Shown: in pieces, positions 1 to 64,000 of the stretch
Layout of the letters: every line of letters begins with the position of its first letter
Position numbering within the stretch: the stretch's first letter is position 1
Origin: a virus
Taxonomy: Duplodnaviria; Heunggongvirae; Uroviricota; Caudoviricetes
Virus record (IMG/VR): IMGVR_UViG_3300033463_000077
Direction: 5' to 3' (one strand)
DNA: 64,000 bases
Made by a program: the position numbers and the translations under genes
Notes under the pieces: model-generated
The model's database searches: none
Seen by the model: only the letters and a program-made list of their open reading frames with translations
What the model was told of the DNA's origin: nothing

Positions 1-322
1 CGTACCCGGCCTCCTGGTCCTCGTAGTAGGCCTGAAGGCCCGCACCGGACATGATGTAGTCCATCATATCCTCCCGCTTCCGCTCTTCGTAGTTCTCCTC
101 GTCGAAGGCGGCCTCCCGGTGGCGGGGTTTGAGAGGGTTGAGGCCGTTCTCACGGCAGCCGAACTTGGCATCCGCCGCCTCCTGGTCAAAGACGATCGCG
201 TAGATCCCGGACTTCTCCCAGAGGGAGGTGTCCGCCCAAATCTCCTTGGACTGACCGTACCGCATGCGGCAGTAGGCGGAGAAGGTTTTGCCGTTGCGGA
301 AGAATTTGGTGAAGTTGGCCAT
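1..322 (-). CDS. hypothetical protein, partial (runs off window start), high-GC gene
   Basis: hand-translated minus ORF (MANFTKFFRNGKTFSAYCRMRYG...) starting at ATG ~322 with RBS AAAGGAG; motif promoter at 355-396. Confidence 0.5.
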   Translation of the reverse strand, partial: MANFTKFFRNGKTFSAYCRMRYGQSKEIWADTSLWEKSGIYAIVFDQEAADAKFGCRENGLNPLKPRHREAAFDEENYEERKREDMMDYIMSGAGLQAYYEDQEAGY

Positions 323-354
323 GATGAGCTCCTTTCGAGAGAGGTTGTTGTTGT

Positions 355-396
355 TTTGTATATTAGAATATAACAGCGGAGCCGGGAAAGTAAACC
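355..396 (-). promoter_or_regulatory. conserved early promoter motif copy (GTTTAC-N17-TGnTATATT + AAAATA)
   Basis: motif match read on minus strand. Confidence 0.6.
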
Positions 397-400
397 AAGA

Positions 401-631
401 TCAGTCATTCCTCGGTTCAATTTTAGAACTGAGAATGGACTTAATAGTGCAGAGGAACATGAGGAGACCGAACATCTGCCAATAACCGATCTCGCCAAGC
501 TTAAGGTACCCGGCAAACATATTCCATGTTTCCTGAGCGATGATCGCTGCAATAAGGGACACCGCTGCGAGAAGCAGAAGAGATCCAAGAATTCCTACAA
601 AAACGACTCCAACAATAGAAAGAACTTTCAT
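401..631 (-). CDS. small membrane protein (76 aa)
   Basis: track ORF 401..697 trimmed to ATG after RBS AAAAGGAGGA; hydrophobic. Confidence 0.55.
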   Translation of the reverse strand: MKVLSIVGVVFVGILGSLLLLAAVSLIAAIIAQETWNMFAGYLKLGEIGYWQMFGLLMFLCTIKSILSSKIEPRND

Positions 632-647
632 AGTTTTTATCCTCCTT

Positions 648-827
648 TTAGTAAAGTTCACCGTTTTCTTTGACTTCAACGATCCGATCAATGGCATTCA
701 GTTTGCCAAAGTGAGCAAAGAAGGCCTTGATGGCAAGCTCTTTGGTCTTAGCCGGGATGGTTCGGACGAACCGGGTTGTGCCACCGTAGGTGGGGAAAGT
801 GTGTGCCGCGATGATGAACTTTTTCAT
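648..827 (-). CDS. hypothetical protein (59 aa)
   Basis: track ORF trimmed to MKKF start; RBS; promoter 847-886. Confidence 0.5.
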   Translation of the reverse strand: MKKFIIAAHTFPTYGGTTRFVRTIPAKTKELAIKAFFAHFGKLNAIDRIVEVKENGELY

Positions 828-846
828 TTTATTTCCTTTCAGTTTG

Positions 847-886
847 TTGATATTAGAATATAACATCAGGTCTAAGAAAGTAAACC
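847..886 (-). promoter_or_regulatory. conserved early promoter motif copy
   Basis: motif match. Confidence 0.6.
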
Positions 887-898
887 AAAAAAAGGCCG

Positions 899-1252
899 TT
901 AGGCCCGGTCCGAGGAACCGATCAGTTTGTGGGTCTTAGGATCGAAGATCTCCACTTTGAGGACTCGGGCATCCCCGTGCACTTCATTTTGGTAGATTTC
1001 CGGCAGCTGACGGAGAAGTCTCCGCACACAGAAGTCATTGAGGACCGGGATGAGGAAGGTCTGGGTATGGTCCCAGTTCATCTCGGTCTCAAGGTCCCTG
1101 TCGGTCTCATTGGCCAGATTGGCCCGGTCCCGGAGGTAGCGGACGGCATCGATGATAGCCGGCCAGGCCAGGGTGATCCGAGGGACGAAGGTGATGGAGC
1201 CGTGGAAAGTGACGGAGGAGAGGGTGGAGAAGGAGGAGGTGAGAGAAGCCAT
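899..1252 (-). CDS. hypothetical protein (117 aa)
   Basis: ORF with RBS GAAAGGAAC; promoter 1276-1315. Confidence 0.55.
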   Translation of the reverse strand: MASLTSSFSTLSSVTFHGSITFVPRITLAWPAIIDAVRYLRDRANLANETDRDLETEMNWDHTQTFLIPVLNDFCVRRLLRQLPEIYQNEVHGDARVLKVEIFDPKTHKLIGSSDRA

Positions 1253-1275
1253 AGTGGAGTTCCTTTCGGTTGTTG

Positions 1276-1315
1276 GTTGTATTAAAATATAACACCCGGA
1301 GTCAAAAAGTAAACC
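1276..1315 (-). promoter_or_regulatory. conserved early promoter motif copy
   Basis: motif match. Confidence 0.6.
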
Positions 1316-1321
1316 AAAAAA

Positions 1322-1519
1322 TCACTCCTTGAACACATCGGAATAATCGATGCACAGTTCACCTTTCGCATTACGGGTGAGATGGGACTTCCTATTCGAA
1401 GGTTTGGCTCCGGGTTTCACTAAAGTGAGCCGCCCTGCCGCATTTCGCATGAAGATGGCTTTCGCATCTTTGAAGTTGGCGTTGGAGACAGGGGTTGCCT
1501 TGATGGTGAGCTTCTTCAT
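1322..1519 (-). CDS. hypothetical protein (65 aa)
   Basis: ORF, RBS AAGGAAAGGA, promoter 1538-1579. Confidence 0.5.
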   Translation of the reverse strand: MKKLTIKATPVSNANFKDAKAIFMRNAAGRLTLVKPGAKPSNRKSHLTRNAKGELCIDYSDVFKE

Positions 1520-1537
1520 GGTATGTTCCTTTCCTTT

Positions 1538-1579
1538 TGTTGATATTAGAATATAACACCTGGAGTCAAAAAGTAAACC
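1538..1579 (-). promoter_or_regulatory. conserved early promoter motif copy
   Basis: motif match. Confidence 0.6.
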
Positions 1580-1585
1580 GAAAAA

Positions 1586-1665
1586 TCAAAGGGAAAGACT
1601 AAAATCTAGTATTTTTACACTTTTGCCCGCCCCTCTGGGTCGGCAGCGATCGAAGCTTGATCGAT
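1586..1665 (-). ncRNA. orphan promoter-driven short element (repeat family R1 copy, CCCAGAGGGGCGGG core)
   Basis: downstream of promoter 1666-1707 with no ORF/RBS-start; shares ~50-bp element with 25229, 25810, 61330. Confidence 0.35.
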
Positions 1666-1707
1666 TGGTTGATATTTGAATATAACAAGAAGTCAAAGAA
1701 AGTAAAC
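1666..1707 (-). promoter_or_regulatory. conserved promoter motif copy (orphan, drives R1 element)
   Basis: motif match, no ORF downstream. Confidence 0.5.
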
Positions 1708-1740
1708 TAAAAAGGACCGATCTTTTCAGACCGATCCTTC
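1706..1740 (-). terminator. rho-independent terminator downstream of family A gene
   Basis: minus RNA GGAUCGGUC-UGAAAA-GAUCGGUCC + UUUUUAG. Confidence 0.55.
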
Positions 1741-1757
1741 TGTTATTGGAGTGTGTT

Positions 1758-2183
1758 TCAGGCCTCCTGGAGAGCGGTGGCCTCCGCCTCGGTAGTTTCC
1801 ATAGCCTTGGCCTTAAGGGCCTCTGCTGCGGCTTTCTTCCGAGCACGGTACCGACGGTTGGCCTCGGCTTTCCGAGCTTTCCGAGCTGCCGCCTTCTCCG
1901 CGGCTTCCTTGGCGGCCTTCCGCGCCTTGTCCAACTGACGGCGGCAGGTGGCCTTGATGGCATTCGGCATTTCGACCTTACCCTTGGAGTTGCGGCGGAA
2001 GGTGATGTCCTTAAAGGTCTCACCGTCTTCGGTGGTGACAATGGCTCGGACTCCCGCCTCGAGGTCCTTGTCGGTCAGGTTGTCCCGGACCTTGCGGAGC
2101 TCGTTCCACATGGCGGATTCGGACTTAACGGAGATGGTGGTCTCTTCGGTGGAGCGGGTGAGGTTGATGGTGAGTGCCTTCAT
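1758..2183 (-). CDS. paralog family A: putative DNA-binding protein with Lys/Ala/Arg-rich basic C-terminal tail
   Basis: ORF; shares SEANMW...VTTEDG..FKDI..NSKGK.EMPNAVKETCRRQ plus KARKAAKE..RKARKAEANRRYRARKK tail with 5 paralogs; own hairpin terminator. Confidence 0.6.
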   Translation of the reverse strand: MKALTINLTRSTEETTISVKSESAMWNELRKVRDNLTDKDLEAGVRAIVTTEDGETFKDITFRRNSKGKVEMPNAIKATCRRQLDKARKAAKEAAEKAAARKARKAEANRRYRARKKAAAEALKAKAMETTEAEATALQEA

Positions 2184-2209
2184 GGTGGCTTCCTTTCTGT
2201 TTGGTTGTT

Positions 2210-2250
2210 GTTGATATTATAATATAACACCGAAAATCAAAAAGTAAACC
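2210..2250 (-). promoter_or_regulatory. conserved early promoter motif copy
   Basis: motif match. Confidence 0.6.
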
Positions 2251-2258
2251 GAAATGGA

Positions 2259-2654
2259 TCAGTCTTCCGGAAGTTCAAAGTAGCGGACCTTACCGTCAGA
2301 GAAGGGCTCCCAAATGATATGATTCCGATCAATGTAGTTCTCGAAATAGCGGGCATATTTTTCGGGGTAGACCAACCGAATGATTTTGGAAGCGGGGATC
2401 TGTTCGTCAGTGGCAAGGCAATTATAGGGCTCATACATATTATCCAAGTCATCATCCAAAGCCCCTTCGATCATCTCTTTGGTCAACTCGGGAAGTTCCA
2501 CCTGAGACTGATACACATATTTCCGATGAGCATTTTCAAAGTTTCGAATGGCCGAGCCGGGACCTTCCGCAAGAATGATGTGATGAACCGGAGTTTTGGT
2601 GGGGTCATCAATGGCATAAGAAGTGACTCGAAAAACTTTTTCTGTTTCGCGCAT
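2259..2654 (-). CDS. hypothetical protein, paralog family B (EGALDDDLDNMYEPY motif)
   Basis: ORF; paralog at 6743..7135; RBS; promoter 2676-2714. Confidence 0.55.
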   Translation of the reverse strand: MRETEKVFRVTSYAIDDPTKTPVHHIILAEGPGSAIRNFENAHRKYVYQSQVELPELTKEMIEGALDDDLDNMYEPYNCLATDEQIPASKIIRLVYPEKYARYFENYIDRNHIIWEPFSDGKVRYFELPED

Positions 2655-2675
2655 AGTTCAGTCCTTTCAATTGGT

Positions 2676-2714
2676 TATTATTTGAATATAACAAGATTGT
2701 CCGAAAAGTAAACC
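2676..2714 (-). promoter_or_regulatory. conserved early promoter motif copy
   Basis: motif match. Confidence 0.6.
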
Positions 2715-2716
2715 GA

Positions 2717-2884
2717 TCAGTCCACACGGATGATATCATTCAGTTTGACAGTCAGAGGCTTCCAAGCTTCTTTGATCTTCGGCCACATCTTACGAGCTTC
2801 GGCTTTGTTTGCGGCGAGAACCTCAAGAATTCTGGTGCGAGGAGAATTGTCAGCGACAAAAGCGATGCGATAGAGATGAAGCAT
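2717..2884 (-). CDS. small protein (55 aa), paralog family C
   Basis: hand-found ORF MLHLYRIAFVADNSPR... with RBS AAAGGA; paralog of 4073..4231; promoter 2904-2944. Confidence 0.45.
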   Translation of the reverse strand: MLHLYRIAFVADNSPRTRILEVLAANKAEARKMWPKIKEAWKPLTVKLNDIIRVD

Positions 2885-2903
2885 TTAAGAGATCCTTTCC
2901 TTT

Positions 2904-2944
2904 TGTTGATATTATAATATAACAAGATTGTCCGAAAAGTAAAC
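2904..2944 (-). promoter_or_regulatory. conserved early promoter motif copy
   Basis: motif match. Confidence 0.6.
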
Positions 2945-2950
2945 CGAAAA

Positions 2951-2990
2951 ACTAAAAAGGTTCGGACCTTTTCTGATCCGAACCTAAGCC
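2951..2990 (-). terminator. rho-independent terminator downstream of family A gene
   Basis: GGUUCGGAUC-AGAAAA-GGUCCGAACC + UUUUUAG. Confidence 0.55.
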
Positions 2991-3006
2991 TTTCCAGGAA
3001 GGTTTA

Positions 3007-3435
3007 TTAAGCCTTCATGGGATCCGCGGCGATTTCCACAGCCTCATTGGTGACCGCATTCAAAGCTTCTTTCTCCGCCTTTTTCCGAGCCCGATACCGA
3101 CGGTTGGCTTCCGCCTTCCGGGCCTTCCGAGCGGCTTCCTTTTCCGCTTTCTCTTTCGCGGCCTTCCGGGCTTTTTCGACCTGGCGGCGGCAGGTCTCCT
3201 TGACCGCATTCGGCATTTCGATCTTTCCCTTGGAATTCCGCTTGAAGGTGATGTCCTTGAACAGGGTGCCGTCCTCGGTGGTGACGATAGCCTTCGGGGC
3301 GTCCTCAGCGGACAGATCGGCATCGGTCAGCTGATCCCGGACAGAGCGGAGGATGTTCCACATATTGGCCTCGGACTTGGCTTCGACAGTGGTGGTGTTG
3401 CCGCTGACGGTGGTGGTGATGGTGAGCTTTTTCAT
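3007..3435 (-). CDS. paralog family A basic-tail protein
   Basis: track ORF trimmed to MKKLTI start; KA/R-rich tail; own terminator 2951-2990. Confidence 0.6.
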   Translation of the reverse strand: MKKLTITTTVSGNTTTVEAKSEANMWNILRSVRDQLTDADLSAEDAPKAIVTTEDGTLFKDITFKRNSKGKIEMPNAVKETCRRQVEKARKAAKEKAEKEAARKARKAEANRRYRARKKAEKEALNAVTNEAVEIAADPMKA

Positions 3436-3457
3436 GGTGTGTTCCTTTCGTTTTGTT

Positions 3458-3500
3458 ATTGTTGATATTAGAATATAACAGAAAATCTTGGATTGTAAAC
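3458..3500 (-). promoter_or_regulatory. conserved early promoter motif copy
   Basis: motif match. Confidence 0.6.
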
Positions 3501-3508
3501 CGATTTGT

Positions 3509-3805
3509 TCAATTGAGAGCAATGTTCGGTTCTTTAATCTCTTTGATCAGAAAATCCTGGACCATATCATCCGCCAGATACATCACATTTTCCTTCGCCG
3601 TGGCAGGATAGGAAACACTGACTCCGGCCTGATCTTCGTAAAAGGTCGAATCTTTGATCTTTTCAGAGAGAGCTTTTCCAAGCCGCCTTGCCATCATCTT
3701 TGCTTCGTCGAAGGAAGAAAAGAGGCCGATGAGGTCTTCCTTGTGGGTGAAGGAAGAATGATCGATAGTATCATAGGAAATGAGGCGGGAGAAGATGGTG
3801 AACAT
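3509..3805 (-). CDS. hypothetical protein (98 aa)
   Basis: ORF; promoter 3833-3880. Confidence 0.5.
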   Translation of the reverse strand: MFTIFSRLISYDTIDHSSFTHKEDLIGLFSSFDEAKMMARRLGKALSEKIKDSTFYEDQAGVSVSYPATAKENVMYLADDMVQDFLIKEIKEPNIALN

Positions 3806-3832
3806 TGGGAACCTCCTTAGTAAAGTGATGAG

Positions 3833-3880
3833 TTGTTGATATTATAATATAATATAACAGCTGGCTAAAACATGTAAACC
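3833..3880 (-). promoter_or_regulatory. conserved early promoter motif copy (variant)
   Basis: motif match. Confidence 0.55.
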
Positions 3881-3885
3881 AAAGT

Positions 3886-3993
3886 TCAAAACAAAGTCGT
3901 CAAAAGCACTAGACCTGCAACTGCTGCCCCGTAAATAATTGCTCCAAGACCGAGGAAGATTCCAAACATCGCAGGCATAAAAAACTCTTTCAT
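3886..3993 (-). CDS. small hydrophobic peptide (~35 aa)
   Basis: hand-found ORF MMKEFFMPAMFGIFLGLGAIIYGAAVAG..., RBS AAGGAG, promoter 4025-4067. Confidence 0.3.
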   Translation of the reverse strand: MKEFFMPAMFGIFLGLGAIIYGAAVAGLVLLTTLF

Positions 3994-4024
3994 CATTGTG
4001 CTCCTTTGTTAGGATTGTTTGTTG

Positions 4025-4067
4025 TTATTGATATTTCAATATAACAGCAAGATCTGAAAAGTAAACC
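4025..4067 (-). promoter_or_regulatory. conserved early promoter motif copy
   Basis: motif match. Confidence 0.6.
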
Positions 4068-4072
4068 GAAAA

Positions 4073-4231
4073 TCAATCTTTCTTGATGATGTCCAACAGA
4101 GTGAGACGGCCTTCCGTTCTTTTGAAGGAGGTCCACTGTTTTCTGGCGGCGGCTTTATTCTGAGCGAGGAAATCACAGTAGAAAGAACGATCCGAATTTG
4201 CGCGGCGGAAGACAAAGCGGTAGGTGTGCAT
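4073..4231 (-). CDS. small protein (52 aa), paralog family C
   Basis: hand-found ORF MHTYRFVFRRANSDRSFY...; RBS GAAAGGAGAA; promoter 4251-4292. Confidence 0.45.
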   Translation of the reverse strand: MHTYRFVFRRANSDRSFYCDFLAQNKAAARKQWTSFKRTEGRLTLLDIIKKD

Positions 4232-4250
4232 TGATGTGTTCTCCTTTCGT

Positions 4251-4292
4251 TTGTTGATATTAAAATATAACAGGAGGATCCGAAAAGTAAAC
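4251..4292 (-). promoter_or_regulatory. conserved early promoter motif copy
   Basis: motif match. Confidence 0.6.
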
Positions 4293-4294
4293 CA

Positions 4295-4591
4295 TTATTC
4301 CTCGTAGCAGTCCGGGAAAATCAAGAATTTGCTTCGTTCATAACCGGGGAACATAAAGTACCCATTGGGATAGTAAGCAAATTTGCACATTTTCTGAAAT
4401 TCAATACCTCTATTGTCCACCTCCTTGTTATCCTTCATGAGGTGAGATGTGATAGTAAAGGTGCATTTCCGATCTCCGAAGTGGCGGCGGACAAAACGCT
4501 TAGCAGCCTTGACCAAAGGCATGAATTCACGATCTTCAAGGGATGCTGCCGGGTCAGCTGAAAAGTGTGCTTTGAAGAGAATGTAATCCAT
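4295..4591 (-). CDS. hypothetical protein (98 aa)
   Basis: track ORF trimmed to MDYILFK; promoter 4608-4649. Confidence 0.5.
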   Translation of the reverse strand: MDYILFKAHFSADPAASLEDREFMPLVKAAKRFVRRHFGDRKCTFTITSHLMKDNKEVDNRGIEFQKMCKFAYYPNGYFMFPGYERSKFLIFPDCYEE

Positions 4592-4607
4592 ATTAGAACC
4601 TTTCAAT

Positions 4608-4649
4608 TGTTGATATTAGAATATAACACCTGGAGTCAAAAAGTAAACC
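4608..4649 (-). promoter_or_regulatory. conserved early promoter motif copy
   Basis: motif match. Confidence 0.6.
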
Positions 4650-4655
4650 AAGATT

Positions 4656-4810
4656 TCAGCATTCTTCAATCCGAAGGATCATAACATTCGGACCGTTGAT
4701 CTTGCTTTCGGAATTGAAAACCTCGAGAGTGGAAGTTCCTTTGACCGTGTAGCTCATATGAAGGTTTTTGCTTTCATCAATGGCGGTGACGTAGAAAAGC
4801 TTCTTTTTCA
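4656..4810 (-). CDS. small protein (51 aa)
   Basis: hand-found ORF MKKKLFYVTAIDESK..., RBS GGAGGAACAAAGA. Confidence 0.4.
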
Positions 4811-4825
4811 TTCTTTGTTCCTCCT

Positions 4826-4970
4826 ATCAGTCTTCAGCCTTTTTCCAAGACTTATCTTTGCGGTTATAGTCCCTCTTGGACTTAAAAGCTTTAGTGGCGG
4901 GTTTCAGCTGTCCCCAAGTGCGACGGGTGGAGAGGGCGATCTCGTTGAGGCTTATGGTCATCTTTTTCAT
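4826..4970 (-). CDS. small basic protein (47 aa), paralog family D
   Basis: hand-found ORF MKKMTISLNEIALSTRRTWG...; paralog of 9879..10022; promoter 4988-5030. Confidence 0.45.
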
Positions 4971-4987
4971 TTCGGATTCCTTTCTTG

Positions 4988-5030
4988 TTGTTATATTAGA
5001 ATATAACAGAATATCAAAGAAAGTAAACCG
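4988..5030 (-). promoter_or_regulatory. conserved early promoter motif copy
   Basis: motif match. Confidence 0.6.
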
Positions 5031-5035
5031 ATCAA

Positions 5036-5323
5036 TCAGTGAACAGAAAGAAAATGTTCAGCACTCACTGCATTGATGTATTTGTCCTTGGAAGAGTAAA
5101 GAAGGAAAATTCGTTCACCTTTTTCAAAACCGGGAAGGGTCACTCTATCCAAAGGCGGAAAGTTCCAAACATGGACCTTCTTTGTTTTACAGTTGTGGAT
5201 AGAAAGATAAAAGCCGTGTTCAAAACCTCCGGCTTCCGCCATCGCTGCCCACATCGAATTGGGAATAGAGATGCGGTTCCTGGATCTGATCGTTACGATC
5301 TCACTTATAAGAATGTCTTCCAT
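5036..5323 (-). CDS. hypothetical protein (95 aa)
   Basis: track ORF trimmed to MEDIL start after RBS GAAGGAGA; promoter 5341-5380. Confidence 0.5.
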   Translation of the reverse strand: MEDILISEIVTIRSRNRISIPNSMWAAMAEAGGFEHGFYLSIHNCKTKKVHVWNFPPLDRVTLPGFEKGERIFLLYSSKDKYINAVSAEHFLSVH

Positions 5324-5340
5324 AATCTGTTCTCCTTCGT

Positions 5341-5380
5341 TTATATTTGAATATAACAAGATTCAAAGAAAAGTAAACCC
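5341..5380 (-). promoter_or_regulatory. conserved early promoter motif copy
   Basis: motif match. Confidence 0.6.
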
Positions 5381-5389
5381 AGGTTTTTT

Positions 5390-5430
5390 GATTCCAAATG
5401 GGAGTTGAAAAACCTGGGAGAGAGTTAGTA
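5390..5430 (-). terminator. hairpin terminator-like element downstream of phosphatase gene
   Basis: CAGGUUUUU...AAAAACCUG 9-bp stem. Confidence 0.35.
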
Positions 5431-5466
5431 ACAAGGAATGAGGCTTAGCTGAAGAGGAGCTGCTTT

Positions 5467-6021
5467 CTAGATCTTCGTTATATGATCCACACGTTCGCCG
5501 TCTTCATTGTATTCAATGTCATTCACTTCTATGCCTCTGAATGGAGCTCCGAACATTTCAAGTTTCAAAATTCTCATCACCTCAGGATTAGGCATGATAT
5601 GAGAGTTGTTCATTCTAAAAGCTTCATTGTCAATGCGGTTCGTTTTCAGAAACTTATTGAAGTATTCATTGAGCAGAGATCCAACAGCACCGCTGCGGCT
5701 AACTCCTGCATCACAATGAACATAGAATTCCATCTTCCCATCGTCCTTTACAGTCTTCAGGAATTCCATGATCTTCTGAGCATGTTCCTTATTGAAGTGG
5801 ATGACATTCTGTTCTTTGTCCTTTTCAGTTACGTCATCAAAACAGAGTTTGCAGACGTTCGAACGATTGGGCAAAGGACTGAGCTTCGGTTCTCCATTCA
5901 TACTCCAACCATAGTCGATCTCGGATGAATAAATGGAGATGAAGTAGTTCTTCTTCGCAAATTCTTTGTTCACTTTGAGCATTCCTTTGATCTCTGCTCT
6001 GCTGCAGACGTATATCTTCAT
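5467..6021 (-). CDS. Cys-based phosphatase of the PTP/dual-specificity family (protein or polynucleotide phosphatase)
   Basis: contains exact PTP signature VHCDAGVSRSG (HCxAGxxRSG); start set at MKIYV after RBS. Confidence 0.6.
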   Translation of the reverse strand: MKIYVCSRAEIKGMLKVNKEFAKKNYFISIYSSEIDYGWSMNGEPKLSPLPNRSNVCKLCFDDVTEKDKEQNVIHFNKEHAQKIMEFLKTVKDDGKMEFYVHCDAGVSRSGAVGSLLNEYFNKFLKTNRIDNEAFRMNNSHIMPNPEVMRILKLEMFGAPFRGIEVNDIEYNEDGERVDHITKI

Positions 6022-6037
6022 TTTCTTTTCCTTTTCC

Positions 6038-6376
6038 TTAACAAGTTTTTGCCATGAGGGCAATCAGTTTTTCCTCCTGGAACGAAGGACAGTGCATCAG
6101 CTGACGAGCATATTTGCCCATCTTTTTGAAAACCCAGGGAAGCTGTTTTTCCGTAAGGTGTCCTTTGAACAAAACCCGCTTGGCACAGCTGGTGAGGAAT
6201 GGAGCATCCGATCCAGTGAAGCCAATCCCATTGTGATGATTGGTCGTCGCGGTCTCCTGTTCAGAAGCAGTCTGAGCCTCAAAGATCTTGAGCAGTGCTC
6301 TCTCAGTCCAACGAGGATCGGTGGTGATTTTGGTGCGAAGGAAATCGAGCTGCTGTTCTTTCGTGGGCTTATTCAT
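6038..6376 (-). CDS. hypothetical protein (112 aa)
   Basis: track ORF trimmed to MNKPTKEQ after RBS GGAGGA; promoter 6394-6434. Confidence 0.5.
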   Translation of the reverse strand: MNKPTKEQQLDFLRTKITTDPRWTERALLKIFEAQTASEQETATTNHHNGIGFTGSDAPFLTSCAKRVLFKGHLTEKQLPWVFKKMGKYARQLMHCPSFQEEKLIALMAKTC

Positions 6377-6393
6377 ATTGTGTGTCCTCCAAT

Positions 6394-6434
6394 TGTTGAT
6401 ATTATAATATAACACCGATCTGGGAAAAGTAAAC
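6394..6434 (-). promoter_or_regulatory. conserved early promoter motif copy
   Basis: motif match. Confidence 0.6.
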
Positions 6435-6437
6435 AAA

Positions 6438-6680
6438 TCAAATTCCGATCAAATGCATTTCCTTCACTTCGGCATCAATCACTTCACCACACTCCTCCAC
6501 GGACCAAATAGCATAATCGTAGTTTTTGGCGGACTTGAACTTATTCTGTAAAATGTTGTAAAGAATAGAACAACCGCGGACACGTGCATCATTCGGATCA
6601 TTAGCCTTCACGGTCAGCATGCCATCTTTGATGATGGAGTGAAGAAGATTGACGGTGAAGTGAACTTCGTAGGTTTTCAT
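6438..6680 (-). CDS. hypothetical protein (80 aa)
   Basis: ORF, RBS AAAGGAG, promoter 6696-6735. Confidence 0.5.
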   Translation of the reverse strand: MKTYEVHFTVNLLHSIIKDGMLTVKANDPNDARVRGCSILYNILQNKFKSAKNYDYAIWSVEECGEVIDAEVKEMHLIGI

Positions 6681-6695
6681 AATTGGCTCCTTTGA

Positions 6696-6735
6696 TTGAT
6701 ATTATAATTTAACACCAATCAAAGGATTGTAAACC
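6696..6735 (-). promoter_or_regulatory. conserved early promoter motif copy
   Basis: motif match. Confidence 0.6.
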
Positions 6736-6742
6736 GAAATTC

Positions 6743-7135
6743 TCAGTCTTCGGGAATTTCAAAATATCTCCAAGAGCCATTGGACTGCTGTTCGGCAATG
6801 ATGTTGTTCCGCTGACAATACCCAGGAATATACGAACCATAGTACTTATCGGGGTAGAACTTTTTGATGATCTCAGAGGCCGGAATCTCCTCATCCGTGG
6901 CCAGGCAGGTGTAAGGTTCATACATATTGTCAAGGTCATCATCGAGAGCTCCTTCGATCATCTTCTGAGAGAGCTCAACGAGTTCCTTAACAGAACTGTA
7001 GGTATGGCCCTGATGGCCGTGGAGGAAATTGTCGATGGCTTCAGTCTTCGAATTGGCTGAAATGATCAGGTTGGTCTGTTTGACGGGAGAAGCGGAATCA
7101 CAAGGAACGGCAGTGAATTGGAAAAGCTTGTACAT
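6743..7135 (-). CDS. hypothetical protein, paralog family B
   Basis: ORF; shares KMIEGALDDDLDNMYEPYTCLATDEEIPAS with 2259..2654; promoter 7157-7196. Confidence 0.55.
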   Translation of the reverse strand: MYKLFQFTAVPCDSASPVKQTNLIISANSKTEAIDNFLHGHQGHTYSSVKELVELSQKMIEGALDDDLDNMYEPYTCLATDEEIPASEIIKKFYPDKYYGSYIPGYCQRNNIIAEQQSNGSWRYFEIPED

Positions 7136-7156
7136 GAAGCAGTCCTTTCTGTTAAG

Positions 7157-7196
7157 GTTGTATTAAAATATAACAAAGATTCCGAAAAAGTAAACC
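7157..7196 (-). promoter_or_regulatory. conserved early promoter motif copy
   Basis: motif match. Confidence 0.6.
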
Positions 7197-7208
7197 AAGT
7201 TTACCAAA

Positions 7209-7472
7209 TTATTTGCTCAGAAAAACTCTGCAATAATCAGTGTCAGTCATCATGTCCATAAGATCATCAAAGTCATCTGACCATTCGGTCATAATGGCAG
7301 CGATCAGAGAGTCCTTTGTCCCAGTCAGAGACCAAGAAGAATAATGATCACCGCCATCATTAAATGATGCTGTGATGTTATATTTGTATTTCATCTTTGC
7401 TTCAAAAGTCTTCACTTCGGCTTCATTCGCCCACATTGAATCAATGGTGACTGTAATAGGCTTCTCTTTCAT
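7209..7472 (-). CDS. hypothetical acidic protein (87 aa)
   Basis: ORF, RBS AAAGGGA; last gene of 4-gene operon from promoter 8310-8350. Confidence 0.5.
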   Translation of the reverse strand: MKEKPITVTIDSMWANEAEVKTFEAKMKYKYNITASFNDGGDHYSSWSLTGTKDSLIAAIMTEWSDDFDDLMDMMTDTDYCRVFLSK

Positions 7473-7499
7473 TTAAAAGTCCCTTTCTGTTAAACAAAC

Positions 7500-7775
7500 T
7501 TAATCATTCTTTTTCCAAAGATTGGAAGCTTTCTCCATCTGTTTGCAAGTATCTTCATATTCTTTGTACCAACTTTGAATCTTCTCTTGGAGTTCTGTTA
7601 GATCATTGTAATAGTATTCAACTTCATTAGCACCGGAGGAATGACCAAGTTCCCATGCTGTTTCAAAAATCATTTTCCTAATAGGAAGCGGAAGACTTCC
7701 ATAAGTGATCTCATTGAAAAGTTTTTCTTTTTCATCATGTTCTCTTTCAAGACGAGCTTTAAGAATAGGATTCAT
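7500..7775 (-). CDS. hypothetical protein (91 aa)
   Basis: track ORF trimmed to MNPIL after RBS GAAAGGAATG. Confidence 0.45.
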   Translation of the reverse strand: MNPILKARLEREHDEKEKLFNEITYGSLPLPIRKMIFETAWELGHSSGANEVEYYYNDLTELQEKIQSWYKEYEDTCKQMEKASNLWKKND

Positions 7776-8079
7776 ATTCATTCCTTTCAACTAATTTGAC
7801 TTGTTTAGTAAATATTTGATGAAGAAAACTCCGAAATTCATTCTGGGATTCTTTGGACCATTCAAATTTTTCTGTAATGATTGATTTTGCTGCTTTAAAT
7901 AAATCCATACGATTAGGTTTTATAAAAGATGATTTAGCAATCTCATAAAATGCAACTCCGTCACAAGTAGTATCATTGGTAAATTTATGAAGGAAAATAC
8001 GAAAAGTTTGATTATGATTATAATACTTAAGAGTAAGTATTATTTGATCATTATTTGTTTGAATAATAAAAATTTTCAT
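7759..8079 (-). CDS. hypothetical protein (106 aa), AT-rich
   Basis: ORF in operon, overlaps neighbours by few nt. Confidence 0.45.
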   Translation of the reverse strand: MKIFIIQTNNDQIILTLKYYNHNQTFRIFLHKFTNDTTCDGVAFYEIAKSSFIKPNRMDLFKAAKSIITEKFEWSKESQNEFRSFLHQIFTKQVKLVERNEYESYS

Positions 8080-8291
8080 TATCTCACCTTTGCGACAAGG
8101 AATTCTCTGTCACCGAACCTGAGGCCGGATGTAAGCATTTCGATTTTTTCATTGTGAAGAGCTGCAAACTTTTCAGCCAACTTAATTGCATATAGTCTTC
8201 CTTCTTGGAAGGTTGAAAATGTTTTATCAGTGATTCTTCGTCCAAAAACCGGGCCTTTGCGATTAATTGAGTAGATAGTGTACTTATCCAT
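8079..8291 (-). CDS. hypothetical protein (70 aa)
   Basis: ORF, RBS GAAAGGAACAC, promoter 8310-8350. Confidence 0.45.
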   Translation of the reverse strand: MDKYTIYSINRKGPVFGRRITDKTFSTFQEGRLYAIKLAEKFAALHNEKIEMLTSGLRFGDREFLVAKVR

Positions 8292-8309
8292 GGTGTGTTC
8301 CTTTCAATT

Positions 8310-8350
8310 GTTGATATTAAAATATAACATAATGTCTGAAAAAGTAAACC
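8310..8350 (-). promoter_or_regulatory. conserved early promoter motif copy
   Basis: motif match. Confidence 0.6.
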
Positions 8351-8518
8351 TCAGAACATAAAAAGTTCTATAACTGCAAGAATTTGAAAATGTTGATTAA
8401 AGCGAAGGTAAAGAGCTTCTTCTGCTTCTTTTTCAGATGCGGTGGAAAGAGGAATAATGATTTCGCTTGAACCATTGTCAGGATGGTGGAATGAAACTCT
8501 ATAGAGATGAACTGTCAT
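8351..8518 (-). CDS. small protein (~55 aa)
   Basis: hand-found ORF MTVHLYRVSFHHPDNGSSEIIIPL...; RBS GAAAGGAAAAG; promoter 8535-8576. Confidence 0.4.
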   Translation of the reverse strand: MTVHLYRVSFHHPDNGSSEIIIPLSTASEKEAEEALYLRFNQHFQILAVIELFMF

Positions 8519-8534
8519 TTTCTTTTCCTTTCAA

Positions 8535-8576
8535 TTGTTGATATTAAAATATAACATATTGTCTGAAAAAGTAAAC
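8535..8576 (-). promoter_or_regulatory. conserved early promoter motif copy
   Basis: motif match. Confidence 0.6.
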
Positions 8577-8928
8577 ACAAAAAGAAGAGGATCAAGGGTA
8601 TCGAACCCCATGTAGAACTTGTTAGTTCCCGCCTGGCTCCGTGGACCTTGGAGGTGAGTCTGCTCGTATCATTCTCTTTCCATCCTTCATCCAGTCTTCA
8701 TATACGAGATGAAAACTTTCAAAAAGGTGTCCTTGAAGGGATCCTCATAAAAAGATCGGAGAGAACCTTCTCGCATATGGTCGAATCATTCCGCTCTCAT
8801 AAAATGGCGGACGTCACGGTCTCTAAACTCTGGCTTGAATAGAATCTCCAAAACCAACGGAGACATGCGATATTTTCTCTTAATCACCTTCCAGTGGCCA
8901 TTCCACCTACTCAGTGAAATCCGATCCA

Positions 8929-8964
8929 TATTTTAATATAACTTCTTGTCTGAAAAAGTAAACC
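8929..8964 (-). promoter_or_regulatory. conserved early promoter motif copy
   Basis: motif match. Confidence 0.55.
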
Positions 8965-9660
8965 TCATTTCATTCTTTGTTCCATCTGGTATTTTCTATA
9001 TTCCAAAGTGGTGTCGAGATTAAAATCTTTTTGATCTTTTTCAAACTTTGACATATCTTCAATCTGATATTTGGCAATCAGTTCTTCCGCCTTGTCCAAA
9101 GCCCTTGCTAAGACTTTATCCGATACATCAGGTCTGAACTTTTTCACTTCATCATAATAACAGGCAACAGTTTCTCCACTCACCCATTCATGCGTTTTCG
9201 GAATCTCCACACCGTATTCATTTATCCGTCCGCCTTCTTTCATTGGTTCCAATTTATATTCCAAAGTTTTCGGCCCAGGATGGAAACCAATGCTCAAACG
9301 GAGGGTTGCATTATTTGCACGGCCATTGTGGCGAAACACTTCACTCAAATTGATATATTTGTAACAAGAAGCAAAATGGTTCGTATACAACCAAATCTTT
9401 TCCTTCACTGAAAATGGATTGAGGAATGTTCCAATATATGCCGAGGAAATAAACTCCGGTTTGCTGAAAGAGATTGCAGTTCCTGCACCAACACCAAAGA
9501 TGCGGTATCCTCTTCTTTGCATCTCAACAATCACTCGCTTTGCTCCAGCTTCAAGTTCCGGTGTGGACCAATATGTTTCCTGAAGTTTGCCGTTGGAATA
9601 ACGAGGACGTTCTTCAAGAGTGTATTCATCAAGAAAAAATTTATACTTTGGATTCTCCAT
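8965..9660 (-). CDS. hypothetical protein (231 aa)
   Basis: long ORF with RBS; no motif recognised with confidence. Confidence 0.6.
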   Translation of the reverse strand: MENPKYKFFLDEYTLEERPRYSNGKLQETYWSTPELEAGAKRVIVEMQRRGYRIFGVGAGTAISFSKPEFISSAYIGTFLNPFSVKEKIWLYTNHFASCYKYINLSEVFRHNGRANNATLRLSIGFHPGPKTLEYKLEPMKEGGRINEYGVEIPKTHEWVSGETVACYYDEVKKFRPDVSDKVLARALDKAEELIAKYQIEDMSKFEKDQKDFNLDTTLEYRKYQMEQRMK

Positions 9661-9672
9661 TTTATTCCTCCT

Positions 9673-9876
9673 TCATTCGGTGATAAAAGAACCGACGGAA
9701 TTTCCGTTTTGGTCAATGAGAATGACACTCTCCCAGGAGACATCAGGATTGTCGGAGATCTGATCCGCAAGTTTTCTCAGAATCCTTGCCACCTCGATAT
9801 TTTTTGAATAGTTCGTATAGATCCCTCTTACATCCGCGAAAGCGGATCCTTCGGTTCTGATTTGAATTTTAACCAT
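9673..9876 (-). CDS. hypothetical protein (67 aa)
   Basis: track ORF trimmed to MVKIQ after RBS. Confidence 0.45.
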   Translation of the reverse strand: MVKIQIRTEGSAFADVRGIYTNYSKNIEVARILRKLADQISDNPDVSWESVILIDQNGNSVGSFITE

Positions 9877-9878
9877 GT

Positions 9879-10022
9879 TCAGTCTTCCTCTCTCCGCCAA
9901 GAATGGTCCTTGCGGTTATAAGTCTTTTTGGTTTTGTGAATGCGGCTATAAGGACGGACGTCACCCCAAGTGCGGCGGGTAGAGAGTGCAATTTCGTCCA
10001 TTTTGATCGTCATCTTTTTCAT
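9879..10022 (-). CDS. small basic protein (47 aa), paralog family D
   Basis: track ORF trimmed to MKKMTIKMDEIALSTRRTWG; promoter 10043-10086. Confidence 0.45.
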   Translation of the reverse strand: MKKMTIKMDEIALSTRRTWGDVRPYSRIHKTKKTYNRKDHSWRREED

Positions 10023-10042
10023 TTCCGACTCCTTTGAATTTG

Positions 10043-10086
10043 TTGTTTTCATATTATAATATAACACCTGGAGTCAAAAAGTAAAC
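10043..10086 (-). promoter_or_regulatory. conserved early promoter motif copy
   Basis: motif match. Confidence 0.6.
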
Positions 10087-10087
10087 T

Positions 10088-10537
10088 TCATTTCAATTCT
10101 TTTATCAAATTTGTGATGTCTTCAATGGAGAGGTCAAATTCATCTTCGTAATGACCGGACTTCAATTTTTTGGAGAGGAACGGTACAAGGACATCCTTTC
10201 CATTTACTTTTTTCTTTCCGAGATGGTAAGTATCATACCATTTCCAAGACTTGTCTTTCAACATCTTTCTGAAGTTTTTGAGAATGTTGATGTAAGAGGA
10301 ATTAATCTCCTCCGCCGTAAGATCTGAATTTGAATAGTTGGTCCAAAGGATGTAGATGAGTTCTCCGTTCCTTATTTCATATCGCCACACCTGAGAGGCG
10401 GCGGATCGGTTTCCACTACACTTTGACCGATTTTGAAGGAAAGGAAAATACTTGAGAAACGTTCCATTTGTGATTCCGCTGTTAAGTTTCCTGGTACACA
10501 TCTTTTGGAAAGTGTCAAGTTTTTCAATTTTATCCAT
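10088..10537 (-). CDS. hypothetical protein (149 aa)
   Basis: ORF, RBS AAGGAGAGAAAA, promoter 10551-10590. Confidence 0.55.
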   Translation of the reverse strand: MDKIEKLDTFQKMCTRKLNSGITNGTFLKYFPFLQNRSKCSGNRSAASQVWRYEIRNGELIYILWTNYSNSDLTAEEINSSYINILKNFRKMLKDKSWKWYDTYHLGKKKVNGKDVLVPFLSKKLKSGHYEDEFDLSIEDITNLIKELK

Positions 10538-10550
10538 TTTTCTCTCCTTG

Positions 10551-10590
10551 TTGTATATTAGAATATAACACCTGGAATCAAAAAGTAAAC
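10551..10590 (-). promoter_or_regulatory. conserved early promoter motif copy
   Basis: motif match. Confidence 0.6.
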
Positions 10591-10595
10591 TGAAA

Positions 10596-10640
10596 ATAGA
10601 CGGAAGGACCGATCTTTTTGACCGATCCTTCCAAAGCGCC
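10596..10640 (-). terminator. rho-independent terminator downstream of family A gene
   Basis: GGAAGGAUCGGUC-AAAAA-GAUCGGUCCUUCC + U-rich. Confidence 0.55.
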
Positions 10641-10721
10641 GAAAATAATCTAATCTAATTAAGTTTCCACCTTAAGGCGGAGGACGAGGTTTGTACATGA
10701 TATTCATCCTTTTCAGGCCTC

Positions 10722-11120
10722 CTAAGGCTGGGCAACGGTTTCCCCAATGGTTTCCACCGCTCCCTCAGCGGCCTCCTTCTGAGCCTTCTTGCGGAGGCGG
10801 TACCGACGGTTGGCTTCAGCCTTCCGGGCCTTCCGAGCGGCTTCTTTCTCCGCCTTCTCTTTTGCGGCCTTCCGAGCCTTATCCATTTGACGGCGGCAGG
10901 TCTCCTTGACCAGGTTCACCATCTGAATCTTGTCCTTCACCACCTTGAAGACGATGTCCTTGAACAGGGTGCCGTCCTCAGTGGTGACCGTGGCATGCGG
11001 GGTGTCCTCGGCGACCTTTCCTTCGAGGCTGTCTCGGATCTCCCGGAGGTGGGTCCACATATTGGCCTCGGACCGGGCTTCGATGGTGCTGTCGGCGAAC
11101 TGAATGGTGAGCTTCTTCAT
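10722..11120 (-). CDS. paralog family A basic-tail protein
   Basis: ORF; near-identical N-terminus to 23010..23444; KA/R tail; terminator 10596-10640. Confidence 0.6.
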   Translation of the reverse strand: MKKLTIQFADSTIEARSEANMWTHLREIRDSLEGKVAEDTPHATVTTEDGTLFKDIVFKVVKDKIQMVNLVKETCRRQMDKARKAAKEKAEKEAARKARKAEANRRYRLRKKAQKEAAEGAVETIGETVAQP

Positions 11121-11145
11121 TTTTCTTTTTCCTTTCGGTTTGGTT

Positions 11146-11189
11146 GGTTTGTATATTTTAATATAACAGTGAACTTCAAAAAGTAAACT
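11146..11189 (-). promoter_or_regulatory. conserved early promoter motif copy
   Basis: motif match. Confidence 0.6.
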
Positions 11190-11457
11190 CGGATTTGAAA
11201 ATCTCTCTCACGGTCCAAACAAAGGTGTGACGGGTGTATTCGAAATTATCATAGATATCGAGAGTGTATTCGTTGACCCCGAAGAAAGGAGACCAGCCAT
11301 CCTCTATGATAGTCGGCTGCGGCATGTCTTTGTTTTGGAACTCATACTCATTCTTTGTATGAGCGGCATCCTTTTCGATGTAAGCTCTGGCATCTTTGAT
11401 TGTTTTGAACATTCCGATGAGATTGCCATTCCGATCATCAACAACGTACTTTTTCAT
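11176..11457 (-). CDS. hypothetical protein (93 aa)
   Basis: track ORF trimmed to MKKYVV; C-terminus KSEFTF* encoded inside downstream promoter motif. Confidence 0.5.
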   Translation of the reverse strand: MKKYVVDDRNGNLIGMFKTIKDARAYIEKDAAHTKNEYEFQNKDMPQPTIIEDGWSPFFGVNEYTLDIYDNFEYTRHTFVWTVREIFKSEFTF

Positions 11458-11473
11458 GTCAGAGTCTCCTTTG

Positions 11474-11512
11474 TTGTTATTAAAATATAACATTCAAAGT
11501 CAAAAAGTAAAC
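11474..11512 (-). promoter_or_regulatory. conserved early promoter motif copy
   Basis: motif match. Confidence 0.6.
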
Positions 11513-11519
11513 TGAAAAA

Positions 11520-11909
11520 TCAGCAGTTCCGAAGATCCACTGTCACCTTTGGATTGGAGAAGGAAGAAGGATCCACACACTCAACAATCTTTTCCTCTCC
11601 TGTTTCCGGATTCACAAAGGTGATGGATCCACCTGTGCATTCCACATCCACAAGAAACCGGTCGGCATTGCGGAACTCTATTTTCCCCTTACGGTTAAGC
11701 TCAAAGGAGATTCTTTTGGGCATCCGATTTCCCAGCGGAGTACTTTCATCGGCGGAGACCTCAAGGATGGTCCCGTTGAGAAGATTCGGATCGGTTGTAT
11801 CACGGATCTCCCTGATCTTGGTCCAAGCCGCGGAAACGGACTTAACAGTAATATTCTCGTCAGAGAGACCGATATTGTCAGAGATTTTGGAAGTGAGCAG
11901 AGTGATCAT
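11520..11909 (-). CDS. hypothetical protein (129 aa), distant relative of family A N-domain without basic tail
   Basis: ORF; shares AAWTKIREIRD pattern; promoter 11929-11969. Confidence 0.5.
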   Translation of the reverse strand: MITLLTSKISDNIGLSDENITVKSVSAAWTKIREIRDTTDPNLLNGTILEVSADESTPLGNRMPKRISFELNRKGKIEFRNADRFLVDVECTGGSITFVNPETGEEKIVECVDPSSFSNPKVTVDLRNC

Positions 11910-11928
11910 GGTGGGTTCCTTTCGTTTT

Positions 11929-11969
11929 GTTGATATTATAATATAACATCAAGTCTGAGAAAGTAAACC
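11929..11969 (-). promoter_or_regulatory. conserved early promoter motif copy
   Basis: motif match. Confidence 0.6.
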
Positions 11970-11972
11970 AAG

Positions 11973-12233
11973 TTATTTTACTTCTTTGAATGAAATTTTG
12001 ACTTCCCTTTTATGCGGATGTTCCAAATATTTGATCAAAATGTCCGAAGTAGAGCCGATCATCTCTGCAAATGGATCACTGAGTCTTGCCTGTTCAAGAA
12101 GTTTCAAACCTTTGTCGGCGACCGCACCCCAAACATCGGCAAAAGTAGAAAAAGAAGGACCAATTTCCATCTCTTCTTCAAGAACTTTTCCGTCTTTATC
12201 TAAAAGAGAATAAGTAGTATAAATGGACCACAT
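11973..12233 (-). CDS. hypothetical protein (86 aa), paralog family G (FADVWGAVAD motif)
   Basis: ORF; paralog of plus-strand 39390..39665. Confidence 0.5.
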   Translation of the reverse strand: MWSIYTTYSLLDKDGKVLEEEMEIGPSFSTFADVWGAVADKGLKLLEQARLSDPFAEMIGSTSDILIKYLEHPHKREVKISFKEVK

Positions 12234-12256
12234 TTTTTTTTTCTCCCTTTGTTATG

Positions 12257-12580
12257 TTAGGCTTCAGCTCTTTTCAAACAGGCAGTGGACCTCTGAAAAA
12301 CTTCTTCATCAGTGAGCCTCAGGATTTTGAACTTCTTATCAGGAGAGATGGCTTTAACTTGCTTTTTCCATTCACGAGCCTCTTTCATGGTGGGGAAAAG
12401 ATCACAATCAAACTCCTCCGATCCCTTACAAAGATATTCATGGGTATAGAGAGAACGATTGTAAGCAGCAAGGCGACCATTCATATAAAAGCCCTGTAGA
12501 AAGTACTCATGGACGATTTTTTCGCCAGGTTTGCAATATTTGGGGTGAACTTGTTCAAGAAGAACGACGGCATAATTCAT
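12257..12580 (-). CDS. hypothetical protein (107 aa)
   Basis: ORF co-transcribed with 11973..12233 (no promoter between). Confidence 0.5.
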   Translation of the reverse strand: MNYAVVLLEQVHPKYCKPGEKIVHEYFLQGFYMNGRLAAYNRSLYTHEYLCKGSEEFDCDLFPTMKEAREWKKQVKAISPDKKFKILRLTDEEVFQRSTACLKRAEA

Positions 12581-12605
12581 AAGGTGCCTCCATGGTTAAA
12601 GGGTT

Positions 12606-12707
12606 ATCACATTCCTTCCTTGATCATCACTCCAAGGAAGAAAATCGTGAGGATGAGAGCCAAAGCAATAGTAGCATAGAACATGTAGGTGAGGATGAGA
12701 GCCAACA
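12606..12707 (-). CDS. small hydrophobic peptide (~33 aa)
   Basis: hand-found ORF MLALILTYMFYATIALALILTIFFLG..., RBS AAGGAGA; promoter 12727-12768. Confidence 0.25.
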
Positions 12708-12726
12708 TTTTAATCTCCTTGATTGT

Positions 12727-12768
12727 TGTTGATATTATAGTATAACATCAAGTCTGAGAAAGTAAACC
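12727..12768 (-). promoter_or_regulatory. conserved early promoter motif copy
   Basis: motif match. Confidence 0.6.
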
Positions 12769-12920
12769 TTAATTTTCATCAAAGATTTCAGGATGGTGAA
12801 CCCGATATTGGTGAGCCTGCTCTTCTTTATAGATAGCGAACCCCGTTGTTCCAAAAGCGATAACGGAGATTCCGATCAAAAAAGCTCCAAACGAAAAAAA
12901 CATGTCATTCTCCAATTGTT

Positions 12921-12963
12921 GTGGTTGATATTGGAATATAACACTTCAATTCAAAAAGTAAAC
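12921..12963 (-). promoter_or_regulatory. conserved early promoter motif copy
   Basis: motif match. Confidence 0.6.
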
Positions 12964-13301
12964 CGATCTTTCAAAAAGTTCTGCCAATCAGAATCAGTAC
13001 CAACCCACAGGATTTCCTTGCGAAAGCGAAATTCTTCGAATGGAATAATTGCTCCATCAAAGTAAACGCGATCTTCAATGGGATCCCACCGGCCGTCTTC
13101 AGAATCATGGCCAATCCAAGAATCATGAGGATAATTGTGATACAGACCGTTCAGAACCTCAATCTTCATTGGACGAGGATGACGGACTACACGCACAATA
13201 TCTTCTTCAGTCTGTTCTCGTCTCGCCTTTCGATAAACAACTGTATAGGTTTCTCCCTGTTTGATTTCGTGAGTGACACCCTTTGTATCAGTGATCTTCA
13301 T
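12951..13301 (-). CDS. hypothetical protein (116 aa)
   Basis: track ORF trimmed to MKITDTKG; ends ...KDRFTF* inside promoter motif. Confidence 0.5.
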   Translation of the reverse strand: MKITDTKGVTHEIKQGETYTVVYRKARREQTEEDIVRVVRHPRPMKIEVLNGLYHNYPHDSWIGHDSEDGRWDPIEDRVYFDGAIIPFEEFRFRKEILWVGTDSDWQNFLKDRFTF

Positions 13302-13318
13302 TTTTCTTTCTCCTCTTG

Positions 13319-13360
13319 TTGTTATATTAGAATATAACATATTGTCTAAGAAAGTAAACT
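13319..13360 (-). promoter_or_regulatory. conserved early promoter motif copy
   Basis: motif match. Confidence 0.6.
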
Positions 13361-13365
13361 AAAAA

Positions 13366-13400
13366 AGATCGGCCATAAATCAGACCACCGATCTTCTTTT
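13366..13400 (-). terminator. rho-independent terminator
   Basis: AAGAUCGG..CCGAUCUU + UUUUUAG on minus RNA. Confidence 0.45.
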
Positions 13401-13429
13401 TTCTTTGTCCGTTTACTTCTTCTTCTTCT

Positions 13430-13753
13430 TCAAGTTTTCGAATTGAGAGAAAGAATATTATCTGCAAAATGAGTGCAAGTCATCGGCTTGTATTGGAACT
13501 GATAAAATTCCACTTTAAGTTCATTGTGGAGTTTTTCTCCTTCTACAACTTCATATTCATCTTCATTGACAAGAATAACCTGTCCATTCATAGAAGGTGT
13601 CCGTTTGAACTTCTGGTTTTTGAAGTGTTCCTTGGCATGTTCAAAAAAATCTGCAAGTGCAGCATAAGGCGCATCAAAGATAGTGCTTCGATGTACAACT
13701 GTTCCATTTTGTTTTACAAAATACTGATAGTAATCAATAGATTCAAACATCAT
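13430..13753 (-). CDS. hypothetical protein (107 aa)
   Basis: ORF, variant promoter 13779-13817, terminator 13366-13400. Confidence 0.5.
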   Translation of the reverse strand: MMFESIDYYQYFVKQNGTVVHRSTIFDAPYAALADFFEHAKEHFKNQKFKRTPSMNGQVILVNEDEYEVVEGEKLHNELKVEFYQFQYKPMTCTHFADNILSLNSKT

Positions 13754-13778
13754 TTTTGTTCTCCTTTATTTAATTTGG

Positions 13779-13817
13779 TTGTTATTATAACATAACAGAA
13801 AATTTCAAATTGTAAAC
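13779..13817 (-). promoter_or_regulatory. promoter motif copy (variant)
   Basis: partial motif match. Confidence 0.45.
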
Positions 13818-13923
13818 TCTATTCAAACAATTTTTTGATTTTTAGATTTTGCGTTACTTTTGTAAAGTTGTTATGAACAAGATACTCTGTGTTTCATTTT
13901 GATCTCAATTTCTTAAAATATTT

Positions 13924-14127
13924 TTACATTTCAGATTCAAGATATTCTTTTGTTTTTTTAATTGCATCTTCTTTTGTATATTCAAAGATTAAATCCTTTC
14001 CATGAACATCCTTTGCTTTCCAAATTTCATAAGATGCACCTATATCACTTACTTTATCTGGATATACCATCATATTAGCAATCAAATCCAAACTAAAATT
14101 CGCTTTAATGTAATCAATTACTTGCAT
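13924..14127 (-). CDS. hypothetical protein (67 aa), AT-rich
   Basis: ORF in AT-rich block 13800-15100. Confidence 0.45.
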   Translation of the reverse strand: MQVIDYIKANFSLDLIANMMVYPDKVSDIGASYEIWKAKDVHGKDLIFEYTKEDAIKKTKEYLESEM

Positions 14128-14136
14128 TTTTTATTT

Positions 14137-14328
14137 TTACTTCTTTTCCCATACAACTTGAGTTTTTTCCACTCTATTTACTTTCAATTTACCTTCATAA
14201 AAATCTTTTGCAGCATCAATATATCCTTCTTGATATTTAGAATGACCAACATATCCAATAATAAAGACTATCGATCCAAGAAAAACAATAATAACTAATA
14301 CTATTGCAATATACTTATCTTTGTCCAT
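14137..14328 (-). CDS. small membrane protein (63 aa)
   Basis: track ORF trimmed to MDKDKYIAIVLVIIVFL after RBS AAGGAGAAATAAAT. Confidence 0.45.
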   Translation of the reverse strand: MDKDKYIAIVLVIIVFLGSIVFIIGYVGHSKYQEGYIDAAKDFYEGKLKVNRVEKTQVVWEKK

Positions 14329-14356
14329 ATTTATTTCTCCTTTTTCATGCTTATCC

Positions 14357-15103
14357 TTAATCCCGCTTTGCGTCAGGGTATAAGGCCTCATAGTCCTTGG
14401 CCGTGTAACAATACCAATGGAAAGCTCTTAAAGGAATTCCAATTTTATAGGCATAAAAGTCTACGAATTTTTTCTTCATTTCAATGCAGAAGTTTTCATA
14501 TTTTTCTTCATTAGCTATTCTTTCTCTTTCTCTTTCCATTATTGCTTCATATTTTTCAGAAATAGCTCTTTCCTCCATTTTTTTCTTTTCTTCTTCTTTC
14601 TTAATATCTTCCTGTTTCTTCAACTCTTTTATTTGCAAAAGACCTGCAACAACATTAATTGTTATGATTTCAACAATATCTTCAAACATTTTATCTTCTG
14701 ATGAAAGAACTCTACTATTATTTTCATAAAAATCTGCAAGAATTTCAAAAATAGTTTTTCCATTATAACAATAATTGAATTTTTCTTGCATAGTGTATGA
14801 GAAACCAAATAAATTAGATAGATTAGACCTAAGCTTCCATCTAAGATCACTAATATAATAATCCATATGATTTTTCCATCTTTCTTTATCTTCTTTATTC
14901 GGTTTATTTTCATAAAGATAATATTTAGTTTTATTTAAAACATCTATCAAACTCATACTTACAATAGTAGCAATCTGCGGAATAAAATCTTCAGGATTAA
15001 ATTTCTTTAATTCATCTCCACTCATAAAGTTAGATACAAGTTTAATCAAAAAATTTTTTTCTATTGTAATCATCTCAATAGTTTCTATTTCTGACTTGTT
15101 CAT
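14357..15103 (-). CDS. hypothetical protein (248 aa), AT-rich, Glu/Lys-rich C-terminal third
   Basis: long ORF; promoter 15124-15167. Confidence 0.55.
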   Translation of the reverse strand: MNKSEIETIEMITIEKNFLIKLVSNFMSGDELKKFNPEDFIPQIATIVSMSLIDVLNKTKYYLYENKPNKEDKERWKNHMDYYISDLRWKLRSNLSNLFGFSYTMQEKFNYCYNGKTIFEILADFYENNSRVLSSEDKMFEDIVEIITINVVAGLLQIKELKKQEDIKKEEEKKKMEERAISEKYEAIMERERERIANEEKYENFCIEMKKKFVDFYAYKIGIPLRAFHWYCYTAKDYEALYPDAKRD

Positions 15104-15123
15104 TTTCTCTTTTTCCTTTCATT

Positions 15124-15167
15124 TTGTTGTTATATTAGAATATAACACCTGAAGTCAAAAAGTAAAC
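15124..15167 (-). promoter_or_regulatory. conserved early promoter motif copy
   Basis: motif match. Confidence 0.6.
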
Positions 15168-15168
15168 T

Positions 15169-15393
15169 TCAATAAGGATGAATCTCATCAAAAATTTCAT
15201 CCGCCATTGCTTTGTAAGCAGTAGGATATTCATCCTTCAGAATTTTCCAATTAGGACGGGCTTTTTCAATGTAGAAAGAAATAACCACATTATGAAATTC
15301 AGGTCCCATCTGATAGGTAACATTTCCATTTTCAGAAACTTTAGCACGGCGGTTGATCTCTTCATTAATCAAATCAATATTCATTGCTCTCAT
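15169..15393 (-). CDS. hypothetical protein (74 aa), paralog family H (C-terminal ..DE.FDE.HPY)
   Basis: ORF; paralog 26147..26353. Confidence 0.5.
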   Translation of the reverse strand: MRAMNIDLINEEINRRAKVSENGNVTYQMGPEFHNVVISFYIEKARPNWKILKDEYPTAYKAMADEIFDEIHPY

Positions 15394-15571
15394 CTTTATT
15401 TTCTCCTCTCAGATTATTTGCATCACGGACCTCCTTTTTCGCCTCATCCACAAGCTTCTGAATATCATTTCGCATGGATTCCTTCACAACATCCTGAAAA
15501 ATCGACGCATAATTGTGAATGAAATCCTCAATCATATCATTGAGTTTATCGGTGTTAGAAAACTTAGACAC
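15374..15571 (-). CDS. hypothetical protein (65 aa)
   Basis: ORF overlapping downstream gene by 20 nt; promoter 15597-15639. Confidence 0.4.
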   Translation of the reverse strand: MSKFSNTDKLNDMIEDFIHNYASIFQDVVKESMRNDIQKLVDEAKKEVRDANNLRGENKDESNEY

Positions 15572-15596
15572 TTTTCATCTCCTTTTATTATTGATT

Positions 15597-15639
15597 GTTT
15601 TGATATTATAATATAACATCTCAATTCAAAAAGTAAACT
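15597..15639 (-). promoter_or_regulatory. conserved early promoter motif copy
   Basis: motif match. Confidence 0.6.
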
Positions 15640-16007
15640 TATTTCATGAGATTCATAATCTTTTCATTCATCGTTTTCAGTTCTGCAATATGAACATCAT
15701 GGATCATTTTTTCAAGTTCTTCACGATTATTTGAAACAAGATCTTCGTCGTACTTTGCGCCGCAACACTTCAACATTTCAAGATCTTCGGCATCAGTGTT
15801 CAGATTGTCATTGACAATATACATAATTATCGGTTTTTTATCATTGACATCAAAGGAGATTTCAATACCAACAACAAATCCTTCTCCATAGCAATGACCA
15901 AATATATCTTCATCATTGAAAAGAGGATGTGCTTTTACAATCGTAAAAATACTGTTAAGGGTGTAAAAAACTTTTTCTCCAATATTGAATTTTGTCTTAA
16001 TTTCCAT
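15639..16007 (-). CDS. hypothetical protein (122 aa)
   Basis: ORF with RBS GGAGGAATT. Confidence 0.5.
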   Translation of the reverse strand: MEIKTKFNIGEKVFYTLNSIFTIVKAHPLFNDEDIFGHCYGEGFVVGIEISFDVNDKKPIIMYIVNDNLNTDAEDLEMLKCCGAKYDEDLVSNNREELEKMIHDVHIAELKTMNEKIMNLMK

Positions 16008-16073
16008 AATTCCTCCTTATTATTTTTTCAAAGTCCTCCAATAAACCGATCATTTAATCTTGGATAAAATCAG

Positions 16074-16205
16074 TTAATAACTTACACCACGCAACTTTGC
16101 ATTAAGAAAATCCAAGGTCTTCATTCGTTCAAGTTCGAGTATGTCGGAAAGAGTGATCTCTTCATTCTTATGATAGAGATAATCCAAAAACATTTTTTCA
16201 AACAT
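16074..16205 (-). CDS. small protein (~43 aa)
   Basis: hand-found ORF MFEKMFLDYLYHKNEEITLSDILELERMK...; RBS GGAGA; promoter 16222-16262. Confidence 0.3.
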   Translation of the reverse strand: MFEKMFLDYLYHKNEEITLSDILELERMKTLDFLNAKLRGVSY

Positions 16206-16221
16206 TTTTCATCTCCTTTTA

Positions 16222-16262
16222 TTTCGATATTATATTATAACATCTTAATTCAAAAAGTAAAC
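16222..16262 (-). promoter_or_regulatory. conserved early promoter motif copy
   Basis: motif match. Confidence 0.55.
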
Positions 16263-16265
16263 CTT

Positions 16266-16448
16266 TCATTCCATCATAAGTTGTTCAACATCAATAACAA
16301 CCGGATCATTAGGAAGTCTTCTTTCATTGAAATGTCTATCTCTCATAACATAATCAGATTCCGACATCCAATCTTGGATAAGTTCCTCCGCTTCGTCAAG
16401 ATTCTGTTCATTAGGAACATCCATCGTCAAAGTAACCTTAACCTTCAT
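16266..16448 (-). CDS. hypothetical acidic protein (60 aa)
   Basis: ORF, promoter 16467-16508. Confidence 0.45.
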   Translation of the reverse strand: MKVKVTLTMDVPNEQNLDEAEELIQDWMSESDYVMRDRHFNERRLPNDPVVIDVEQLMME

Positions 16449-16466
16449 CTTTTGTTCTCCTTAGTT

Positions 16467-16508
16467 TGTTTGATATTATAATATAACATAATGTCTAAGA
16501 AAGTAAAC
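16467..16508 (-). promoter_or_regulatory. conserved early promoter motif copy
   Basis: motif match. Confidence 0.6.
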
Positions 16509-16511
16509 TGA

Positions 16512-16700
16512 TCATTCACCTTTAATTTTGACTTCTACTTCCCAATCAGCATCGCATTGTTCACAGATGCAAGTCATTCTATACTTTTCATATTCTTTGC
16601 CATCATTCGGGGAAAACCAATATACATCCATACTTCCGCATTCAGGACAAAAGTCGAGATTGATTTGATCGGAAGATCTTGCAGCAGTAATCTTTGCCAT
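16512..16700 (-). CDS. zinc-ribbon-like small protein (62 aa)
   Basis: CPECG...C..C spacing. Confidence 0.5.
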   Translation of the reverse strand: MAKITAARSSDQINLDFCPECGSMDVYWFSPNDGKEYEKYRMTCICEQCDADWEVEVKIKGE

Positions 16701-16712
16701 ATTAAGCTCCTT

Positions 16713-16904
16713 TTAATCAACAAGAATGTCTAAAATTTGAATAGTCGTTCCATTTGAGATTGAAGTGCGTTGTGAAAGGGATACATCCTCAATCTCAACC
16801 TCAGTAGCAGGTTCCCAACCTTCCGTTCCCTTAAAAGTAAGAAAACGAACAGGCATGTCATCAGGAAGATCTGCAACAAGTCCTTTAATATCTCTTACAG
16901 TCAT
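16713..16904 (-). CDS. hypothetical protein (63 aa)
   Basis: ORF in operon. Confidence 0.45.
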   Translation of the reverse strand: MTVRDIKGLVADLPDDMPVRFLTFKGTEGWEPATEVEIEDVSLSQRTSISNGTTIQILDILVD

Positions 16905-16921
16905 TTTCTTTTCCTCTTCTA

Positions 16922-24276: not shown

Positions 24277-24299
24277 TTTCAAATCTCCTTGTTGGTTTG

Positions 24300-24340
24300 T
24301 TGTATATTTGAATATAACACCTGAATTCAAAAAGTAAACT
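24300..24340 (-). promoter_or_regulatory. conserved early promoter motif copy
   Basis: motif match. Confidence 0.6.
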
Positions 24341-24380
24341 AAGAAGGCCATTGAGAATTTATTCTCAATGGCCTTCAGAA
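24340..24380 (-). terminator. 16-bp palindromic hairpin downstream of 24390 gene
   Basis: GAAGGCCATTGAGAAT/ATTCTCAATGGCCTTC. Confidence 0.45.
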
Positions 24381-24389
24381 AGGGTGAAA

Positions 24390-24752
24390 TTAAAAGCTCG
24401 GATCCAAGTAGTCTTCCACCTTGTGATTGCAGATGTGGAAGGTGTCAAAACCCATGCAGGTGCGGTAAGGAGTCTTTCCAGGCTTGGCACGGCCTTTCTC
24501 ATCAAAGTAACCAGCGACGTAGGAGCCATACCGAGGGCTGTTCTTTCTGGTCACCAGAACCGCCAGTTCACCGTTTGCATGTTTGAACCAAGTGAGATCA
24601 TCTGCCACTTCAGTGATCTGCTGGCCGTAGCGATCAGAGCCAACAGAACGGCTGGTCCAAAATCCAACACAGGGAAAAAACCGATCCCTGAGGGTGACTC
24701 CTTTGACAATGTAACGGCCTTCTGCGTCCTGGGAGATGATGCCTTTCTTCAT
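24390..24752 (-). CDS. hypothetical protein, paralog family F (inverted duplicate of 25397..25732)
   Basis: track ORF trimmed to MKKGIISQDAEG; identical RBS context GAAAGGAACACCGCTATGAAGAA as paralog; ends ..DPSF. Confidence 0.55.
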   Translation of the reverse strand: MKKGIISQDAEGRYIVKGVTLRDRFFPCVGFWTSRSVGSDRYGQQITEVADDLTWFKHANGELAVLVTRKNSPRYGSYVAGYFDEKGRAKPGKTPYRTCMGFDTFHICNHKVEDYLDPSF

Positions 24753-24777
24753 AGCGGTGTTCCTTTCAATTTGTTTC

Positions 24778-24819
24778 GGTTGATATTGTAATATAACATG
24801 CAATCTTACAGAGTAAACC
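24778..24819 (-). promoter_or_regulatory. conserved early promoter motif copy
   Basis: motif match. Confidence 0.55.
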
Positions 24820-25096
24820 AATCCACCAATGAAGAGTCCCGTTTTCCTTCCTCAGGGAGGAGCTGAAGGAACATCTCGATCTTCTTCATTTCGCCGCCTT
24901 TCAGACGTTCGTAAGAGACCCAATATCCCCAATCGGAGTCATGATTTACGATATTCCTCCTATTCTCAGAAGGAAGGATCGCATGGAACATAATACTCTT
25001 ACACTGATCGATGGTACCGAAAAAGATCGGATGAGAAACATTGTCAGTTTCTTCTTTAACGAGAATTACGGCTTTTTGTTCAGCGGTGTCAGCCAT
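24806..25096 (-). CDS. hypothetical protein (96 aa)
   Basis: track ORF trimmed to MADTAEQK; promoter 25122-25161. Confidence 0.5.
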   Translation of the reverse strand: MADTAEQKAVILVKEETDNVSHPIFFGTIDQCKSIMFHAILPSENRRNIVNHDSDWGYWVSYERLKGGEMKKIEMFLQLLPEEGKRDSSLVDWFTL

Positions 25097-25121
25097 GATG
25101 AAAATCTCCTTTTCTGTTGTT

Positions 25122-25161
25122 GTTGATATTTGAATATAACATCGGTTCATCAAAAGTAAAC
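25122..25161 (-). promoter_or_regulatory. conserved early promoter motif copy
   Basis: motif match. Confidence 0.6.
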
Positions 25162-25186
25162 CAAAAAACAAATTTTTTCTAAAAAG

Positions 25187-25228
25187 ATCAAAATTTGTTT
25201 ACTTTCTTTGACTTTATGTTATATTCAA
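25187..25228 (+). promoter_or_regulatory. conserved promoter motif copy (orphan, plus orientation in switch region)
   Basis: GTTTACTTTCTTTGACTTTATGTTATATTCAAATAT. Confidence 0.55.
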
Positions 25229-25300
25229 ATATCAACCAATCGATCAAGGAGGAACTTCGATCGCTGCCGACCCAGAGGGGCGGGTAAAAGTGTCTTAAGA
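25229..25300 (+). ncRNA. orphan promoter-driven short element (repeat family R1 copy)
   Basis: promoter 25187-25228 then CAATCGATCAAGGAGGAACTTCGATCGCTGCCGACCCAGAGGGGCGGGTAAAAGTGTCTTAAGACTTGA, no start codon. Confidence 0.35.
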
Positions 25301-25329
25301 CTTGAATAAGAATTTTTTCACAAAGGGCG

Positions 25330-25370
25330 GTTTACTTTTTGACTCTTGGTGTTATATTATAATATCAACC
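25330..25370 (+). promoter_or_regulatory. conserved early promoter motif copy
   Basis: GGTTTACTTTTTGACTCTTGGTGTTATATTATAATAT. Confidence 0.6.
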
Positions 25371-25396
25371 AACAACTAAACGAAAGGAACACCGCT

Positions 25397-25732
25397 ATGA
25401 AGAAGCTGCCCTTTGAACTGAAAGTCGGAATGGATTTCACCCTCAGCGCAGGATCTGACTGCTATACTTGGCGGATCATTGAAGTTGACAAGAACGGCAA
25501 AGGCTTTACCGCCGCCCAGTACTCCCCGAGGAATAAGGCCGTTTGGCCGGCTCAGGATTGGGTCTTTGAAGATGATAACGGGCGGCCGTTGCTCAACTCC
25601 AATATCATGCATGCCAAATACGGATACGGCCGCTGGGTGATGGACAAACACTCGTTCTACATCGGCGAGGTCAAAGAACGAATCTATCCGGGCTTCGGTA
25701 AGCGGTACTATTACCAAGATCCCTCCTTCTAA
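25397..25732 (+). CDS. hypothetical protein, paralog family F (plus strand in switch region)
   Basis: track ORF trimmed to MKKLPFELK; promoter 25330-25370; ends YQDPSF. Confidence 0.55.
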   Translation: MKKLPFELKVGMDFTLSAGSDCYTWRIIEVDKNGKGFTAAQYSPRNKAVWPAQDWVFEDDNGRPLLNSNIMHAKYGYGRWVMDKHSFYIGEVKERIYPGFGKRYYYQDPSF

Positions 25733-25768
25733 ACCGATCCAAAAACTGGGAAGGAACCTCCTTCCTAG

Positions 25769-25808
25769 TTTACTTTTTGACATTTTCTGTTATATTTTAA
25801 TATCAACC
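25769..25808 (+). promoter_or_regulatory. conserved promoter motif copy (orphan)
   Basis: motif match. Confidence 0.55.
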
Positions 25809-25880
25809 AGAGAATCAAGGAGAACTTAATTCCTGTTTACCCAAAGGGGTGGGGAAAAGTGTCTTAAGACTTGATGTGAA
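25809..25880 (+). ncRNA. orphan promoter-driven short element (repeat family R1 copy)
   Basis: promoter 25769-25808 then AGAGAATCAAGGAGAACTTAATTCCTGTTTACCCAAAGGGGTGGGGAAAAGTGTCTTAAGACTTGA. Confidence 0.35.
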
Positions 25881-25969
25881 AGTAACATCAAAAGAGAAAA
25901 AGTAAACTTTGATCGTTCTTCAATCAAAAGAAAATTTTGCATAAATTTTTGTCTTTTCTTTGATTTTTG

Positions 25970-26008
25970 GTTTACTTTTCACTTTTGTATGTTATATTTT
26001 AATATGCC
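25970..26008 (+). promoter_or_regulatory. conserved promoter motif copy (orphan)
   Basis: motif match. Confidence 0.5.
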
Positions 26009-26125
26009 TTGCATCTTCATTTTTTCTTCGTCCGAAATGAAAGATCAAAGAAAAAATCAAAGATCAAAAAAGAAAAAATTAGAATAATAAAGGTTTGGAT
26101 CAGGATCCAAACCTTATTTTATTCA
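26009..26125 (+). ncRNA. orphan promoter-driven short AT-rich transcript ending at bidirectional terminator
   Basis: promoter 25970-26008; (A)n-rich 80 nt; hairpin AAGGUUUGGAUC/GAUCCAAACCUU + U-run. Confidence 0.3.
26090..26125. terminator. bidirectional terminator at strand-switch boundary
   Basis: AAGGTTTGGATC-AG-GATCCAAACCTT + ATTTTATT. Confidence 0.55.
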
Positions 26126-26146
26126 ATGAAAGATTATTGAAAAATC

Positions 26147-26353
26147 TCAATATGGGTGGACTTCATCAAACCATTCGTCCATCAACATTTTATATGCAGC
26201 GGGAAATCTGATTTTGTATTCCTGAACAGGAGTGTTCTTTCCGATATAAAAGAAACTTTCTTTATCTCCTTCAGTATGCATCCAATATCCTGACTGAAGT
26301 TGAATGAATTTGGTAGCAAGGTAATCCTGAAATTTTAATTCAAATTTATCCAT
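26147..26353 (-). CDS. hypothetical protein (68 aa), paralog family H
   Basis: ORF, RBS TAAGGAGAC; promoter 26379-26418. Confidence 0.5.
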   Translation of the reverse strand: MDKFELKFQDYLATKFIQLQSGYWMHTEGDKESFFYIGKNTPVQEYKIRFPAAYKMLMDEWFDEVHPY

Positions 26354-26378
26354 TTTGAAAAGTCTCCTTAACTGATTT

Positions 26379-26418
26379 TGTTATATTGAAATATAACACC
26401 TGAATTCAAAAAGTAAAC
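26379..26418 (-). promoter_or_regulatory. conserved early promoter motif copy
   Basis: motif match. Confidence 0.6.
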
Positions 26419-26420
26419 TT

Positions 26421-26696
26421 TCAATCCAACATTCTGTTTTCATATTCCTGAATATCTTTCAAAGAAATCCATTCAGGTTTTTCTGTAACATCAAAGGAGA
26501 ACCAAAGTTTTTTCATCAAACCGATATGAGCCTGAATGGTTCTTCCCCAAAGATATTTGACATTTCGATGTCCTGCACCAAAAAAGTATTCGCAATCAGA
26601 ACGAAGACGATCAAGAAGCTGATAACGAAACTTTACATCCTGTTTAAGAGGATCAAACTCAAATTCATCATTGAAATGATATGAACACATTTTCAT
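26421..26696 (-). CDS. hypothetical protein (91 aa)
   Basis: ORF, RBS AAGGAGAAATG; promoter 26716-26754. Confidence 0.5.
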   Translation of the reverse strand: MKMCSYHFNDEFEFDPLKQDVKFRYQLLDRLRSDCEYFFGAGHRNVKYLWGRTIQAHIGLMKKLWFSFDVTEKPEWISLKDIQEYENRMLD

Positions 26697-26715
26697 TTCT
26701 CCTTAATTTATTTTG

Positions 26716-26754
26716 TTGTTATTTGAATATAACATTGCGAAGTTGAAAATAAAC
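26716..26754 (-). promoter_or_regulatory. promoter motif copy (variant)
   Basis: partial motif match. Confidence 0.45.
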
Positions 26755-26761
26755 TTACATC

Positions 26762-26822
26762 TTCAATTTTGAAGTCAAAGTCTAGAATTTGAAGTCAAAG
26801 TCTAGAATTTGAAGTCCGCCTA
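26762..26822. repeat. 21-bp tandem direct repeat (GAAGTCAAAGTCTAGAATTT x2 plus partial third)
   Basis: seen directly in sequence. Confidence 0.7.
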
Positions 26823-26857
26823 GCCTATTTTGAATTTGATTCAGAAACGACTATATT

Positions 26858-26976
26858 AAAAAGGCTTCCGCTGTTTTGATGATTGAAATGATTTAAGAAT
26901 GAAAGGAGGTGAACTCTTAAATCTATCAGGCCAACAACAACCCTATTCAATCATCAAAACAGCGGAAGCCAACTCA
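26858..26976. repeat. 25-bp perfect inverted repeat (GGCTTCCGCTGTTTTGATGATTGAA ... TTCAATCATCAAAACAGCGGAAGCC) with ~65-bp spacer
   Basis: seen directly; spacer carries SD-like AAAGGAGGTG without start codon. Confidence 0.7.
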
Positions 26977-27018
26977 TAGAAAGGAACGGAGTTGAGCATC
27001 TCCGTTTAATGATTCTTT

Positions 27019-27411
27019 TTACTCACCGGCGGCGACAGCCAGCTCCTGCGTATCCGCCAGAACATCCGCCATCTCAGCAACGGTGGCACCGGACGGGGCG
27101 ACCTCACCCTTCACCTTCTTGGCAGTCTTCGCCTTTACGGTCTTCTTCTCGCCCTTAGTCGGACGAACTCGATTGGTCTCCTTGACTGCATTCGGCATCT
27201 CGATCTTCCCCTTGGAATTGCGACGGAAAGTAATATCCTTAAACGGATTCCCGTCGGCATCAGTGACAACAGCACGAACACCGGCCTTCAGCTGTTCATC
27301 AGTGATTTCATCCCGAACCTTCCGCAGTGCATTCCACATTGCGCACTCGGACTTCACATCAGTGACAGTGGTTTCGGTACCCTTGGTAAGAGTGATCTTG
27401 AGCATCTTCAT
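27019..27411 (-). CDS. paralog family A (divergent; Lys/Val/Ala tail)
   Basis: ORF; SECAMWNALRKVRDE..FKDITFRRNSKGKIEMPNAVKETNR conserved; promoter 27448-27486. Confidence 0.55.
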   Translation of the reverse strand: MKMLKITLTKGTETTVTDVKSECAMWNALRKVRDEITDEQLKAGVRAVVTDADGNPFKDITFRRNSKGKIEMPNAVKETNRVRPTKGEKKTVKAKTAKKVKGEVAPSGATVAEMADVLADTQELAVAAGE

Positions 27412-27447
27412 TTTGTTTTTCTCCTTGTATTTTTGTTTTTGTTTAGA

Positions 27448-27486
27448 GGTTATTTCAATATAACCTTTATTTTTGAAAAGTAAACC
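27448..27486 (-). promoter_or_regulatory. promoter motif copy (variant)
   Basis: partial motif match. Confidence 0.45.
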
Positions 27487-27488
27487 TT

Positions 27489-27725
27489 TTAGATTTCAAT
27501 TTCTTCATTGTTCCAAACTGCGCCGTAATTTCCATCGGTGGTCCGAAAAACATAACTGATATCATCAAGTTCATAATCCATATCTTGAGCACATTCAATC
27601 ATGCTCTTCATATCTTTCTGAATTGTAAGAACTGCTTCCTCATTGGAATCAAAGATCCCAAGACAATGAGGAACAAAGTTCGATTCCAATCCAATATCCA
27701 CAACGGTGACGACATATTTTTTCAT
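27489..27725 (-). CDS. hypothetical protein (78 aa)
   Basis: track ORF trimmed to MKKYVVTVVD; promoter 27748-27789. Confidence 0.5.
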   Translation of the reverse strand: MKKYVVTVVDIGLESNFVPHCLGIFDSNEEAVLTIQKDMKSMIECAQDMDYELDDISYVFRTTDGNYGAVWNNEEIEI

Positions 27726-27747
27726 TTGTTTTTCTCCTTTTGTTGTT

Positions 27748-27789
27748 GAAATATATTTCAATATAACAGAAATGACTGAGATGTAAACC
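27748..27789 (-). promoter_or_regulatory. promoter motif copy (variant)
   Basis: partial motif match. Confidence 0.5.
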
Positions 27790-27795
27790 TCAATT

Positions 27796-28071
27796 TTATT
27801 TAATCTCTGAAAATTCTCCAAAAAGTCCCAACTTTATCAATTGATCAAATTCATAATCATTGATCCAAAAACCACCTTCTTCTCCTCCACCATCAGTAAA
27901 AACTAAATATCCATTCCGCCTTCCTGGATCATTATTGTACACGCCTTTGCCATATCTTCGTTCTTGAATGGATGAAATCTTTGTAAGATTCAAAATTTCA
28001 GTCCACTTTTCGCCGGTATTTCCATTAGAACGATTGAACATTGCAAACTTTTTATCTTTACTGATCTTCAT
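27796..28071 (-). CDS. hypothetical protein (91 aa)
   Basis: track ORF trimmed to MKISKDKK; promoter 28090-28131. Confidence 0.5.
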   Translation of the reverse strand: MKISKDKKFAMFNRSNGNTGEKWTEILNLTKISSIQERRYGKGVYNNDPGRRNGYLVFTDGGGEEGGFWINDYEFDQLIKLGLFGEFSEIK

Positions 28072-28089
28072 ATCTTTTTCCTTTTGTTG

Positions 28090-28131
28090 AAATTGATATT
28101 TGAATATAACGGAAGAATTCAAAAAGTAAAC
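28090..28131 (-). promoter_or_regulatory. conserved early promoter motif copy
   Basis: motif match. Confidence 0.6.
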
Positions 28132-28182
28132 TCTTACTCTAAGCTCTATATTATATAATATGGAATATTGGAGAAAATTTGA

Positions 28183-28225
28183 TCAGTTTACAAAATGAAT
28201 TTTGATGTTATATTTCAAAAAAGGA
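28183..28225 (+). promoter_or_regulatory. promoter motif copy (variant), first of plus arm
   Basis: GTTTACAAAATGAATTTTGATGTTATATTTCAAAAAAGG. Confidence 0.5.
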
Positions 28226-28277
28226 AGCAAAATAAGTAAATATATATAAATTTACTTTTTAAATAATTGGAGAAAAA

Positions 28278-29018
28278 ATGGAACCGATTCATAGATACCA
28301 TGAAAGATTTTTTATTGAATATAGGGATTTCAAACATACAACTGCAATCAGAGATTCTTTTGACAAATTATTGACCTATGTTCATAAAATGAGACGTGAA
28401 AAACCTTATGGCTTTCGCTTAGTATTCAAACCTTATTATAAAAAGCCCGCCGACATCACAGTTCCTTATGGATCTGAAGATTATGATGTCAATGTTCTTT
28501 TAACAGATTGGTGGACAAAAATTTCAAACCATACGATGTATTATTTGATGATTGACGAGCTGATCTTTTTTGAAGAAGATAAAAGAATTAAAGGAAAGAT
28601 TTATTATTGGAATAAAGAGATTGAACTTCATTCAAAAATTCAGAAGTATTATTTTGAACCTTCTAAAAAGTTTGAAGAATCAAATCTTTTTGATAATTAT
28701 ATTTGGATAAATTCCAGAGACTGCTTTTATGAATTGAAAAGATTTATTGAATTAGCCGTTAATCCATCTGAAACAAATTCAATGTTATCTAAATTCGAAG
28801 CAATGGATGCTGCTGATATAAACAAATTTGTCATTACGATGAAAAAAGCAGAGCAGATGATTAAACGAATGGAAAATACTGTAGAAGAGATCAAAAGAAG
28901 AAAAGATGATTGGATGTTTGTAAAAGGGAATCTTAACCCCTTAATCAATCTTAAGGAAGTATACGAACTGTTAAAAGAAAAGTTCGTTTATCAAAAAACA
29001 AATGTGAAAGAGGTGTAA
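28278..29018 (+). CDS. hypothetical protein (246 aa)
   Basis: ORF, RBS TTGGAGAAAAA; promoter 28183-28225. Confidence 0.55.
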   Translation: MEPIHRYHERFFIEYRDFKHTTAIRDSFDKLLTYVHKMRREKPYGFRLVFKPYYKKPADITVPYGSEDYDVNVLLTDWWTKISNHTMYYLMIDELIFFEEDKRIKGKIYYWNKEIELHSKIQKYYFEPSKKFEESNLFDNYIWINSRDCFYELKRFIELAVNPSETNSMLSKFEAMDAADINKFVITMKKAEQMIKRMENTVEEIKRRKDDWMFVKGNLNPLINLKEVYELLKEKFVYQKTNVKEV

Positions 29019-29019
29019 A

Positions 29020-29343
29020 ATGAACAAAACAATTATCGGAATTGGGGCCGTTATTATTATGGCCGGAATCTCTGGGTGCACTTACAATGACATTTATTGT
29101 AATACCCAGACTTATCATGTGTATGAAGGAAGGAGAGAGGTTCCTTATGTCTTTAGGCATCCTCGTTATCCTGAAACTCATCATCTTAAACCTTTTCCGA
29201 GACATCAGCATAAATGCAAAGTGGTTGATGAATCCTGTTCAAGAATTTGCGAACAGGCGACAAAGAAAACTGCAAGAGAAACTAAACGAGTTATGAATCA
29301 TAATGGTAAAATGCGTGATGCATGTCCTTGTTGTGGAAAATAA
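29020..29343 (+). CDS. putative lipoprotein (107 aa)
   Basis: signal peptide MNKTIIGIGAVIIMAGISGC with lipobox ISGC; RBS AAAGAGGTG. Confidence 0.55.
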   Translation: MNKTIIGIGAVIIMAGISGCTYNDIYCNTQTYHVYEGRREVPYVFRHPRYPETHHLKPFPRHQHKCKVVDESCSRICEQATKKTARETKRVMNHNGKMRDACPCCGK

Positions 29344-29354
29344 TTTTTGATCCT

Positions 29355-29390
29355 TTGGGTGTTGTAAAATCTTTACAACACCTTTTTAGT
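29355..29390 (+). terminator. rho-independent terminator
   Basis: GGUGUUGUAAA-AUCU-UUACAACACC + UUUUUAG. Confidence 0.6.
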
Positions 29391-29392
29391 AT

Positions 29393-29432
29393 ATTTTACT
29401 TTTCATATTTTCTTGTTATATTACTAATATAA
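29393..29432 (+). promoter_or_regulatory. promoter motif copy (variant) driving tRNA-Arg
   Basis: partial motif match. Confidence 0.45.
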
Positions 29433-29437
29433 AACAT

Positions 29438-29514
<77 letters not shown>

Positions 29515-29539
29515 TTTTTACTTTAAGGAGAAATAACAT

Positions 29540-29716
29540 ATGTTCAAAAAATTCATTTCATTTTTTCAACCGAAACAAAACAAAATTAAAGAAAAAATTC
29601 TTGAAGAAATTGACCATTATACCAACCTTTATGAAACTGCAAAAAAATATAATCTTTATACAGATTTGGCGGAATATGAAAAAATTCTTAAACTTTTGAA
29701 ATCTCTCATAGACTAA
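29540..29716 (+). CDS. small protein (58 aa)
   Basis: hand-found ORF MFKKFISFFQPKQNKIKEKILEEIDHY... with RBS TTAAGGAGAAAT. Confidence 0.45.
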   Translation: MFKKFISFFQPKQNKIKEKILEEIDHYTNLYETAKKYNLYTDLAEYEKILKLLKSLID

Positions 29717-29755
29717 GTTTATTTTCAAAATTTTCCTGTTATATTTTTAATACGG
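29716..29755 (+). promoter_or_regulatory. promoter motif copy (variant)
   Basis: GTTTATTTTCAAAATTTTCCTGTTATATTTTTAATA. Confidence 0.5.
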
Positions 29756-29782
29756 ATAAATTAAAATAAGGAGAATGTGACA

Positions 29783-30901
29783 ATGATTTTCAGAAAATAT
29801 AGTGAAATTGAAAATTCTTACAATTCCAAATTTGTGAAGGTGCTCAGAGAGCAAGGTTTTGCTGATCCTTCCATTGAATATGTTTGTGAAAATAAAATTG
29901 ATGGAAGCAATGTTCAGGTTTCTATTGATGAACATGGACATTTCAATTTTGGTTCTCGTTCTCAGTTTTATCCAGCTCATTCTGATTTCCAGGGATCTAA
30001 GGTTTGTTTTATTAAAGAAAGAATCAAAGACAAACTGATTAGAATGAAAGAACTCATTGCAAAGGATCAGAAAGTAATTGATATTTTGAATAAACTTGCC
30101 GGGATTGATCCTGAAAAAGAAGATATTCAGAAGAAATTTATTCTTACTGTTTATGGAGAACTTTGTGGCGGAATGTATCGTCACCCGGATGTGGAAAAGG
30201 TAAAAGGTGCAATTAAAATTCAGGGCAGAGTTGATTATCACCCTGATAATAAGTTTGTTCCCTTTGATATTGTTCTTCGCTGGCCAAATGGTTCCACTAT
30301 TATGTTGTTTGATCAGGATGAAGTTGTGAAATATTGTAAAGAAGTTGATCTTCCTTATCCGATCATTTTGTTTAGAGGCACCTTTGATGAATGTCTTGAA
30401 TTTCCTGTTGAATTTGTTGATAAAACTGGTAACATTCTTTGGGGTCTTCCGATTATTGAAAACAATATCTCCGAAGGTATTGTTATCAAACCTAATAAAG
30501 CCTTATTCAAAGGAAATAAAGAAAGAGTTATTCTGAAAAAGAAAGGTGAAAGATTCAAAGAACGTATTTCTAAGAATAAAGAACCTAAAGAGGTTTTACC
30601 GATGAATGATGTGGAAAAGAAGTGGTTTGATACTATTTCTGAATTCGTCACTGAATCCCGTCTGATGAGTGTTCTCAGTAAAATAGATTGTACAAAGCTA
30701 AATGATAAATGCTTTGGTATGATTCTTGGAGCCTTCCTTAAAGATCTTTGGAATGATTTCAATAAGGAATATGAACAGGATATTGAAAAAGAACTTTCTG
30801 AAAATTCTGATTTCAATTTTGACAAAGTGAGGAAGGAAGCATCCAAATATGTTTCCAAATTCATTCAGCCTCATTTCCTTAAGCTTATTGGAAGAGCTTA
30901 A
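29783..30901 (+). CDS. RNA ligase 2 family (T4 Rnl2-like nucleotidyltransferase)
   Basis: N-terminus MIFRKYSEIENSYNSKF matches T4 Rnl2 MFKKYSSLENHYNSKF; motif I ENKIDGSN (KxDGxN). Confidence 0.8.
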   Translation: MIFRKYSEIENSYNSKFVKVLREQGFADPSIEYVCENKIDGSNVQVSIDEHGHFNFGSRSQFYPAHSDFQGSKVCFIKERIKDKLIRMKELIAKDQKVIDILNKLAGIDPEKEDIQKKFILTVYGELCGGMYRHPDVEKVKGAIKIQGRVDYHPDNKFVPFDIVLRWPNGSTIMLFDQDEVVKYCKEVDLPYPIILFRGTFDECLEFPVEFVDKTGNILWGLPIIENNISEGIVIKPNKALFKGNKERVILKKKGERFKERISKNKEPKEVLPMNDVEKKWFDTISEFVTESRLMSVLSKIDCTKLNDKCFGMILGAFLKDLWNDFNKEYEQDIEKELSENSDFNFDKVRKEASKYVSKFIQPHFLKLIGRA

Positions 30902-30902
30902 T

Positions 30903-30940
30903 GTTTACATTCTATAAAACGAATGTTATATTGTAAAAAA
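30903..30940 (+). promoter_or_regulatory. promoter motif copy (variant)
   Basis: GTTTACATTCTATAAAACGAATGTTATATTGTAAAA. Confidence 0.5.
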
Positions 30941-30959
30941 TTAAAAGAAAGGAAATATC

Positions 30960-31151
30960 ATGAAAGATCGTTGTGACCGTTGTGGAAAGCCGTTGAATGG
31001 ATGTTCTATTATGTCGATGTTCAACACCGATATAATTTGTATGGATTGCAAAATGAAGGAGAAAAATCATCCTGATTATAAGAAAGCGGTTGAAGCTGAT
31101 AATGATGCAATTAAAAATGGAAATTATAATTACAAAGGAATTTGGAGGTAA
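30960..31151 (+). CDS. zinc-ribbon small protein (63 aa)
   Basis: CDRCG...C..C; RBS AAAGGAAATATC. Confidence 0.5.
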   Translation: MKDRCDRCGKPLNGCSIMSMFNTDIICMDCKMKEKNHPDYKKAVEADNDAIKNGNYNYKGIWR

Positions 31152-31159
31152 TATAAAAA

Positions 31160-31399
31160 ATGCTTAGATTTGTAATTCTTATTGGGGTGTTCTTTTTGGC
31201 GTTTTTCTTTATTTACAGAAAAATGAAGAAATCACTTTTCTTTTGGAGTAATGAGTTATCTTCGGATGACAAATTTAACGATAGGGCAGACAAACTTAAG
31301 ATAGAAGGAGACAAGCTGCATGAAGACTTGAATGAAAAATCCAAACAACTTGAAAAAGAAGCAAAAGAAATCAAAAATTTGAAAAAGAAAGGTTTTTAA
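31160..31399 (+). CDS. membrane-anchored coiled-coil protein (79 aa)
   Basis: N-terminal TM, Lys/Glu-rich C-term. Confidence 0.5.
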   Translation: MLRFVILIGVFFLAFFFIYRKMKKSLFFWSNELSSDDKFNDRADKLKIEGDKLHEDLNEKSKQLEKEAKEIKNLKKKGF

Positions 31400-31402
31400 C
31401 AA

Positions 31403-32605
31403 ATGAGAAACAATGAAGAAGTTAATTCCGTAAAAGTTGTCGCAGTTGGCATCGCAATTCTCGTAGCACTTGTCATTGCAATTACTTTTGGTAGTGCATT
31501 TATTGGAAAGAACAACGTCCAGAACTTTCAGGTCATCCAGTCACCCACTGGAACCATTAAGATCCAGTCCGGTGGTGGTTATTATATGAAATGTTTCGAC
31601 ACTGTCTGGACTTATCCGAAGGTGAATCCTGTTTTCTTCTCCAATGAGGAAAAGGAATCCAAGGATCAGGATGGAGTACAGGTTGTATTCTCCAACAAAG
31701 GTAAGGGTGATATCTCCTCACAGGTTGTATATCGAATCTTTACTGACAACGTAAAGATGCTAAAGATGCATGAATACGCTCATGGCAATATTGATGTAAT
31801 TGACAACCTTGTTCTGTCAAAGCTGAAGGATATTGCAATGACTCACTCTTCAAACATTACCTCTTCACAGGCAATTGAAGATCGAGAACAGCTTGCCACA
31901 AATATTCGTAAGGACTTCATTAACAATAAGGAACTCGCTGAGATGGGTATTATTGTTGAACAGTTCTCCATTACGAAGATCAATTTCGATAAGCAGACAG
32001 AAGATCTATTCAAGAAACAGCAGGAAGCAGACCTTCAGAAGAAGACAGCTGAAGCTGAAAAGCTAAACCTTCAGATGCAGAAGGAAAAGACCGTTGCTGA
32101 ATATGAAAAGCAGGTTGCTGAATCAAAAGGTAAGGCAGAGGTTGAAAAGATCAAGGCTGTTACTGATGCTGAACGCCAGAAGGAACTTGCTGAAATCAAG
32201 GGAAAGCAGGAAGTTGCTGTTGCCGAACTTGAAAAGCAGAGAGCTGCAATTGAAGCAAATAAGAAACTTGAGGTCGTAGAGATTCAAAAGAAAGAGGAAA
32301 AGGCAAAGCTGGAAGTTATTCAGATTCAGTCCGAGCAAAAGGTTGCTGAAGCCAAGGCTAAGGAACAGCAGATTAAACTGTCTGGTGCAATTTCTGAAGA
32401 GCTGAAGTACCGCCTGGATGTTGAGAAGGAAACAAAGATCGGAGTAGCAAAAGCTCTTGCTGATGGCTTTGCAAAGGTTACTCTTCCGAAGACCTTCATC
32501 ATGGGAAACGGTATTGATGGTGGTAAAGGTATGAATGCCATGGAGACTTTCTTCAATCTGATGAATGTTCAGAAGGCTGAAGAAATCAACAAAACCGCAA
32601 AGTAA
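31403..32605 (+). CDS. SPFH/Band-7 (flotillin/HflK-like) domain membrane protein
   Basis: N-terminal TM, PHB-like core, long E/K/A/Q coiled-coil repeats (EVEKIKAVTDAERQKELAEIKGKQEVAVAELEKQRAAIEANK). Confidence 0.65.
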   Translation: MRNNEEVNSVKVVAVGIAILVALVIAITFGSAFIGKNNVQNFQVIQSPTGTIKIQSGGGYYMKCFDTVWTYPKVNPVFFSNEEKESKDQDGVQVVFSNKGKGDISSQVVYRIFTDNVKMLKMHEYAHGNIDVIDNLVLSKLKDIAMTHSSNITSSQAIEDREQLATNIRKDFINNKELAEMGIIVEQFSITKINFDKQTEDLFKKQQEADLQKKTAEAEKLNLQMQKEKTVAEYEKQVAESKGKAEVEKIKAVTDAERQKELAEIKGKQEVAVAELEKQRAAIEANKKLEVVEIQKKEEKAKLEVIQIQSEQKVAEAKAKEQQIKLSGAISEELKYRLDVEKETKIGVAKALADGFAKVTLPKTFIMGNGIDGGKGMNAMETFFNLMNVQKAEEINKTAK

Positions 32606-32619
32606 ACCTAACAAAATGA

Positions 32620-32652
32620 ACTAAGGTCGGATTACTCCGACCTTTTTTGTGT
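32620..32652 (+). terminator. rho-independent terminator after SPFH gene
   Basis: AAGGUCGG-AUUACU-CCGACCUU + UUUUUG. Confidence 0.6.
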
Positions 32653-32692
32653 TTACTTTTTGAAATACAGTGTTATATTAGAATATACAACA
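32652..32692 (+). promoter_or_regulatory. conserved early promoter motif copy
   Basis: motif match. Confidence 0.6.
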
Positions 32693-32708
32693 AAAGGAGA
32701 ATTGAAAA

Positions 32709-33305
32709 ATGTTCCAAGATTATCGTTTGAAAGAGCTTCTTCGAATTCATTCCAATTGTCTTGTCAAAGATTCTCTAAACAGTGAATTTATCTTTGTCAG
32801 AAAGCAGCATCTTAAATTCGGTGCAATTGGAAGAACTGTCAAATATAATGTTTACTTCAATGGAGAAAATAATTTCTTCATTTTCATTCCCTCTGCAGTT
32901 TGTTCAAAAGATACTTATGTTGAATTCAATTTTGATGACAAACTCCATAAAATTTTGGACATGAAGATGGTTGAGCATAATCCTGCAAAATGTTTCATCA
33001 TGGTCATGGAAATAGAAAATGAAGAAGATGAATTGCTTATCACTGCTAAAAACATGTGGCTCAATTCAATTGACAAAAGAGAACTCCTTTTGGTTGAAAG
33101 AGCTCTTGCTGAAAAAGAAAAGGAAGATACTGATACAAAAAATTATAACGAATTTTTGAAAATCAGAGATCAAGCTGCAAAGGAGATATCAGATGTTTTG
33201 AAAAAGTACAAAATTGAACTTGGTTATTCAGCTGGTGAATATTATGTAATTCATAATGGAAATCATTTGTATTCAACTGACTTTTTCAACGAAATGGGAA
33301 TGTGA
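32709..33305 (+). CDS. hypothetical protein (198 aa)
   Basis: ORF, RBS AAAAGGAGAATTG, promoter 32652-32692. Confidence 0.55.
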   Translation: MFQDYRLKELLRIHSNCLVKDSLNSEFIFVRKQHLKFGAIGRTVKYNVYFNGENNFFIFIPSAVCSKDTYVEFNFDDKLHKILDMKMVEHNPAKCFIMVMEIENEEDELLITAKNMWLNSIDKRELLLVERALAEKEKEDTDTKNYNEFLKIRDQAAKEISDVLKKYKIELGYSAGEYYVIHNGNHLYSTDFFNEMGM

Positions 33306-33309
33306 AAAA

Positions 33310-33525
33310 ATGAAATATGTTTTTATTGTTAAAAAATATAGGCCAAATGATTATGGAATTCAAATTTTGGATGTAGATAAAATCTTTTCCAATATTGATT
33401 CAGCACACGCCTATGTGATGATGCAGCCTGGAATTGATTGTGAAGAACAAACTGGATTTTATACCTGTGGAAATACTAGGTATTATAATGGATATCGAAT
33501 TGAAACTTGCGAAGTAGAAGATTAA
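33310..33525 (+). CDS. hypothetical protein (71 aa)
   Basis: track ORF trimmed to MKYVFIV. Confidence 0.45.
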   Translation: MKYVFIVKKYRPNDYGIQILDVDKIFSNIDSAHAYVMMQPGIDCEEQTGFYTCGNTRYYNGYRIETCEVED

Positions 33526-33540
33526 AAGGAGAAATAAATT

Positions 33541-33828
33541 ATGAAATGGATTAAAACTATTAAGTCAGAAAATCAACCTCTTATTCTTGTTTTGGAAAGA
33601 TTCAATGAAAATGTTCATGTTGAATTATTTGTTCCAATAACAATTTTTAATAAACATCCTCATCCTGTTACTGATATTTCTTTTGACATTGCATTTTATA
33701 CAATTCCATTTGATGTTGATAGCATTTGCTATGCTGTAAAAAGAGTTGTAAATTATCATTTTCACTTGGAAAACGAAATGGAAATCAAAGAATTTGTCAT
33801 GGATTTTATGGAAAATAATAACTATTAA
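33541..33828 (+). CDS. hypothetical protein (95 aa)
   Basis: ORF, RBS AAAGGAGAAATAAATT. Confidence 0.5.
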   Translation: MKWIKTIKSENQPLILVLERFNENVHVELFVPITIFNKHPHPVTDISFDIAFYTIPFDVDSICYAVKRVVNYHFHLENEMEIKEFVMDFMENNNY

Positions 33829-33842
33829 AAGGAGAAGATAAA

Positions 33843-34250
33843 ATGAAGAATGAAATGAAAAACTTCCTTTCCGCTGTCAATTTTGAAGGTCCGATTATGA
33901 ACAGTGATAATGCCGTTTTTCTTTTTACCGTAAAGAATGGTGAAAAGGTCACATTGATCAAAACAGGTCTCTTTGATGGAAATGAAGAATTTATTCGTTT
34001 GAGGGTTAGTTCCACTTATGGAAAAATGGATACCAATCAGTATACCGTCATTAAACGAAATGGAGAAAGCTACAGTTGGCAAAGTGGAGGTGGGTCTCAT
34101 ACTTTGGTTTCTGATCAAATGAACGCAATGGCAAAATTGATTTCCGAGACCGTTGATGAAAAGATTTGTGGAAACTTTTTTCCATCAAATGTACAAGGAA
34201 AACTTTCAGAGGTTATGAAAGAAGAATTCTTCAAGAAATTTTCTGAATAA
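33843..34250 (+). CDS. hypothetical protein (135 aa)
   Basis: ORF, RBS AAAGGAGAAGATAAA. Confidence 0.5.
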   Translation: MKNEMKNFLSAVNFEGPIMNSDNAVFLFTVKNGEKVTLIKTGLFDGNEEFIRLRVSSTYGKMDTNQYTVIKRNGESYSWQSGGGSHTLVSDQMNAMAKLISETVDEKICGNFFPSNVQGKLSEVMKEEFFKKFSE

Positions 34251-34252
34251 GA

Positions 34253-34295
34253 TTTACTTTCACAATGAAGATGTTATAATATAAATATACAGAAT
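34253..34295 (+). promoter_or_regulatory. promoter motif copy (variant) driving intron-tRNA
   Basis: ATTTACTTTCACAATGAAGATGTTATAATATAAATATA. Confidence 0.5.
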
Positions 34296-34334
34296 GGAAT
34301 TTAATTATTCATTCTGATGCTAATTGAAAACATA

Positions 34335-34660
34335 TGGCCCCGTAACCGAATTGGCATAGGTACTTGACTGAGAATTCTTGGTAAAAGCAAGAATCACTGG
34401 GTCGCTAAATTGGAAACGATTTAGTAAGTAGATTCCCTAAAACGGTTAAACCTTTCAAAGAAATTTGATCGTGTAATCCCGTGCTAAATCAAAGAGTAAT
34501 CTTTGTAAATGTGTAGAGAGCAGAGAGGAATCACCTAAAAGCAGTAATGCTCATGGTTATAGTGTGCTCCAGACCACAAACTGATTATTATCAGGCATGG
34601 AAACATGTAGGGGTAAGCAAAATCAAGGTTTTACGGGTTCGACTCCCGTCGGGGCTACCA
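34335..34660 (+). tRNA. intron-containing tRNA (exons 34335-34368 and 34618-34660); spliced anticodon loop CUCAAAA (anticodon CAA, Leu-type) with Leu-like D-loop GAAUUGG but short variable loop
   Basis: manual fold: acceptor GGCCCCG/CGGGGCU, D ACC-GAAUUGGCAUA-GGU, anticodon stem CUUGA/UCAAG split by 249 nt, T ACGGG-UUCGACU-CCCGU, CCA encoded. Confidence 0.6.
34369..34617 (+). ncRNA. 249-nt group-I-like intron in tRNA anticodon loop
   Basis: insert follows U in 5' exon and ends with G; candidate IGS GGUC pairs with exon GACU (U-G at splice site); size typical of tRNA group I introns. Confidence 0.45.
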
Positions 34661-34671
34661 TTTTGATAATC

Positions 34672-34712
34672 AAACACTTTACATAGAAATGTGTAAAGTG
34701 TTTTCTTTTATA
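34672..34712 (+). terminator. rho-independent terminator after intron-tRNA
   Basis: ACACUUUACA-UAGAAAUG-UGUAAAGUGU + UUUCUUUUA. Confidence 0.55.
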
Positions 34713-34940
34713 TTAAAAAAATCTTTTAATTCTCTTAAAAAGAATTTATTATATAATATATAAACATTCAGATAAAAGCTTTGGTTGAGCTTCGAATGAT
34801 GTAATTATTTCGTTCTCCTTGGTAATTACATTTTCTGAATGTTTTTTTATTATAAAGCTTGAGCGGCTTCTTCGTTTAATTCTCTTATTATCATAATAGT
34901 TTAATCTCTTAAAATTGATCTTAAATATATTTATAAGTTG
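34710..34940. repeat. AT-rich non-coding region with nested inverted repeats and TTAAT(T)CTCTTA iterons; possible origin/regulatory region
   Basis: IR AACATTCAGA/TCTGAATGTT, inner IR ATGTAATTA/TAATTACAT, AAGCTT palindromes, three TTAATCTCTTA-like repeats. Confidence 0.4.
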
Positions 34941-34978
34941 TTTACTTTTTGAATAATTCTGTTATATTCAAATATAGA
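34941..34978 (+). promoter_or_regulatory. conserved early promoter motif copy
   Basis: motif match. Confidence 0.6.
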
Positions 34979-34999
34979 AAAAAGAAAGGAAACTTAAAA

Positions 35000-35404
35000 A
35001 TGATCTCTCCGAACTTTAATATTGTTGATGTCAAAGATCAATTCAAAGCAAATCTTCCGGAATGTTTTGATATGTTTGGCAATCATTATTCTGACGAAGA
35101 TGTGGAACGAATGGCAAAAAAATTGTGGGATGAATTCGGAGTTGATATCATTTGCGATGTCGAATCAGTGTTCAATGGATGTCCGGACTTTACGGATGAA
35201 TATGAAAGGTCCATAGCTGTTCTGACTGAATATGTTAAAAAGCTTAAAGAGATCCATACGTTTGAAACCAACAATAATGATTATTCCATTGAACGTTATT
35301 GGGCAGATATTGTCAGGGTTGCGATGATGGAAAATGCACAGAGTCTTTTTAATGCAAAAGGACCTTGTGATTATTATGGTGAATTGATCGAAGAGGAGGA
35401 TTAA
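35000..35404 (+). CDS. hypothetical acidic protein (134 aa)
   Basis: track ORF trimmed to MISPNFNIVD after RBS AAAGGAAAC; promoter 34941-34978. Confidence 0.5.
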   Translation: MISPNFNIVDVKDQFKANLPECFDMFGNHYSDEDVERMAKKLWDEFGVDIICDVESVFNGCPDFTDEYERSIAVLTEYVKKLKEIHTFETNNNDYSIERYWADIVRVAMMENAQSLFNAKGPCDYYGELIEEED

Positions 35405-35407
35405 AAA

Positions 35408-35521
35408 TGGATCTTGCTGGAGCGGCTGTTCTAATTTTTTGTACGCCATTAGGTTGGATTGGTATTATGGCATTTGGCTTTTCAATGTCAATGATTATTG
35501 AAGCTTGGAAAAGAAAGTAAG
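35408..35521 (+). CDS. small membrane peptide (37 aa)
   Basis: hand-found ORF MDLAGAAVLIFCTPLGWIGIMAFGFSMSMIIEAWKRK, RBS GAGGAGGATTAAAA. Confidence 0.35.
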
Positions 35522-35558
35522 TTTACTTTTCAAAAAGTAATGTTATATTAAAATATAA
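35521..35558 (+). promoter_or_regulatory. conserved promoter motif copy driving ncRNA unit
   Basis: motif match. Confidence 0.6.
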
Positions 35559-36002
35559 TCGGAAAACAAAATCCGATGCTGATTGAAAAATTTTATGACG
35601 TAGTAGCCCAAGGAGAGGCAGCGGCTCAGACGCCGCCAAAGTATTGGTTATACTCCAATCTACGTCCCCAATTTACGTTATCCGATGGACAGATTGGTTT
35701 AAGTTGATCTTGAGAATTAGTTTAAGAGTGAAAACATCCTACTGGATTTAGGAAAATGCATGGTGCAAGGTCCGGCATTCTCAGTTGCGTCAAGATAGGC
35801 AAATGGTCAGCCTAAGACGAGATTAATTTTAATCAATTTTCCAACGTTGTTAGAAGTCTGCAATAGTTTAACTAAAACAGTCGGACGGGATCCGATGATT
35901 CAGATCAGATTGCAACGAATTCTGATTGCAGTTACTTAGGTTTTCTTGAATGACCAATCAGGAATCCAAACAACAATGGATTACATCACCTTTTTTTTTT
36001 TC
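35559..36002 (+). ncRNA. ORF-free transcription unit (~440 nt), GCUGAUUGAAAA-leader ncRNA family member
   Basis: motif promoter 35521-35558, no ORF of 60 aa or longer, hairpin + T12 terminator at 35962-36002, long-range complementarity GACGUAG/CUACGUC. Confidence 0.45.
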
Positions 36003-36012
36003 CGAAAAAGAG

Positions 36013-36050
36013 TTTACTTTTTCAAGAATGAAGTTATATTAAAATATAAT
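36013..36050 (+). promoter_or_regulatory. conserved promoter motif copy driving large ncRNA unit
   Basis: motif match. Confidence 0.6.
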
Positions 36051-36960
36051 CGGAAAACAAAATCCGATGCTGATTGAAAATTGAAAATTTCAGGTTGGTT
36101 ATAAAAATACCGATGTGATGCAAAAGATTAGCTACTTGAGAGACTGTCAGCTCAAAACAGTGGGAGACATCCTGAGATCATATCAATGGTGGTGTTGGTT
36201 AAAGTCCAATCATTGGTTCTTGTTATATTATAATCAATCCCGGAGAACTTCATCGTAAATATCCGGCAAGGTAAACCTTGAAAATGTTGAAAACGGTATT
36301 GAAATTAGATTGGTTATTGAAAAATAATCAAATCCCGGAGAACTTCATCGTAAATATCCGGCAATTGTTCAGCGATTGAAATGTTAAAAACGGTTAAGCC
36401 TGGAAATCAAAACCGGGCGATTCAATCGCCATTAAATGTGGCGATAGCTATCAGAGAACTGGAAGGTGTTTCGGTGAGATCACTGATCCTAAGGAAATGA
36501 ATAGTGGCAGATAGAAGGTTATATTGATTGATTTACTTCTTCTGTTGGAAGCAGCAAAATCCGTTGTAAGAGCGGTGCCTAGATAATCACAGAGATGATT
36601 ATCTAATTATTTAAAATTAAAATCAATCGAGGCAGTTGAGGAAATATAGATTCTGTCTCCCGGCTCTGATTGAGTCTGAAACTAAAGACCTCATAGATGA
36701 GGGTGATGTATTCAGCCGATGAAAAATCCGGTTAGGAGTCGCTGCAGAACTCCAAAACCTCACTTCAGAAGGAAACTGAAGGATCCGACATCCGGAAAAC
36801 AAACCAAATATTAATGAGCAGTGAAAAGGACTCCAACCTTCATCTGTTGACCGTGGATTACCTGGAAGCGGTCAGTCCTCTTGGAGCTTTTATTATGAGG
36901 ATTCGATTTACGGGGATGATTAAAGCCGAATGGGATTCCATCGGCCTTTTTCATTTTATA
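36051..36960 (+). ncRNA. large ORF-free transcription unit (~900 nt), GCUGAUUGAAAA-leader family; candidate large structured (ornate) RNA
   Basis: motif promoter 36013-36050, same leader as 35559, two 34-bp direct repeats, many local hairpins, no convincing ORF (track ORF 36814..36999 has no RBS and ends inside promoter). Confidence 0.4.
36236..36373 (+). repeat. two 34-bp direct repeats (AATCCCGGAGAACTTCATCGTAAATATCCGGCAA) ~104 bp apart inside large ncRNA region
   Basis: seen directly; each can form CCGGA..UCCGG hairpin. Confidence 0.65.
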
Positions 36961-36961
36961 G

Positions 36962-36999
36962 GTTTACTTTTTGAATTCAGCTGTTATATTAAAATATAA
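36962..36999 (+). promoter_or_regulatory. conserved early promoter motif copy
   Basis: motif match. Confidence 0.6.
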
Positions 37000-37024
37000 A
37001 GAAAGCATCAAAAGGAGAATTAAA

Positions 37025-37870
37025 ATGAAATATCTTATTCTTTCTGATTTACATATCTCTGTTGACTCTGTTACTTCTCAATTCAAACTTGAAAAATACA
37101 AAAGAATTTTAAAGAACAATTTACCTGAGAGTTATGATATCGTTCTTATTTCAGGTGATGTATTTGAACACAGAGTTCCACATTATGTAAATGTTTTTGA
37201 AACTCTGCAATACTTTTTTGATTTCAAACCGGCTGTTTTTTGTTTAGGGAATCATGAATTTGCTTATGAAGATCATGATTCTGTATTGAAAACTTACAAA
37301 GCTCAATATGAAGTTTTCAAGTCAAAATGGCCTAATGGATCGGTTTGTTGTCTTGATATTTCAGGATATTATGATTTTGATAATGCCAGAATTGTTGGAA
37401 ATGTATTTTGGTATGATTGGTCTTTAAATCATTGCAGAACTTTAATGAAAGGTGAAATTGTTGATGGTTGGTTGGATGCAACTATTGAAAATTTCGATGC
37501 AATGAAAGAACATGAAAATTGTAAAAAACAAATCATGAATTCTCTTTCTGAAGAGAAGAATCATATTCTTTTGACTCACACTGTTCCTTATGAAAAGTTG
37601 AATATGTTTAGTATTGAAGAACCAAATTCTCCATACAATTCTTATTCAGGGTGTGCGGACTTTTTGAATGAGATCAAAGATAAAAACTTTAAGTTTGCAT
37701 TTTGTGGTCATACTCATAAAAAAGCAAATTTAGAAGTATATGATATCAATTGTTTGAACATTGGAAATGATTATTATTTCAAAACATTCAGAATTGATTG
37801 GGCGCTTTTTGATATGGACAAAGATTTGAATATTTTTAATATTCTATTCAGTAAACAGTTTACTTTTTGA
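37025..37870 (+). CDS. calcineurin-like metallophosphoesterase
   Basis: MPP motifs DLH, ISGDVFEH (GDxxD), GNHE, LLTHTVPY, CGHTHKK; start MKYLIL after RBS AAAAGGAGAATTAAA. Confidence 0.7.
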   Translation: MKYLILSDLHISVDSVTSQFKLEKYKRILKNNLPESYDIVLISGDVFEHRVPHYVNVFETLQYFFDFKPAVFCLGNHEFAYEDHDSVLKTYKAQYEVFKSKWPNGSVCCLDISGYYDFDNARIVGNVFWYDWSLNHCRTLMKGEIVDGWLDATIENFDAMKEHENCKKQIMNSLSEEKNHILLTHTVPYEKLNMFSIEEPNSPYNSYSGCADFLNEIKDKNFKFAFCGHTHKKANLEVYDINCLNIGNDYYFKTFRIDWALFDMDKDLNIFNILFSKQFTF

Positions 37871-37897
37871 ATTCAACTGTTATATTAAAATATAAAC
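37859..37897 (+). promoter_or_regulatory. conserved early promoter motif copy
   Basis: motif match. Confidence 0.6.
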
Positions 37898-37916
37898 AAT
37901 GAGAGGAGAATTAAAA

Positions 37917-38501
37917 ATGGACATCGAAAAACTCTTTGACAAATGCATCAACTGCTATTCCCACGAAGGTGAATTTGAAATTGCCGGTAACACTATTACG
38001 ATCTTCCGCCGCTGTTCTTATCAGGATTTTGATAATACTCCGGATGGTGAAGAACCTGAATGGATCGAAGGCGATGAAGCCGTTGGGGCCTTTGTCAATA
38101 AAGAAGAATTTTTTGGTTGGTGGCCTCAGGATCGTGATGATCTTTATGAATGCATGAAGGAAGTCCTTGAATACCTTTTGAACACCAAGGGAGTCAAATT
38201 TACATTAACCGCAAAAGTCAGAAGAATGTCTGATGAAGATGAAAAGAAAGGTGTTCGAAAGGTCAAACTTCTCAATGAGGTGAAAAAAGAATTTGATGTT
38301 GAGATCGAACAAATCAAAAATGTCAAAGTTGAATACGATGACTATGAAGATACTCTTACTTGCAAAATCATCAATTATAATGATTTTTGGAATCTGTTGG
38401 ATATTGCAGAAGGCAAATGTGATGAAGCCACTATCAGTGAAACTGATCCGAACAAGGATGCCCTTGAAAATATGTTCAAATACAAATATGACATTCTGTA
38501 A
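37917..38501 (+). CDS. hypothetical acidic protein (194 aa)
   Basis: track ORF trimmed to MDIEKLF after RBS GAGAGGAGAATTAAAA. Confidence 0.55.
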   Translation: MDIEKLFDKCINCYSHEGEFEIAGNTITIFRRCSYQDFDNTPDGEEPEWIEGDEAVGAFVNKEEFFGWWPQDRDDLYECMKEVLEYLLNTKGVKFTLTAKVRRMSDEDEKKGVRKVKLLNEVKKEFDVEIEQIKNVKVEYDDYEDTLTCKIINYNDFWNLLDIAEGKCDEATISETDPNKDALENMFKYKYDIL

Positions 38502-38524
38502 TTAACATAAATGCTGATATAATT

Positions 38525-38607
38525 GCCAGTGTAGCTCAGCGGTAGAGCTGCCGAAAAGGCTAAACCAGAGATGGTGAAGGTCGGAGGTTCGAGCCCTCCC
38601 ACTGGCT
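38525..38607 (+). tRNA. tRNA-like gene with normal acceptor, D and T arms but a 34-nt anticodon/variable region; isotype undetermined
   Basis: acceptor GCCAGUG/CACUGGC, D GCUC-AGCGGUA-GAGC, T GGAGG-UUCGAGC-CCUCC; central region GCCGA...UCGG does not form a canonical 17-nt anticodon arm. Confidence 0.5.
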
Positions 38608-38625
38608 ATTCAGCATTTTTTATAG

Positions 38626-38662
38626 TTTACTTTTTGAATTTTAATGTTATATTCAAATATAC
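38626..38662 (+). promoter_or_regulatory. conserved early promoter motif copy
   Basis: motif match. Confidence 0.6.
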
Positions 38663-38684
38663 AACAACAATTGAGGAGATTAAA

Positions 38685-38930
38685 ATGAAAGTTCCGCCTA
38701 TTCCTTCCTTTCCTTTCAGAGTTATTGAAATGAATGCCGATAAATCCATTGGTTTGCTGACAACTGATGGATTTGGATGTCATTACATTTGGATGAATGG
38801 AAGAGCCAATGAGATCAGTGATTATGAAGTTAGAAAAGACCGGGAAAAAGCTTTGGCTTTGTTCAAAAAACTTTGTGCCGAACATGAAATCGATGAAATG
38901 AAAAGAACTGGAACCGTTTTAGCTGGATGA
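38685..38930 (+). CDS. hypothetical protein (81 aa)
   Basis: track ORF trimmed to MKVPPIPSF after RBS GAGGAGATTAAA. Confidence 0.5.
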   Translation: MKVPPIPSFPFRVIEMNADKSIGLLTTDGFGCHYIWMNGRANEISDYEVRKDREKALALFKKLCAEHEIDEMKRTGTVLAG

Positions 38931-38938
38931 GGTGAAAA

Positions 38939-39388
38939 ATGCTGAAAAAGATGAAAAAACCTGAACTTTATATCAACTATGGTGTATGGGTTTTCCTTCC
39001 TAATTCCAATGAATTGGTAAAAAGAAAAATTATTGGTATTAAGGTGGGATATACTTGGAGTTGTGATTTTTATGTTGAGTCTGTATGTATATTGAATGTC
39101 GGTTGGTTTTCACCTGAAGAAGTTTATATGACCAGAAAAGAAGCTTTCAAAGAAGGCATAAAGAAACTTCAGACCCTTTTGAAAGAAAGTCAGGATGAAT
39201 TGGAATGGCAGGAAAAGAATAGAGAATATATATTGAGAGGATATAAAAATAAAGTGGGTTGCAAAACAAGAGATTTGAAAGATATGCTGGAAATTTATGA
39301 TCATTTTCTGGAAAAAGTTGGAGTAGATAAAGTGGAAAGAGATCAGATCAAATTTTTCAGTTCACTTGGATTTAAGAAGGTGGAATAA
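38939..39388 (+). CDS. hypothetical protein (149 aa)
   Basis: ORF, RBS GGATGAGGTGAAAA. Confidence 0.5.
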   Translation: MLKKMKKPELYINYGVWVFLPNSNELVKRKIIGIKVGYTWSCDFYVESVCILNVGWFSPEEVYMTRKEAFKEGIKKLQTLLKESQDELEWQEKNREYILRGYKNKVGCKTRDLKDMLEIYDHFLEKVGVDKVERDQIKFFSSLGFKKVE

Positions 39389-39389
39389 A

Positions 39390-39665
39390 ATGAAATATCA
39401 AATTCAAAAAACATTTACTCTTTTAGATTTGAATGAACATATTATCGAACATAATGAGACAAAAGATCCTATTATTTTTGATAATTTTGCAGATGTATGG
39501 GGAGCTGTTGCAGATGAAGCCTTCAAATCTTTTCAAGAAGCACAAAAGATTGACCAATATGCTGAAATGAACGGTTTTTCAAAACATGTTTTAATTAAAT
39601 ACAATTTAGAAAAACCTTATAAGGGGAAAATTGAAGCTAAGCTTGAAATTAAAGAAGTGCAATAA
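39390..39665 (+). CDS. hypothetical protein, paralog family G (FADVWGAVAD)
   Basis: track ORF trimmed to MKYQIQK after RBS AAGGTGGAATAAA. Confidence 0.5.
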   Translation: MKYQIQKTFTLLDLNEHIIEHNETKDPIIFDNFADVWGAVADEAFKSFQEAQKIDQYAEMNGFSKHVLIKYNLEKPYKGKIEAKLEIKEVQ

Positions 39666-39666
39666 A

Positions 39667-39705
39667 GTTTACTTTTTGAATTCAGGTGTTATATTATAAT
39701 ATGAA
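39667..39705 (+). promoter_or_regulatory. conserved early promoter motif copy
   Basis: motif match. Confidence 0.6.
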
Positions 39706-39731
39706 AACAACAAATCAGAAAGAAGATTAAA

Positions 39732-39935
39732 ATGAAAAAAGATGTAATTTTTAATGTTGATGGTATCAAGTATCTGATGGTTCCTGATGATTCAGATAAT
39801 GGTGATGATGCTTGTAGAAAATGTTGTTTTTGTAAATTTGATAAAGATAATAACATTAATGGATGTAATTTGAGTTATGCTCTTCCTTGTGGATGTGCAA
39901 TTAGGAAAATTCATTGGAAGAAAATTGAAGATTGA
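39732..39935 (+). CDS. Cys-rich zinc-binding small protein (67 aa)
   Basis: CRKCCFCKF...CNLSYALPCGC. Confidence 0.5.
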   Translation: MKKDVIFNVDGIKYLMVPDDSDNGDDACRKCCFCKFDKDNNINGCNLSYALPCGCAIRKIHWKKIED

Positions 39936-39950
39936 ATAAAGAGGATTAAA

Positions 39951-40451
39951 ATGAAATTCAAAGATTGGTTTCTTTCTCTCAATCCTGAAGTAATTGAAGC
40001 TAATCCATTCAAATGTATTGGATGGTGCGAAAAGTTTTTCTTTTATGTGGATAAAAATTGTCCTGTTGAAAAGCTGATTGAAGATATCAAAAACGATTGG
40101 GGACCTGCAAACTTTGATGTCGTTGAAATTGACTTCGGTTGTGATGGTGAAGATATGTGGCTCATCACCTGTAATGATGGAAAATGCGGAGTCACTACAG
40201 AATGGTGCAAATCTCAGATGGAACAGTGGAGAAAAAATGGAAAAGAAGAAAAAGAATCACTTCAAAATATGACCGTGTTTGAAATGATTTCCTCAATGAC
40301 AAAGGAAGAGCGATCCAAACTTTATGAAGCCCTTCTTCATATTGATGAAGTTGGATTACTTGGAAATGGGCTTTTAAGAGATTTGTTTAGACTTATTTTG
40401 AATGAAAAATTTTGGACAAGCTATAACTTAGGAAAAGCTGAAGAAAATTAA
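39951..40451 (+). CDS. hypothetical protein (166 aa)
   Basis: ORF, RBS AAAGAGGATTAAA. Confidence 0.55.
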   Translation: MKFKDWFLSLNPEVIEANPFKCIGWCEKFFFYVDKNCPVEKLIEDIKNDWGPANFDVVEIDFGCDGEDMWLITCNDGKCGVTTEWCKSQMEQWRKNGKEEKESLQNMTVFEMISSMTKEERSKLYEALLHIDEVGLLGNGLLRDLFRLILNEKFWTSYNLGKAEEN

Positions 40452-40464
40452 GGAGATATATAAA

Positions 40465-40788
40465 ATGAATAAAACTACTTTTGCTGATGAGATGAAGCGG
40501 ATTGTTCCTGAGGTGAATGATTTTTTGAAAAATAAATCACTTTCTCTAAAGGATTGGAAATTGAAAAGCGGAGAACATTTATATCTTCAAAAAAATGAAA
40601 AGGCCAAAGAAGTTGAGCTTAGAATTTTTGAGAAACGTGGAAATTGGTATGCAGAACCTCGAATTGAACTTTCTATTCCATACTCAAAAATTGATCAGAA
40701 AAATTTTAACTTCCTGAAAATTGTTAGTATGGGATATAAACATATTGCGTCTTTCTATAAAGTGATGGCTGAAGATCTTTTGAAATAA
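40465..40788 (+). CDS. hypothetical protein (107 aa)
   Basis: ORF, RBS TAAGGAGATATATAAA. Confidence 0.5.
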   Translation: MNKTTFADEMKRIVPEVNDFLKNKSLSLKDWKLKSGEHLYLQKNEKAKEVELRIFEKRGNWYAEPRIELSIPYSKIDQKNFNFLKIVSMGYKHIASFYKVMAEDLLK

Positions 40789-40827
40789 GTTTACTTTTTG
40801 AATTCCTATGTTATATTCTAATATAAC
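40788..40827 (+). promoter_or_regulatory. conserved early promoter motif copy
   Basis: motif match. Confidence 0.6.
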
Positions 40828-40841
40828 CAAAGGAGATTCAA

Positions 40842-41795
40842 ATGAATAATGATAAACTGATCAAGATGTTCAAAGACCTTTCCCTTTATGAAGAATCTTT
40901 GAAACGGCATTTTCCTTCCAAAGCATATTTGAATGCAATTTCCACAATCAAAAAATTGCCCTTTGATATTACTGATGTTGAACAGGTCAAAGGGCTTTCT
41001 GGTTTTGGAAAGGGCCTTATTGAAAAAGTTGAATCTTTCTTGAAAACAGGGAGCTTTAAACGATATGAAGAATTCAAAAGATCAGATTTTGCCAAACTTA
41101 TTGAGATTTCAAACATTAAAGGAATTGGAGTCAATAAAGCGAAAGAGCTCGCGGCAGCTGGAATCAAAAGTCTTGAAGAGCTTAAAGAAGCGGTTAAAGA
41201 ACTTAATATTGGGGATATGATTGGAACCTCCGCAGTTAAGTATATCAACTCTATCAAAGTTGGTCTTCAGTTTGAAGCTCATACTGAAAAGACCAGAATG
41301 ACCATTCAAGAACATGATGAGATTGCTGATCCTATTATTGTAGATTTGCTCAGGAAACATGCAAATATTCTTGTTTCCTTCGCGGGCTCTAGAAGGCGGT
41401 GGAACCAGCTTGATCAGAATTACACCGTAGGCGATATCGACATCATTATAGGTGTTCCGGAAAGTGAATTGAATACCTTTTATAAGAATCTTCCCCAGTA
41501 TCTTGATGAAGTTGTTATGAATGGCCAGACCAAAGTTTCCGGAATTAAGAACAAAAGACAGATTGACTTCAGAATTGTCAACAGAGATAATTATGGTGCA
41601 CTGCTTCTCCATGCAACCGGCCCTATGAATTGGAATATCAAACTCAGAAAAATTGCGATCAGCAAAAATATGATTCTCAATGAGTATGGACTTTTTGAAA
41701 GAGATACAAGAAAACTTATTGCATCCACTGAAGAAGATATTGTATACACTTTGATCGGCACCTATATCCCAGCTGATAGAAGGGATAATTTTTGA
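40842..41795 (+). CDS. DNA polymerase family X (Pol beta-like nucleotidyltransferase)
   Basis: HhH IKGIGVNKAKEL; catalytic GSRRRWNQLDQNYTVGDIDIII (GSxRRG..GDxDxLL pattern); YGALLLHATGPMNWN; C-term EEDIVYTLIGTYIPADRRD. Confidence 0.7.
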   Translation: MNNDKLIKMFKDLSLYEESLKRHFPSKAYLNAISTIKKLPFDITDVEQVKGLSGFGKGLIEKVESFLKTGSFKRYEEFKRSDFAKLIEISNIKGIGVNKAKELAAAGIKSLEELKEAVKELNIGDMIGTSAVKYINSIKVGLQFEAHTEKTRMTIQEHDEIADPIIVDLLRKHANILVSFAGSRRRWNQLDQNYTVGDIDIIIGVPESELNTFYKNLPQYLDEVVMNGQTKVSGIKNKRQIDFRIVNRDNYGALLLHATGPMNWNIKLRKIAISKNMILNEYGLFERDTRKLIASTEEDIVYTLIGTYIPADRRDNF

Positions 41796-41834
41796 GTTTA
41801 CTTTTTGAATTGAAGTGTTATATTAAAATAACAA
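41796..41834 (+). promoter_or_regulatory. conserved early promoter motif copy
   Basis: motif match. Confidence 0.6.
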
Positions 41835-41856
41835 CAACAATTTAAGGAGAATTAAA

Positions 41857-42108
41857 ATGAACTATGTAGTGATTCACAAAACTCCGCTGAATGAAAATGC
41901 TGAAGTTTTCGGACCTTTTGGAAATATCGCAGATGCCAAATCTTGGATGGCACAGGATCTTGGTGATACCGTTGAAGCTTTTGAAAACCGCGGGGAAAAA
42001 GTTAAAGATTTTTGGATCGATGGTGAAACCAATGACGGAAAATTTGCAAACTGTGGAATTGAAAATACAAATGAAACCTGGGAAATTGCTGAATTTTTTG
42101 GAAGGTAA
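41857..42108 (+). CDS. hypothetical protein, tandem paralog family I (FGPF..ADAKSWMAQD..TWEIAE)
   Basis: ORF, RBS TAAGGAGAATTAAA. Confidence 0.5.
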   Translation: MNYVVIHKTPLNENAEVFGPFGNIADAKSWMAQDLGDTVEAFENRGEKVKDFWIDGETNDGKFANCGIENTNETWEIAEFFGR

Positions 42109-42147
42109 GTTTACTTTTTGAATTCAGGTGTTATATTAAAATAACAA
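42109..42147 (+). promoter_or_regulatory. conserved early promoter motif copy
   Basis: motif match. Confidence 0.6.
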
Positions 42148-42172
42148 CCACAACAATCCAAGGAGACCAAAA

Positions 42173-42412
42173 ATGAAAAATTTTTCCGTGATCTACACCC
42201 CCGAATCTGGACATCTTGAAGCCTTCGGACCGTTCAAAACTCTTGCTGATGCCAAATCCTGGATGGCTCAGGACTTTAATGACAATTGTGAAGTCGCCAA
42301 AAAGTCCGGGGTTGATCCTCAGTGGACTTGGAATGAAAGGACTTCAAAATGTCTCGGCTCTTGCAAAATTGAAGGCCTTGGCACCTGGGAAATTGCCGAA
42401 CTTACGAAATAA
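42173..42412 (+). CDS. hypothetical protein, tandem paralog family I
   Basis: ORF, RBS AAGGAGACCAAAA. Confidence 0.5.
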   Translation: MKNFSVIYTPESGHLEAFGPFKTLADAKSWMAQDFNDNCEVAKKSGVDPQWTWNERTSKCLGSCKIEGLGTWEIAELTK

Positions 42413-42424
42413 GGAGATCAAAAA

Positions 42425-42673
42425 ATGTTTTATATTGTTGATATCTATTCCTATTATACTTATGATGAACGGGAATATGCTATCACAGTTTTGGCTATGG
42501 CTAAAACTAAAGAGGAAATCATCAAATTTGCAAAGCAAATCGATCAGGATCAAGAGTTTTCTAATTACTTTGGTTATTGCCATAATGTAGGGGTCTATTA
42601 CAGCAAAGACCTTATTCCGCCTTATAAATTCAAGGATATGAAACAGTGGTGTTCCTTCAACGACATTGCTTAA
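42425..42673 (+). CDS. hypothetical protein (82 aa)
   Basis: ORF, RBS AAGGAGATCAAAAA. Confidence 0.5.
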   Translation: MFYIVDIYSYYTYDEREYAITVLAMAKTKEEIIKFAKQIDQDQEFSNYFGYCHNVGVYYSKDLIPPYKFKDMKQWCSFNDIA

Positions 42674-42682
42674 AGAATGCGG

Positions 42683-42720
42683 TTTACTTTTTGAATTCAG
42701 GTGTTATATTCAAATATCAA
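42683..42720 (+). promoter_or_regulatory. conserved early promoter motif copy
   Basis: motif match. Confidence 0.6.
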
Positions 42721-42737
42721 CAATAAGGAGATTGAAA

Positions 42738-43301
42738 ATGAATAAGCTTTCTAAAATCGTTGAGATTCTGAACAATGATGAAGATACCGTCATTCTGAAA
42801 GTCAAGGACAACAAAAAAATTGAACTTCTTTCTATCGGTTGTTTCAATGGAAATGAAGATATGATCATTGTTTCCAAACATACCAATTTTCATGATGGCC
42901 TTGCATTCAGATTGGTTTATAAGGATGGGACCACTTTCTCCTTCACTGACAATACTCTTGTCAGTTCAAACATCAAAGCAATGAAGAAAAACATTATCCA
43001 ATCCGTTGTATTTGACTTCGGTATTCCGGTTGAAGATTCCACTTATTATGAACTTCTGAAACAGTTTAATTACATTAAAAGTTTGAAAGATGATTTGAAT
43101 ACCCCTCATACCTTTGAGATCTGTGGTTTTGACAAGACCAATATGGTCCTCAGAAAAGAGGGAGCTTTGATGGGCCACATTTCCTATGATGAAGCCATGA
43201 AATATCTTGAAAAGCGATATAAGATCGTTTCTAATATTCACAGCAATTCCAAACAGACCGGATGTGATATTTATACGATTAAAACTGGAAAAAAAGATTG
43301 A
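42738..43301 (+). CDS. hypothetical protein (187 aa)
   Basis: track ORF trimmed to MNKLSKIVEIL after RBS AAGGAGATTGAAA. Confidence 0.55.
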   Translation: MNKLSKIVEILNNDEDTVILKVKDNKKIELLSIGCFNGNEDMIIVSKHTNFHDGLAFRLVYKDGTTFSFTDNTLVSSNIKAMKKNIIQSVVFDFGIPVEDSTYYELLKQFNYIKSLKDDLNTPHTFEICGFDKTNMVLRKEGALMGHISYDEAMKYLEKRYKIVSNIHSNSKQTGCDIYTIKTGKKD

Positions 43302-43319
43302 TTATAAAGGAGAGAAAAC

Positions 43320-43685
43320 ATGAAAAGATTTTTCTATGTACTTTCTGAATCTTGGTATGAGGACAATTATGAGGAAGGTCAGATTGGTCCGTTTAATGAA
43401 ACCAAACTTGAAAGTGGAACAAAAGATACACTTGAAGAAGTTTTGACTTGGCTGAAAAATAATTACGGTGAAGAATATCCTCTTGAAATTATTGAAGATA
43501 ACCAAATTGTTTGTCCGGTTGCCATGAGGACGAATGGTCACTATGGGTTTGAAAAAGCAACCGATGAAGAAATTGAACAATGGAAAGCCGGGAAGATCAA
43601 TCTTTACAGCGTGGAATATCTGTTGAAGATCTATAAAATTGACCCTGTCACTGAAGAAGAACTTGCATCAAAACTGAATGCTTAA
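43320..43685 (+). CDS. hypothetical acidic protein (121 aa)
   Basis: ORF, RBS AAAGGAGAGAAAAC. Confidence 0.5.
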   Translation: MKRFFYVLSESWYEDNYEEGQIGPFNETKLESGTKDTLEEVLTWLKNNYGEEYPLEIIEDNQIVCPVAMRTNGHYGFEKATDEEIEQWKAGKINLYSVEYLLKIYKIDPVTEEELASKLNA

Positions 43686-43686
43686 G

Positions 43687-43724
43687 TTTACTTTTTGAAT
43701 TCCTGTGTTATATTAAAATACAGA
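43687..43724 (+). promoter_or_regulatory. conserved early promoter motif copy
   Basis: motif match. Confidence 0.6.
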
Positions 43725-43747
43725 AAAACAACCAAGGAGATTAAAAC

Positions 43748-43960
43748 ATGAATGCTGCTGAACTGCAAAATTTTCTTCGGGCTCTGAATTGTATGAGCGA
43801 TCTTGATTTTATGGATATGTACGCTGATCTTGGCTTCAAAGGTCAGTATGCAATGGAAAAATTTGAGACCATGAGATCAAACTTTATCCGTTGGGCTTGT
43901 GAAATTGATGAAGCCACTTTGAACAAAATCATTGAATGGATTAAGATTCATCGAGGATAA
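43748..43960 (+). CDS. hypothetical protein (70 aa)
   Basis: ORF, RBS AAGGAGATTAAAAC. Confidence 0.5.
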   Translation: MNAAELQNFLRALNCMSDLDFMDMYADLGFKGQYAMEKFETMRSNFIRWACEIDEATLNKIIEWIKIHRG

Positions 43961-43962
43961 GT

Positions 43963-44000
43963 TTACTTTTTGAATTCAGGTGTTATATTTCAATATAACA
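43963..44000 (+). promoter_or_regulatory. conserved early promoter motif copy
   Basis: motif match. Confidence 0.6.
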
Positions 44001-44015
44001 ACAACGGAGGATATT

Positions 44016-44348
44016 ATGGAAGAAAGCATCGTTTGCAAATTCAAAAATTATCTTGTTGAAGGCGAGGTTGCCATTCTTGATTGGTATGACATTCTTGGAA
44101 CGATCGGAATGCATAACTTTGAAGTTGGCGAAGATTTTGATTTCGAAGATAAAAAACGAATCATTCATCTTCTGAATGATGGTGGATTTGGTGCAAAAGA
44201 TATTCTTGCAGCACAGCTTTCAATATTCAAGGTTTATGAACATGGAGCAAAAGTTTTTTGGAAGCATCTTTGTTTGAATGCCAAAGAGCCTGAGAAAAAA
44301 ATTCCTGAAAAAATCAAAAAGGCTTTCTACTTTGAATTTGAAGAATAA
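44016..44348 (+). CDS. hypothetical protein (110 aa)
   Basis: track ORF trimmed to MEESIVCKF after RBS ACGGAGGATATT. Confidence 0.5.
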   Translation: MEESIVCKFKNYLVEGEVAILDWYDILGTIGMHNFEVGEDFDFEDKKRIIHLLNDGGFGAKDILAAQLSIFKVYEHGAKVFWKHLCLNAKEPEKKIPEKIKKAFYFEFEE

Positions 44349-44364
44349 TTAAAAGGACTTAAAA

Positions 44365-44790
44365 ATGATTAAAGTTGATGAAGAAAATTTGGCGATCACG
44401 GATGGAAAAAAGACTTTGTATTATGAATTTTCCAGGGAGCATTTTACCGTGGATGATATCGTAACTGGTAATGATTATACCATTGATGATTCTTTGGATC
44501 ACATTGTTGAAAAGGTGGAAGATTATTATGAGGAATTTGAGGATGGTATTGAAGACTCTCTTCCTGAAGAAGAACGAATGATTTTAAATGAAGTTGATAA
44601 AATTTTGAATGGAGAAAAACGTACTTACTCCAAAGAGGACAAGATTTCCATCTTAAAATCAATTGTTAATCATTGCAAAAATCAAAAGATGCCAAGCAAA
44701 AGAACAATTGAAAATGCTATCACAGATTGGCTTAATGAAAGACATGGCATCAATCTTTTCGATAACAAGCTTCTTGAAATGGAATTTTAA
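44365..44790 (+). CDS. hypothetical acidic protein (141 aa)
   Basis: ORF, RBS AAAAGGACTTAAAA. Confidence 0.5.
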   Translation: MIKVDEENLAITDGKKTLYYEFSREHFTVDDIVTGNDYTIDDSLDHIVEKVEDYYEEFEDGIEDSLPEEERMILNEVDKILNGEKRTYSKEDKISILKSIVNHCKNQKMPSKRTIENAITDWLNERHGINLFDNKLLEMEF

Positions 44791-44792
44791 GT

Positions 44793-44830
44793 TTACTTTT
44801 TGAATTCAGGTGTTATATTAAAATAACAAC
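44793..44830 (+). promoter_or_regulatory. conserved early promoter motif copy
   Basis: motif match. Confidence 0.6.
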
Positions 44831-44854
44831 CAAAACAAACTAAGGAGAATAAAA

Positions 44855-45145
44855 ATGAGTCAGTATACCCGCCTTGCTTCCAATGATGATCAGGAATCTG
44901 TTATTCAGACAATTGAACGGTGGGCTAAGAGGATTGGCAAACCGATCTGTGGAGCCGACCTCATCGGTAAGTATCATGATACCGTGATCCTCGATCTTTC
45001 CTATCAAGGCTGTGAGATTTATGTCCATGCCAACGGTTGGAATGATACCGATCATGGATATCCGGGAGTCACTTGCAAAGATGTTCACATTACCGGCCCG
45101 GATCAGTTTGAAACTTTTAAAGCCGCCGCTCTTGGAACAGTCTGA
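44855..45145 (+). CDS. hypothetical protein (96 aa)
   Basis: ORF, RBS TAAGGAGAATAAAA; terminator 45160-45215. Confidence 0.5.
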   Translation: MSQYTRLASNDDQESVIQTIERWAKRIGKPICGADLIGKYHDTVILDLSYQGCEIYVHANGWNDTDHGYPGVTCKDVHITGPDQFETFKAAALGTV

Positions 45146-45159
45146 CAAATAAAAGACAA

Positions 45160-45215
45160 TAAATGAACCGTTATATTAGAAAAATGAATATTACGGTTCA
45201 TTTTTAATCTCTTAA
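45160..45215 (+). terminator. rho-independent terminator
   Basis: AUGAACCGU...ACGGUUCAU + UUUUAAUC. Confidence 0.5.
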
Positions 45216-45223
45216 TAGAATAA

Positions 45224-45262
45224 GTTTACTTTTCATTTTCTTAAGTTATATTTTAATATGAT
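45224..45262 (+). promoter_or_regulatory. promoter motif copy (variant)
   Basis: GTTTACTTTTCATTTTCTTAAGTTATATTTTAATAT. Confidence 0.5.
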
Positions 45263-45293
45263 GAAAGAAAAACCTATAATGAAAGGATGAAAC

Positions 45294-45599
45294 ATGGCTG
45301 AACAGAAACTGAAGCGAGCGGATTTTTTTGAATTTGTTGGAAAAAATTGCAAAAATGAAAAAACCTTTGAACTTACCTATACGAAGTTGAACGGGGAACT
45401 GCGTAAAGCAGTTGGTAAACTTCATGATGCAGTCGCCGATCAACTTGTCAAAGGGACAGGCTTCAATCGTCAGAAGAAGATGGATCTTTGGAAAGTTTTT
45501 CAGTATTTTGATGTCAATTCCAAAGCATATCGTTCCGCCAGGTTGGAAAATATCATTGATGTCAAAGTTGATGATGTGTTATACACCCTTGAAGATTAA
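45294..45599 (+). CDS. hypothetical protein (101 aa)
   Basis: ORF, RBS AAAGGATGAAAC. Confidence 0.5.
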   Translation: MAEQKLKRADFFEFVGKNCKNEKTFELTYTKLNGELRKAVGKLHDAVADQLVKGTGFNRQKKMDLWKVFQYFDVNSKAYRSARLENIIDVKVDDVLYTLED

Positions 45600-45623
45600 C
45601 AAAACATGAGGAGATATAAAACT

Positions 45624-45965
45624 ATGTCAAGAAAAGCAAATTCATTCCACTGTTGGTTTAACGAAGATTCCCGTACCTTCGCAAAGACTCTTAACATTCC
45701 TGCAAAGGCGATTAAGGAAGCTGGGTTCAATACAAAGTTTCCGATCTACATTCAGGAGATCCATGAAAATCATATTGGTCTGACCCAGGATGGATCAGCT
45801 GATTCCATTGTTGGTATGGTCAATGGTTGGAAACAGCCGAATGGAACAAAGGCATACCGAATTGGTGCTCAGAAACGTTTTGATTATAACACAGACTCAG
45901 CAATGGTAATTCCCTATAAGGATGAGAATTACATTGACATTGTCGGTGTGAGTTTCTTTGGTTGA
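45624..45965 (+). CDS. hypothetical protein (113 aa)
   Basis: track ORF trimmed to MSRKANSFHCW after RBS GAGGAGATATAAAACT. Confidence 0.5.
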   Translation: MSRKANSFHCWFNEDSRTFAKTLNIPAKAIKEAGFNTKFPIYIQEIHENHIGLTQDGSADSIVGMVNGWKQPNGTKAYRIGAQKRFDYNTDSAMVIPYKDENYIDIVGVSFFG

Positions 45966-45974
45966 TCATACAAA

Positions 45975-46055
45975 GCCTCCTGGTAGGGTTGTGGTTGGCC
46001 TGATAGATTTATCCATTCCTCCTTGTGGAACTTCTTCCCAGGAGGCTTTTTTGTT
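45975..46055 (+). terminator. long-loop hairpin terminator-like element
   Basis: AAAGCCUCCUGG ... CCAGGAGGCUUU (12 bp) + UUUUGUUUAG. Confidence 0.4.
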
Positions 46056-46057
46056 TA

Positions 46058-46095
46058 GTTTACTTTTTGAAATCAAGTGTTATATTTTAATATAA
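46058..46095 (+). promoter_or_regulatory. conserved early promoter motif copy (ligA)
   Basis: motif match. Confidence 0.6.
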
Positions 46096-46124
46096 AATAA
46101 TTGAAAATTAAAGGAGACAAATAT

Positions 46125-47990
46125 ATGAGCCGCATCCAAGAACTTGAAGCTGAAATCCGTCATCACAATGATCTTTATTGGAATGGAAAAGATCTTGAAA
46201 TTTCTGATATTGAATATGATGCTCTTTGTCGAGAACTTGCTGAGCTTGATCCTGACAATGAGCTTATTCTGAATTTTGGAAAGAAAGATTTGACTGGAAA
46301 CGAAAAGCTTATCAAGCACTCCAAAAAGATGTTGAGTCTTGGAAAGATTTATTCCAAAGAAGACCTGCTTAAATGGGTTAAAAAAGTTTCCAGAACCAAT
46401 CAAGAAGAATTTCTTATTCAGCCGAAATATGATGGAATGTCCGGACTTTTGGAAAATGGGACTCTTAGTTCACGTGGTGATGGTGAATATGGTCAGGATT
46501 ATACTGATAAACTGAAGTTGATTGAATTTGATACTGATAAGAAGATTGATCCAAGTCGTGATAGTCTACTTGGAGAGATTATAATCAAAAACAGTTATTT
46601 CAAAAGCATCTTTGGTGAAGTGAAGTCAAAATCTGGTATTCCGTTTAAGAATCAACGAAACGGAATTGCCGGTATTCTTGGAACCGATGATGTGGACTTC
46701 TATTACAATCAGGGTGCGAAAATTACTTTTGTTGATTACGACAAAGAATCCACTACTACAAATTGCTTCCACTTTTCTGAAGCATGGGATGCTGTTGTAG
46801 ATCACATTCTTAAGAATACTGATTATCCTCTTGATGGTATCGTGATTAAGCTCAAAGATCAAGCATATGCCGAATCTCTTGGATATACTACTCATCATCC
46901 TCGTGGAGCTGTAGCATTCAAATTTACAAATCAGACTGCTGTATCAAAACTTATTGATGTTGAGTGGGGAATGGGAAAACAGCAGATTTCAGCTGTTGGT
47001 GTTATTGAGCCTGTTGAAATTTCTGGAACTACTATTCGAAGAGTTAAGCTTCAGCTTACAAAGCCAAAGAGTTCCGCTGTTGAAACTTGTCTGATTGATG
47101 GAAGCCTTCAGATAGGTGATACGGTGGTAGTTGAACGCGCTGGAGATATTATTCCTCATATCATTTCCTCCAAACCAGGTGTGAATAGAAAGAGAGTTTA
47201 TATTGATAAATGTCCTTTCTGTGGATCTGATACTTTCATTAATGAAACAAGTGTTCAGTGTGGAGCCTTAAATGGAAGATGCATTGAAACTGAAGTTCAG
47301 GAGCTTTATTGCTCCATCGTTACTCTTGGATTTAAGAATGTTGGTGAAGCCTATATCAGACTTATTGTTAATGATCCTAATCTTAAAGTTCGTTACATTG
47401 CCGATCTCTTTGATCTGAAGCCTGAAGATATGAAGCTGAAAGAATATGGAACTCGTAAGAAAGAAATTTTCTTTGAAGAGATTGAAAAAGCAAAAAAGAA
47501 TGCAACAAAAGATATGGTTCTCGCTTCAATGAATATTCCTACTGTTGGAAAAACTGTATCAAAAATTATTGTAGAGAACTTCAACTGGGAAGATGTTATT
47601 GAAGGAAGATTTGATTCTCACGATTATGAAAAAGTCGATGGAATTGGACATATAATTGCCGATTCACTTGAAACATACTTAGGTCCTGGATCTTGGGCCA
47701 CTGACAATCTTCGTAGAATGTCCGCAATATTTTCATTCAAGAAAGTTGAAAAGAAATCTGAAAATTCAAATGGAATGACAATTTGTTTCACAGGAAAAAT
47801 GGAAAATAAAAGATCAGTTATGGAACAGATTGCAAAAGATCGTGGATTCACTCCTATGGATCATGTTGATAAGAATCTTTCCATTTTGGTTTGTGCAGAT
47901 CCTAACAGTGGTTCCGGAAAACTTCAGAAGGCTGCTAAGTACGGAACAAGAATCATTTCTGAAAAAGATTTCATGGATGGAAAATATTAA
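46125..47990 (+). CDS. ligA: NAD-dependent DNA ligase
   Basis: N-terminal Ia domain ELEAEIRHHNDLYWNGKDLEISDIEYDALCRELAELD, adenylation motif I QPKYDGMSG, Zn-finger CPFCGS...C, C-terminal BRCT; start MSRIQELE after RBS AAAGGAGACAAATAT. Confidence 0.85.
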   Translation: MSRIQELEAEIRHHNDLYWNGKDLEISDIEYDALCRELAELDPDNELILNFGKKDLTGNEKLIKHSKKMLSLGKIYSKEDLLKWVKKVSRTNQEEFLIQPKYDGMSGLLENGTLSSRGDGEYGQDYTDKLKLIEFDTDKKIDPSRDSLLGEIIIKNSYFKSIFGEVKSKSGIPFKNQRNGIAGILGTDDVDFYYNQGAKITFVDYDKESTTTNCFHFSEAWDAVVDHILKNTDYPLDGIVIKLKDQAYAESLGYTTHHPRGAVAFKFTNQTAVSKLIDVEWGMGKQQISAVGVIEPVEISGTTIRRVKLQLTKPKSSAVETCLIDGSLQIGDTVVVERAGDIIPHIISSKPGVNRKRVYIDKCPFCGSDTFINETSVQCGALNGRCIETEVQELYCSIVTLGFKNVGEAYIRLIVNDPNLKVRYIADLFDLKPEDMKLKEYGTRKKEIFFEEIEKAKKNATKDMVLASMNIPTVGKTVSKIIVENFNWEDVIEGRFDSHDYEKVDGIGHIIADSLETYLGPGSWATDNLRRMSAIFSFKKVEKKSENSNGMTICFTGKMENKRSVMEQIAKDRGFTPMDHVDKNLSILVCADPNSGSGKLQKAAKYGTRIISEKDFMDGKY

Positions 47991-47992
47991 AT

Positions 47993-48030
47993 TTACTTTT
48001 TGAATTTTGATGTTATATTAAAATATCTTC
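47993..48030 (+). promoter_or_regulatory. conserved early promoter motif copy
   Basis: motif match. Confidence 0.6.
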
Positions 48031-48058
48031 AAAAATAAATTAACAAGGAGAAAACAAG

Positions 48059-48229
48059 ATGAAATGTCCAAAATGCGGAACTGTACTTCAGGAAACGGAA
48101 AACGGAGAATATGTATGTAAACCAAGTTGTGGAATGATTTATTCTGAAAAAGAATTGAAAGATATTCAGGATATTGAAGTTCTTAAAGAAGACATGAAGA
48201 TTAAAAAAGAAGTGAAAAATTCGAAATAA
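48059..48229 (+). CDS. zinc-ribbon small protein (56 aa)
   Basis: hand-found ORF MKCPKCGTVLQETENGEYVCKPSCGMIY..., RBS AAGGAGAAAACAAG. Confidence 0.45.
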   Translation: MKCPKCGTVLQETENGEYVCKPSCGMIYSEKELKDIQDIEVLKEDMKIKKEVKNSK

Positions 48230-48232
48230 AAG

Positions 48233-48275
48233 GTTTACTTTTAAAGAAAGGAAATTATATTAAAAATAGAAGATG
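48233..48275 (+). promoter_or_regulatory. promoter motif copy (variant) driving ORF-free unit
   Basis: GGTTTACTTTTAAAGAAAGGAAATTATATTAAAAATA. Confidence 0.45.
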
Positions 48276-48632
48276 AGGTATGGAAACCACTGTTGGTAAC
48301 AGGCCAGATTCTAAATCTTCTATAACGGAATCGGAAATTTAAAACAGAATTTATTCACCGAGTAGTCCGCCTAGTAGAAGTGTTAGCGCAAACACAACAA
48401 ACGGCAATAAAGAAAATTCTGTGGTGCACCAAATAAAAAATTAAGATCAAAGGATCGGACCCAGCTAAGTCACGAGACAAACGGTGGTGTCGAATAAGTT
48501 GGATAATGAAAATTCCAATGCCTTTCTGAGCTATTTCAGTTTTGGCGATTAGGTGGGGTAGATTGGCCCCAGAAATCAGGAGACCTTGAAGTTCGAATTT
48601 TATCAAGGTCTCCTTATTATTTTTTATAGAAA
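48276..48632 (+). ncRNA. ORF-free transcription unit (~350 nt) between variant promoter and strong terminator
   Basis: variant motif promoter 48233-48275; no plausible plus ORF; terminator AGGAGACCUUGA..UCAAGGUCUCCU + U-run at 48577-48632. Confidence 0.4.
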
Positions 48633-48672
48633 TAAATTATTTTGAATAAAAGAGACAAAAAAGGAAATAAAA

Positions 48673-49071
48673 ATGGATTTTATTAGAAGATTCTTAAGAG
48701 GAGATGATATATTGTATACTAAAATATATCATAAAGTATATCAAGACTTTCATACTATTGGAGAGGTAATTGAAGAAAGGCCTGAATTAAATATTGCTAA
48801 AGTCAAATTTATTGATGTAAAGGGAAAAGAAAAAAGTTATTGGTTTCATTTATTTACAGGAATGGTTGTTAAACTTCCAAAGAAAAAAGGAGAATTTGCA
48901 ACAGATGTTCCAATGGACAGTGAAAAAGCTTATGCCCTATCAGTTGAGCCTGTCCGTTTATATGATCTTGATCCAACGGCTGATATAAATTACAAGCCTG
49001 ATGAAGAAAGTGAAATTGAAGAAACTGATACAGAAAGCAATCCTAATAAAAGTATAGAAAAGTTACAATAA
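48673..49071 (+). CDS. hypothetical protein (132 aa), AT-rich
   Basis: ORF, RBS AAAAGGAAATAAAA. Confidence 0.5.
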   Translation: MDFIRRFLRGDDILYTKIYHKVYQDFHTIGEVIEERPELNIAKVKFIDVKGKEKSYWFHLFTGMVVKLPKKKGEFATDVPMDSEKAYALSVEPVRLYDLDPTADINYKPDEESEIEETDTESNPNKSIEKLQ

Positions 49072-49073
49072 GA

Positions 49074-49640
49074 ATGAACATTATATTTTTAGACATGGAT
49101 GGAGTAATAAACTCCGGTGAAATACAAAAAGAATGGGTAAAAAAGAATGGATTCTCTAAAGAATCTAGGGATGCATTTATCAAAAAATATTGTTTGAATA
49201 CAAAATTTCCATTTTATTATATTGTTCCAGAACTTCTAAATAGATTTAATGAAATGTATTCAAAAATTCCAAATTGTAGAGTTGTTTGGTCTTCTTCCTG
49301 GAGATTAACAGCTAAAAAAGAATCAAAATTATTTGTTGAAGGCCTATACTATAAATGCGGTTTTCCTAATGGAAGTTTTATTGGTTATACTTCACATATG
49401 CCACATCTTTTAAGATATAATGAAATAGAAGATTGGATTAAAACATTTAAAGATGTTTATCAAATTGATAAATGTGCAATCATTGATGATCTTTATGAAG
49501 CATCATTAGGAGTTGATGAATTTCTCGGAATACCAATAAAATTTTTTCAGACATCTGGACATCATGGCTTAACGGAAGAAATAGCAAATAATATTGTAAA
49601 GTATTTTGAGGAGATAAATGAAAAAGATGAAAATAAATGA
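49074..49640 (+). CDS. HAD-superfamily phosphatase (5'(3')-nucleotidase / polynucleotide 3'-phosphatase-like)
   Basis: HAD motif I IIFLDMDGVIN at N-terminus; later CAIIDD acidic motif. Confidence 0.6.
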   Translation: MNIIFLDMDGVINSGEIQKEWVKKNGFSKESRDAFIKKYCLNTKFPFYYIVPELLNRFNEMYSKIPNCRVVWSSSWRLTAKKESKLFVEGLYYKCGFPNGSFIGYTSHMPHLLRYNEIEDWIKTFKDVYQIDKCAIIDDLYEASLGVDEFLGIPIKFFQTSGHHGLTEEIANNIVKYFEEINEKDENK

Positions 49641-49845
49641 AGCTCTATTAATCCTATCAAGAATAATTGGTTTATTAAGCTTTTATATTTGTTTGATCAT
49701 TATTATTATTTTGAAAGCATTCTTTAATTATTTTCAAAATATATCATGGTGGTTGATTTTTTCTCCAATTCTTCTTTCTCTTGGAATTGCTATATTTTTA
49801 TTTTTATTCTATATAATTTTATTGATTTTTGAAAAAAGGAGATAA
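49618..49845 (+). CDS. small multi-TM membrane protein (75 aa)
   Basis: ORF overlapping upstream gene by 23 nt; hydrophobic. Confidence 0.4.
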   Translation: MKKMKINEALLILSRIIGLLSFYICLIIIIILKAFFNYFQNISWWLIFSPILLSLGIAIFLFLFYIILLIFEKRR

Positions 49846-49851
49846 TTAAAA

Positions 49852-50274
49852 ATGATTGATAGAGTTCGATTGAATCATTTGAAAAAATATGTTGATTCAT
49901 TAACTATAAAATATGATATGTTCTTTTCAAACCGTCAATATAAAAATGTTCATTTTAAGTCTGAAGAAGAATATTCAATAATTCAAAAAAATTTATCCAC
50001 TGAAATTGAAATAAGTGAAAATGACATAACAAAAATTCTTAAAGATTGGTTTACTCAAAACTTTGAAGGAGTAATTTTTGTTGCATATGATTCTCGCTTT
50101 ATCTGTATGAACTCAAGAATGCAGAGAATTGGAAAAATTCTTCTTAAAAATGCTGGAGATGAGAATCTTCATAAACATATCAAACAAAAATTTAATGATG
50201 ACACAGAATTAGACTTTATTTTAGAATCGTTTGAAGATTTACCGGAAAGCATACAGAAAAAGTTTACTTTCTAA
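49852..50274 (+). CDS. hypothetical protein (140 aa)
   Basis: ORF, RBS AAAAGGAGATAATTAAAA; ends KKFTF* inside next promoter. Confidence 0.5.
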   Translation: MIDRVRLNHLKKYVDSLTIKYDMFFSNRQYKNVHFKSEEEYSIIQKNLSTEIEISENDITKILKDWFTQNFEGVIFVAYDSRFICMNSRMQRIGKILLKNAGDENLHKHIKQKFNDDTELDFILESFEDLPESIQKKFTF

Positions 50275-50303
50275 AATTATAAGTTATATTTGAAATATAC
50301 CAA
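50263..50303 (+). promoter_or_regulatory. promoter motif copy (variant)
   Basis: GTTTACTTTCTAAAATTATAAGTTATATTTGAAATAT. Confidence 0.5.
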
Positions 50304-50328
50304 TGAAAGTAAAAAGAAAGTGTAGGAA

Positions 50329-50715
50329 ATGAAGAAGAGAACTGAAAGAATTGAAGTTATTAAAAGGTTTTATCTTGGCAAAGAAAAACTTGTTCATATC
50401 ACTATCTATGGAAAAAATATTGATAGTGAAGATCCTTCATTTTCTTTTGAAATAAAATTTTCTAATGGAGATTTTTTATCATGGGAAACATGTTCTGAAA
50501 ATCGTGGAGGATTTGAATATGATAGTCAGGAAGACGCTGTTGATGCTGCTTTGGATTTTCTCGTTGATCACGCTTCTTTTCACAAGATTAATCAAAAGGA
50601 CTTGAGAAAAAAAGCTGCTTATGATGCTGATCTGTTGAATGAGTTTGATAAAAATCCTGAAGATAATATTGAAGAAATACCTGAAGATTTCAGGCTTGAT
50701 ATGAAAAACAACTAA
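50329..50715 (+). CDS. hypothetical acidic protein (128 aa)
   Basis: ORF, RBS AGTGTAGGAA. Confidence 0.5.
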   Translation: MKKRTERIEVIKRFYLGKEKLVHITIYGKNIDSEDPSFSFEIKFSNGDFLSWETCSENRGGFEYDSQEDAVDAALDFLVDHASFHKINQKDLRKKAAYDADLLNEFDKNPEDNIEEIPEDFRLDMKNN

Positions 50716-50740
50716 AAACAAAAAATAAAGGAAAAGAAAA

Positions 50741-51211
50741 ATGGGAAAAGGAACTTGCAATTGTAATGGAAACTGTGGAAAGTCCGTGCTTGAAAAGAAA
50801 GGCTTCTACATGGGAGTTATGGATATTGAAGTAAAATCAGGAACGATTGATAATATGCAAGTTATTGATGAATTTAGAATTTTTAATGATAAATTTGTCA
50901 ATTCTCCTGAGCTTGCGCTGCTGCTTGCATTCGATGAAAAAAATGAACGATGGAAGACTGATCCGAAAAACATTCTTAAAGATGTAACATATGATCCTGT
51001 TGAAAAGGAATGGAAGAGAACAATTCTTGAAACTACCAATGGTCATACGCCTTCTGAAAAACAGCGTAAGAAATGGGAACGTGGAGAATATGTTCTGAAT
51101 CTTATCACCGAGTATGTTCAGATCATGGAAACCAATCTTGTTGGAAATGATAAACTTGTTCAGAAGGCAATCTCCAATTGGCGAGAAAAAACTTCTAACG
51201 TTAAAGCTTAA
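50741..51211 (+). CDS. hypothetical protein (156 aa)
   Basis: ORF, RBS AAGGAAAAGAAAA; convergent terminator 51234-51278. Confidence 0.5.
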   Translation: MGKGTCNCNGNCGKSVLEKKGFYMGVMDIEVKSGTIDNMQVIDEFRIFNDKFVNSPELALLLAFDEKNERWKTDPKNILKDVTYDPVEKEWKRTILETTNGHTPSEKQRKKWERGEYVLNLITEYVQIMETNLVGNDKLVQKAISNWREKTSNVKA

Positions 51212-51233
51212 CCATAATTTCAATTATTATAAT

Positions 51234-51278
51234 AACAAAGGTTTGGTACTTTTGCTTAAGTGAGCAAAAGGCCTTTGT
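51234..51278. terminator. bidirectional terminator between convergent genes
   Basis: nested stems AACAAAGG/CCTTTGTT and CTTTTGC/GCAAAAG + T-run. Confidence 0.5.
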
Positions 51279-51283
51279 TATTT

Positions 51284-51661
51284 TTAAAGAATGATACGAA
51301 GTTGACCCGTTGTTTCAAGATGAGGAATTTTTTCTGATTTCCATGAGTTCAATAAAATAAGTTCATATCTTTTTGAAAATTTAGGAAGAATTCTTCCGGT
51401 AAATACTGAAGACATTTTTGTAATATAAATGATTACAGATGTTTCCTTTTTGATAACATTAAGATCAAGCTTTTCTACAAGTAACTTTATAAATTCTTGA
51501 GCAATAAATGTATCATGTCCAATTCCTCTGAAGAATTTCTTTGATGTGAAAAGATCAATATTATTATATGTTCCTTGGAAATCTTTGTCAATATACTTTG
51601 GATTGACACTATAAGCTTCCATAATAATATCATTTAATTCTTGATTAAACTGATTTAACAT
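51284..51661 (-). CDS. hypothetical protein (125 aa), minus strand within plus arm, no SD
   Basis: clean ORF flanked by bidirectional terminator; weak -10-like TATTTAT directly upstream of ATG (possibly leaderless). Confidence 0.4.
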   Translation of the reverse strand: MLNQFNQELNDIIMEAYSVNPKYIDKDFQGTYNNIDLFTSKKFFRGIGHDTFIAQEFIKLLVEKLDLNVIKKETSVIIYITKMSSVFTGRILPKFSKRYELILLNSWKSEKIPHLETTGQLRIIL

Positions 51662-51691
51662 ATAAATACCATAAAATTTATCTTATACAAA

Positions 51692-51730
51692 GTTTATTTA
51701 TTTCAAAAAGATGTTATATTCTAATATGAA
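51692..51730 (+). promoter_or_regulatory. promoter motif copy (variant)
   Basis: GTTTATTTATTTCAAAAAGATGTTATATTCTAATAT. Confidence 0.45.
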
Positions 51731-51755
51731 GAATTTGAAATAAGAAAGGATAACG

Positions 51756-52124
51756 ATGTCGCAACCTGGTTTGAATAGACTGAAGTATGAACTTATTCCG
51801 AGAATGAAAAGGAAATGTCTTCAGGATCGTGGAATGACTTATCGAATTGCAGCAGTTGCTTTTACTAAAAAAGGCAACTTTATTGATATTCGATACAATA
51901 ATCATCGTATGTACATGTCCCATAGAAAAGGAGCTGGGCTTCATGCTGAACAAGATTTGATTCATCTTTATGGGAATAAAATTGATACGATTTATATTTT
52001 GAGAGTTGGAGGAACTGGAAATTATCTTCCTATCCATCCATGCAAAACCTGTGCCGAAATTGCAAGAAAAAGAGGAATAAAAATTATTCCCCTTCATGAG
52101 GAAATTGATTTGATAAAGGAATAA
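51756..52124 (+). CDS. CMP/dCMP-type deaminase zinc-binding family protein (cytidine/deoxycytidylate or tRNA-adenosine deaminase-like)
   Basis: HAEQDLI (H[AC]E) and PCKTCAEI (PCxxC) zinc-ligand motifs with correct spacing. Confidence 0.6.
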   Translation: MSQPGLNRLKYELIPRMKRKCLQDRGMTYRIAAVAFTKKGNFIDIRYNNHRMYMSHRKGAGLHAEQDLIHLYGNKIDTIYILRVGGTGNYLPIHPCKTCAEIARKRGIKIIPLHEEIDLIKE

Positions 52125-52128
52125 AATT

Positions 52129-52362
52129 ATGGATTTACCAATAATTTATTGGATTGTTCTTGGAAGTTATCTTATTGGAGCTTTGATCTTTTTAGCAATC
52201 ATTGAAAGAAAATTTAACAAAGATGGAAACAAAGATACTTTTATTAGAAAACAACAAGCTGATTCTGGTATGATTATTTGTTCCATACTTTGGCTTCCAC
52301 TTATTCTTATTATTTTTTCATACATATTTACCAAAAGAATTTTTGGAGGAAATGAAAAATGA
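52129..52362 (+). CDS. small membrane protein (77 aa)
   Basis: two TM segments. Confidence 0.45.
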   Translation: MDLPIIYWIVLGSYLIGALIFLAIIERKFNKDGNKDTFIRKQQADSGMIICSILWLPLILIIFSYIFTKRIFGGNEK

Positions 52363-52607
52363 ATCTTATGTGTCAGAAATGTGGAAATCATGTTAAAGAA
52401 ACTATGACTACCATCAGTGTAAAATCTGAACTTGGTTTTACAATTCCTGCAACTGTTTATGAATGTGAACATTGCCATGAAGAACATATTCTTTGTCCTG
52501 AATGTGAAGGAGAAGGATGGGTGAACATTATTGATCCTCATGATTGTCCTCTTTGTAGTGGTATGGGAGTTATTTCTCTTAAACAAATTATGAAAGTGAT
52601 GAATTAA
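52359..52607 (+). CDS. Cys-rich zinc-finger protein (82 aa)
   Basis: CQKCG..., CEHCHEEHILCPEC, CPLCSG pairs. Confidence 0.5.
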   Translation: MNLMCQKCGNHVKETMTTISVKSELGFTIPATVYECEHCHEEHILCPECEGEGWVNIIDPHDCPLCSGMGVISLKQIMKVMN

Positions 52608-52608
52608 A

Positions 52609-53016
52609 ATGAATTTGATTTTAATCATTGGAGTTCCTGGCTCAGGAAAAACCACATTAGCAAAAAAGCTTCAGAAAGAAAGACTTGAAGATTATAAAAT
52701 TTTTGAAGCTGATATGTTCTTTGAAAGAAACGGAAAATATGATTGGAATCCTAAACTTTTGGGAGCCGCTCATAAATGGTGTTATAATCAAGTTGAAAAT
52801 GCTTTGAAAAATGGGGAGTCAGTAATTGTTTCCAATACATCTTTAATTCCTCGTGACAGAAAACCTTATATTGAACTTGCAAAGAAATATGGAGCAAATA
52901 TTGAAGTATTCACTTGTGAAGGAAATTATCAAAATGTTCACAATGTGCCTAATGAAACAATCGAAAGAATGAAGCAAAAATTTGTCCCTTACTCAAAAAA
53001 TGAGGAAAATTTTTGA
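52609..53016 (+). CDS. P-loop polynucleotide 5'-kinase-like protein (T4 Pnk kinase-domain-like)
   Basis: Walker A IIGVPGSGKTT resembles T4 Pnk ILTIGCPGSGKST; GESVIVSNTSLIPRDRKPYIELAKKYGANIEVF resembles Pnk VKGVIISDTNLNPERR..FAKEYGWKVEHKVF. Confidence 0.6.
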   Translation: MNLILIIGVPGSGKTTLAKKLQKERLEDYKIFEADMFFERNGKYDWNPKLLGAAHKWCYNQVENALKNGESVIVSNTSLIPRDRKPYIELAKKYGANIEVFTCEGNYQNVHNVPNETIERMKQKFVPYSKNEENF

Positions 53017-53025
53017 AAAAATTCA

Positions 53026-53068
53026 AATTCCGGTTTACATTTTCAAAAAAGAAGTTATTTTTGAAATA
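53026..53068 (+). promoter_or_regulatory. promoter motif copy (variant)
   Basis: GGTTTACATTTTCAAAAAAGAAGTTATTTTTGAAATAT. Confidence 0.45.
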
Positions 53069-53114
53069 TAGATTGAAAGCCTTAAAAATGAAACAAAATA
53101 AGGAGATTATTAAA

Positions 53115-53450
53115 ATGGCTGAAGTTGAATCAATGAAAGAGTCAAATGTTGGTGGAGTTTCTCAGGGTATTATCGAAAAGGTCAAGAAGACTAAAAATAC
53201 TTCAATCAAGAATCTGACAGTAAAGGTCTATCATGGTGATAAGACTTCTGAAAATGTGATCAAGAATATGTGTCAGGTTTGGAAGTTTATCAAAAGTCAC
53301 TATACAGAACCAGCCAACATGAAAGATGAAATCAAGGTCTTTTTCAATGGTGAGATTATGAAAGATATTCACGCGGAGAAGAAGCATTCCGGAAAGGTCT
53401 GGATGGTGGACAAAATGCAGGTTGGTAAAAATACTGTCAAGAAGTCCTGA
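53115..53450 (+). CDS. hypothetical protein (111 aa)
   Basis: track ORF trimmed to MAEVESMKES after RBS AAGGAGATTATTAAA. Confidence 0.5.
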   Translation: MAEVESMKESNVGGVSQGIIEKVKKTKNTSIKNLTVKVYHGDKTSENVIKNMCQVWKFIKSHYTEPANMKDEIKVFFNGEIMKDIHAEKKHSGKVWMVDKMQVGKNTVKKS

Positions 53451-54258
53451 AGCGAACCAGAAGAGAACTAGATATAGTAGAAGGAGGATCGTAAAAAATC
53501 TTCCTTCTTTTGTTGTAAAAATAAGTAGTAAAGATATGAGTAAAAATAATTCAATGTTTGATGACATAAACAAAGAACCTTCATTTCTAACAAAATGCTG
53601 GTGGAAGATTAGTAATTTTTTTGATAACTGGATTTATCCTGCACATTTTCTAAAAAACTTTTTATTTCATAATTACAATAAGGTAAAACTTCCAATGTTC
53701 AAACCTTATGAATACCTTGATATTTCAGTAAGGATGGAATTTGCAGTTTTTGAATTGATTAAAGAATTCATAGAAAAGGAACAACCTGAAAAATACATTT
53801 GTTGGTATAAAGATGAAAAAGGAGAAGACCTTGGTCATAAATATGGAGACTATGAAGGCTCAAAAATTCTTTTTCAATCTTTAAAAGGCAAATATGTTAT
53901 GGATATCATTAAAGACATTTATAATTTCTACACAAAGGTTTTGCCTGAAATGGAAAAAGAAAAAGACTATCTTTTGAGTGTGTGGAGCAAATACATTTTT
54001 AATGGACATTATGTTCCTGATAAAGATAATAAAGATTTAGTTGAATGGGTTACTGATAAAACCAATTATACTTTAAAAGACTTGGAAAAAGAAAATTTGA
54101 ATTGGGATATTATTTTGAAATATATTGAAAAGAAAGAAAATTTCTTTAATGATCATCTCCTCCATTCAAAAATTCATGAACAGGAAAAATTGATCAACAA
54201 TCAGATTAAATACTATCTTCATTTAGCCATTGAAGTTCGTGAATATCTTTGGACTTGA
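53422..54258 (+). CDS. hypothetical protein (278 aa; alternative start MSKNNS at ~53536)
   Basis: long ORF; start ambiguous (overlaps upstream gene by 29 nt or begins at internal ATG). Confidence 0.5.
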   Translation: MVKILSRSPEANQKRTRYSRRRIVKNLPSFVVKISSKDMSKNNSMFDDINKEPSFLTKCWWKISNFFDNWIYPAHFLKNFLFHNYNKVKLPMFKPYEYLDISVRMEFAVFELIKEFIEKEQPEKYICWYKDEKGEDLGHKYGDYEGSKILFQSLKGKYVMDIIKDIYNFYTKVLPEMEKEKDYLLSVWSKYIFNGHYVPDKDNKDLVEWVTDKTNYTLKDLEKENLNWDIILKYIEKKENFFNDHLLHSKIHEQEKLINNQIKYYLHLAIEVREYLWT

Positions 54259-54329
54259 CCGCCTCCGGCTCCAGAAAAATTTGAGAAAATTTTCACAATA
54301 ATAAAAGCTCCAATTATAGTAAATCTGAG

Positions 54330-54368
54330 CTCACATGCTGGCAAGCATGTTATCATATATTATTTTTT
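54330..54368 (+). terminator. hairpin ACATGCT-GGCA-AGCATGT followed by T-rich run
   Basis: seen directly. Confidence 0.4.
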
Positions 54369-54424
54369 CCATTATTATTGTGTTACTTTTTTCAAGCAGA
54401 TTAGAAGTTATAATAGCAAGAGTG

Positions 54425-54527
54425 AGGTTCTGTCAAGTCGCTTTGACCAAAAAATACACTTGGGCTTGGTCAAAATTGTGTGAAAATTTGACCAAAATAT
54501 TGACCAATTCTTTGACCAAAATTTATG
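54425..54527. promoter_or_regulatory. cluster of five TTGACCAAAAT iterons (four direct, one inverted) immediately upstream of promoter 54528-54568
   Basis: seen directly: TTTGACCAAAAAATAC, TTGGTCAAAATTG (inverted), TTTGACCAAAATATTGACCAATTCTTTGACCAAAATTT. Confidence 0.5.
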
Positions 54528-54568
54528 AGTTTACTTTTTGAAATGAAGTGTTATATTTTTAATAAATT
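54528..54568 (+). promoter_or_regulatory. conserved early promoter motif copy (preceded by iterons)
   Basis: motif match. Confidence 0.6.
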
Positions 54569-54594
54569 TTAAGAAAAGAAAGGATGAAAGTAAA

Positions 54595-54987
54595 ATGATT
54601 GTTGATGAGACTGCTGCCTATATTCTTAAGCTTGAAAATCGGATCAAAAACCTTGAAGAGCAGGCAAAAATACATGAAAAACAAATCAAAAATCTTCTTG
54701 GAGAACCTGAAGAAGTAATTGAACAAAAACAAAAGCCTGAAGAACCTATGAAAGACTTTGTATTGATGGAACGATTTGTTGAAGAGAAAGGTTGTGATAG
54801 GTGGGGAAGTTGGGGTGAAGAATACTTTATTCCATATCAATCAAAAGATGGACACGCTTTTTCTTTCAACACTCTTGAAGAAGCTCAAGAATATGTTTAT
54901 GGCCATGCCGATGAATTTGAAAAGAAGGTTTATTGTCAGAACCTTGCAAATGGAAGAAAAACAAAATTGAAAAAGTTTAAGAAGTAA
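54595..54987 (+). CDS. hypothetical protein (130 aa)
   Basis: ORF, RBS AAAGGATGAAAGTAAA; promoter 54528-54568 preceded by iterons. Confidence 0.5.
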   Translation: MIVDETAAYILKLENRIKNLEEQAKIHEKQIKNLLGEPEEVIEQKQKPEEPMKDFVLMERFVEEKGCDRWGSWGEEYFIPYQSKDGHAFSFNTLEEAQEYVYGHADEFEKKVYCQNLANGRKTKLKKFKK

Positions 54988-54989
54988 AA

Positions 54990-55030
54990 AGTTTACTTCA
55001 AGAAATATACTGTTAAATTAAAATAAACAA
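54990..55030 (+). promoter_or_regulatory. promoter motif copy (variant)
   Basis: partial motif match. Confidence 0.45.
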
Positions 55031-55052
55031 ACATTGAAGGAGAAAATAAATT

Positions 55053-55382
55053 ATGGGAATGTCAGCTGAAAATGATAATGTGAGTTTTGCAGAACAGCAG
55101 GAAAATTTGAAGCGAGAGGCTGCAAGAAAGGCCGCGGAGAAGAAAGTTCCGTGTTATTCAGTTCTTGGTTCCATTTATTTGAAAGACAAATGTTATCAGC
55201 TTCTTGTTGGTGAAGATAAGAAGTGGTATAAAGCTGAATGGCTGAGAAGTGAAAGAATTGATGAAAAGAATCGTTCTCCGCTGGTTGATGTTTATTCAGA
55301 TGAAATCACTCCACTTACTAAAGAAGAATTTGATTATTATTTTCATGGGAAAGATGTTGTAAAAAAGAAAAAGAAGGGTTAA
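55053..55382 (+). CDS. hypothetical protein (109 aa)
   Basis: ORF, RBS GAAGGAGAAAATAAATT. Confidence 0.5.
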   Translation: MGMSAENDNVSFAEQQENLKREAARKAAEKKVPCYSVLGSIYLKDKCYQLLVGEDKKWYKAEWLRSERIDEKNRSPLVDVYSDEITPLTKEEFDYYFHGKDVVKKKKKG

Positions 55383-55399
55383 AATTATAAATATACAAG

Positions 55400-55730
55400 A
55401 AGAGAAATCTTCGTGCTGATTGAAAACTGTTTATTGGTTATTTTGTAATTGAAATTGTTATCCTATAACAGATACCAATTTTAGATGTTCTCAATTTTCC
55501 ATACTTTGCAAATACCGGAAGATGAGCCTTAAAGCAAAGGTTTCCTAAAGTTGGGTAAAAGGTTTCCCTCGGTTTTGAAAATCGGGTAAAGCTAGCAAAT
55601 TTTGAAATATTTGTTATAGATGAGCACCTCTTAATCGCGGAGAACAAATTAGGAGTTTTTATTTTGTCCTATTATCCTCACTGATGAACAGTTTTCCGGT
55701 CCCAGTTGATTGCAACACTGGGACTTTTTT
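55400..55730 (+). ncRNA. ORF-free transcription unit (~320 nt), GCUGAUUGAAAA-leader family
   Basis: leader motif at 55414-55425; no ORF; terminator GGUCCCAGU..ACUGGGAC + U6 at 55698-55730. Confidence 0.4.
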
Positions 55731-55739
55731 AGTAAAAAG

Positions 55740-55780
55740 GGTTTACTTCATATAAAAGAATGTTACATTATAATATTCAG
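55740..55780 (+). promoter_or_regulatory. promoter motif copy (variant)
   Basis: GGTTTACTTCATATAAAAGAATGTTACATTATAATAT. Confidence 0.45.
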
Positions 55781-55808
55781 TTTAATCTTTAATTAGAAAA
55801 AGGAAAAC

Positions 55809-56345
55809 ATGCAGATTTATTTCAAAAGCAAAGATGGATTTGTTGATGAGCCTTTTAGCTTCAGCAAATACGGAAACAAAAAATTTCAAGTTGTTGGAGA
55901 TCATTACAACACTGGAACAAATCGCTTTGGATATGAAGCGGTAAAGCAGGCGAATGAAGAGAGCGGATTGGATGTTCTGCTTTTAAATGATAAATCTGAA
56001 GTATTCATAATTAAATTTCTTGACATTCAGAAGTTCCTTTATGAACAGAAAAAGGCAAGGAAGGAACAGGAAAAGAAACAGAAAGCTTCTCAGCAAAAAC
56101 TGAAAGAAATTAAATTTCATATGAATATTGCTGAGAATGATTTGAAGACCAAAGTTGAACATGTCAAAAAGTTTCTTGAAGAAAATTGCAAAGTTAAAGT
56201 TGTTCTTGAACTTCGTGGAAGAGAAGTTGGAATGAAAGATTATGCAAAAGAAGTTTGGGAAAATATAATTTCAAATTTTGCTGAATATCAAATCAGTGAA
56301 AAGAAAGAAATGGGAAATTCATATTTTGTGTTTATCACGAAGTAA
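55809..56345 (+). CDS. translation initiation factor IF-3 homologue (full length, 178 aa)
   Basis: C-domain KEIKFHMNIAENDLKTKVEHVKKFLEENCKVKVVLELRGREVGMKDYAKEV aligns with bacterial IF3 [51 protein letters not shown]; N-domain LDVLLLNDKSEVFIIKFLDIQKFLYEQKK resembles [29 protein letters not shown]. Confidence 0.65.
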   Translation: MQIYFKSKDGFVDEPFSFSKYGNKKFQVVGDHYNTGTNRFGYEAVKQANEESGLDVLLLNDKSEVFIIKFLDIQKFLYEQKKARKEQEKKQKASQQKLKEIKFHMNIAENDLKTKVEHVKKFLEENCKVKVVLELRGREVGMKDYAKEVWENIISNFAEYQISEKKEMGNSYFVFITK

Positions 56346-56460
56346 AAAGAATTATTTTAATAATAAATTTTTGGTAACTCAATGCATTACCTAAGTTCGG
56401 ATTGGAATAAGCCGATTGCCTGAAATGGTTGTAATGTATTAGGCATAAACTGAGTTATAT

Positions 56461-56538
56461 ACTCCGGTAGCTCAGTTGGTTATGAGCAAATGCCTTATAA
56501 GCATTGGGTCGGTGGTTCAAATCCACCCCGGAGTACCA
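56461..56538 (+). tRNA. tRNA-Ile (anticodon TAT)
   Basis: manual cloverleaf: acceptor ACUCCGG/CCGGAGU, anticodon stem AAUGC/GCAUU, loop CUUAUAA, T GGUGG-UUCAAAU-CCACC, CCA encoded. Confidence 0.75.
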
Positions 56539-56544
56539 GGATTT

Positions 56545-56582
56545 TTCAAAGGTGATTGTAGGAATACTTTCACCTTTTTTAT
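56545..56582 (+). terminator. rho-independent terminator after tRNA-Ile
   Basis: AAAGGUGA..UCACCUUU + UUUUAUUUAC. Confidence 0.55.
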
Positions 56583-56619
56583 TTACTTTTCAAATTTTTC
56601 TGTTATATTAGAAATATAC
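56582..56619 (+). promoter_or_regulatory. conserved early promoter motif copy
   Basis: motif match. Confidence 0.55.
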
Positions 56620-56636
56620 GGAAAGGAAATCTAGAT

Positions 56637-56870
56637 ATGGACATTAAAGAATTCATTAAGAAATATAATCTTTCAGAAGAAGCTGAGGCTGATCTGAATT
56701 CAATTCTTGAAAAATGGGGAAATGATAATTTTGAATTTTTGAAAATTTTGATAAAAGATTTTGAATTCAGATCAAAATTAACTAAACCTCAAAAATTTGT
56801 TAATTGTAATGGTTGGCTTTTTGAAATGCCTGACGATATTGAAGCTTTTGAAAAATTAAAAGGAGAATAA
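56637..56870 (+). CDS. hypothetical protein (77 aa)
   Basis: ORF, RBS AAAGGAAATCTAGAT. Confidence 0.5.
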   Translation: MDIKEFIKKYNLSEEAEADLNSILEKWGNDNFEFLKILIKDFEFRSKLTKPQKFVNCNGWLFEMPDDIEAFEKLKGE

Positions 56871-56873
56871 ATC

Positions 56874-58106
56874 ATGTTTAGAAACTTTGTTAAAGAATAT
56901 TTGAATGAACCTGGAAAAAACCTTGATACTCTAAAAGAAGAGTTTGGTATTTCTTATCGTATTTTCAATGCAAAGAATGGAGATCTTGTCATTCTTTCTT
57001 ATTCTCAGATTGATTCTCCAAAAACCAATCCGATCGTTAGGATGTGTCGTGGATTGGTTCTTGAGATGAATACTTGGGACATTGTTTCCTATCCTTTTTA
57101 TCGTTTTTACAATTTTGAAGAAGTTCCAGAAGAACGTCTGAAATTCAATTGGAAGAAAGCAATGGCTACTGAAAAAATTGATGGTTCATTGCTGGAAGTC
57201 TTTAATTACAAAGGTGAATGGCTTATTTCCACCCGTTCAATGATCGGTGGAGAAAATGCAGTTAATGCTTTGGGTACTACGGTTAATGATATTTTTGATA
57301 TGGCAATTTCTCCAATGACTCGTAAGGAATTCTTTGAAAGACTTATTCCAAATATTTCTTATATTTTTGAAATTGTCAGTCCTTTCAATCAAATCGTTAC
57401 TCAGTGGGATGCCGCTCATCTTTATTTGATTGGTGGAAGAAGCAAAACTTTTAATGAAGAAGAATATACTTTTATCGATCTTTATGATTTGTTTGATTCT
57501 GCAATGAAAAACATTGTTAGAATTCCTAAAGTCATTTCTCTTTATGATAAAGAATCTGATGACTTTGTTGGATTTGAAAAAATGAAGATGCTTGCGGAAA
57601 CTGGAAATTCTCAGGATGAAGGTTTTGTTGTGGTGGATTTTGACAGTCTTGATAAAACTACCAATTCCTTTCCGAGAGTGAAAGTTAAAAATTCTGCTTA
57701 TGTTGCTCTTCATCATTTGAGAGGTTCTTTGGAGAATGGAGCTCCGCAATATGAAAGAATTCTTACTTTGATTTACAATAAAGAAGATGCAGAAGTTCTT
57801 TCTAATCTTCCTCATATGAAGCCTTACTTTGATGAAGTCAAAGAAAAGTTTAATAAATTCCTTGAAGAGTTTAATTCTGATTTGAAATTGATTGAAGCTG
57901 AATTGAATGATCCTCAGAAATTTATTGATCATCCTGAATTGAAGAAAGATTTTGCAATGAAGATCAAAGATTCAAAATATAAGAATTTGTTTTTCTTCAT
58001 GCTGAAGTCTTGTACCAAAACTTTCAATGAAATGGTTGATTATCAGATCAGCAAGTCAGTTGATGTTTTTGATAAACTTTGGGACTCTTATATTTCCAAG
58101 ATGTAA
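56874..58106 (+). CDS. RNA ligase 1 family (T4 Rnl1/RnlA-like)
   Basis: SYRIFNAKNGDLVILSYSQ..RMCRGLVLE..YRFYNFEE..EKIDGSL aligns with T4 Rnl1 TYRIFSYNYASYSDW..ECRGIMFE..MEKFFNLNE..TKEDGSL (motif I KxDGSL). Confidence 0.75.
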   Translation: MFRNFVKEYLNEPGKNLDTLKEEFGISYRIFNAKNGDLVILSYSQIDSPKTNPIVRMCRGLVLEMNTWDIVSYPFYRFYNFEEVPEERLKFNWKKAMATEKIDGSLLEVFNYKGEWLISTRSMIGGENAVNALGTTVNDIFDMAISPMTRKEFFERLIPNISYIFEIVSPFNQIVTQWDAAHLYLIGGRSKTFNEEEYTFIDLYDLFDSAMKNIVRIPKVISLYDKESDDFVGFEKMKMLAETGNSQDEGFVVVDFDSLDKTTNSFPRVKVKNSAYVALHHLRGSLENGAPQYERILTLIYNKEDAEVLSNLPHMKPYFDEVKEKFNKFLEEFNSDLKLIEAELNDPQKFIDHPELKKDFAMKIKDSKYKNLFFFMLKSCTKTFNEMVDYQISKSVDVFDKLWDSYISKM

Positions 58107-58145
58107 GTTTACATTTATTCAAAAAGTGTTATATTAAAATATACT
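58107..58145 (+). promoter_or_regulatory. promoter motif copy (variant) driving ncRNA + tRNA-Lys
   Basis: GTTTACATTTATTCAAAAAGTGTTATATTAAAATAT. Confidence 0.5.
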
Positions 58146-58430
58146 GATGGAAGATCGGTAGCTGATTGAAAATTTAATTGTTGTAAAAAGCTACAGTCAC
58201 ATGCGTGAAGGCCAGAAGCAAGGGCGAGATTGGAACACCGTAAAGCATGGATGATTGAGAAGAGACAGTGGACAGTTGCAAGTCAAGACCTCATTACAAC
58301 TAAGTACGGTCATGAGGAAAATCCACCGTGGTAGGCAACTAGTGGGTGGTAATGTGGAGGTAAGATTCCAAAGTCTTATGTCCAACGGAAGACGTCGAAA
58401 TCTTAGTTGACAACAATTAATTTTTTAGAT
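58146..58430 (+). ncRNA. ORF-free leader/ncRNA (~280 nt) with GCUGAUUGAAAA motif, co-transcribed with tRNA-Lys
   Basis: variant promoter 58107-58145; no ORF; runs directly into tRNA-Lys. Confidence 0.4.
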
Positions 58431-58507
58431 GGGGCCATAACTCAGTTGGCTAGAGTAGCATCCTTTTAAGATGCGAGTCGGCGGTTCGAATCCGCCTGGC
58501 CCCACCA
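58431..58507 (+). tRNA. tRNA-Lys (anticodon TTT)
   Basis: manual cloverleaf: acceptor GGGGCCA/UGGCCCC, anticodon stem GCAUC/GAUGC, loop CUUUUAA, T GGCGG-UUCGAAU-CCGCC, CCA encoded. Confidence 0.8.
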
Positions 58508-58517
58508 TTTTAATTTT

Positions 58518-58567
58518 AAGCGGGTGTAGCATAGTGGTTTATGTCCTGTCACCCGCTTCATTTTTAG
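58518..58567 (+). terminator. terminator hairpin after tRNA-Lys; stem-loop resembles acceptor stem + D-arm of a tRNA (tRNA remnant?)
   Basis: AAGCGGGUG-UAGCAUAGUGGUUUAUGUCCUGU-CACCCGCUU + CAUUUUUAG. Confidence 0.5.
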
Positions 58568-58607
58568 TTTACTTCATTTTTTGAAATGTTATATTGAAAT
58601 ATACAAA
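58567..58607 (+). promoter_or_regulatory. conserved early promoter motif copy
   Basis: motif match. Confidence 0.55.
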
Positions 58608-58628
58608 ACCATAACGGAGGAAATGAAG

Positions 58629-58928
58629 ATGGTTAAATGGACTTACGATGAAATTATTGAAACCTATGAAGCCGCTGCAAATGACATTGCTCAAATGGTT
58701 TCTAGGCTTGCAGAATACAAAGGAAAGTTTGATTTGATTTCAGACTTTACAATGGATAATATGGATCCTGTTTGTGATGCAGGTGATGCACTTGAAAAGC
58801 TGGGTGTTCTTCTTTCTTCAGTTGTGATTTATGCAAATGAGTATAAAGAGTCAAAAGAAAAAGGAGAACCGCTCGGAAAAAGAGAAACGCCTGAAGATGA
58901 GACCAAAGGAGAAGAAAATGAGCAGTAA
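58629..58928 (+). CDS. hypothetical acidic protein (99 aa)
   Basis: track ORF trimmed to MVKWTYDE after RBS ACGGAGGAAATGAAG. Confidence 0.5.
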   Translation: MVKWTYDEIIETYEAAANDIAQMVSRLAEYKGKFDLISDFTMDNMDPVCDAGDALEKLGVLLSSVVIYANEYKESKEKGEPLGKRETPEDETKGEENEQ

Positions 58929-59070
58929 AGTTTATATTGTTCAACTTGATACAAAAAATATCAGGACAATTCGGTCTTCTGAAATTATCCATGTTGGATC
59001 AATTATTGAAGATGAAATTTGGTTTGGTATTTTAATCAAAGGTGGAAAGGTAATTAAGGTGTTCAGATGA
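58918..59070 (+). CDS. small protein (50 aa)
   Basis: track ORF 58831..59070 trimmed to MSSKVYIVQLD after RBS AAAGGAGAAGAAA. Confidence 0.4.
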   Translation: MSSKVYIVQLDTKNIRTIRSSEIIHVGSIIEDEIWFGILIKGGKVIKVFR

Positions 59071-59249
59071 AGATTGAAACTTATGAAGCTTTTAAAGAAA
59101 AAATGAATTCTTATATGGATAAGATCATTGAGAAATACAAAGAAAAAGATGAAAAAGGAATTGATAAGCTTTATAATAAAATTGAAAAGCTTGAAGAAGA
59201 ATTTTCTCATTGGGCCGCAAAATATGATGAAGAAGTTTTTTCTCATTGA
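59067..59249 (+). CDS. hypothetical coiled-coil protein (60 aa)
   Basis: ORF with ATGA overlap. Confidence 0.45.
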   Translation: MKIETYEAFKEKMNSYMDKIIEKYKEKDEKGIDKLYNKIEKLEEEFSHWAAKYDEEVFSH

Positions 59250-59290
59250 AAGTTTACATGAAGAAAAAACGAGTTAAAATATAAATATAA
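59250..59290 (+). promoter_or_regulatory. promoter motif copy (variant) driving ncRNA unit
   Basis: partial motif match. Confidence 0.45.
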
Positions 59291-59745
59291 AGAAAGATGC
59301 TGATTGAAAAATTTTAATCTCAGAGTTGAGGGATTGCAGTTTGCTTAATCATTTGTTTCCTTTCTTTCATTTGGTTATTATGCGGTATGAATTGCAAAGC
59401 TGAGGGTAATTCTGGAAAGCTTCCTTTTGGAGGGATTAGGCGGCGGATTAAAAAATGAAATCAGGAGTCATCCTCCTGGACGTTTAATGCGATTGAACGG
59501 ACACGATATGGAGAATCAAAGCGCAAGGTGTAAGCAAGAAGATGCACCTCCTACTTATTGGGAAATATAAGGGGTTATAAAAAGGTCATTCCAAATCTTC
59601 ATTTAAAGGGAGTTTGTAAATGTTAAAGTTGTTCTTCCTATTAAGTATGGGTATACACATATAAAACAACGTTGACCACCGCGGTGAAATTTGGGTGTCA
59701 AAGTAACCGTGGTTAGAAACCGAACACCCATTTTTTGTCACTAGA
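59291..59745 (+). ncRNA. ORF-free transcription unit (~450 nt), GCUGAUUGAAAA-leader family
   Basis: variant promoter 59250-59290; leader motif 59300-59311; no ORF; terminator GGGUGUC..ACACCC + U6 at 59693-59745. Confidence 0.4.
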
Positions 59746-59746
59746 T

Positions 59747-59787
59747 TTTGGTTTACTTTTTGAAATGAAGTGTTATATTTTTAATAA
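59747..59787 (+). promoter_or_regulatory. conserved early promoter motif copy
   Basis: motif match. Confidence 0.6.
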
Positions 59788-59818
59788 ATCAAAAATTCAA
59801 CCATGAGGAGAATTAAAA

Positions 59819-60478
59819 ATGGGATTTTTATTGTTTATTGGTTCTATTGTTTTAGGATTGATTTCCTGGATTTTATGGGCAATTATCGCAGTTACTGTTG
59901 TGTTCGCCGCCGCAGTCATTCCTTGGTTCATATGGGACTTTTTAATGAGATGCACATTTTATAATATCATTAACTGGATTGCAAAACTTCCTTCTATCTT
60001 TGGAATCTTTTTTGGATTTGTTTTGACTTTACCGGCTGCAATCGTTTCGATTTGCATTACTTTGTGGGCATATGCAAATACTTTGTTGATTGCACTGCTT
60101 ACATTTAGAGGAGATCCTGATACAACCTTTTGCCAAGAATTTGGAACAAGATGCATTGAAGCATTTGAATCTGAAGGATGTCATCATATGATTATTGCAA
60201 GATTTTATTATGAACATTGCAAATGGATTTGGGGTGGAGCTGGATTTATGCATAGCTATTTTCCGTGGCAGAGCGGATGTGGAGAAGGCCCGTTGTTTGG
60301 AGTTGGAGAAACTCTTCCGGTTCCAATGATTATCGTAAAATTGTTTTTGTTAGCCTTTCCATATCTACTGATGTTTGTCCTCCCTCTATTTCCAGTAATA
60401 TGGAGCTTTAGTAGACCGGTTCTTGGAGCAATGGCAAAATTGCCTGCCATTAGTGAAAACGGTGATGGAAGAGATTAA
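59819..60478 (+). CDS. multi-pass membrane protein (219 aa), Cys/Trp-rich loops
   Basis: ORF, RBS GAGGAGAATTAAAA; about 5 predicted TM segments. Confidence 0.55.
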   Translation: MGFLLFIGSIVLGLISWILWAIIAVTVVFAAAVIPWFIWDFLMRCTFYNIINWIAKLPSIFGIFFGFVLTLPAAIVSICITLWAYANTLLIALLTFRGDPDTTFCQEFGTRCIEAFESEGCHHMIIARFYYEHCKWIWGGAGFMHSYFPWQSGCGEGPLFGVGETLPVPMIIVKLFLLAFPYLLMFVLPLFPVIWSFSRPVLGAMAKLPAISENGDGRD

Positions 60479-60521
60479 AAGAGATATAAATAATAAAGAA
60501 AAATGTTATAATAAAATTATT

Positions 60522-60609
60522 GGAGAGGTGGCTGAGTTGGTTTAAGGCAGCGGTCTCGAAAACCGCCGGAGTCGCAAGGCTCCCGAGGGTTCGAATCCCT
60601 CCCTCTCCG
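60522..60609 (+). tRNA. tRNA-Ser (anticodon CGA), class II
   Basis: manual fold: acceptor GGAGAGG/CCUCUCC, anticodon stem GCGGU/ACCGC, loop CUCGAAA, long variable arm GGAGUC-GCAA-GGCUCC, T GAGGG-UUCGAAU-CCCUC. Confidence 0.8.
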
Positions 60610-60635
60610 AAAACTTTAATGGAGCAAATAAAAAA

Positions 60636-61034
60636 ATGAAGAAAGCTTTGATTGTTTTATTGATTACAATGTCAGTTAGTTCTGTTTTAGCTCATCCTCC
60701 TCATCGTGGCTGCGGTCCTGGACGATGGTATGGTCCTCCGCCTAGACATCATTATTGGCAGGGACCATATTATAGAGGCGGTTATTATAGAAATGATGGA
60801 GTTAGATTAGCAGCTGATATAGTTGGTCTTGTTGGTGCAGGCTTATATATTTTGAATCCGCCTCGATCAGTTGTTGTTACTCCTCCAACACAAACTGTAA
60901 TTCAGCAGCCTATTGTTATTGAATCTCAGCAGCCAACATATATTAAAGTTATTGGTTCCGATGGAAGAGTATACTATCAAAGAGTAACACCTGAACAAGT
61001 TGTTTCACCGCCTGTTAGAGTGATAAATTATTGA
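60636..61034 (+). CDS. secreted Pro/Gly/Tyr-rich protein (132 aa)
   Basis: signal peptide MKKALIVLLITMSVSSVLA; terminator 61042-61075. Confidence 0.55.
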   Translation: MKKALIVLLITMSVSSVLAHPPHRGCGPGRWYGPPPRHHYWQGPYYRGGYYRNDGVRLAADIVGLVGAGLYILNPPRSVVVTPPTQTVIQQPIVIESQQPTYIKVIGSDGRVYYQRVTPEQVVSPPVRVINY

Positions 61035-61041
61035 CAATTGT

Positions 61042-61075
61042 AAAGAATGGATTCTTCCATTCTTTTTTTTTTTGT
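61042..61075 (+). terminator. rho-independent terminator
   Basis: AAAGAAUGGA-UUCU-UCCAUUCUUU + U11. Confidence 0.65.
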
Positions 61076-61116
61076 GTTTACTTTTTGAATTTTATTGTTA
61101 TATTAAAATAATAAAC
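61076..61116 (+). promoter_or_regulatory. conserved early promoter motif copy
   Basis: motif match. Confidence 0.6.
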
Positions 61117-61130
61117 GAAGGAGTTTGAAA

Positions 61131-61283
61131 AATGTCTACTTCTAAATTTCGTAAAATGAGCAAGAAACTTCATTGGGGACGTTCCAGAGATTGGGGAAAG
61201 AAAAGCGGTAAAGGAATTAAGGGAATTTCCTTTTATACTGGTTCTGATCGCGCCGCTCTGAAGAAGATTGAAGCGGAAGATTG
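61131..61283 (+). CDS. small basic protein (50 aa)
   Basis: hand-found ORF MSTSKFRKMSKKLHWGRSRDWGKKSGKGIK..., RBS AAGGAGTTTGAAAA. Confidence 0.4.
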
Positions 61284-61286
61284 AAA

Positions 61287-61325
61287 TTTTAACGGTTTAC
61301 TTTTTGAATTCAAGTGTTATATTAA
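61287..61325 (+). promoter_or_regulatory. conserved promoter motif copy (orphan, drives R1 element)
   Basis: motif match. Confidence 0.55.
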
Positions 61326-61420
61326 AATATCAACCAGAGAATCAAAGAGAACCTTTAATTCCTGTTTACCCAAAGGGGTGGGGAAAAGTGTTTACATAAA
61401 ACTATTAGTTTTTTGAATTA
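61326..61420 (+). ncRNA. orphan promoter-driven short element (repeat family R1 copy) with mini-terminator
   Basis: promoter 61287-61325; ..CCTGTTTACCCAAAGGGGTGGGGAAAAGTGT..; AAAACUAUUAGUUUUUUG hairpin. Confidence 0.35.
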
Positions 61421-61425
61421 AACGG

Positions 61426-61466
61426 TTTACTTTTTGAATTCCACTGTTATATTATAATATCAAAAG
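61426..61466 (+). promoter_or_regulatory. conserved promoter motif copy (orphan, 35-nt product)
   Basis: motif match. Confidence 0.5.
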
Positions 61467-61501
61467 AAAGGAAAAATTGATCGGATGTAAAGGAAAAACC
61501 C

Positions 61502-61542
61502 GGTTTACTTTTTGAATTCTGCTGTTATATTAAAATAACAAC
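61502..61542 (+). promoter_or_regulatory. conserved early promoter motif copy
   Basis: motif match. Confidence 0.6.
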
Positions 61543-61566
61543 CACAACCAATAAGGAGATTGAAAA

Positions 61567-61950
61567 ATGAAAGGTAACAAAGTTTGGCTCAGTTACAAAA
61601 AGTATTTTCAGACCACTGAATGCATGATCATGGTTGCTTTGGCAACTGATATGGACTGTCGGTATCATCCGAGGATTTATTTGAAGTGGCGACCGGATGA
61701 TCTTTGGCATAATCATGCCGGTGGCGGATACTGGTATAAAGGTCCGGATGGCCAGAAAAATGCCATGGAGCAGGCGATGGAAATGTTCCATTCTGAATTT
61801 GATAAAGACTTCCCAATTGAGATCAATTATTCTCAGGACAATGCACTCTGCTTCGGAGGTAATTTTGATGATGAAATTACCATGAAGGAAAAGATCATTG
61901 AATGCCTTATGGTGAATTTTCCTGAGGTCAAATTTGGATTTACGAACTGA
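61567..61950 (+). CDS. hypothetical protein (127 aa)
   Basis: ORF, RBS TAAGGAGATTGAAAA. Confidence 0.5.
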   Translation: MKGNKVWLSYKKYFQTTECMIMVALATDMDCRYHPRIYLKWRPDDLWHNHAGGGYWYKGPDGQKNAMEQAMEMFHSEFDKDFPIEINYSQDNALCFGGNFDDEITMKEKIIECLMVNFPEVKFGFTN

Positions 61951-61967
61951 TAAAAGAGGAGAATGCA

Positions 61968-62126
61968 ATGAAACAGTACAATGTTTATTGGCGATTCAAA
62001 GGGAAAGAGTTTTTGCTGATGCCTTGGAATGTTACGAAGGTGAATGCTGATACAAAGAAAGAAGCTACTCAGCAGATCAAAAACGATCTTGAAAATATTA
62101 AAGTCATAAGAGTTGAGGAGATTTAA
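61968..62126 (+). CDS. small protein (52 aa)
   Basis: hand-found ORF MKQYNVYWRFKGKEFLLMPWNVTKVNADTKKEATQQ..., RBS AAAGAGGAGAATGCA. Confidence 0.4.
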   Translation: MKQYNVYWRFKGKEFLLMPWNVTKVNADTKKEATQQIKNDLENIKVIRVEEI

Positions 62127-62128
62127 TT

Positions 62129-62572
62129 ATGTCCACGAGTGCAGGCGTTTTTATTAAGAATGAAGATGGGACTTATACTGGAACTGAAATTTGTAATGAC
62201 GGTTATATTGAAATTGTTCGTCCTAACCGTCTTAAATCTCCTGAAGGATATGGAGCAGGGTGGTTGCTTGCAAAGTATTGGCACAACAAAGATGAGATCA
62301 AAAAATTGGCTAAAGGAAATGCCGTTCGCAATCTTGGTCAGGATTATACTGATACGGAATTTTATGATTGGCGACAGCATGGTCTTGATAAATTGACTTT
62401 CAAACAAGTCAAGAATCTTGGATATATCTACATTTACATTTTCAATGGTGATGGATGGGTTGTGATCAATACTGATTCAAAACCTTTCAAAGATCAATGT
62501 CTTATGTTGGACAGCTTCCTTGATTATAATGATCCTTGCAGATTTTATGATCATAAAAATTTTTGGAATTGA
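62129..62572 (+). CDS. hypothetical protein (147 aa)
   Basis: ORF, RBS GAGGAGATTTAATT. Confidence 0.5.
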   Translation: MSTSAGVFIKNEDGTYTGTEICNDGYIEIVRPNRLKSPEGYGAGWLLAKYWHNKDEIKKLAKGNAVRNLGQDYTDTEFYDWRQHGLDKLTFKQVKNLGYIYIYIFNGDGWVVINTDSKPFKDQCLMLDSFLDYNDPCRFYDHKNFWN

Positions 62573-62574
62573 GG

Positions 62575-62613
62575 TTTACTTTTTGAATTCCACTGTTATA
62601 TTAAAATAACAAC
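62575..62613 (+). promoter_or_regulatory. conserved early promoter motif copy
   Basis: motif match. Confidence 0.6.
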
Positions 62614-62630
62614 CAATTAAGGAGTTTAAT

Positions 62631-62927
62631 ATGACAAAGAAAACAAAGATCATGAATTTCGTTGAGTCCGTTGGCGGAGTCATTGGACGAAAGGGTCTGG
62701 TCAAATTTATTGTTGAAATAAATGGAATGACCTTTGATCCGATCAAGCATCGTGGATATTACAGCTGTCATCTTCAGACCACAGGTCATAAGTGGCTTCC
62801 TTGGTGCAGCGGATATCGGCTCTGCGGCCTTGATGGTAAACAGCTTGGATATTTGATGAGAGAATCAAAGAATGAAAGGCGGCATCTTCGTTTGATTAAT
62901 CGTGGAATTTATAAACTTGTGAAATAA
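62631..62927 (+). CDS. hypothetical protein, paralog family E
   Basis: ORF, RBS TAAGGAGTTTAAT; related to 21738..21992 and 22054..22311. Confidence 0.5.
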   Translation: MTKKTKIMNFVESVGGVIGRKGLVKFIVEINGMTFDPIKHRGYYSCHLQTTGHKWLPWCSGYRLCGLDGKQLGYLMRESKNERRHLRLINRGIYKLVK

Positions 62928-62928
62928 T

Positions 62929-62969
62929 GGTTTACTTTTTGAATTCCGATGTTATATTAAAATATCAAA
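62929..62969 (+). promoter_or_regulatory. conserved early promoter motif copy
   Basis: motif match. Confidence 0.6.
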
Positions 62970-62997
62970 CAACCACCAATAATTAAGGAGACGAAAA

Positions 62998-63357
62998 ATG
63001 GCAACACTTACCACCAAATTCAATGTTGGAGATGAAGTTTTTATTCTCAAGGCCGGTGCGGAACTAGAGGAAGCTGATTGTGGAGGGATTGATCTTCTTG
63101 AAAGCATTCTTTCCGGAATCAGAAAATTGAGGATTAAAAACATCGTTTTGGATAAAGATGGGGTTAAATATAATACCTCTGATGATGATTTGGATCTTTA
63201 TCAGGAATCTCAGCTTTTTGCTTCCGAGAAAGAGGTGGTCTTCAAAATCATTGCCGATCTGAAAAACCATCTTGAAGAAAATCTTAAACAGACCAATGAT
63301 CTGATCAAAGATCTTGAGAAAGATTATGAAGGATGCCGTGAAAAAATTTCAGAGTAA
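62998..63357 (+). CDS. hypothetical acidic coiled-coil protein (119 aa)
   Basis: ORF; identical promoter-RBS cassette ..CAACCACCAATAATTAAGGAGACGAAAAATG as next gene. Confidence 0.5.
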   Translation: MATLTTKFNVGDEVFILKAGAELEEADCGGIDLLESILSGIRKLRIKNIVLDKDGVKYNTSDDDLDLYQESQLFASEKEVVFKIIADLKNHLEENLKQTNDLIKDLEKDYEGCREKISE

Positions 63358-63360
63358 TGG

Positions 63361-63399
63361 TTTACTTTTTGAATTCCGCTGTTATATTATAATATCGAA
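63361..63399 (+). promoter_or_regulatory. conserved early promoter motif copy
   Basis: motif match. Confidence 0.6.
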
Positions 63400-63428
63400 C
63401 AACCACCAATAATTAAGGAGACGAAAAA

Positions 63429-64000
63429 TGAGTACCATTAACATCGACATGCACAACCTGGTTTCTTCGGAAGAAATCTACAACATCATCAAAACCTCTG
63501 CCGAAACCTTGATCAATGATCCCAGTCTTGCCGGTTCTCTTCCGGCAATTATGCTCCGTGGAGCACCTGGGGTCGGCAAAAGCACCATCGTTCGGTCCGT
63601 GGCAAAAGAACTTGGCATCGGATTTATCGATGTTCGGTTGGCTCAGATGGAACGAGTTGACTTTGCTGGCCTTCCGTCGGTCCGCGAAGGTATGACCGAA
63701 TGGAATGTTCCGAGTTTTTGGCCCCGTGATATGAAGTCCAAAGGCATCATTCTGTTGGATGAGATCACTTCGGCTCCGTCTGATTGTCAGGTCGCTGCTT
63801 ATTCGGTGGTTTTGGATCGGCGGATTCCGAATAGCAATTATGTTCTTCCGAATGGATGGCTGATCGTTGCTGCAGGCAACAGAACCTGTGATCGAGCTGT
63901 GGTTAAGACCATGTCCTCCGCTTTGGCCAACCGTTTCGTTCACTTTGAGGTGGAAGCCAATTCCGAAGATTGGGTCAAATGGGCGATCGTCAATGATATC
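63429..64000 (+). CDS. AAA+ ATPase, MoxR-like family, partial (runs off window end), higher GC
   Basis: hand-translated: Walker A LRGAPGVGKST, Walker B IILLDEI; RBS AAGGAGACGAAAA; track minus ORF 63413..63943 is antisense artefact. Confidence 0.7.

Follow-up and report, generated by a model that had tools for sequence, protein, structure and literature searches.

Phage T4 repairs PrrC-cleaved tRNA-Lys with Pnk and Rnl1, and the 64,000-nucleotide stretch of phage DNA analysed here (the window) raises the question of whether comparable enzymes, dispersed among phage tRNA genes, act together in the same way. A first-pass annotation had grouped eight plus-arm proteins into an end-healing and sealing toolkit that it suggested might counter host anticodon nucleases. 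The source is a large, uncultured phage, probably of ruminant gut origin, and its lineage has no DNA-level match in the phage collection searched. The annotated gene positions are correct, and of the eight protein assignments seven are borne out by profile searches (Rnl2, Rnl1, an AAA_33/Pnk-clade kinase, HAD_SAK_2, a metallophosphoesterase, LigA and PolX). The listed genes are scattered among about 55 other ORFs over 29 kb and belong to several transcription units rather than one operon. On balance, we consider the window to be probably an accessory region of early/middle type, with an RNA heal-and-seal pathway of the T4 style divided among separate genes.

Table 1. Enzyme, tRNA and non-coding RNA features of the window
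Feature	Position	Strand	Evidence and remarks
Cys-type dual-specificity phosphatase, other arm	5467..6063	-	Further candidate end-processing enzyme
tRNA-Arg(UCU)	29438..29514	+	ARAGORN; Rfam 70.7 bits; own phage promoter; ~270 nt 5' of rnl2
Rnl2-family RNA ligase (nick-sealing type)	29783..30901	+	Motif I ENKIDGSN; start 29777/29783
Interrupted tRNA gene	34336..34660	+	ARAGORN (introns allowed); 248-nt insert after U33, ending in G
tRNA-like element	35597..35670	+	ARAGORN; 8-nt 'anticodon' loop; 5' end of ~430-nt non-coding unit
Stand-alone calcineurin-type metallophosphoesterase	37025..37870	+	Pfam Metallophos 2e-17
tRNA-like gene	38525..38607	+	Rfam tRNA 45.1 bits; fold
Pol-beta-like family X DNA polymerase (PolX)	40842..41795	+	8-kDa domain, fingers, palm acidic residues, thumb; no PHP domain
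NAD-dependent DNA ligase LigA, full length	46125..47990	+	All LigA domains (Pfam); motif KYDG
HAD_SAK_2 phosphatase	49074..49640	+	DMDGV ... IIDD; candidate 3'-end-healing enzyme
Small CDA-fold deaminase	51756..52124	+	HAE, PCKTC motifs; shares the kinase's transcription unit
Stand-alone 135-aa P-loop kinase, Pnk/PSTK/Kti12 clade	52609..53016	+	GVPGSGKT, D35; candidate 5'-OH polynucleotide kinase
tRNA-Ile(UAU)	56461..56538	+	ARAGORN, Rfam; 336 nt 5' of rnl1
Rnl1-family RNA ligase (tRNA-repair type)	56874..58106	+	Motif I EKIDGSL
Structured non-coding RNA, 255 nt, conserved	58173..58427	+	Alignments; behind phage promoter and GCTGATTGAAAA leader
tRNA-Lys(UUU)	58431..58507	+	ARAGORN, Rfam; encoded CCA; terminator hairpin follows

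Both RNA ligase assignments hold. The Rnl2-type protein, proposed from its KIDGSN motif, matches Pfam RNA_ligase (6.9e-17), phrog_548 (4.5e-57) and TIGR02307 (1.3e-36), and it shares the C-terminal domain of the T4 enzyme (T4_Rnl2_C, 9.8e-13). It aligns with T4 Rnl2 (2HVQ, 2.7e-16) such that KIDGSN falls opposite T4 KIHGTN. The Rnl1-type protein, proposed from EKIDGSL, matches Pfam RNA_lig_T4_1 (3.2e-17) and phrog_562 and has all nucleotidyl-transfer motifs, but it is strongly diverged, and the link to T4 Rnl1 (2C5U, 4.7e-30) emerges only with a family profile built from 20 homologues. Residues K101, D103, G104, E166, E249, G250, K270 and K272 are invariant in this family.

The likeness to T4 extends to a P-loop kinase, which has the Asp typical of Pnk, and to a HAD phosphatase, whose motif is of the DxDx(T/V) form. 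The kinase matches Pfam AAA_33 (5.7e-16) and KTI12 as well as phrog_2071 and phrog_505, which agrees with its description as Pnk-like at the level of the Pnk/PSTK/Kti12 clade. Its best structural relative is the tRNA-Ser(Sec) kinase PSTK (3.5e-8), with T4 Pnk itself at just 1.2e-5 and Clostridium thermocellum Pnk at 7e-5, and its homologues are stand-alone in all cases. The phosphatase was correctly recognized from its DMDGV motif as a HAD enzyme, and it matches Pfam HAD_SAK_2 (1.4e-16; 61.5 bits against a cut-off of 27.5), a family named after 'Swiss Army Knife' RNA-repair proteins. Unlike in T4, the kinase and phosphatase are separate proteins encoded 3 kb apart, the phosphatase is of the HAD_SAK_2 type rather than the Pnk HAD type, and the phage brings its own tRNA-Lys(UUU). 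The Cys-type phosphatase of the minus arm scores 27.9 bits with Pfam PTP-NADK and weakly with PTP-SAK, and its homologues lie upstream of rnl1 in two relatives (1.6 kb in L012, 5.7 kb in L014). No dedicated 2',3'-cyclic phosphodiesterase (2H), RtcB or RlaP was found within the window.

The two ligases, the kinase and the HAD phosphatase are recurrently associated in the genomes of other phages, and neighbourhoods in unrelated phages give some support to the heal-and-seal reading. A kinase homologue (37% identity) is directly upstream of the Rnl1 homologue in the 595-kb phage LR756511. The T5-like Vibrio phage VspSw_1 (Demerecviridae), which has the closest cultured kinase homologue (46% identity), encodes an annotated Rnl1 (gp096), a HAD protein (gp103; 37% identity over the N-terminal 76 residues) and the kinase (gp105) on one strand within 5.3 kb, with the HAD gene adjoining the kinase gene and both 3 kb from Rnl1. 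This Vibrio cluster is more compact than the arrangement in the window, and the 10 kb examined contain no tRNA. The order LigA–HAD–deaminase–kinase–IF3–Rnl1 is retained in a relative with an 87% identical Rnl1, and in another with a 70% identical Rnl1 the next gene after rnl1 encodes an RlaP nucleotidyltransferase (PF10127), which is known to partner RNA ligases.

Jumbo phages, as described by Iyer, Anantharaman, Krishnan, Burroughs & Aravind (2021, PMC7824862), combine Rnl1/Rnl2 with polynucleotide kinases and stand-alone 'Swiss-army-knife' HAD phosphatases. Many tRNAs, RlaP, IF3 and NAD-dependent ligases also belong to their sets, and calcineurin-like phosphoesterases do so occasionally. This combination has been interpreted as a counter to tRNA-cleaving defences and anticodon nucleases (PMC7824862; PMC10264068), and the pairing of tRNA-Lys(UUU) with rnl1/rnl2 has already been noted (PMC10264068). 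The present lineage differs in having, in addition, a Pol-beta-like PolX and several leader-tagged non-coding RNAs; a term search of PMC7824862 turned up neither. The C. thermocellum Pnkp/Hen1 system shares a related kinase module and the concept of joining kinase, phosphoesterase and ligase. However, its phosphatase, a metallophosphoesterase resembling lambda phosphatase, is part of a fusion with the kinase and ligase, whereas the metallophosphoesterase of the window is unfused, 15 kb away and structurally nearest to PptH, GpdQ and Rv0805, and Hen1 is absent.

Over its full length the window has seven canonical tRNAs by ARAGORN and Rfam, with three on the minus arm (Ala, Pro, Asn) and four on the plus arm (Arg(UCU), Ile(UAU), Lys(UUU), Ser(CGA)). 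There are also one interrupted tRNA and two tRNA-like genes, so that an earlier count of nine tRNA or tRNA-like genes roughly fits the window as a whole, with just five of them inside 29783-58507. The interrupted tRNA has an anticodon read as CAA, a short variable arm, A73 and an encoded CCA, and Rfam gave no group I intron match in its insert. In the tRNA-like gene at 38525, which is flanked by ATGCTGA/TCAGCAT, the acceptor, D and T arms are canonical but the anticodon region is irregular and enlarged.

The tRNA-Lys(UUU) gene does sit one unit downstream of rnl1, 325 nt past its stop codon, and the unit that separates them is the 255-nt non-coding RNA. Compensatory changes occur in 8 of the 73 predicted pairs of this RNA (3 sequences), its folding z-score is -2.35, and it matched no Rfam family, YrlA included. 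It belongs to a group of six leader-tagged non-coding RNA units in the region. The anticodon loop of the tRNA-Lys is the canonical CUUUUAA, and its sequence gives no sign of nuclease evasion. The order rnl1 to tRNA-Lys(UUU) is found in the window, its identical contigs, L020 (91%), L010/L011 (92%) and L014 (66%, 2 kb away), and tRNA-Lys is missing beside rnl1 in L005, L012/L013, L003/L004 and L007. Some relatives share the linkage, whereas others have lost it.

The remaining proposed members of the toolkit are heterogeneous. In the reading preferred here, they have separate functions and are no more than neighbours in the region. LigA (phrog_3869, 4e-103; TIGR00575) has every domain expected of its assignment and is probably the replicative ligase (PMC7824862). 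The calcineurin-like assignment of the metallophosphoesterase is sound, with a confident AF2 model (pLDDT 93.9) whose top Foldseek matches are PptH, GpdQ, Rv0805 and Mre11 (TM ~0.6), but it is a generic superfamily member that scores 65 bits with TIGR03729, under that model's cut-off, and shows no specific likeness to CthPnkp or lambda phosphatases by profile and Foldseek comparison. PolX is also correctly identified (Pfam; NF006375; Thermus PolX 3AU2, 2e-27), with the DxD and third Asp aligned and the acidic motifs GDIDII and IDFRIV retained. It is a separate DNA-repair gene for gap filling, and neither it nor the deaminase, which probably also has a function of its own, has a demonstrated link with the RNA enzymes. 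In the deaminase, described as CMP/dCMP-type, the zinc motifs are present (HAE, PCxxC), but it scores 19.4 bits with dCMP_cyt_deam_1 against a Pfam cut-off of 25, and a low-confidence model (pLDDT 54) gives weak fold matches, chiefly to small cytidine deaminases. A deaminase homologue in L007 is 2.5 kb from rnl1.

It is possible, if rather doubtful, that there is no single toolkit, and that the region combines a nucleotide-pool block (a HAD dNMP phosphatase, a dCMP/cytidine deaminase and a nucleotide kinase), LigA and PolX for DNA replication or repair, tRNAs for A/T-rich codons, and independent accessory RNA ligases as in T4. The HAD homologue of Rhizobium phage RL38J1 immediately precedes thymidylate synthase and DHFR, and therefore the HAD, deaminase and kinase genes could form a nucleotide-metabolism set instead; in the window, the deaminase and kinase genes are indeed tightly packed together with two small ORFs (51756-53016), in a unit ended by a terminator at 53479-53508. 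Against this, the profile matches of the kinase are to polynucleotide and tRNA kinases, with a thymidylate-kinase match that spans only the P-loop, the HAD protein scores well over the cut-off of an RNA-repair family, and both have homologues near Rnl1 in VspSw_1, as does the kinase in LR756511. T4 Rnl1 has an additional role in tail-fibre attachment, the PHROG label of the Rnl1 family is 'RNA ligase and tail fiber protein attachment catalyst', and the surroundings of rnl1 are mosaic even between relatives at 92-94% identity. AAA is the most used codon (7.5% of all codons) and plain codon supply therefore also explains tRNA-Lys(UUU); AGA, with 53% of Arg codons, is likewise the top codon for its amino acid. 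However, tRNA-Ser(CGA) and tRNA-Ile(UAU) read codons that the phage hardly uses (TCG, 1% of Ser; ATA, 9% of Ile), and thus codon supply fails to explain the entire tRNA set.

It is improbable that the enzymes serve the phage's own unusual RNAs, instead of or besides damaged host tRNA. In this reading they might mature, repair or circularise the tRNA with the insert, the tRNA-like RNAs and the six structured RNAs that carry the leader. The window does contain these tRNA variants, and the 255-nt RNA could be a partner RNA like the Y RNAs of rsr–yrlA–rtcB operons, where an RNA ligase gene is likewise accompanied by a structured non-coding RNA and tRNA or tRNA-like genes. This parallel is a resemblance only, and the window has neither a Ro/TROVE protein nor RtcB. 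The structured RNA directly follows rnl1 in all relatives with an Rnl1 identity of at least 87%, except the L012/L013 lineage, and sister units (u36069-like) are near rnl1 in L012/L013 and L014. However, this association is confined to one narrow clade and may therefore be plain synteny; the 255-nt RNA is absent beside more distant Rnl1 homologues (L003, L007, L009), and a single metagenome scan gave just one additional copy. The rnl1-adjacent tRNA-Lys of L010/L011 holds a group I intron, but such introns self-splice and need no ligase.

The split arrangement of kinase and phosphatase with two ligases is thus backed by family, motif and neighbourhood evidence, with the nucleotide-metabolism alternative bearing on its HAD and kinase parts. 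An RNA break-repair kit made up of two RNA ligases, a phosphatase and a small kinase of the polynucleotide type, near phage tRNAs, is a sound but ordinary finding because the same kit has already been described for phage T4 and jumbo phages. More unusual in this region are the six leader-tagged non-coding RNA units. We infer the substrates, step order and counter-defence role of the four enzymes solely by analogy. The kinase would phosphorylate 5'-OH RNA ends and the HAD_SAK_2 phosphatase would strip 2',3'-cyclic or 3' phosphates, yielding the 5'-phosphate and 3'-OH ends needed for sealing. Rnl1 would then reseal breaks in tRNA anticodon loops, and Rnl2 would seal nicks in duplex RNA. The phage tRNAs (Lys-UUU, Arg-UCU, Ile-UAU, Asn, Pro and others) may supplement or replace those of the host. 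It is plausible that this split T4-type pathway and the phage tRNAs act against tRNA-cleaving defences, and together they would maintain translation while host nucleases cut tRNA.

Profile searches against Pfam, PHROGs and NCBIfam support the enzymes that the first-pass annotation had gathered into a dispersed RNA/DNA end-healing and sealing toolkit co-encoded with phage tRNAs, and they place each of them at the coordinates in the table, with the deaminase falling below the Pfam threshold. The observation behind this toolkit is real and its assignments are largely correct, but the set as proposed is a loose mix of RNA repair enzymes, a LigA that belongs to replication, a PolX that belongs to DNA repair, and unassigned enzymes. 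The core RNA set probably forms a functional group, as three lines of context suggest.

Both RNA ligases are assigned with their characteristic domains. A direct phmmer search of Rnl1 against PDB sequences returns no matches, as the protein is too diverged and a family profile is required. With the profile built from 20 homologues, T4 Rnl1 (2C5U) is matched at 4.7e-30. Motifs I (KxDG), III, IV (EG) and V (KxK) of covalent nucleotidyltransferases are all present, with K101, D103, G104, E166, E249, G250, K270 and K272 invariant across the 20 homologues. These conserved residues line up with KEDG, EGYV and KIK of the T4 enzyme, and the alignment reaches its residue 346 of 375, with a C-terminal region that is present and alignable. 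The helical C-terminal domain is the source of the tRNA specificity of T4 Rnl1. Rnl2 has an adenylyltransferase domain with the motif I lysine and the Pfam domain T4_Rnl2_C, which is needed for nick sealing. It aligns with T4 Rnl2 (2HVQ) over residues 4-76 and 148-371, covering both domains, and places ENKIDGSN opposite EKIHGTN; its TIGR02307 score of 126.8 bits is under the equivalog cut-off of 197.

The kinase is a protein of 135 aa that carries what defines a T4-type Pnk kinase module, namely a P-loop GxxGxGK(S/T) (here GVPGSGKTT), a general-base Asp about 20 residues downstream (D35) and kinship to Pnk kinases. Its PDB matches are PSTK (3.5e-8), T4 Pnk (1.2e-5) and CthPnk of C. thermocellum (7e-5), and it matches the polynucleotide kinase family phrog_505 at 2.6e-15. 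A bifunctional fusion like T4 Pnk can be rejected, since the kinase stands alone and the HAD phosphatase has a gene to itself and falls in another Pfam family; all 102 kinase homologues found are likewise stand-alone and of similar size. In LR756511, a 595-kb uncultured phage, a 37%-identical kinase is directly followed by an Rnl1 homologue. In the T5-like Vibrio phage VspSw_1, gp096 is annotated as Rnl1, gp103 is homologous to the HAD phosphatase, and gp105 is the closest kinase homologue from a cultured phage (46% identity); all three lie on one strand within 5.3 kb. Rnl1 adjacency in the former and Rnl1 proximity in the latter make a 5'-OH polynucleotide the candidate substrate of the kinase from its context, and they provide independent neighborhood evidence for joint action of Rnl1 and the small stand-alone AAA_33 kinase. 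In a relative with a 70%-identical Rnl1, the gene after rnl1 encodes RlaP (PF10127), a nucleotidyltransferase whose family owes its name to its link with RNA ligases. Neither Pfam and PHROGs nor a search for motifs reveals an RlaP, RtcB, 2H phosphoesterase or CCA-adding enzyme among ~40 other ORFs of the window.

The HAD protein belongs to HAD_SAK_2 (61.5 bits, cut-off 27.5, over positions 1-137 of the 139 in the model), with DMDGV as motif I (DxDx(T/V)) and an acidic IIDD as motif IV, and direct phmmer against PDB sequences gives no matches for it. Its homologue adjoins the kinase near Rnl1 in VspSw_1, immediately precedes thymidylate synthase and DHFR in Rhizobium phage RL38J1, and has no informative neighbors in Vibrio phage 193E37-1, so that the family is ambiguous between RNA repair and nucleotide metabolism contexts. 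Because of the RL38J1 arrangement, and because the deaminase, two small ORFs and the kinase form a tightly packed block with a terminator at its end, a nucleotide-metabolism set of HAD, deaminase and kinase is a serious rival to RNA repair. However, polynucleotide and tRNA kinases make up the significant profile matches of the kinase. The deaminase was judged by Pfam membership and by the (H/C)xE and PCxxC zinc motifs that open helices 2 and 3 of the CDA fold; it is below the Pfam cut-off, and its HAE and PCKTC lie at the starts of the predicted helices 2 and 3. Direct phmmer against PDB sequences finds no matches for it, and the weak fold matches of its low-confidence single-sequence AlphaFold model are mostly small cytidine deaminases.

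A split T4-type pathway is the best-supported mechanism on the grounds of family membership and context. In such a pathway the kinase, the HAD phosphatase and Rnl1 would heal and seal broken RNA, and Rnl2 would serve duplex nicks. Alongside the phage tRNAs, this set would keep translation running under tRNA attack; we infer both its substrates and this counter-defense role. In a further reading, rnl1, the 255-nt RNA that follows it and tRNA-Lys make up an RNA-protein repair module with the RNA as cofactor, scaffold or decoy, and more broadly the heal-and-seal enzymes service the leader-tagged and tRNA-like RNAs of the phage as well as host tRNA, which we consider improbable.

The metallophosphoesterase (MPE) was considered as an end-healing enzyme of the CthPnkp/lambda-phosphatase type, and this is rejected for want of specific sequence or structure matches. 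Direct phmmer against PDB sequences gives no matches, and the family profile that is required instead finds only weak Mre11, SbcD and LpxH matches. The predicted model (pLDDT 93.9) has PptH, GpdQ, Rv0805, Mre11 and Dbr1 as its nearest structures in Foldseek (TM ~0.5-0.6), of which the first three are the best matches. MPE homologues are stand-alone, with no kinase or ligase fusion in any of them, and the gene is 15 kb away from the kinase. For both MPE and LigA, the first-pass start is preferred over the longest-ORF start because a promoter motif sits inside the longer version. The minus arm also encodes a dual-specificity phosphatase of the Cys type, which scores 27.9 bits with PTP-NADK and weakly with PTP-SAK. 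Two of the metagenome contigs that carry Rnl1 relatives, L012 and L014, have a homologue of it upstream of rnl1, at distances of 1.6 kb and 5.7 kb.

LigA has the complete Pfam domain series of Ia, adenylation (KxDG, here KYDG), OB, HhH and BRCT, and its TIGR00575 score of 289.6 bits is under the equivalog cut-off of 444. In large phages, LigA is regarded as a replication enzyme (PMC7824862). PolX is Pol beta-like, with Pfam HHH_8, fingers and thumb and a palm with three catalytic Asp, and it has no PHP domain. It aligns end to end with residues 1-315 of Thermus PolX (3AU2), the polymerase half; GDIDII lies opposite GDLDFL and IDFRIV opposite VDLRVV, so that the three catalytic Asp are retained, and from this alignment we take a further Lys to occupy the site of the Pol beta dRP-lyase Lys72. 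Such full-length enzymes with lyase and polymerase parts are rare in phages: 11 of 50,697 phage records match, and five of these matches are full-length; they come from Staphylococcus and Listeria records that lack annotation, several of which are <6 kb. The polX and ligA genes are 4.3 kb apart, each with its own promoter, and their pairing for gap repair is possible.

The window carries seven canonical tRNAs, one tRNA gene with a 248-nt insert and two tRNA-like genes. As first proposed, tRNA-Lys(UUU) lies one unit downstream of rnl1; it starts 325 nt past the rnl1 stop, and the intervening unit is a non-coding RNA. Among the contigs with Rnl1 relatives (identity to the Rnl1 of the window in brackets), tRNA-Lys(UUU) also follows rnl1 in the identical L001 and L002, in L020 (91%), where tRNA-Gly comes next, and in L010 and L011 (92%), where a 221-nt insert with G as its last nucleotide interrupts it between U34 and U35; this insert scores 39.9 bits (E 6.6e-9) with the Rfam group I model, whose gathering score is 50. 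L014 (66%) has it 2 kb 3' of rnl1 and keeps tRNA-Ile(UAU) upstream. Next to rnl1 it is absent in L005 (87%), L012 and L013 (94%), L003 and L004 (70%) and L007 (50%). Because the linkage is kept in some contigs and missing from others, it recurs within the clade yet is dispensable, and inherited gene order can account for it. The anticodon loop, CUUUUAA, is canonical. Codon supply also explains this tRNA, because Lys makes up 10.8% of residues and AAA 7.5% of codons. Codon demand fails to explain tRNA-Ser(CGA), which reads TCG (4 uses in 6,924 plus-arm codons), and tRNA-Ile(UAU), whose codon is 9% of Ile.

The 248-nt insert of the interrupted tRNA gene follows U33 and ends in G, the spliced anticodon would be CAA, and the Rfam group I model does not recognize the insert. 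A tmRNA reading of the interrupted gene is rejected: the sole support is a 17-nt T-arm match, ARAGORN calls none, and the D arm is of tRNA type. The two tRNA-like RNAs could be decoys or partner RNAs. A DUF559/MTES_1575 endonuclease gene adjoins tRNA-Pro/Asn in the minus arm, and a free-standing one lies just 3' of the split tRNA-Lys of L010. L003 shows the same pairing of this endonuclease with tRNA-Asn/Pro, a hint that the endonucleases are mobile and aimed at tRNA loci.

The interval between rnl1 and tRNA-Lys is no protein gene: past a phage promoter come a short hairpin, the 12-mer GCTGATTGAAAA and a 255-nt RNA whose ends pair in an 11-bp terminal helix. Copies of this RNA in L005, L010/L011 and L020 are 87-95% identical to it, and the one in L005 is kept even though tRNA-Lys is missing there. 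Its consensus fold has compensatory double changes in 8 of 73 predicted pairs, from three distinct sequences only. A metagenome scan for it gave 10 loci, of which only L020 is a true homologue, and an IMG/VR scan with a 20-mer from it found nothing. The leader GCTGATTGAAAA is common to five further ORF-free units. All six have a phage promoter, a short hairpin, GCTGATTGAAAA and 255 to ~890 nt of non-coding sequence without similarity between units, and several end in a terminator hairpin; the short tRNA units do not have the leader. Recoded genes are ruled out, and the units are non-coding, because nearly every frame contains all three stop codons. Relatives conserve the units that start at 55415 (78-95%), 59299 (87-90%) and 36069 (74% over 590 nt in L012/L013). 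The ~890-nt unit has a duplicated hairpin-forming TCCCGGAGAACTTCATCGTAAATATCCGGCAA, with the copies ~100 nt apart. Rfam gives no family for any of the six, including ROOL, GOLLD, YrlA and group I. By our reading, the leader is similar to boxA, the rrn-type antitermination signal, and comes after a boxB-like hairpin; it may be a boxA-like signal of this kind, and a literature search on this reading found nothing.

Coordinates of the features, in the window unless another sequence is named
Feature	Sequence	Coordinates	Description
Minus-strand arm		1-28122	short, densely packed ORFs
Cys-type phosphatase		5467-6063 (-)	
DUF559/MTES_1575 endonuclease		19616-20647 (-)	
tRNA-Pro/Asn		20764-20933	
Plus-strand arm		28278-64000	short, densely packed ORFs
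Rnl2		29783-30901	
SPFH/Band 7 protein		31403-32605	400 aa
Leader-tagged unit		34319-34700	
Interrupted tRNA gene		34336-34660	good acceptor, D and T arms; A73; encoded CCA; short variable arm
Leader-tagged unit		35578-36010	
tRNA-like gene		35597-35670	8-nt loop; at head of ~430-nt RNA
Leader-tagged unit		36069-36965	
TCCCGGAGAACTTCATCGTAAATATCCGGCAA copies		36233-36268, 36333-36365	
MPE		37025-37870	
tRNA-like gene		38525-38607	perfect acceptor, D and T arms; anticodon arm enlarged, irregular; inverted repeat on both sides
PolX		40842-41795	
WYL_2 protein		45294-45599	
LigA		46125-47990	
HAD phosphatase		49074-49640	
Deaminase		51756-52124	
Kinase		52609-53016	
Leader-tagged unit		55415-55810	
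IF3 homologue		55809-56345	
Rnl1		56874-58106	
Promoter		58108-58143	
Leader-tagged unit		58161-58430	
255-nt RNA		58173-58427	
tRNA-Lys(UUU)		58431-58507	
Leader-tagged unit		59299-59820	
tRNA-Ser(CGA)		60521-60610	
255-nt RNA copy	L005	11398-11660	
255-nt RNA copy	L010	2295-2551	
255-nt RNA copy	L020	1271-1535 (-)	
Split tRNA-Lys	L010	2552-2849	
Split tRNA-Lys	L011	4853-5150	
DUF559/MTES_1575 endonuclease	L010	2982-3776	
Kinase homologue	LR756511	8090-8587	
Rnl1 homologue	LR756511	8856-9962	

The window has a G+C content of 36% and two arms of opposite strand. The phage-type promoter motif GTTATATTAAAATATA occurs in 82 copies in the whole window against 0.18 expected, mostly 16-17 nt downstream of GTTTAC and in an orientation that tracks the genes of both arms, and almost all genes, singly or in small groups, have a copy to themselves. 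The plus-arm genes also include those for an SPFH/Band 7 protein, a small WYL_2 (Sm-like SH3) protein and, beside tRNA-Ile(UAU), an IF3 homologue that is conserved in relatives (IF3_C 2.7e-19; TIGR00168 91 bits, exceeding the cut-off of 60). A near-identity DNA search with LigA gives zero matches in 50,697 phage records, and no sequenced phage is similar at the DNA level. The exact Rnl1 protein is present on JGI and ENA metagenome contigs, and record names such as STEW19, XIEF21, LIJU20 and Ga0265301 presumably denote ruminant gut samples. Contigs that bear this Rnl1 are known from metagenomes only, and an IMG/VR scan with Rnl1 peptide patterns found nothing. Because homologues of 35-50% identity are found on contigs of 335-555 kb, the window is an accessory region of a large uncultured phage, kin to the 'huge' phages.

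The combination of tRNAs with a split RNA-repair set is an architecture already described. The tRNAs of jumbo phages occur together with Rnl1, Rnl2, polynucleotide kinases, HAD phosphatases that are PNK-fused or stand-alone 'Swiss-army-knife' proteins, occasional calcineurin-like enzymes and RlaP, and these sets are read as counters to anticodon-loop cleavage (Iyer et al. 2021, PMC7824862); coliphages with tRNA-Lys(UUU) have both rnl1 and rnl2 as well (van den Berg et al. 2023, PMC10264068). More unusual, and outside the toolkit claim, are the six leader-sharing non-coding RNA units, the interrupted tRNA and tRNA-like genes, the group I-like intron in the tRNA-Lys of close relatives and the full-length PolX, and the non-coding RNA content of the region merits separate attention. 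The toolkit itself is useful for annotation and for the choice of enzymes, and it leaves the current picture unchanged while adding a lineage, presumably from the ruminant gut, to the phages in which a split RNA-repair set of kinase, phosphatase and ligase accompanies phage tRNAs.

What the first reader, a model, noticed from the sequence alone, without database searches (positions are those of the whole stretch)
34335..34660. Phage tRNA gene interrupted by a 249-nt group-I-like intron in the anticodon loop, with atypical isotype features
The exons fold into a complete cloverleaf with encoded CCA: acceptor GGCCCCG/CGGGGCU, T-arm ACGGG-UUCGACU-CCCGU, anticodon stem CUUGA/UCAAG. The anticodon loop is split after U33 by 249 nt. 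The insert ends in G and contains a candidate internal guide GGUC that can pair with the exon end GACU (U-G at the splice site). It begins with an extended P1-like hairpin UUCUUG-GUAAAAG-CAAGAA. The spliced loop would be CUCAAAA (anticodon CAA, Leu). The D-arm (3-bp stem, GAAUUGG loop) is Leu-like, yet the variable loop is only 5 nt, unlike any canonical tRNA-Leu. tRNA group I introns are known mainly in cyanobacteria, plastids and a few proteobacteria, and are rare in phage tRNA genes.
Basis: partly seen in the sequence, partly recalled or inferred. Interest (0 to 1): 0.8.

Follow-up and report, generated by a model that had tools for sequence, protein, structure and literature searches.

The report
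Self-splicing intron in phage leucine tRNA
A leucine tRNA gene of a large uncultured phage is interrupted by a genuine 248-base group I (self-splicing) intron that a sister phage lacks exactly; both the intron type and the oddly short tRNA shape turn out to be recurrent but poorly annotated features of phage genomes, not one-offs.

Summary
The gene spans 34336-34660 (+). The intron is 248 nt (34370-34617), not 249, and lies between U33 and C34.

The group I reading is supported:
- A covariance model built from 35 other viral tRNA introns, without this one, matches 34391-34617 over its full length at 95.3 bits (E 4e-24). The match ends at the predicted 3' splice site.
- Every core helix (P1-P9) is complementary, and P7 carries two compensatory changes.
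- A metagenome contig from a sister phage carries the same gene and flanks with exactly these 248 bp missing. That fixes the boundaries as U|G...G|C.

Rfam's RF00028 misses this intron, but it also misses half of its relatives.

The short variable loop is real but not unique. The spliced tRNA belongs to a conserved phage lineage of 73-77-nt tRNAs with Leu anticodons only (CAA, UAG, UAA). They keep the E. coli LeuRS determinants (A73, A15-U48, G18G19, A20a). T5-like phages have them too, annotated as tRNA-Leu.

They also occur in the cultured jumbo phage Atu_ph07, unannotated.

Verdict: a real, probably active intron and a new member of a known kind. Splicing and charging were not tested.

The parts
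34253..34280 (+). Promoter-like site TTTACT-16 nt-TATAAT with TG before the -10. It is one of 17 copies of a conserved motif in the window.
34336..34369 (+). 5' exon of tRNA-Leu(CAA): acceptor 5' strand, D-arm, anticodon stem 5' strand, C32 and U33.
   Evidence: Identical to the intron-less alleles L137 and, from position 8, L128.
34365..34369 (+). P1 5' strand (exon UGACU). U34369 forms the U.G pair at the 5' splice site.
34370..34617 (+). Group I intron, 248 nt, of the IC tRNA-intron type (IC3 by my knowledge). It has no ORF.
34374..34394 (+). 7-bp hairpin inserted in the P1 loop (AUUCUUG-GUAAAAG-CAAGAAU). It is absent from most relatives.
   Evidence: The covariance-model match starts at 34391, inside this hairpin's 3' strand, so most of the hairpin lies outside the family model.
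34400..34404 (+). Internal guide sequence GGUCG (P1 3' strand). The UG just before it (34398-34399) can form a 2-bp P10 with 3' exon CA.
   Evidence: The same GGGUCGC guide is seen in viral locus L120, whose intron also follows U33.
34405..34424 (+). P2, 8 bp, with a GAAA tetraloop.
34431..34436 (+). P3 5' strand GAUUCC. It pairs with GGAAUC at 34527-34532.
   Evidence: In the family, P3 is paired in 35 of 35 sequences at all 6 pairs, with 2-5 pair types each.
34442..34482 (+). P4 (34442-45/34479-82), P5 (34451-52 with 34473 and 34471; U34472 bulged) and an extended P5a hairpin UCAAA-GAAA-UUUGA (34455-34468).
34490..34505 (+). P6, 6 bp, with a GUAA tetraloop.
34518..34522 (+). P7 5' strand GAGCA. 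It pairs with UGCUC at 34565-34569. Two pairs differ on both sides from the family consensus GACUA/UAGUC. The invariant G-C pair is kept.
34527..34532 (+). P3 3' strand GGAAUC.
34533..34557 (+). P8 (ACC/GGU) with an inner helix AGCA-GUAA-UGCU and a receptor-like internal loop CCUAAA...CAUGG.
34565..34569 (+). P7 3' strand UGCUC.
34573..34614 (+). 3' domain: long-range helix ACCAC/GGGGU (one AxG mismatch), P9 CUGAU-UAUU-AUCAG, and P9a CAUG-GAAA-CAUG.
34617..34617 (+). Terminal G of the intron (omega-G) at the 3' splice site.
34618..34660 (+). 3' exon: C34 A35 A36 (anticodon CAA), anticodon stem 3' strand, variable loop GUUUU, T-arm, acceptor 3' strand, A73 and CCA.
34672..34712 (+). Intrinsic-terminator-like hairpin (14 bp) followed by a T-rich tail.

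Best explanation
Window 34336-34660 is a single transcription unit, with its own phage promoter and terminator, that encodes a precursor of a phage tRNA-Leu(CAA). A 248-nt group I intron sits between U33 and C34. It belongs to the compact bacterial tRNA-intron family related to the tRNA-Leu(UAA) and Azoarcus tRNA-Ile introns. I call this subgroup IC3 from my own knowledge.

Inferred mechanism, following the established group I pathway:
1. The exon end UGACU pairs with the guide GGUCG to form P1, with a U.G pair at the splice site.
2. A free guanosine bound in P7 attacks after U33.
3. The terminal G (34617) then enters the G site.
4. The 3'-OH of U33 attacks after it, joining the exons into a 77-nt tRNA with anticodon loop CUCAAAA.

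The mature tRNA is a phage-lineage leucine tRNA without the long variable arm. It keeps the determinants that E. coli LeuRS uses, so it is most likely charged with leucine by the host enzyme and reads UUG.

The intron is optional: a sister phage lacks it precisely. It carries no endonuclease gene.

Shown here: homology, the structure-compatible sequence, the exact boundaries and the intron-less allele. Inferred: catalytic activity, aminoacylation and decoding.
For: - ARAGORN with intron search gives the cloverleaf and a 248-nt intron.
- An nhmmer profile of 65 unique viral tRNA introns, without this one, hits 34398-34617 at E 3.5e-18 and ends at the predicted splice site.
- Covariance model R1, built from 35 non-redundant viral introns with a hand-checked structure, hits 34391-34617 at 95.3 bits, E 3.6e-24, covering model positions 1-201 of 201.
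- The family structure is well supported. 93.4% of cells are paired, against 75.2% in shuffles and 27-44% when partners are slid. 30 of 45 pairs show changes on both sides.
- Six of 12 family members tested pass Rfam RF00028 gathering at 59-68 bits. This ties the family to curated group I introns.
- In this intron all helices P1-P9a are complementary, with a single AxG mismatch. P7 is GAGCA/UGCUC against the consensus GACUA/UAGUC.
- The minimum-energy fold recovers the loop hairpin, P2, P6, P7, P8 and P9, with z -2.65.
- Intron-less allele: L137 matches the window up to 34369 and from 34618 on (99.6%), so exactly 34370-34617 is missing.
- An intron-less homologue in IMG/VR contig L128 is identical across the junction.
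- The same sequence occurs in three independent assemblies.
- Promoter and terminator flank the gene.
- Leu identity. The related class I-shaped tRNAs carry only CAA, UAG or UAA anticodons, always have A73, and covary in the acceptor, D and T stems. A15-U48, G18G19 and A20a are present (read). These are the E. coli determinants, and the long arm is dispensable there (PMC9976931).
Against: - Rfam RF00028 gives no hit, even at E<=10 on a 501-nt stretch.
- There is no experimental or transcript evidence of splicing.
- P10 is only 2 bp and one pair of the 3' long-range helix is broken.
- The closest sampled relative is only about 75% identical, and only over the 3' half.
- The covariance model aligns P4, P5 and P6 imperfectly because of a 2-nt deletion and the P5a insertion.
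- No cellular LeuRS has been shown to charge this phage tRNA type.
- The phage assignment rests on gene content and relatives. No structural gene was identified in the window.
Confidence: 0.85

Rival explanations
1. The intron is a decayed, catalytically dead relic. The interrupted gene would then be a tRNA pseudogene that the phage tolerates.
For: Rfam RF00028 does not detect it. One mismatch lies in the 3' long-range helix and P10 is minimal. The sequence is divergent, at most about 75% identical to its nearest sampled relative. Sister phages do without the intron.
Against: All core helices are intact. Changes relative to the family are compensatory (P7, P3, P4), which points to selection on structure. 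The conserved joining regions (GUGUAGAGA, CCAGACCACAAAC, GGUAAG) are kept. The gene keeps a promoter, a terminator and a perfect cloverleaf. The sequence is identical in three independent assemblies. RF00028 also misses half of the intact relatives.
Confidence: 0.08
2. The intervening sequence is removed by proteins, for example an endonuclease plus the phage's own RNA ligases Rnl1 and Rnl2, as in archaeal or eukaryotic tRNA splicing. It would not be removed by self-splicing.
For: The window encodes T4-type Rnl2 (29777-30901), Rnl1 (56874-58106) and a metallophosphatase (36971-37870). Lak-phage tRNA introns could not be classified by their discoverers.
Against: The insert is a full-length member of a group I family by covariance model and has the U/omega-G boundaries. 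No splicing endonuclease was seen. In my knowledge, T4-type ligase sets are tRNA-repair systems against anticodon nucleases.
Confidence: 0.02
3. The spliced RNA is not a leucine tRNA. The missing long variable arm would mean it is charged with another amino acid, or that it serves as a decoy or regulator rather than in decoding UUG.
For: Cellular tRNA-Leu carries a long variable arm everywhere except animal mitochondria. The host and its LeuRS are unknown.
Against: A search pattern that left the anticodon free returned tRNAs with Leu anticodons only (CAA, UAG, UAA), 13 in the metagenome scan and 6 on viral contigs. All the class I-shaped ones have A73, and their stems covary. The E. coli LeuRS determinants A73, A15-U48, G18G19 and A20a are all present, and the long arm is dispensable for E. 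coli LeuRS. A related phage (L126) has a class II tRNA-Leu(UAA) with the same D-loop, G1.U72, A73 and CCA.
Confidence: 0.1
4. The 5' and 3' halves are independent elements (a split tRNA or a chance juxtaposition) rather than one interrupted gene.
For: Default tRNA finders do not call the gene.
Against: An uninterrupted copy of the same gene with the same flanks exists in L137. Uninterrupted homologues exist in L128, L138, L140 and L150.
Confidence: 0.01

Closest known systems
[quoted passage not shown]
   Same: It has the same compact architecture (P1-P9, no ORF, about 200-250 nt) and sits in the anticodon loop of a Leu tRNA. It shares conserved blocks (GUGUAGAGA..AGA, ACCUAA, CCAGACCACAAAC, the GAAA hairpin, and the terminal ..UAGNGGUAAG), as shown. 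The Nostoc PCC 7120 intron self-splices in vitro (PMC13011429).
   Different: It is inserted after U33 rather than U34. The wobble base is C, so the usual U34.G pair is impossible. The guide sequence is therefore different (GGUCG). It has an extra 7-bp hairpin in the P1 loop and an extended P5a. Its P7 is GAGCA/UGCUC. Its host is a phage and its host tRNA is class I-shaped.
Azoarcus sp. BH72 tRNA-Ile(CAU) group I intron (205 nt)
   Same: It belongs to the same core family. The search motif was derived from the block shared by this intron and my recollection of the Azoarcus sequence. Viral members carrying the block I recall as the Azoarcus P3'/P8 (GGCACCCACCUAA) fall in the same alignment. Self-splicing and structures are established (PMC13168695).
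   Different: The Azoarcus type sits at 36/37 and lacks the ACCAC/GUGGU long-range helix of the Leu type. The similarity to Azoarcus itself rests on my memory of its sequence, not on a retrieved record.
Bacterial tRNA-Leu(CAA) genes with the same intron family
   Same: Among the 120 bacterial genome hits returned for the core motif, 12 are tRNA-Leu(CAA) with 220-261-nt introns.
   Different: Those are class II (85-87 nt). Their intron lies at 34/35 after C34, so the splice-site pair is C-G. Here it lies at 33/34 and the canonical U.G is kept.
Cyanobacterial tRNA-fMet group I intron (position 33/34)
   Same: It has the same insertion position, 33/34 (PMC13011429).
   Different: The isotype differs. 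Relatedness was not compared here.
Phage tRNA introns: Lak megaphage 'enigmatic' tRNA introns, and unannotated tRNA-Leu(UAA) introns in Agrobacterium phage Atu_ph07 and huge phages LR756501 and LR756511
   Same: These are phage-encoded tRNA genes interrupted in the anticodon loop, with intron-plus and intron-minus variants among related phages. Atu_ph07, LR756501 and LR756511 match model R1 at 100-202 bits.
   Different: The Lak introns were not classified and were not examined here. The Atu_ph07 and LR7565xx examples are class II tRNA-Leu(UAA) with the intron at 34/35.
Class I-shaped tRNA-Leu of T5-like phages (e.g. Salmonella phage beppo, NC_092682 83293-83368)
   Same: It has the same D-arm (GAAUUGGCAUA loop, 3-bp stem), the same 5-nt variable loop GUUUU, A73 and CCA. 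It is about 86% identical to positions 7-64 of the spliced tRNA and is annotated tRNA-Leu.
   Different: Its anticodon is UAA and it has no intron.

Membership tests
Group I intron (IC tRNA-intron family) | The 5' exon ends in U, paired with G of an internal guide sequence (P1). | tested here: met
   UGACU (34365-69) pairs with GGUCG (34400-04), with U34369.G34400 at the splice site.
Group I intron (IC tRNA-intron family) | The intron ends in G (omega-G). | tested here: met
   G34617. The boundary is fixed independently by the intron-less allele L137.
Group I intron (IC tRNA-intron family) | Conserved core: P3-P7 pseudoknot, P4-P6 domain, P8 and joining regions. | tested here: met
   Covariance model of 35 relatives: 95.3 bits, E 3.6e-24, full length. 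All helices are complementary. The family structure covaries.
Group I intron (IC tRNA-intron family) | Guanosine-binding G-C pair in P7. | tested here: met
   G34518-C34569 corresponds to the invariant G-C column pair 154/211 of the family. Whether it binds guanosine cannot be tested here.
Group I intron (IC tRNA-intron family) | Reaches the Rfam RF00028 gathering score. | tested here: not met
   No RF00028 match at E<=10. Only 6 of 12 related viral introns reach it, so this is a limit of the model's sensitivity and not a structural failure.
Group I intron (IC tRNA-intron family) | Guanosine-dependent self-splicing. | not testable with these tools
   Needs an in vitro transcript assay or RNA data.
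Mobile (homing) group I intron | Encodes a homing endonuclease. | tested here: not met
   The 248-nt intron is occupied throughout by ribozyme helices and has no ORF. The neighbouring ORF 34949-35404 has no family match.
Mobile (homing) group I intron | Presence/absence polymorphism at an otherwise conserved site. | tested here: met
   L137 lacks exactly the intron. L128, L138, L140 and L150 are intron-less homologues.
Bacterial-type tRNA-Leu | Leu anticodon after splicing. | tested here: met
   CAA, in loop CUCAAAA.
Bacterial-type tRNA-Leu | Discriminator A73; Levitt pair A15-U48; G18G19; A20a (the E. coli LeuRS determinants). | tested here: met
   Read directly from the D-loop G13-A14-A15-U16-U17-G18-G19-C20-A20a-U-A21, variable loop GUUUU ending in U48, and A73. 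The determinants are listed in PMC9976931.
Bacterial-type tRNA-Leu | Long variable arm (class II shape). | tested here: not met
   The variable loop is 5 nt. So this is not a canonical class II tRNA-Leu. It belongs to a phage lineage of class I-shaped Leu tRNAs.
Bacterial-type tRNA-Leu | Charged with leucine by LeuRS. | not testable with these tools
   Needs an aminoacylation assay.
Archaeal/eukaryotic protein-spliced tRNA intron | Bulge-helix-bulge motif at the splice sites and an associated splicing endonuclease. | not tested
   No formal BHB search was run. The splice sites are accounted for by P1 and omega-G, and no endonuclease family was seen.

The most novel reading that the evidence does not exclude
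Phages maintain a private lineage of leucine tRNAs stripped of the long variable arm, some with optional self-splicing introns in the anticodon loop, as a counter-defence. Such tRNAs would still be charged by host LeuRS. They would escape host nucleases that recognise or cut the variable arm or anticodon loop of class II tRNAs. The intron could additionally mask the anticodon loop, or time tRNA maturation through its guanosine dependence. The evidence does not exclude this reading. The lineage is conserved and, in the collections I searched, turned up only on viral or phage-like contigs. The window also carries a T4-type tRNA-repair gene set. A defence system that cleaves the variable loop of tRNA-Tyr has been reported (abstract of PMC13096335). 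None of this is tested here.
Probability: 0.15. Interest if true: 0.7.

Novelty: new member of a known kind. Interest (0 to 1): 0.4.

Why it matters
This is a clean, fully delimited case of a group I intron inside a phage tRNA gene. It comes with a natural intron-less allele, so it is directly testable by in vitro splicing or RT-PCR across the ACUUGACU-CAAAAUCAAG junction.

It also exposes three annotation gaps:
- Standard tRNA finders and Rfam's group I model both miss this gene.
- The same intron family sits unannotated in tRNA genes on about 95 of the viral contigs scanned and in at least one cultured jumbo phage. A 2014 review had stated that phage introns were all in protein-coding genes.
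- The host tRNA belongs to a phage lineage of leucine tRNAs without the long variable arm. This runs against the textbook statement that tRNA-Leu is class II everywhere except animal mitochondria.

The biology is an extension of known systems, not a new mechanism.

Tried and rejected
- **Rfam.** Searches at gathering and at E<=10 found no group I hit. I judged this a sensitivity problem after testing relatives.
- **BLAST against deposited phages.** BLASTN of the whole gene found no match.
- **Exact-match scans of IMG/VR.** Scans for the 5' exon, the intron core and a CAA-specific junction pattern found nothing.
- **Neighbouring protein.** A related-locus scan of viral contigs with the SPFH protein found nothing. 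Four metagenome relatives of that protein showed that synteny is not conserved, and only L126 carried a tRNA intron.
- **Stop-codon recoding.** I considered this as the reason for the few long ORFs. TGA-read-through 'ORFs' are mosaics running across repeated promoter motifs, so standard code with many small genes fits better.
- **Free-standing homing endonuclease.** I looked for one next to the intron. ORF 34949-35404 has no Pfam or PHROG match.
- **Alternative splice registers.** Registers giving anticodon GAA (Phe) or GAG were considered. They violate the U/omega-G rules and are excluded by the intron-less allele.
- **Literature.** A search for a description of the class I-shaped phage tRNA-Leu found nothing in the held library.

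Full report
**1. The observation**

Reading 34100-34900 and running ARAGORN with intron search confirms a tRNA gene at 34336-34660 on the + strand. Its anticodon loop is interrupted after U33 by 248 nt (34370-34617).

All quoted stems are correct:
- acceptor GGCCCCG/CGGGGCU, with G1.U72
- a 3-bp D-stem ACC/GGU with loop GAAUUGGCAUA
- anticodon stem CUUGA/UCAAG
- variable loop GUUUU
- T-arm ACGGG-UUCGACU-CCCGU
- A73 and an encoded CCA

Default ARAGORN and the Rfam tRNA model do not call the gene.

**2. Is the insert a group I intron?**

Rfam's Intron_gpI model (RF00028) gives nothing, even at E<=10 on a 501-nt stretch.

A block of the insert (GUGUAGAGAGCAGA...ACCUAA) resembled what I remember of the Azoarcus tRNA-Ile intron core. 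In 95 cases ARAGORN places the motif inside an intron-containing tRNA gene. Most are tRNA-Leu(UAA). Others carry CAU (Met/Ile), UCU (Arg), UGU (Thr) and further anticodons.

Of 12 such loci given to Rfam, only 6 reach the RF00028 gathering score, at 59-68 bits against a threshold of 50. RF00028 is therefore about half-sensitive on this class, and its miss here is not decisive.

A profile HMM of 65 unique viral introns, excluding this one, hits 34398-34617 at E 3.5e-18 and ends at the predicted 3' splice site.

I then aligned 35 introns that are less than 85% identical to each other (A2) and wrote the structure by hand: P2, P3, P4, P5, P6, P7 as a pseudoknot, P8, a long-range 3' helix, P9 and P9a. 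I checked it in two ways:
- P3 is paired in 35 of 35 sequences at all six positions, with two to five pair types each.
- Overall, 93.4% of cells are paired. Shuffled controls give 75.2%, and sliding the partners gives 27-44%. Thirty of 45 pairs change on both sides.

The covariance model R1 built from this alignment matches the window at 34391-34617 with 95.3 bits, E 3.6e-24, across all 201 model positions. Part of that score comes from the 18 nt used to fish out the family. The rest of the model is independent of this sequence.

Direct inspection shows that every helix in this intron is complementary, with one AxG mismatch in the 3' long-range helix. P7 reads GAGCA/UGCUC where the family consensus is GACUA/UAGUC. 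That is two compensatory pairs, and the invariant G-C pair is kept.

Compared with its relatives the intron has two additions: a 7-bp hairpin in the P1 loop (34374-34394) and an extended P5a with a GAAA loop. Together these account for its being 248 nt rather than about 200 nt. The minimum-energy fold recovers most hairpins (z -2.65).

**3. Boundaries and the intron-less allele**

A pattern taken from the D-arm and anticodon stem, leaving the anticodon free, found an uninterrupted 77-nt tRNA-Leu(CAA) in IMG/VR contig L128. It is identical to the spliced exons from position 8 to 48 and differs in the acceptor and T stems by compensatory changes.

The metagenome scan then returned L137 (JGI Ga0310786_10474137). 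This contig carries the same gene with the same flanks:
- L137 235-326 aligns to window 34269-34369.
- L137 327-563 aligns to window 34618-34854 at 99.6%.
- Exactly 34370-34617 is absent.

The junction has no repeated base, so the boundaries are unambiguous: exon ...GACU | G...intron...G | CAAAA... exon. This excludes alternative registers (anticodon GAA or GAG) and excludes independent half-genes. It also shows that the intron is optional among close relatives.

The intron-containing version is identical in three independent assemblies.

**4. How it most likely works**

The 5' splice site is defined by P1, formed between exon UGACU and guide GGUCG, with U34369.G34400 at the splice site. A 2-bp P10 is possible. 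By the established group I pathway, exogenous guanosine attacks after U33. The terminal G34617 then occupies the G site, and U33's 3'-OH attacks after it. That produces the mature loop CUCAAAA. None of this chemistry was tested here.

The gene has its own promoter-like site (TTTACT-16-TATAAT at 34253-34280) and a terminator-like hairpin (34672-34703). The promoter belongs to a motif found 17 times in the window.

The intron has no ORF, and no endonuclease family was found next door. How it spread is therefore open.

Placement after U33 rather than U34 fits the anticodon. In tRNA-Leu(UAA) genes the splice-site U.G uses U34. Here the wobble base is C. Viral locus L120 has the same guide (GGGUCGC) and the same 33/34 position. 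Bacterial tRNA-Leu(CAA) genes with this intron family keep position 34/35 and so have C-G at the splice site.

**5. The 'atypical' tRNA**

The 5-nt variable loop is real, but the tRNA is not an orphan. Eleven distinct class I-shaped sequences were collected. They have these features in common:
- Only Leu anticodons (CAA, UAG, UAA), although the search pattern did not constrain the anticodon.
- A73 in every case.
- A 5-nt variable loop that ends in U.
- Covariation in the acceptor, D and T stems.

BLAST of the spliced tRNA against deposited phages finds 335 records, mostly T5-like Salmonella and Escherichia phages. In Salmonella phage beppo the hit is an annotated 76-nt tRNA-Leu(UAA) with the same D-arm and the same GUUUU loop.

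A related phage contig (L126) carries a conventional class II tRNA-Leu(UAA) with the same D-loop, G1.U72, A73 and CCA. Its own 353-nt intron of this family lies at 34/35.

The E. coli leucine identity set is A73, A15-U48, G18G19 and A20a, and the long arm is dispensable (PMC9976931). All of these are present here. The tRNA is therefore most likely charged by host LeuRS, but this is inference. [quoted passage not shown] The phage lineage is an exception that I could not find discussed in the held library.

**6. Context and what is known**

The window encodes T4-type Rnl2 and Rnl1, an NAD-dependent DNA ligase, a PolX-like polymerase and a metallophosphatase. It also holds nine or ten tRNA or tRNA-like genes. 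Relatives of its SPFH protein lie on contigs up to 308 kb. This fits a large uncultured phage, although no structural gene was identified in the window.

The literature, as held in this library:
- A 2014 review states that all phage introns then known were in protein-coding genes, despite many phage tRNA genes (PMC3984707).
- In 2018 Lak megaphages were reported to have tRNAs with 'enigmatic introns', and the authors suggested such introns may be common in large phages (bioRxiv 10.1101/356790).
- A 2026 survey found 333 group I introns in bacterial tRNA genes of 18 phyla. It lists 33/34 (fMet), 34/35 (Leu) and 36/37 (Arg) as common positions (PMC13011429).

My own scans add the following:
Of the hits, 105 lie in intron-containing tRNA genes, and 12 of those are tRNA-Leu(CAA).
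- Among deposited phages, the cultured Agrobacterium jumbo phage Atu_ph07 and the huge phages LR756501 and LR756511 have unannotated tRNA-Leu(UAA) genes with introns that match R1 at 100-202 bits.
- Pelagibacter phage HTVC120P and a crAss-like Kolpuevirus carry the same intron family in protein-coding genes.

**7. Verdict**

The finding is real and the group I interpretation is right. It is a divergent new member of a known intron family in a known kind of location. Its host is a phage and its host tRNA is a short-arm leucine tRNA, both under-described but not unique.

I put the probability that this is a genuine group I intron of this family at about 0.9. The probability that it still splices is somewhat lower. 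Interest is moderate. A specialist would not be astonished, but the case is unusually well delimited and points to systematic annotation gaps.

Noticed in passing
window, 17 sites (e.g. 34253, 34941, 35522, 36013, 36963, 37859, 38626, 56582, 58108 on +; 27787, 24338, 22369, 19398, 11187, 5377 on -): A conserved promoter-like motif, TTTACTTTTTGAA-N6-TGTTATATT-N-AAATATA, is repeated 17 times. All copies left of about 28 kb are on the - strand and all copies to the right are on the + strand, matching the GC-skew switch. It precedes many small ORFs and the tRNA-Leu gene.
   Followed up: partly
window 35597-35670 (+), within 35590-36010: ARAGORN calls a tRNA-like gene with an 8-nt anticodon loop ('caga') and an unusual T-loop (TTATACT). 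It lies in a roughly 421-bp segment that is absent from the sister contig L137. That segment is flanked by 77-nt direct repeats (35513-35589 and 36004-36080).
   Followed up: no
window 38525-38607 (+): The Rfam tRNA model scores 45 bits here, but default ARAGORN misses it. With intron search it is called tRNA-Ser(aga) with an 11-nt insert. The anticodon arm looks aberrant (GCC-GAAAA-GGC followed by a CCA-GAGA-UGG hairpin).
   Followed up: no
window 34855-35401 (+), including ORF 34949-35404: This roughly 550-bp segment carries its own promoter motif and a 151-aa ORF with no Pfam or PHROG match. It is absent from the sister contig L137, so it is a second indel right next to the intron-containing gene.
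   Followed up: partly
window 29777-30901, 36971-37870, 46101-47990, 56874-58106, 40842-41795: These genes encode T4-type RNA ligase 2, a metallophosphatase, an NAD-dependent DNA ligase, T4-type RNA ligase 1 and a PolX-like polymerase. Together they look like a nucleic-acid (tRNA) repair gene set interspersed with the tRNA genes.
   Followed up: partly
L153, L175, L177, L209, L221, L226, L228, L230, L243, L263, L264, L272 (bacterial genomes, e.g. Bordetella tumbae, Achromobacter sp.): These are class II tRNA-Leu(CAA) genes with the same intron family at 34/35. Their 5' exon ends in C, so the splice-site pair in P1 would be C-G instead of the near-universal U.G.
   Followed up: no
L274 (Agrobacterium phage Atu_ph07, MF403008.1, about 112.8-113.3 kb): An unannotated tRNA-Leu(UAA) with a 278-nt intron of this family (R1 171 bits). 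A CDS annotated 'hypothetical protein' overlaps it.
   Followed up: partly
L273 (Pelagibacter phage HTVC120P, MH598807.1 19.6-19.8 kb); L275 (Kolpuevirus 'frurule', OQ198718.1): Introns of the same family (R1 157 and 76 bits) lie between two CDSs both annotated 'capsid protein', and between a GIY endonuclease gene and a replicative helicase gene. These look like unannotated group I introns in protein-coding genes.
   Followed up: no
L026, L053, L059, L065, L066, L073, L102 (73 nt) and L044, L103 (75 nt), IMG/VR contigs: This is a second kind of short tRNA with anticodon UAA and an intron of this family at 34/35. It has an ordinary 4-bp D-stem (GCCC-AGCGGAAGA-GGC...), unlike the Leu-like D-arm lineage. 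Its identity is unclear.
   Followed up: no
L126 13993-14067 (NCBI GCA_045633265.1, JAZQYB010000444.1): A related phage contig encodes a tRNA with anticodon CUA (an amber suppressor, called 'Pyl' by ARAGORN). This suggests that TAG is reassigned in some relatives.
   Followed up: no
window 39606-39657 and 32220-32284 (+): Weak partial matches of model R1 (P4-P6 part only; E 0.09 and 0.2). They are probably chance.
   Followed up: no

Follow-up and report, generated by a model that had tools for sequence, protein, structure and literature searches.

Antitermination through boxA and the Nus factors is known for rRNA, for lambda-type phages and, more recently, for CRISPR arrays. In phage T4, small stable RNAs, species 1 and 2, are co-transcribed with the tRNAs of a cluster that is not known to have a boxA leader, and few phages of the Lentisphaerota are, to our knowledge, described. 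In rrn operons, the series boxB, boxA and boxC stands directly downstream of P2 and a second time ahead of 23S; of these elements, boxA is both required and sufficient, while boxB can be dispensed with (PMC10250234, PMC8632103). boxA is also found upstream of suhB (Baniulyte et al. 2017, PMC5725501) and upstream of CRISPR arrays, whose long non-coding transcripts it protects from Rho (Stringer et al. 2020, PMC7665894). The consensus is reported to drift between phyla as phylogenetic distance grows (PMC7665894, PMC5725501); in E. coli, its position 4 matters for function (PMC5725501).

Here we compare these systems with a group of transcription units in a stretch of 64,000 nucleotides from a virus of the Caudoviricetes (IMG/VR record IMGVR_UViG_3300033463_000077), called the window in the following. 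Each of these units is probably transcribed independently and early from a large phage-like element and yields untranslated RNA. As part of the same explanation, the products would be large structured RNAs (260–880 nt) besides tRNAs and tRNA-like modules, and each unit would resemble a host rRNA operon in miniature. The elements are, in this order, a sigma-70-type promoter, a variable short hairpin at the boxB position, the invariant GCUGAUUGAAAA at the boxA position, the RNA body, and a hairpin with a T-run.

A preliminary description of this DNA had given each unit a conserved promoter of its own and, mostly, a clean intrinsic terminator. The ca 40-nt promoter GTTTACTTTTTGAATTCnnnTGTTATATTnnAATAT is present in about 90–100 copies in the window, and its consensus form serves the units at 34253, 35522, 36013 and 58108; those at 55357 and 59253 have a weaker variant. 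Hairpins followed by T-runs do end the units, but a simple terminator scan matches only the terminator at 34672 and misses most unit ends, the remaining hairpins having a bulge or a large loop.

We now turn to the leader motif. Five exact copies of GCTGATTGAAAA are present in the window, all on the plus strand, at 35578, 36069, 55415, 58161 and 59299, that is, 1–2 nt away from the starts given earlier (35577, 36067, 55414, 58160 and 59300). A one-base variant, GCTAATTGAAAA, is located at 34319–34330 in the unit of an intron-containing tRNA. With up to one mismatch there are eight matches in the window, a number reached by 0 of 100 shuffles; the remaining two one-mismatch matches (40073 and 41886) lie inside genes. 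A hairpin ends 0–2 nt 5′ of the motif in five of the six window units, with differing stem sequences, and the phage units together have about eight different hairpin sequences that end at this distance. The earlier claim that hairpin and motif head every unit stands for the five exact motifs, except that the copy at 59299 has no hairpin before it, as is also the case in L027-type units, and that the unit at 48276–48632 has no motif. The phage −10 is TGTTATATT, and the gap from it to the motif is 16–45 nt by a script count that for a few units began at an upstream hexamer. In the relatives L050 and L051, one motif copy is found ca 160 nt downstream.

The motif goes together with the absence of an ORF. 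All four consensus promoters with the motif are followed by no ORF, compared to 13 of the 87 without it (p = 9e-4), and the two variant-promoter units with the motif are likewise without ORF. There are also ORF-free units without the motif, namely 48270–48625, 8560–8934 (minus strand) and the leader of tRNA-Asn/Pro, which means that the element is not obligatory for an untranslated RNA.

The same element is found in the rRNA leaders of one bacterial group. We scanned the region 56–116 nt upstream of the 16S 5′ end in one genome per species (185,579 species), and GCTGATTGAAAA was present there at 17 loci, all from Lentisphaerota of animal guts (Lentisphaeria, Victivallaceae, Victivallis) and from no other phylum. 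In the 16 distinct leaders analysed, the motif follows the first −10-like hexamer found by 20–42 nt (16/16) and a TGnTATATT-type −10 by 20–31 nt (15/16), and a hairpin that varies in sequence between genomes ends 0–2 nt 5′ of it in all 16. Directly 3′ of the motif stands TTGAATAGTGCGATGT, whose exact complement is located just after the 16S gene; the host motif, coming after the rrn promoter and the hairpin, directly precedes the 16S leader–trailer helix. In the 16S–23S spacer, a hairpin with GTTGATGAAAAA occurs before tRNA-Ala and one with GTTGATTGACAA or GCTGTTTGACAA before 23S. Hairpin and motif after the promoter and again in the spacer make up the layout of an rrn boxB–boxA antitermination site.

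From its position, its repetition in the spacer and its similarity, we infer that the host motif is boxA. It agrees with GYTCTTTAANA at 8 of 11 positions, with mismatches at 4, 5 and 8, this consensus being the gamma-proteobacterial one, which drifts with phylogenetic distance. Downstream of boxA, where a boxC would stand, only TTGAA(T) is common to the host and to U2 (see below) and its relatives, and in the host these letters form the leader-side strand of the 16S stem. The phage leader matches the Lentisphaeria rrn P2 leader in sequence, order and spacing; the identity extends up to 17 nt (GCTGATTGAAAATTGAAT in L031), and the phage variants GTTGTTTGAAAA and GTTGATTGAAAA stay within the host boxA family. 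Judged by the leader match itself, Lentisphaeria are the probable host. The suggestion in the preliminary description that the shared leader is a processing or recognition site can be made more specific: the leader is a copy of the Lentisphaeria rrn hairpin and boxA-position element, and this copy points to Nus antitermination instead of processing.

The individual units, all on the plus strand, are as follows. The tRNA unit starts with a promoter at 34253–34280 (TTTACT-16-TATAAT with TG; promoter scan) and a leader hairpin at the boxB position, read from the sequence at 34290–34316. The variant boxA-like element found by the motif search is followed by a tRNA with anticodon CAA at 34336–34660, called by ARAGORN in intron mode with a 248-nt intron after position 35, and by the intrinsic terminator of the scan at 34672–34709. 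The intron-containing tRNA previously placed at ca 34335 is therefore confirmed, and so is the motif upstream of it, but as a variant and with a gap of 5 nt and not 13 nt. In the homologs from L051 and L029 the tRNA is intronless, and the boxA-like element reads GCTGATTGAAAA and GTTGATTGAAAA, respectively. Large introns were also considered for the other units, but ARAGORN intron mode detects a tRNA at 34336 alone. The proposed linkage of the units to tRNA loci is supported.

U1 and U2 have an identical 40-nt leader. In U1, the promoter (35522–35549, promoter scan) is followed by the hairpin ATCGGA-N8-TCCGAT at the boxB position (35558–35577, leader comparison) and by the boxA-like GCTGATTGAAAA (35578–35589, motif search and host match). 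Next comes a tRNA-like cloverleaf (35597–35670, ARAGORN) with a 7-bp acceptor stem, an encoded CCA and an abnormal anticodon loop. A true tRNA was rejected here, since ARAGORN gives a 4-base anticodon in a loop of 8 instead of 7 nt and the Rfam tRNA model has no match at E ≤ 10. The cloverleaf is missing from the aligned U1 homologs in relatives; in L050 and L051, the homologous region has a tRNA-Pro(GGG)-like cloverleaf inside a 19-bp helix. The U1 core RNA of ca 320 nt, with a T-run at its end, lies at 35681–36001 (covariation). It has 90 predicted pairs, 18 of them with compensatory change and 97% of cells paired, compared to 0–4 in slid controls.

For U2, the promoter is at 36013–36040 (promoter scan), the hairpin at the boxB position at 36049–36068 (leader analysis) and the boxA-like GCTGATTGAAAA at 36069–36080 (motif search), the TTGAA 3′ of which also matches the host leader. 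The RNA body (36081–36921, alignment of 7–9 homologs) has a conserved 5′ domain (36110–36216) and a likewise conserved 3′ domain (36811–36913), the middle being variable. It contains repeated hairpin modules, and the two 34-nt direct repeats noticed earlier are exact (36236–36269 and 36331–36364). In the 3′ domain there are 24 pairs, 8 of which (23 cells) show compensatory change versus 0–4 in slid controls, and a candidate kissing-loop or pseudoknot pairing CUCCAA/UUGGAG. The end, read from the sequence, is a terminator-like hairpin with one bulge and then a T-run at 36922–36951, which the simple scan missed. An RNase P RNA was considered on account of GGUUAAAGUCC and rejected, as the window has no P4 partner for it and there is no Rfam match.

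U48 (48234–48625; promoter scan and homologs) has a variant promoter, a conserved ORF-free RNA of ca 310 nt and a terminator at 48578–48625, without a boxA element. An 83-codon minus-strand ORF in 48355–48606 has substitutions distributed 13/13/13 over the codon positions, and in addition frame-breaking indels. U55 begins with a weak variant promoter (TTGTAA-17-TAAAAT, 55357–55385) that overlaps the end of the upstream gene, followed by a hairpin at the boxB position (55396–55414), the boxA-like GCTGATTGAAAA (55415–55426, motif search) and the RNA body (55427–55691, covariation). A 12-bp closing helix, 55427–55438 with 55679–55691, is located directly 3′ of boxA; 82 pairs are predicted, with 4 compensatory, 2 of these in the closing helix, in three sequences only. 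The terminator (55698–55730) is an 8-bp GC-rich stem with a 10-nt loop and a T-run.

U58 has a promoter at 58108–58135 (promoter scan), a hairpin at the boxB position at 58144–58160, which in relatives has other sequences that form hairpins too, and the boxA-like GCTGATTGAAAA at 58161–58172 (motif search). Its RNA body (58173–58430, covariation), with 74 predicted pairs of which 9 are compensatory, is closed by an 11-bp helix, 58174–58184 with 58410–58420, starting 1 nt after boxA. A tRNA-Lys(UUU) (58431–58507) is co-transcribed, and a terminator-like 9-bp stem with a large loop and then a T-run follows at 58518–58565. Finally, U59 consists of a variant promoter (TTTACA-16-TAAAAT, 59253–59280), the boxA-like GCTGATTGAAAA (59299–59310, motif search), at whose position the L003 homolog has GTTGTTTGAAAA, and an RNA body with terminator (59311–59736, the terminator at 59693–59736). 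It has 84 predicted pairs, 7 compensatory, and an MFE z-score that does not reach significance.

A helix that closes the whole RNA has its 5′ strand as the next element after the boxA position in at least three families; the distance to boxA is 0–1 nt for U55 and U58, and the U1 homologs have one of 3 nt. By analogy, this predicted placement parallels that of the host pre-16S leader. The duplex energies of the unit 5′ ends against the rest of the same unit are not significant compared to shuffles, and the closing helices are therefore based on position and covariation instead.

The relatives used here come from ENA, Logan and JGI assemblies only. The region 35500–37000 has no DNA similarity to any of 50,697 known phages, and neither the promoter-plus-motif pattern nor two flanking proteins gave a match in scans of IMG/VR. 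Two further large phage contigs of IMG/VR, of 441 kb and 90 kb (27–28% GC in the fetched stretches), carry the 17-mer GCTGATTGAAAATTGAAT, directly upstream of at least 8 tRNAs and ca 100 nt upstream of 11 tRNAs and a tmRNA; these motif-headed arrays are long untranslated operons. T4-type RNA ligases 1 and 2 are found in the neighbourhood of the phage region, which also has many small proteins of unknown function, and L062, a related large phage, has a suppressor tRNA(CTA).

The units had been proposed to be candidate structured phage ncRNAs without plausible ORFs, and this has held up: they are non-coding and conserved in relatives, where independent gene callers find no genes in the homologous intervals. 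No stop-free frame spans any unit, whether the code is the standard one or has TGA, TAG or TAA reassigned singly, which also answers the earlier concern about recoded genes. In the covariation check, compensatory changes in relatives were seen in at least four units, which indicates that these are real structured RNAs. The MFE z-scores (−2.4 to −3.1 for most units, +0.6 for U59) were treated as uninformative, since one coding control has −3.3.

The families that had been suggested, GOLLD, ROOL and other known ones, did not hold up. With Rfam 15, the units have no match at the gathering score nor at E ≤ 5–10, which disposes of GOLLD, ROOL, HEARO, raiA, OLE, 6S, RNase P, tmRNA and group I/II introns for every unit, and at 20 related loci tRNAs alone were matched. 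The units are not one RNA family either, as had been envisaged, because their bodies share no similarity beyond the ca 40-nt leader. Compared to the host rrn loci, the RNA bodies show neither similarity nor antisense complementarity.

These results suggest that this large gut phage borrows the host rRNA transcription machinery for its own long structured RNAs and tRNAs. Read from the sequence alone, the leader is probably an rrn-type antitermination element that recruits Nus factors. Host NusB–NusE(S10) would bind the nascent boxA and assemble NusA, NusG, SuhB and S4 on the RNA polymerase as the rrn antitermination complex. This complex would shield the long ribosome-free transcripts from Rho-dependent termination, and it may help the long untranslated RNAs to fold, with the 5′ leader held at the RNA exit channel; the closing helix would form once its 3′ strand emerges, the leader still being held. 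The RNAs would then probably be trimmed by tRNA- or rRNA-processing nucleases. It is important to point out two arguments against antitermination, namely that the motif deviates from the gamma-proteobacterial consensus at positions 4 and 5, the former being the position that matters in E. coli, and that the units end in intrinsic-type terminators, where a modified polymerase would have to stop.

A further reading, tentative and with the odds somewhat against it, is that the RNA bodies (U1 core, U2, U55, U58, U59 and several more in relatives) are new large stand-alone RNA classes, rrnTAC-made "mini-rRNAs" of a huge phage that act in host takeover. During transcription, the rrnTAC would fold their closing helices, embedded tRNA-like modules, hairpin repeats and kissing loops, and the RNAs could for example be decoys for tRNA- or rRNA-targeting defences, or scaffolds of RNPs or multimers.

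Other explanations of the shared leader were also considered. It could be a processing signal that RNase III, RNase E or a phage nuclease cleaves or recognises in setting free the tRNAs and structured RNAs, and its conservation in the host pre-rRNA would then have the same cause. Indeed, the host motif abuts the 16S leader–trailer helix, the usual RNase III substrate, and the 3′ half of the motif is able to pair with trailer sequence, in the host as GAUUGAA with UUCAAUC and also in U55 and U58, where the GAAAA end could extend the closing helix. However, a helix needs complementarity only, yet the 12-mer is invariant across units with differing trailers. The motif also precedes tRNA arrays that have no closing helix, the host spacer repeats hairpin and motif apart from the processing stems, and the place right after the promoter is boxA-like, which makes a processing signal unlikely.

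Somewhat more doubtful is the option that the motif binds another factor, such as S1, a different host protein or a phage RNA-binding protein, for stabilisation, localisation or RNP assembly. S1 has a reported affinity for boxA (PMC8632103), and the small proteins encoded in the phage region would offer candidates, but none of them is linked to the motif; the motif is exactly identical to that of the host rrn leader, which points to a host factor on rRNA transcripts, and elements in such a position are known to be read by NusB–NusE. That the units are hidden protein genes, with recoded stops or small peptides, or known large RNAs such as GOLLD/ROOL, is highly improbable. Suppressor tRNAs do occur in some related large phages, as in L062, and published large phage RNAs are said to lie next to tRNAs, but the frames are closed under every single-stop reassignment, the substitutions lack codon periodicity, indels break the frame, compensatory pairs are numerous and permissive E-values give no Rfam match.

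Taking the leader as an rrn-type antitermination element, its relation to the described systems can be specified. The rrn site, on which the rrnTAC (NusA/B/E/G, SuhB, S4) assembles, has the same order of promoter, hairpin, linear boxA and strand of a long-range closing helix (PMC10250234, PMC8632103). As in rrn, the phage transcripts are untranslated and highly structured, and the 12-mer is identical to the host's rrn leader element; unlike rrn, the element is phage-encoded, heads 0.3–0.9 kb units of tRNAs or novel RNAs that end in a hairpin and T-run, and has no clear boxC. The boxA elements of CRISPR arrays and suhB are likewise rrn boxA re-used outside rRNA and recognised by likeness to the species' own rrn boxA, but these are chromosomal host loci, whereas here a virus copies the host signal, several times per genome.

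The nut site of lambda, used with the N protein, is likewise a phage transcript with boxA and a hairpin that recruit host Nus factors. In lambda, however, boxA comes before boxB, whereas in the present units the hairpin precedes boxA, as it does in rrn (PMC8632103); the lambda targets are delayed-early mRNAs and not non-coding RNAs. The lack of conservation in the phage hairpin sequence makes an N-like reader unlikely, and with the order also reversed a lambda-type nut site was rejected. The units share with GOLLD and ROOL that they are large, ORF-free, structured phage RNAs beside tRNA genes, and the repeated hairpin modules and candidate kissing loop of U2 are reminiscent of them, but there is no Rfam sequence or structure match and the units are mutually unrelated. 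The T4 tRNA cluster has in common with the present units that RNAs of unknown function are co-transcribed with tRNAs, and T4-type RNA ligases lie in the neighbourhood here, but the sizes and sequences of the RNAs are unrelated.

In the literature, we found no report of a phage that repeatedly copies a host rrn-type leader for tRNA or large ncRNA units, and a string search for boxA-like sequences returned irrelevant papers only. If the proposed reading is true, it would explain how large phages make long ribosome-free transcripts where the host has Rho, and it would define the boxA of a poorly studied phylum. Hosts could then be predicted from sequence by matching phage leaders to host rrn boxA, here leading to Lentisphaerota. 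The combination of phage promoter and host boxA would furthermore be a search handle for new phage ncRNAs, with about ten unrelated RNA families already at hand.

The 64-kb window (GC 36%) carries one highly conserved promoter, GTTTACTTTTTGAATTCnnnTGTTATATTnnAATAT, in ca 90–100 near-identical copies of 40 nt, which diverge around 25–28 kb, pointing left up to ~28,100 and right from ~25,200. Downstream of most of them, within 15–40 nt, a strong Shine-Dalgarno sequence is followed by a short ORF. Nearly every small gene in the window (1–64000) has its own promoter, an unusually high promoter density. The gene content includes T4-type RNA ligases 1 and 2, NAD-dependent DNA ligase, Pol X, a metallophosphatase and an IF3 homolog, together with at least 8 tRNAs. 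There are no structural genes within the window. There is no DNA-level match to known phages, and the protein relatives sit on metagenomic contigs of up to 335–360 kb; the source element is thus most probably a phage of large or huge size.

We now turn to the transcription units that lack an ORF. The boxA-like 12-mer of their leaders, GCTGATTGAAAA, occurs exactly five times, always on the + strand (35578, 36069, 55415, 58161 and 59299), with a one-base variant at 34319; this count was reached by no shuffle of the sequence. The preliminary description had placed the copies correctly to within 1–2 nt, while the distance from the motif to the tRNA is 5 nt and not 13 nt. The motif lies 16–45 nt 3' of the promoter −10, counted for a few units from an upstream hexamer, and the leader hairpin reported for every unit is indeed found except at 59299. 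No reading frame spans any of the six units, whether under the standard code or after reassignment of any one stop codon, and the homologous intervals in five related contigs are without gene calls by the source databases' own gene callers. The units are real and ORF-free. Among the 91 consensus promoters, the unit is ORF-free in 4 of 4 cases with the motif, compared to 13 of 87 without it (p=9e-4), and the weaker variant-promoter units (55357, 59253) likewise combine the motif with the absence of an ORF. The motif-bearing element is thus tied only to untranslated units. Most units end in a hairpin and a T-run, as described earlier, but with a bulge or a large loop, such that a simple scan misses these terminators.

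Three other ORF-free units lack the motif. It is absent from the unit at 48270–48625, which had been thought to share it; in a minus-strand ORF there, substitutions show no codon periodicity and indels shift the frame. Another promoter-driven ORF-free unit without boxA, of ~375 nt, is located at 8560–8934 (− strand). It ends in GGGGTTCGATACCC followed by a strand complementary to its 5' end, resembling a tmRNA tRNA-like domain or a split tRNA, and was called by neither ARAGORN nor Rfam. A promoter-driven leader RNA of ~190 nt, also without boxA, lies 5' of tRNA-Asn and tRNA-Pro (20934–21127, − strand). A small promoter-driven ORF-free element is present in four copies (25195–25335, 25766–25880 and 61293–61400 on the + strand, 1600–1712 on the − strand), with AUCAACCA at the start of the transcript, a variable hairpin, and then CCCARAGGGG(Y)GGG AAAAGUGU; these copies could represent either a family of small RNAs or a leader with a regulatory role. 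Past the tRNA terminator there is an AT-rich ORF-free stretch (34710–34940) with a long inverted repeat, CATTCAGA...TCTGAATG, which is 82–85% conserved in two related loci (L050 and L051).

Because a hairpin followed by UGCUGAUUGAAAA looked like the boxB-boxA of rRNA operon (rrn) leaders, we searched the genomes of 185,579 species, one for each, for perfect copies of the 12-mer located 56–116 nt 5' of the conserved 16S 5' end. All 17 matches come from the gut of ruminants or humans and are Lentisphaerota (Lentisphaeria, Victivallaceae, Victivallis). Here, the promoter (TTGACA or TTGCAA, N17, TGnTATATTAAG) is followed in constant order by ~8 nt, a hairpin of genome-specific sequence, 0–2 nt, GCTGATTGAAAA and, directly, TTGAATAGTGCGATGT. 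The exact complement of the latter, ACATCGCACTATTCAA, lies just 3' of the 16S gene, and TTGAATAGTGCGATGT is therefore the leader strand of the 16S leader-trailer helix. The spacer repeats the hairpin and the motif, as GTTGATGAAAAA before tRNA-Ala and as GTTGATTGACAA or GCTGTTTGACAA before 23S. This layout agrees with the published rrn antitermination signals, in which boxB, boxA and boxC are ordered 5' to 3' just after P2 and recur upstream of 23S; there, boxA is both required and sufficient, boxB can be dispensed with, and lambda nut shows the opposite order (PMC10250234, PMC8632103). The motif differs, however, at three positions from the gamma-proteobacterial boxA consensus (PMC5725501).

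The phage leaders match the host rrn leader in sequence, order and spacing. They have a −10 of TGTTATATT, a hairpin ending 0–2 nt before the motif (about eight different hairpin sequences), and the invariant 12-mer. U2-type units also share the following TTGAA(T) with the host, giving up to 17 identical bases, and the variants found in relatives, GTTGTTTGAAAA and GTTGATTGAAAA, stay inside the range that the host itself shows in leader and spacer. Judged from these sequences, the best explanation for the shared leader is that the phage has copied the rrn boxB-boxA antitermination signal of its host. We infer that the host is a member of Lentisphaeria (Victivallales), in keeping with the fact that the phage contigs and the Lentisphaerota MAGs alike derive from rumen and gut.

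The same leader is found in front of other cargoes. In L051 and L029 it precedes an intronless version of the CAA tRNA, in L059 a 225-nt RNA followed by tRNA-Met and tRNA-Tyr, and in L027-type loci, L030 and L040 several more unrelated RNAs. A 17-mer scan of IMG/VR gave two further phage contigs, of 441 kb and 90 kb, that are unrelated and richer in AT. In one, the element immediately precedes an array of 8 or more tRNAs; in the other, it lies ~100 nt 5' of an array of 11 tRNAs and a tmRNA (2 kb). The common denominator is a long, untranslated, structured RNA, which is the same kind of transcript as the CRISPR arrays that boxA has been shown to protect from Rho (PMC7665894). On the 441-kb contig with this boxA leader, L062, one tRNA (L062:3690–3764) has the anticodon CTA of an amber suppressor, a hint of TAG reassignment there. 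The tRNA-Leu and tRNA-Gln of a more distant relative (L005:15354–15620, also L007), with 70% RNA ligase identity, are immediately preceded by a promoter, a long hairpin and UGUGUUCUCUAAAAAA; the differing boxA-like sequence may reflect a different host.

Concerning the RNA bodies, similarity between units is confined to the ~40-nt leader, and they therefore do not constitute a single RNA family as had been supposed. The guess that they belong to known families was not borne out either, as Rfam 15 gave no match in any unit, at gathering score or E<=5–10, and matched only tRNAs in 20 related loci. Relatives were found through the flanking RNA ligase and metallophosphatase, plus one pattern scan of JGI metagenomes, yielding 3–9 sequences per family for the covariation analysis. 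For the U1 core (35681–36001, 4 sequences), 18 of 90 predicted pairs are compensatory (slid controls 0–4) and 97% of cells are paired; the window copy is ~67% identical to three close relatives, and one lineage split supplies most of the changes. For the U2 3' domain (36811–36913, 9 sequences), the value is 8 of 24 (23 cells; slid controls 0–4), and a predicted 6-bp loop-loop or pseudoknot pairing, CUCCAA/UUGGAG, shows one A-U to G-C switch. The corresponding numbers are 4 of 33 for the U2 5' domain (8 sequences), 9 of 74 for U58 and 7 of 84 for U59 (4 sequences each), and 4 of 82 for U55 (3 sequences). MFE z-scores were not discriminating, one coding control being as low as the units. The bodies thus have conserved structure, and these compensatory changes uphold the original structured-ncRNA interpretation; from the sequence comparisons, we conclude that the units are genuine structured non-coding RNAs outside every curated family. 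U2 contains repeated hairpin modules with a conserved loop, and the two 34-nt direct repeats noted previously are exact. The closing helix of U55 and U58 (11–12 bp) starts 0–1 nt past the motif and has its partner strand at the extreme 3' end of the RNA; that of the L050 and L051 homologs of U1 has 5 bp and starts 3 nt past the motif. In all of these, the start corresponds to the position of the 16S leader strand in the host.

Several tRNAs and tRNA-like modules accompany the units. The CAA tRNA (34336–34660) has a 248-nt insertion after position 35, to which the Rfam group I intron model gave no match; L029 and L051 lack the insertion. A tRNA-like cloverleaf (35597–35670) with a 7-bp acceptor stem, encoded CCA and an abnormal 8-nt loop with a 4-base anticodon (CAGA) lies between the boxA element and the U1 core, in this phage only and absent from homologs, while U1 homologs carry a tRNA-Pro-like module inside a 19-bp helix. 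In two relatives with an RNA ligase 92% identical, U58 is followed by a tRNA-Lys split by a ~226-nt insertion (L008:2581–2808, L009:4882–5109) and then by a DUF559/MTES_1575 endonuclease-like gene, which the window lacks. tRNA-repair genes neighbour the RNA units: T4-type RNA ligases 2 and 1, the metallophosphatase and the IF3 homolog (29777–30901, 37025–37870, 55809–56345 and 56874–58106) are interspersed with them. Relatives additionally encode a KTI12/AAA_33 kinase, a HAD phosphatase and tRNA_lig_CPD; together, these genes look like a full tRNA-repair toolkit.

In the mechanism that we propose, the nascent motif would be bound by host NusB-NusE and an rrn-type antitermination complex would assemble, suppressing Rho termination and assisting the folding of long-range helices. 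Transcription would stop at the hairpin and T-run, and tRNA- or rRNA-processing nucleases would trim the products. In the published model, the rrn complex holds a 5' nut-like element at the RNA exit channel and hands it to the downstream complement (PMC8632103); by analogy, the closing-helix architecture of the units would benefit from a leader held there. As part of the motif can also pair with trailer sequence, the main rival is that the motif could act in RNA processing. Antitermination, as the preferred reading, would be a known mechanism in a new form, and the finding brings with it some ten RNA families still to be characterised and predicts a host.
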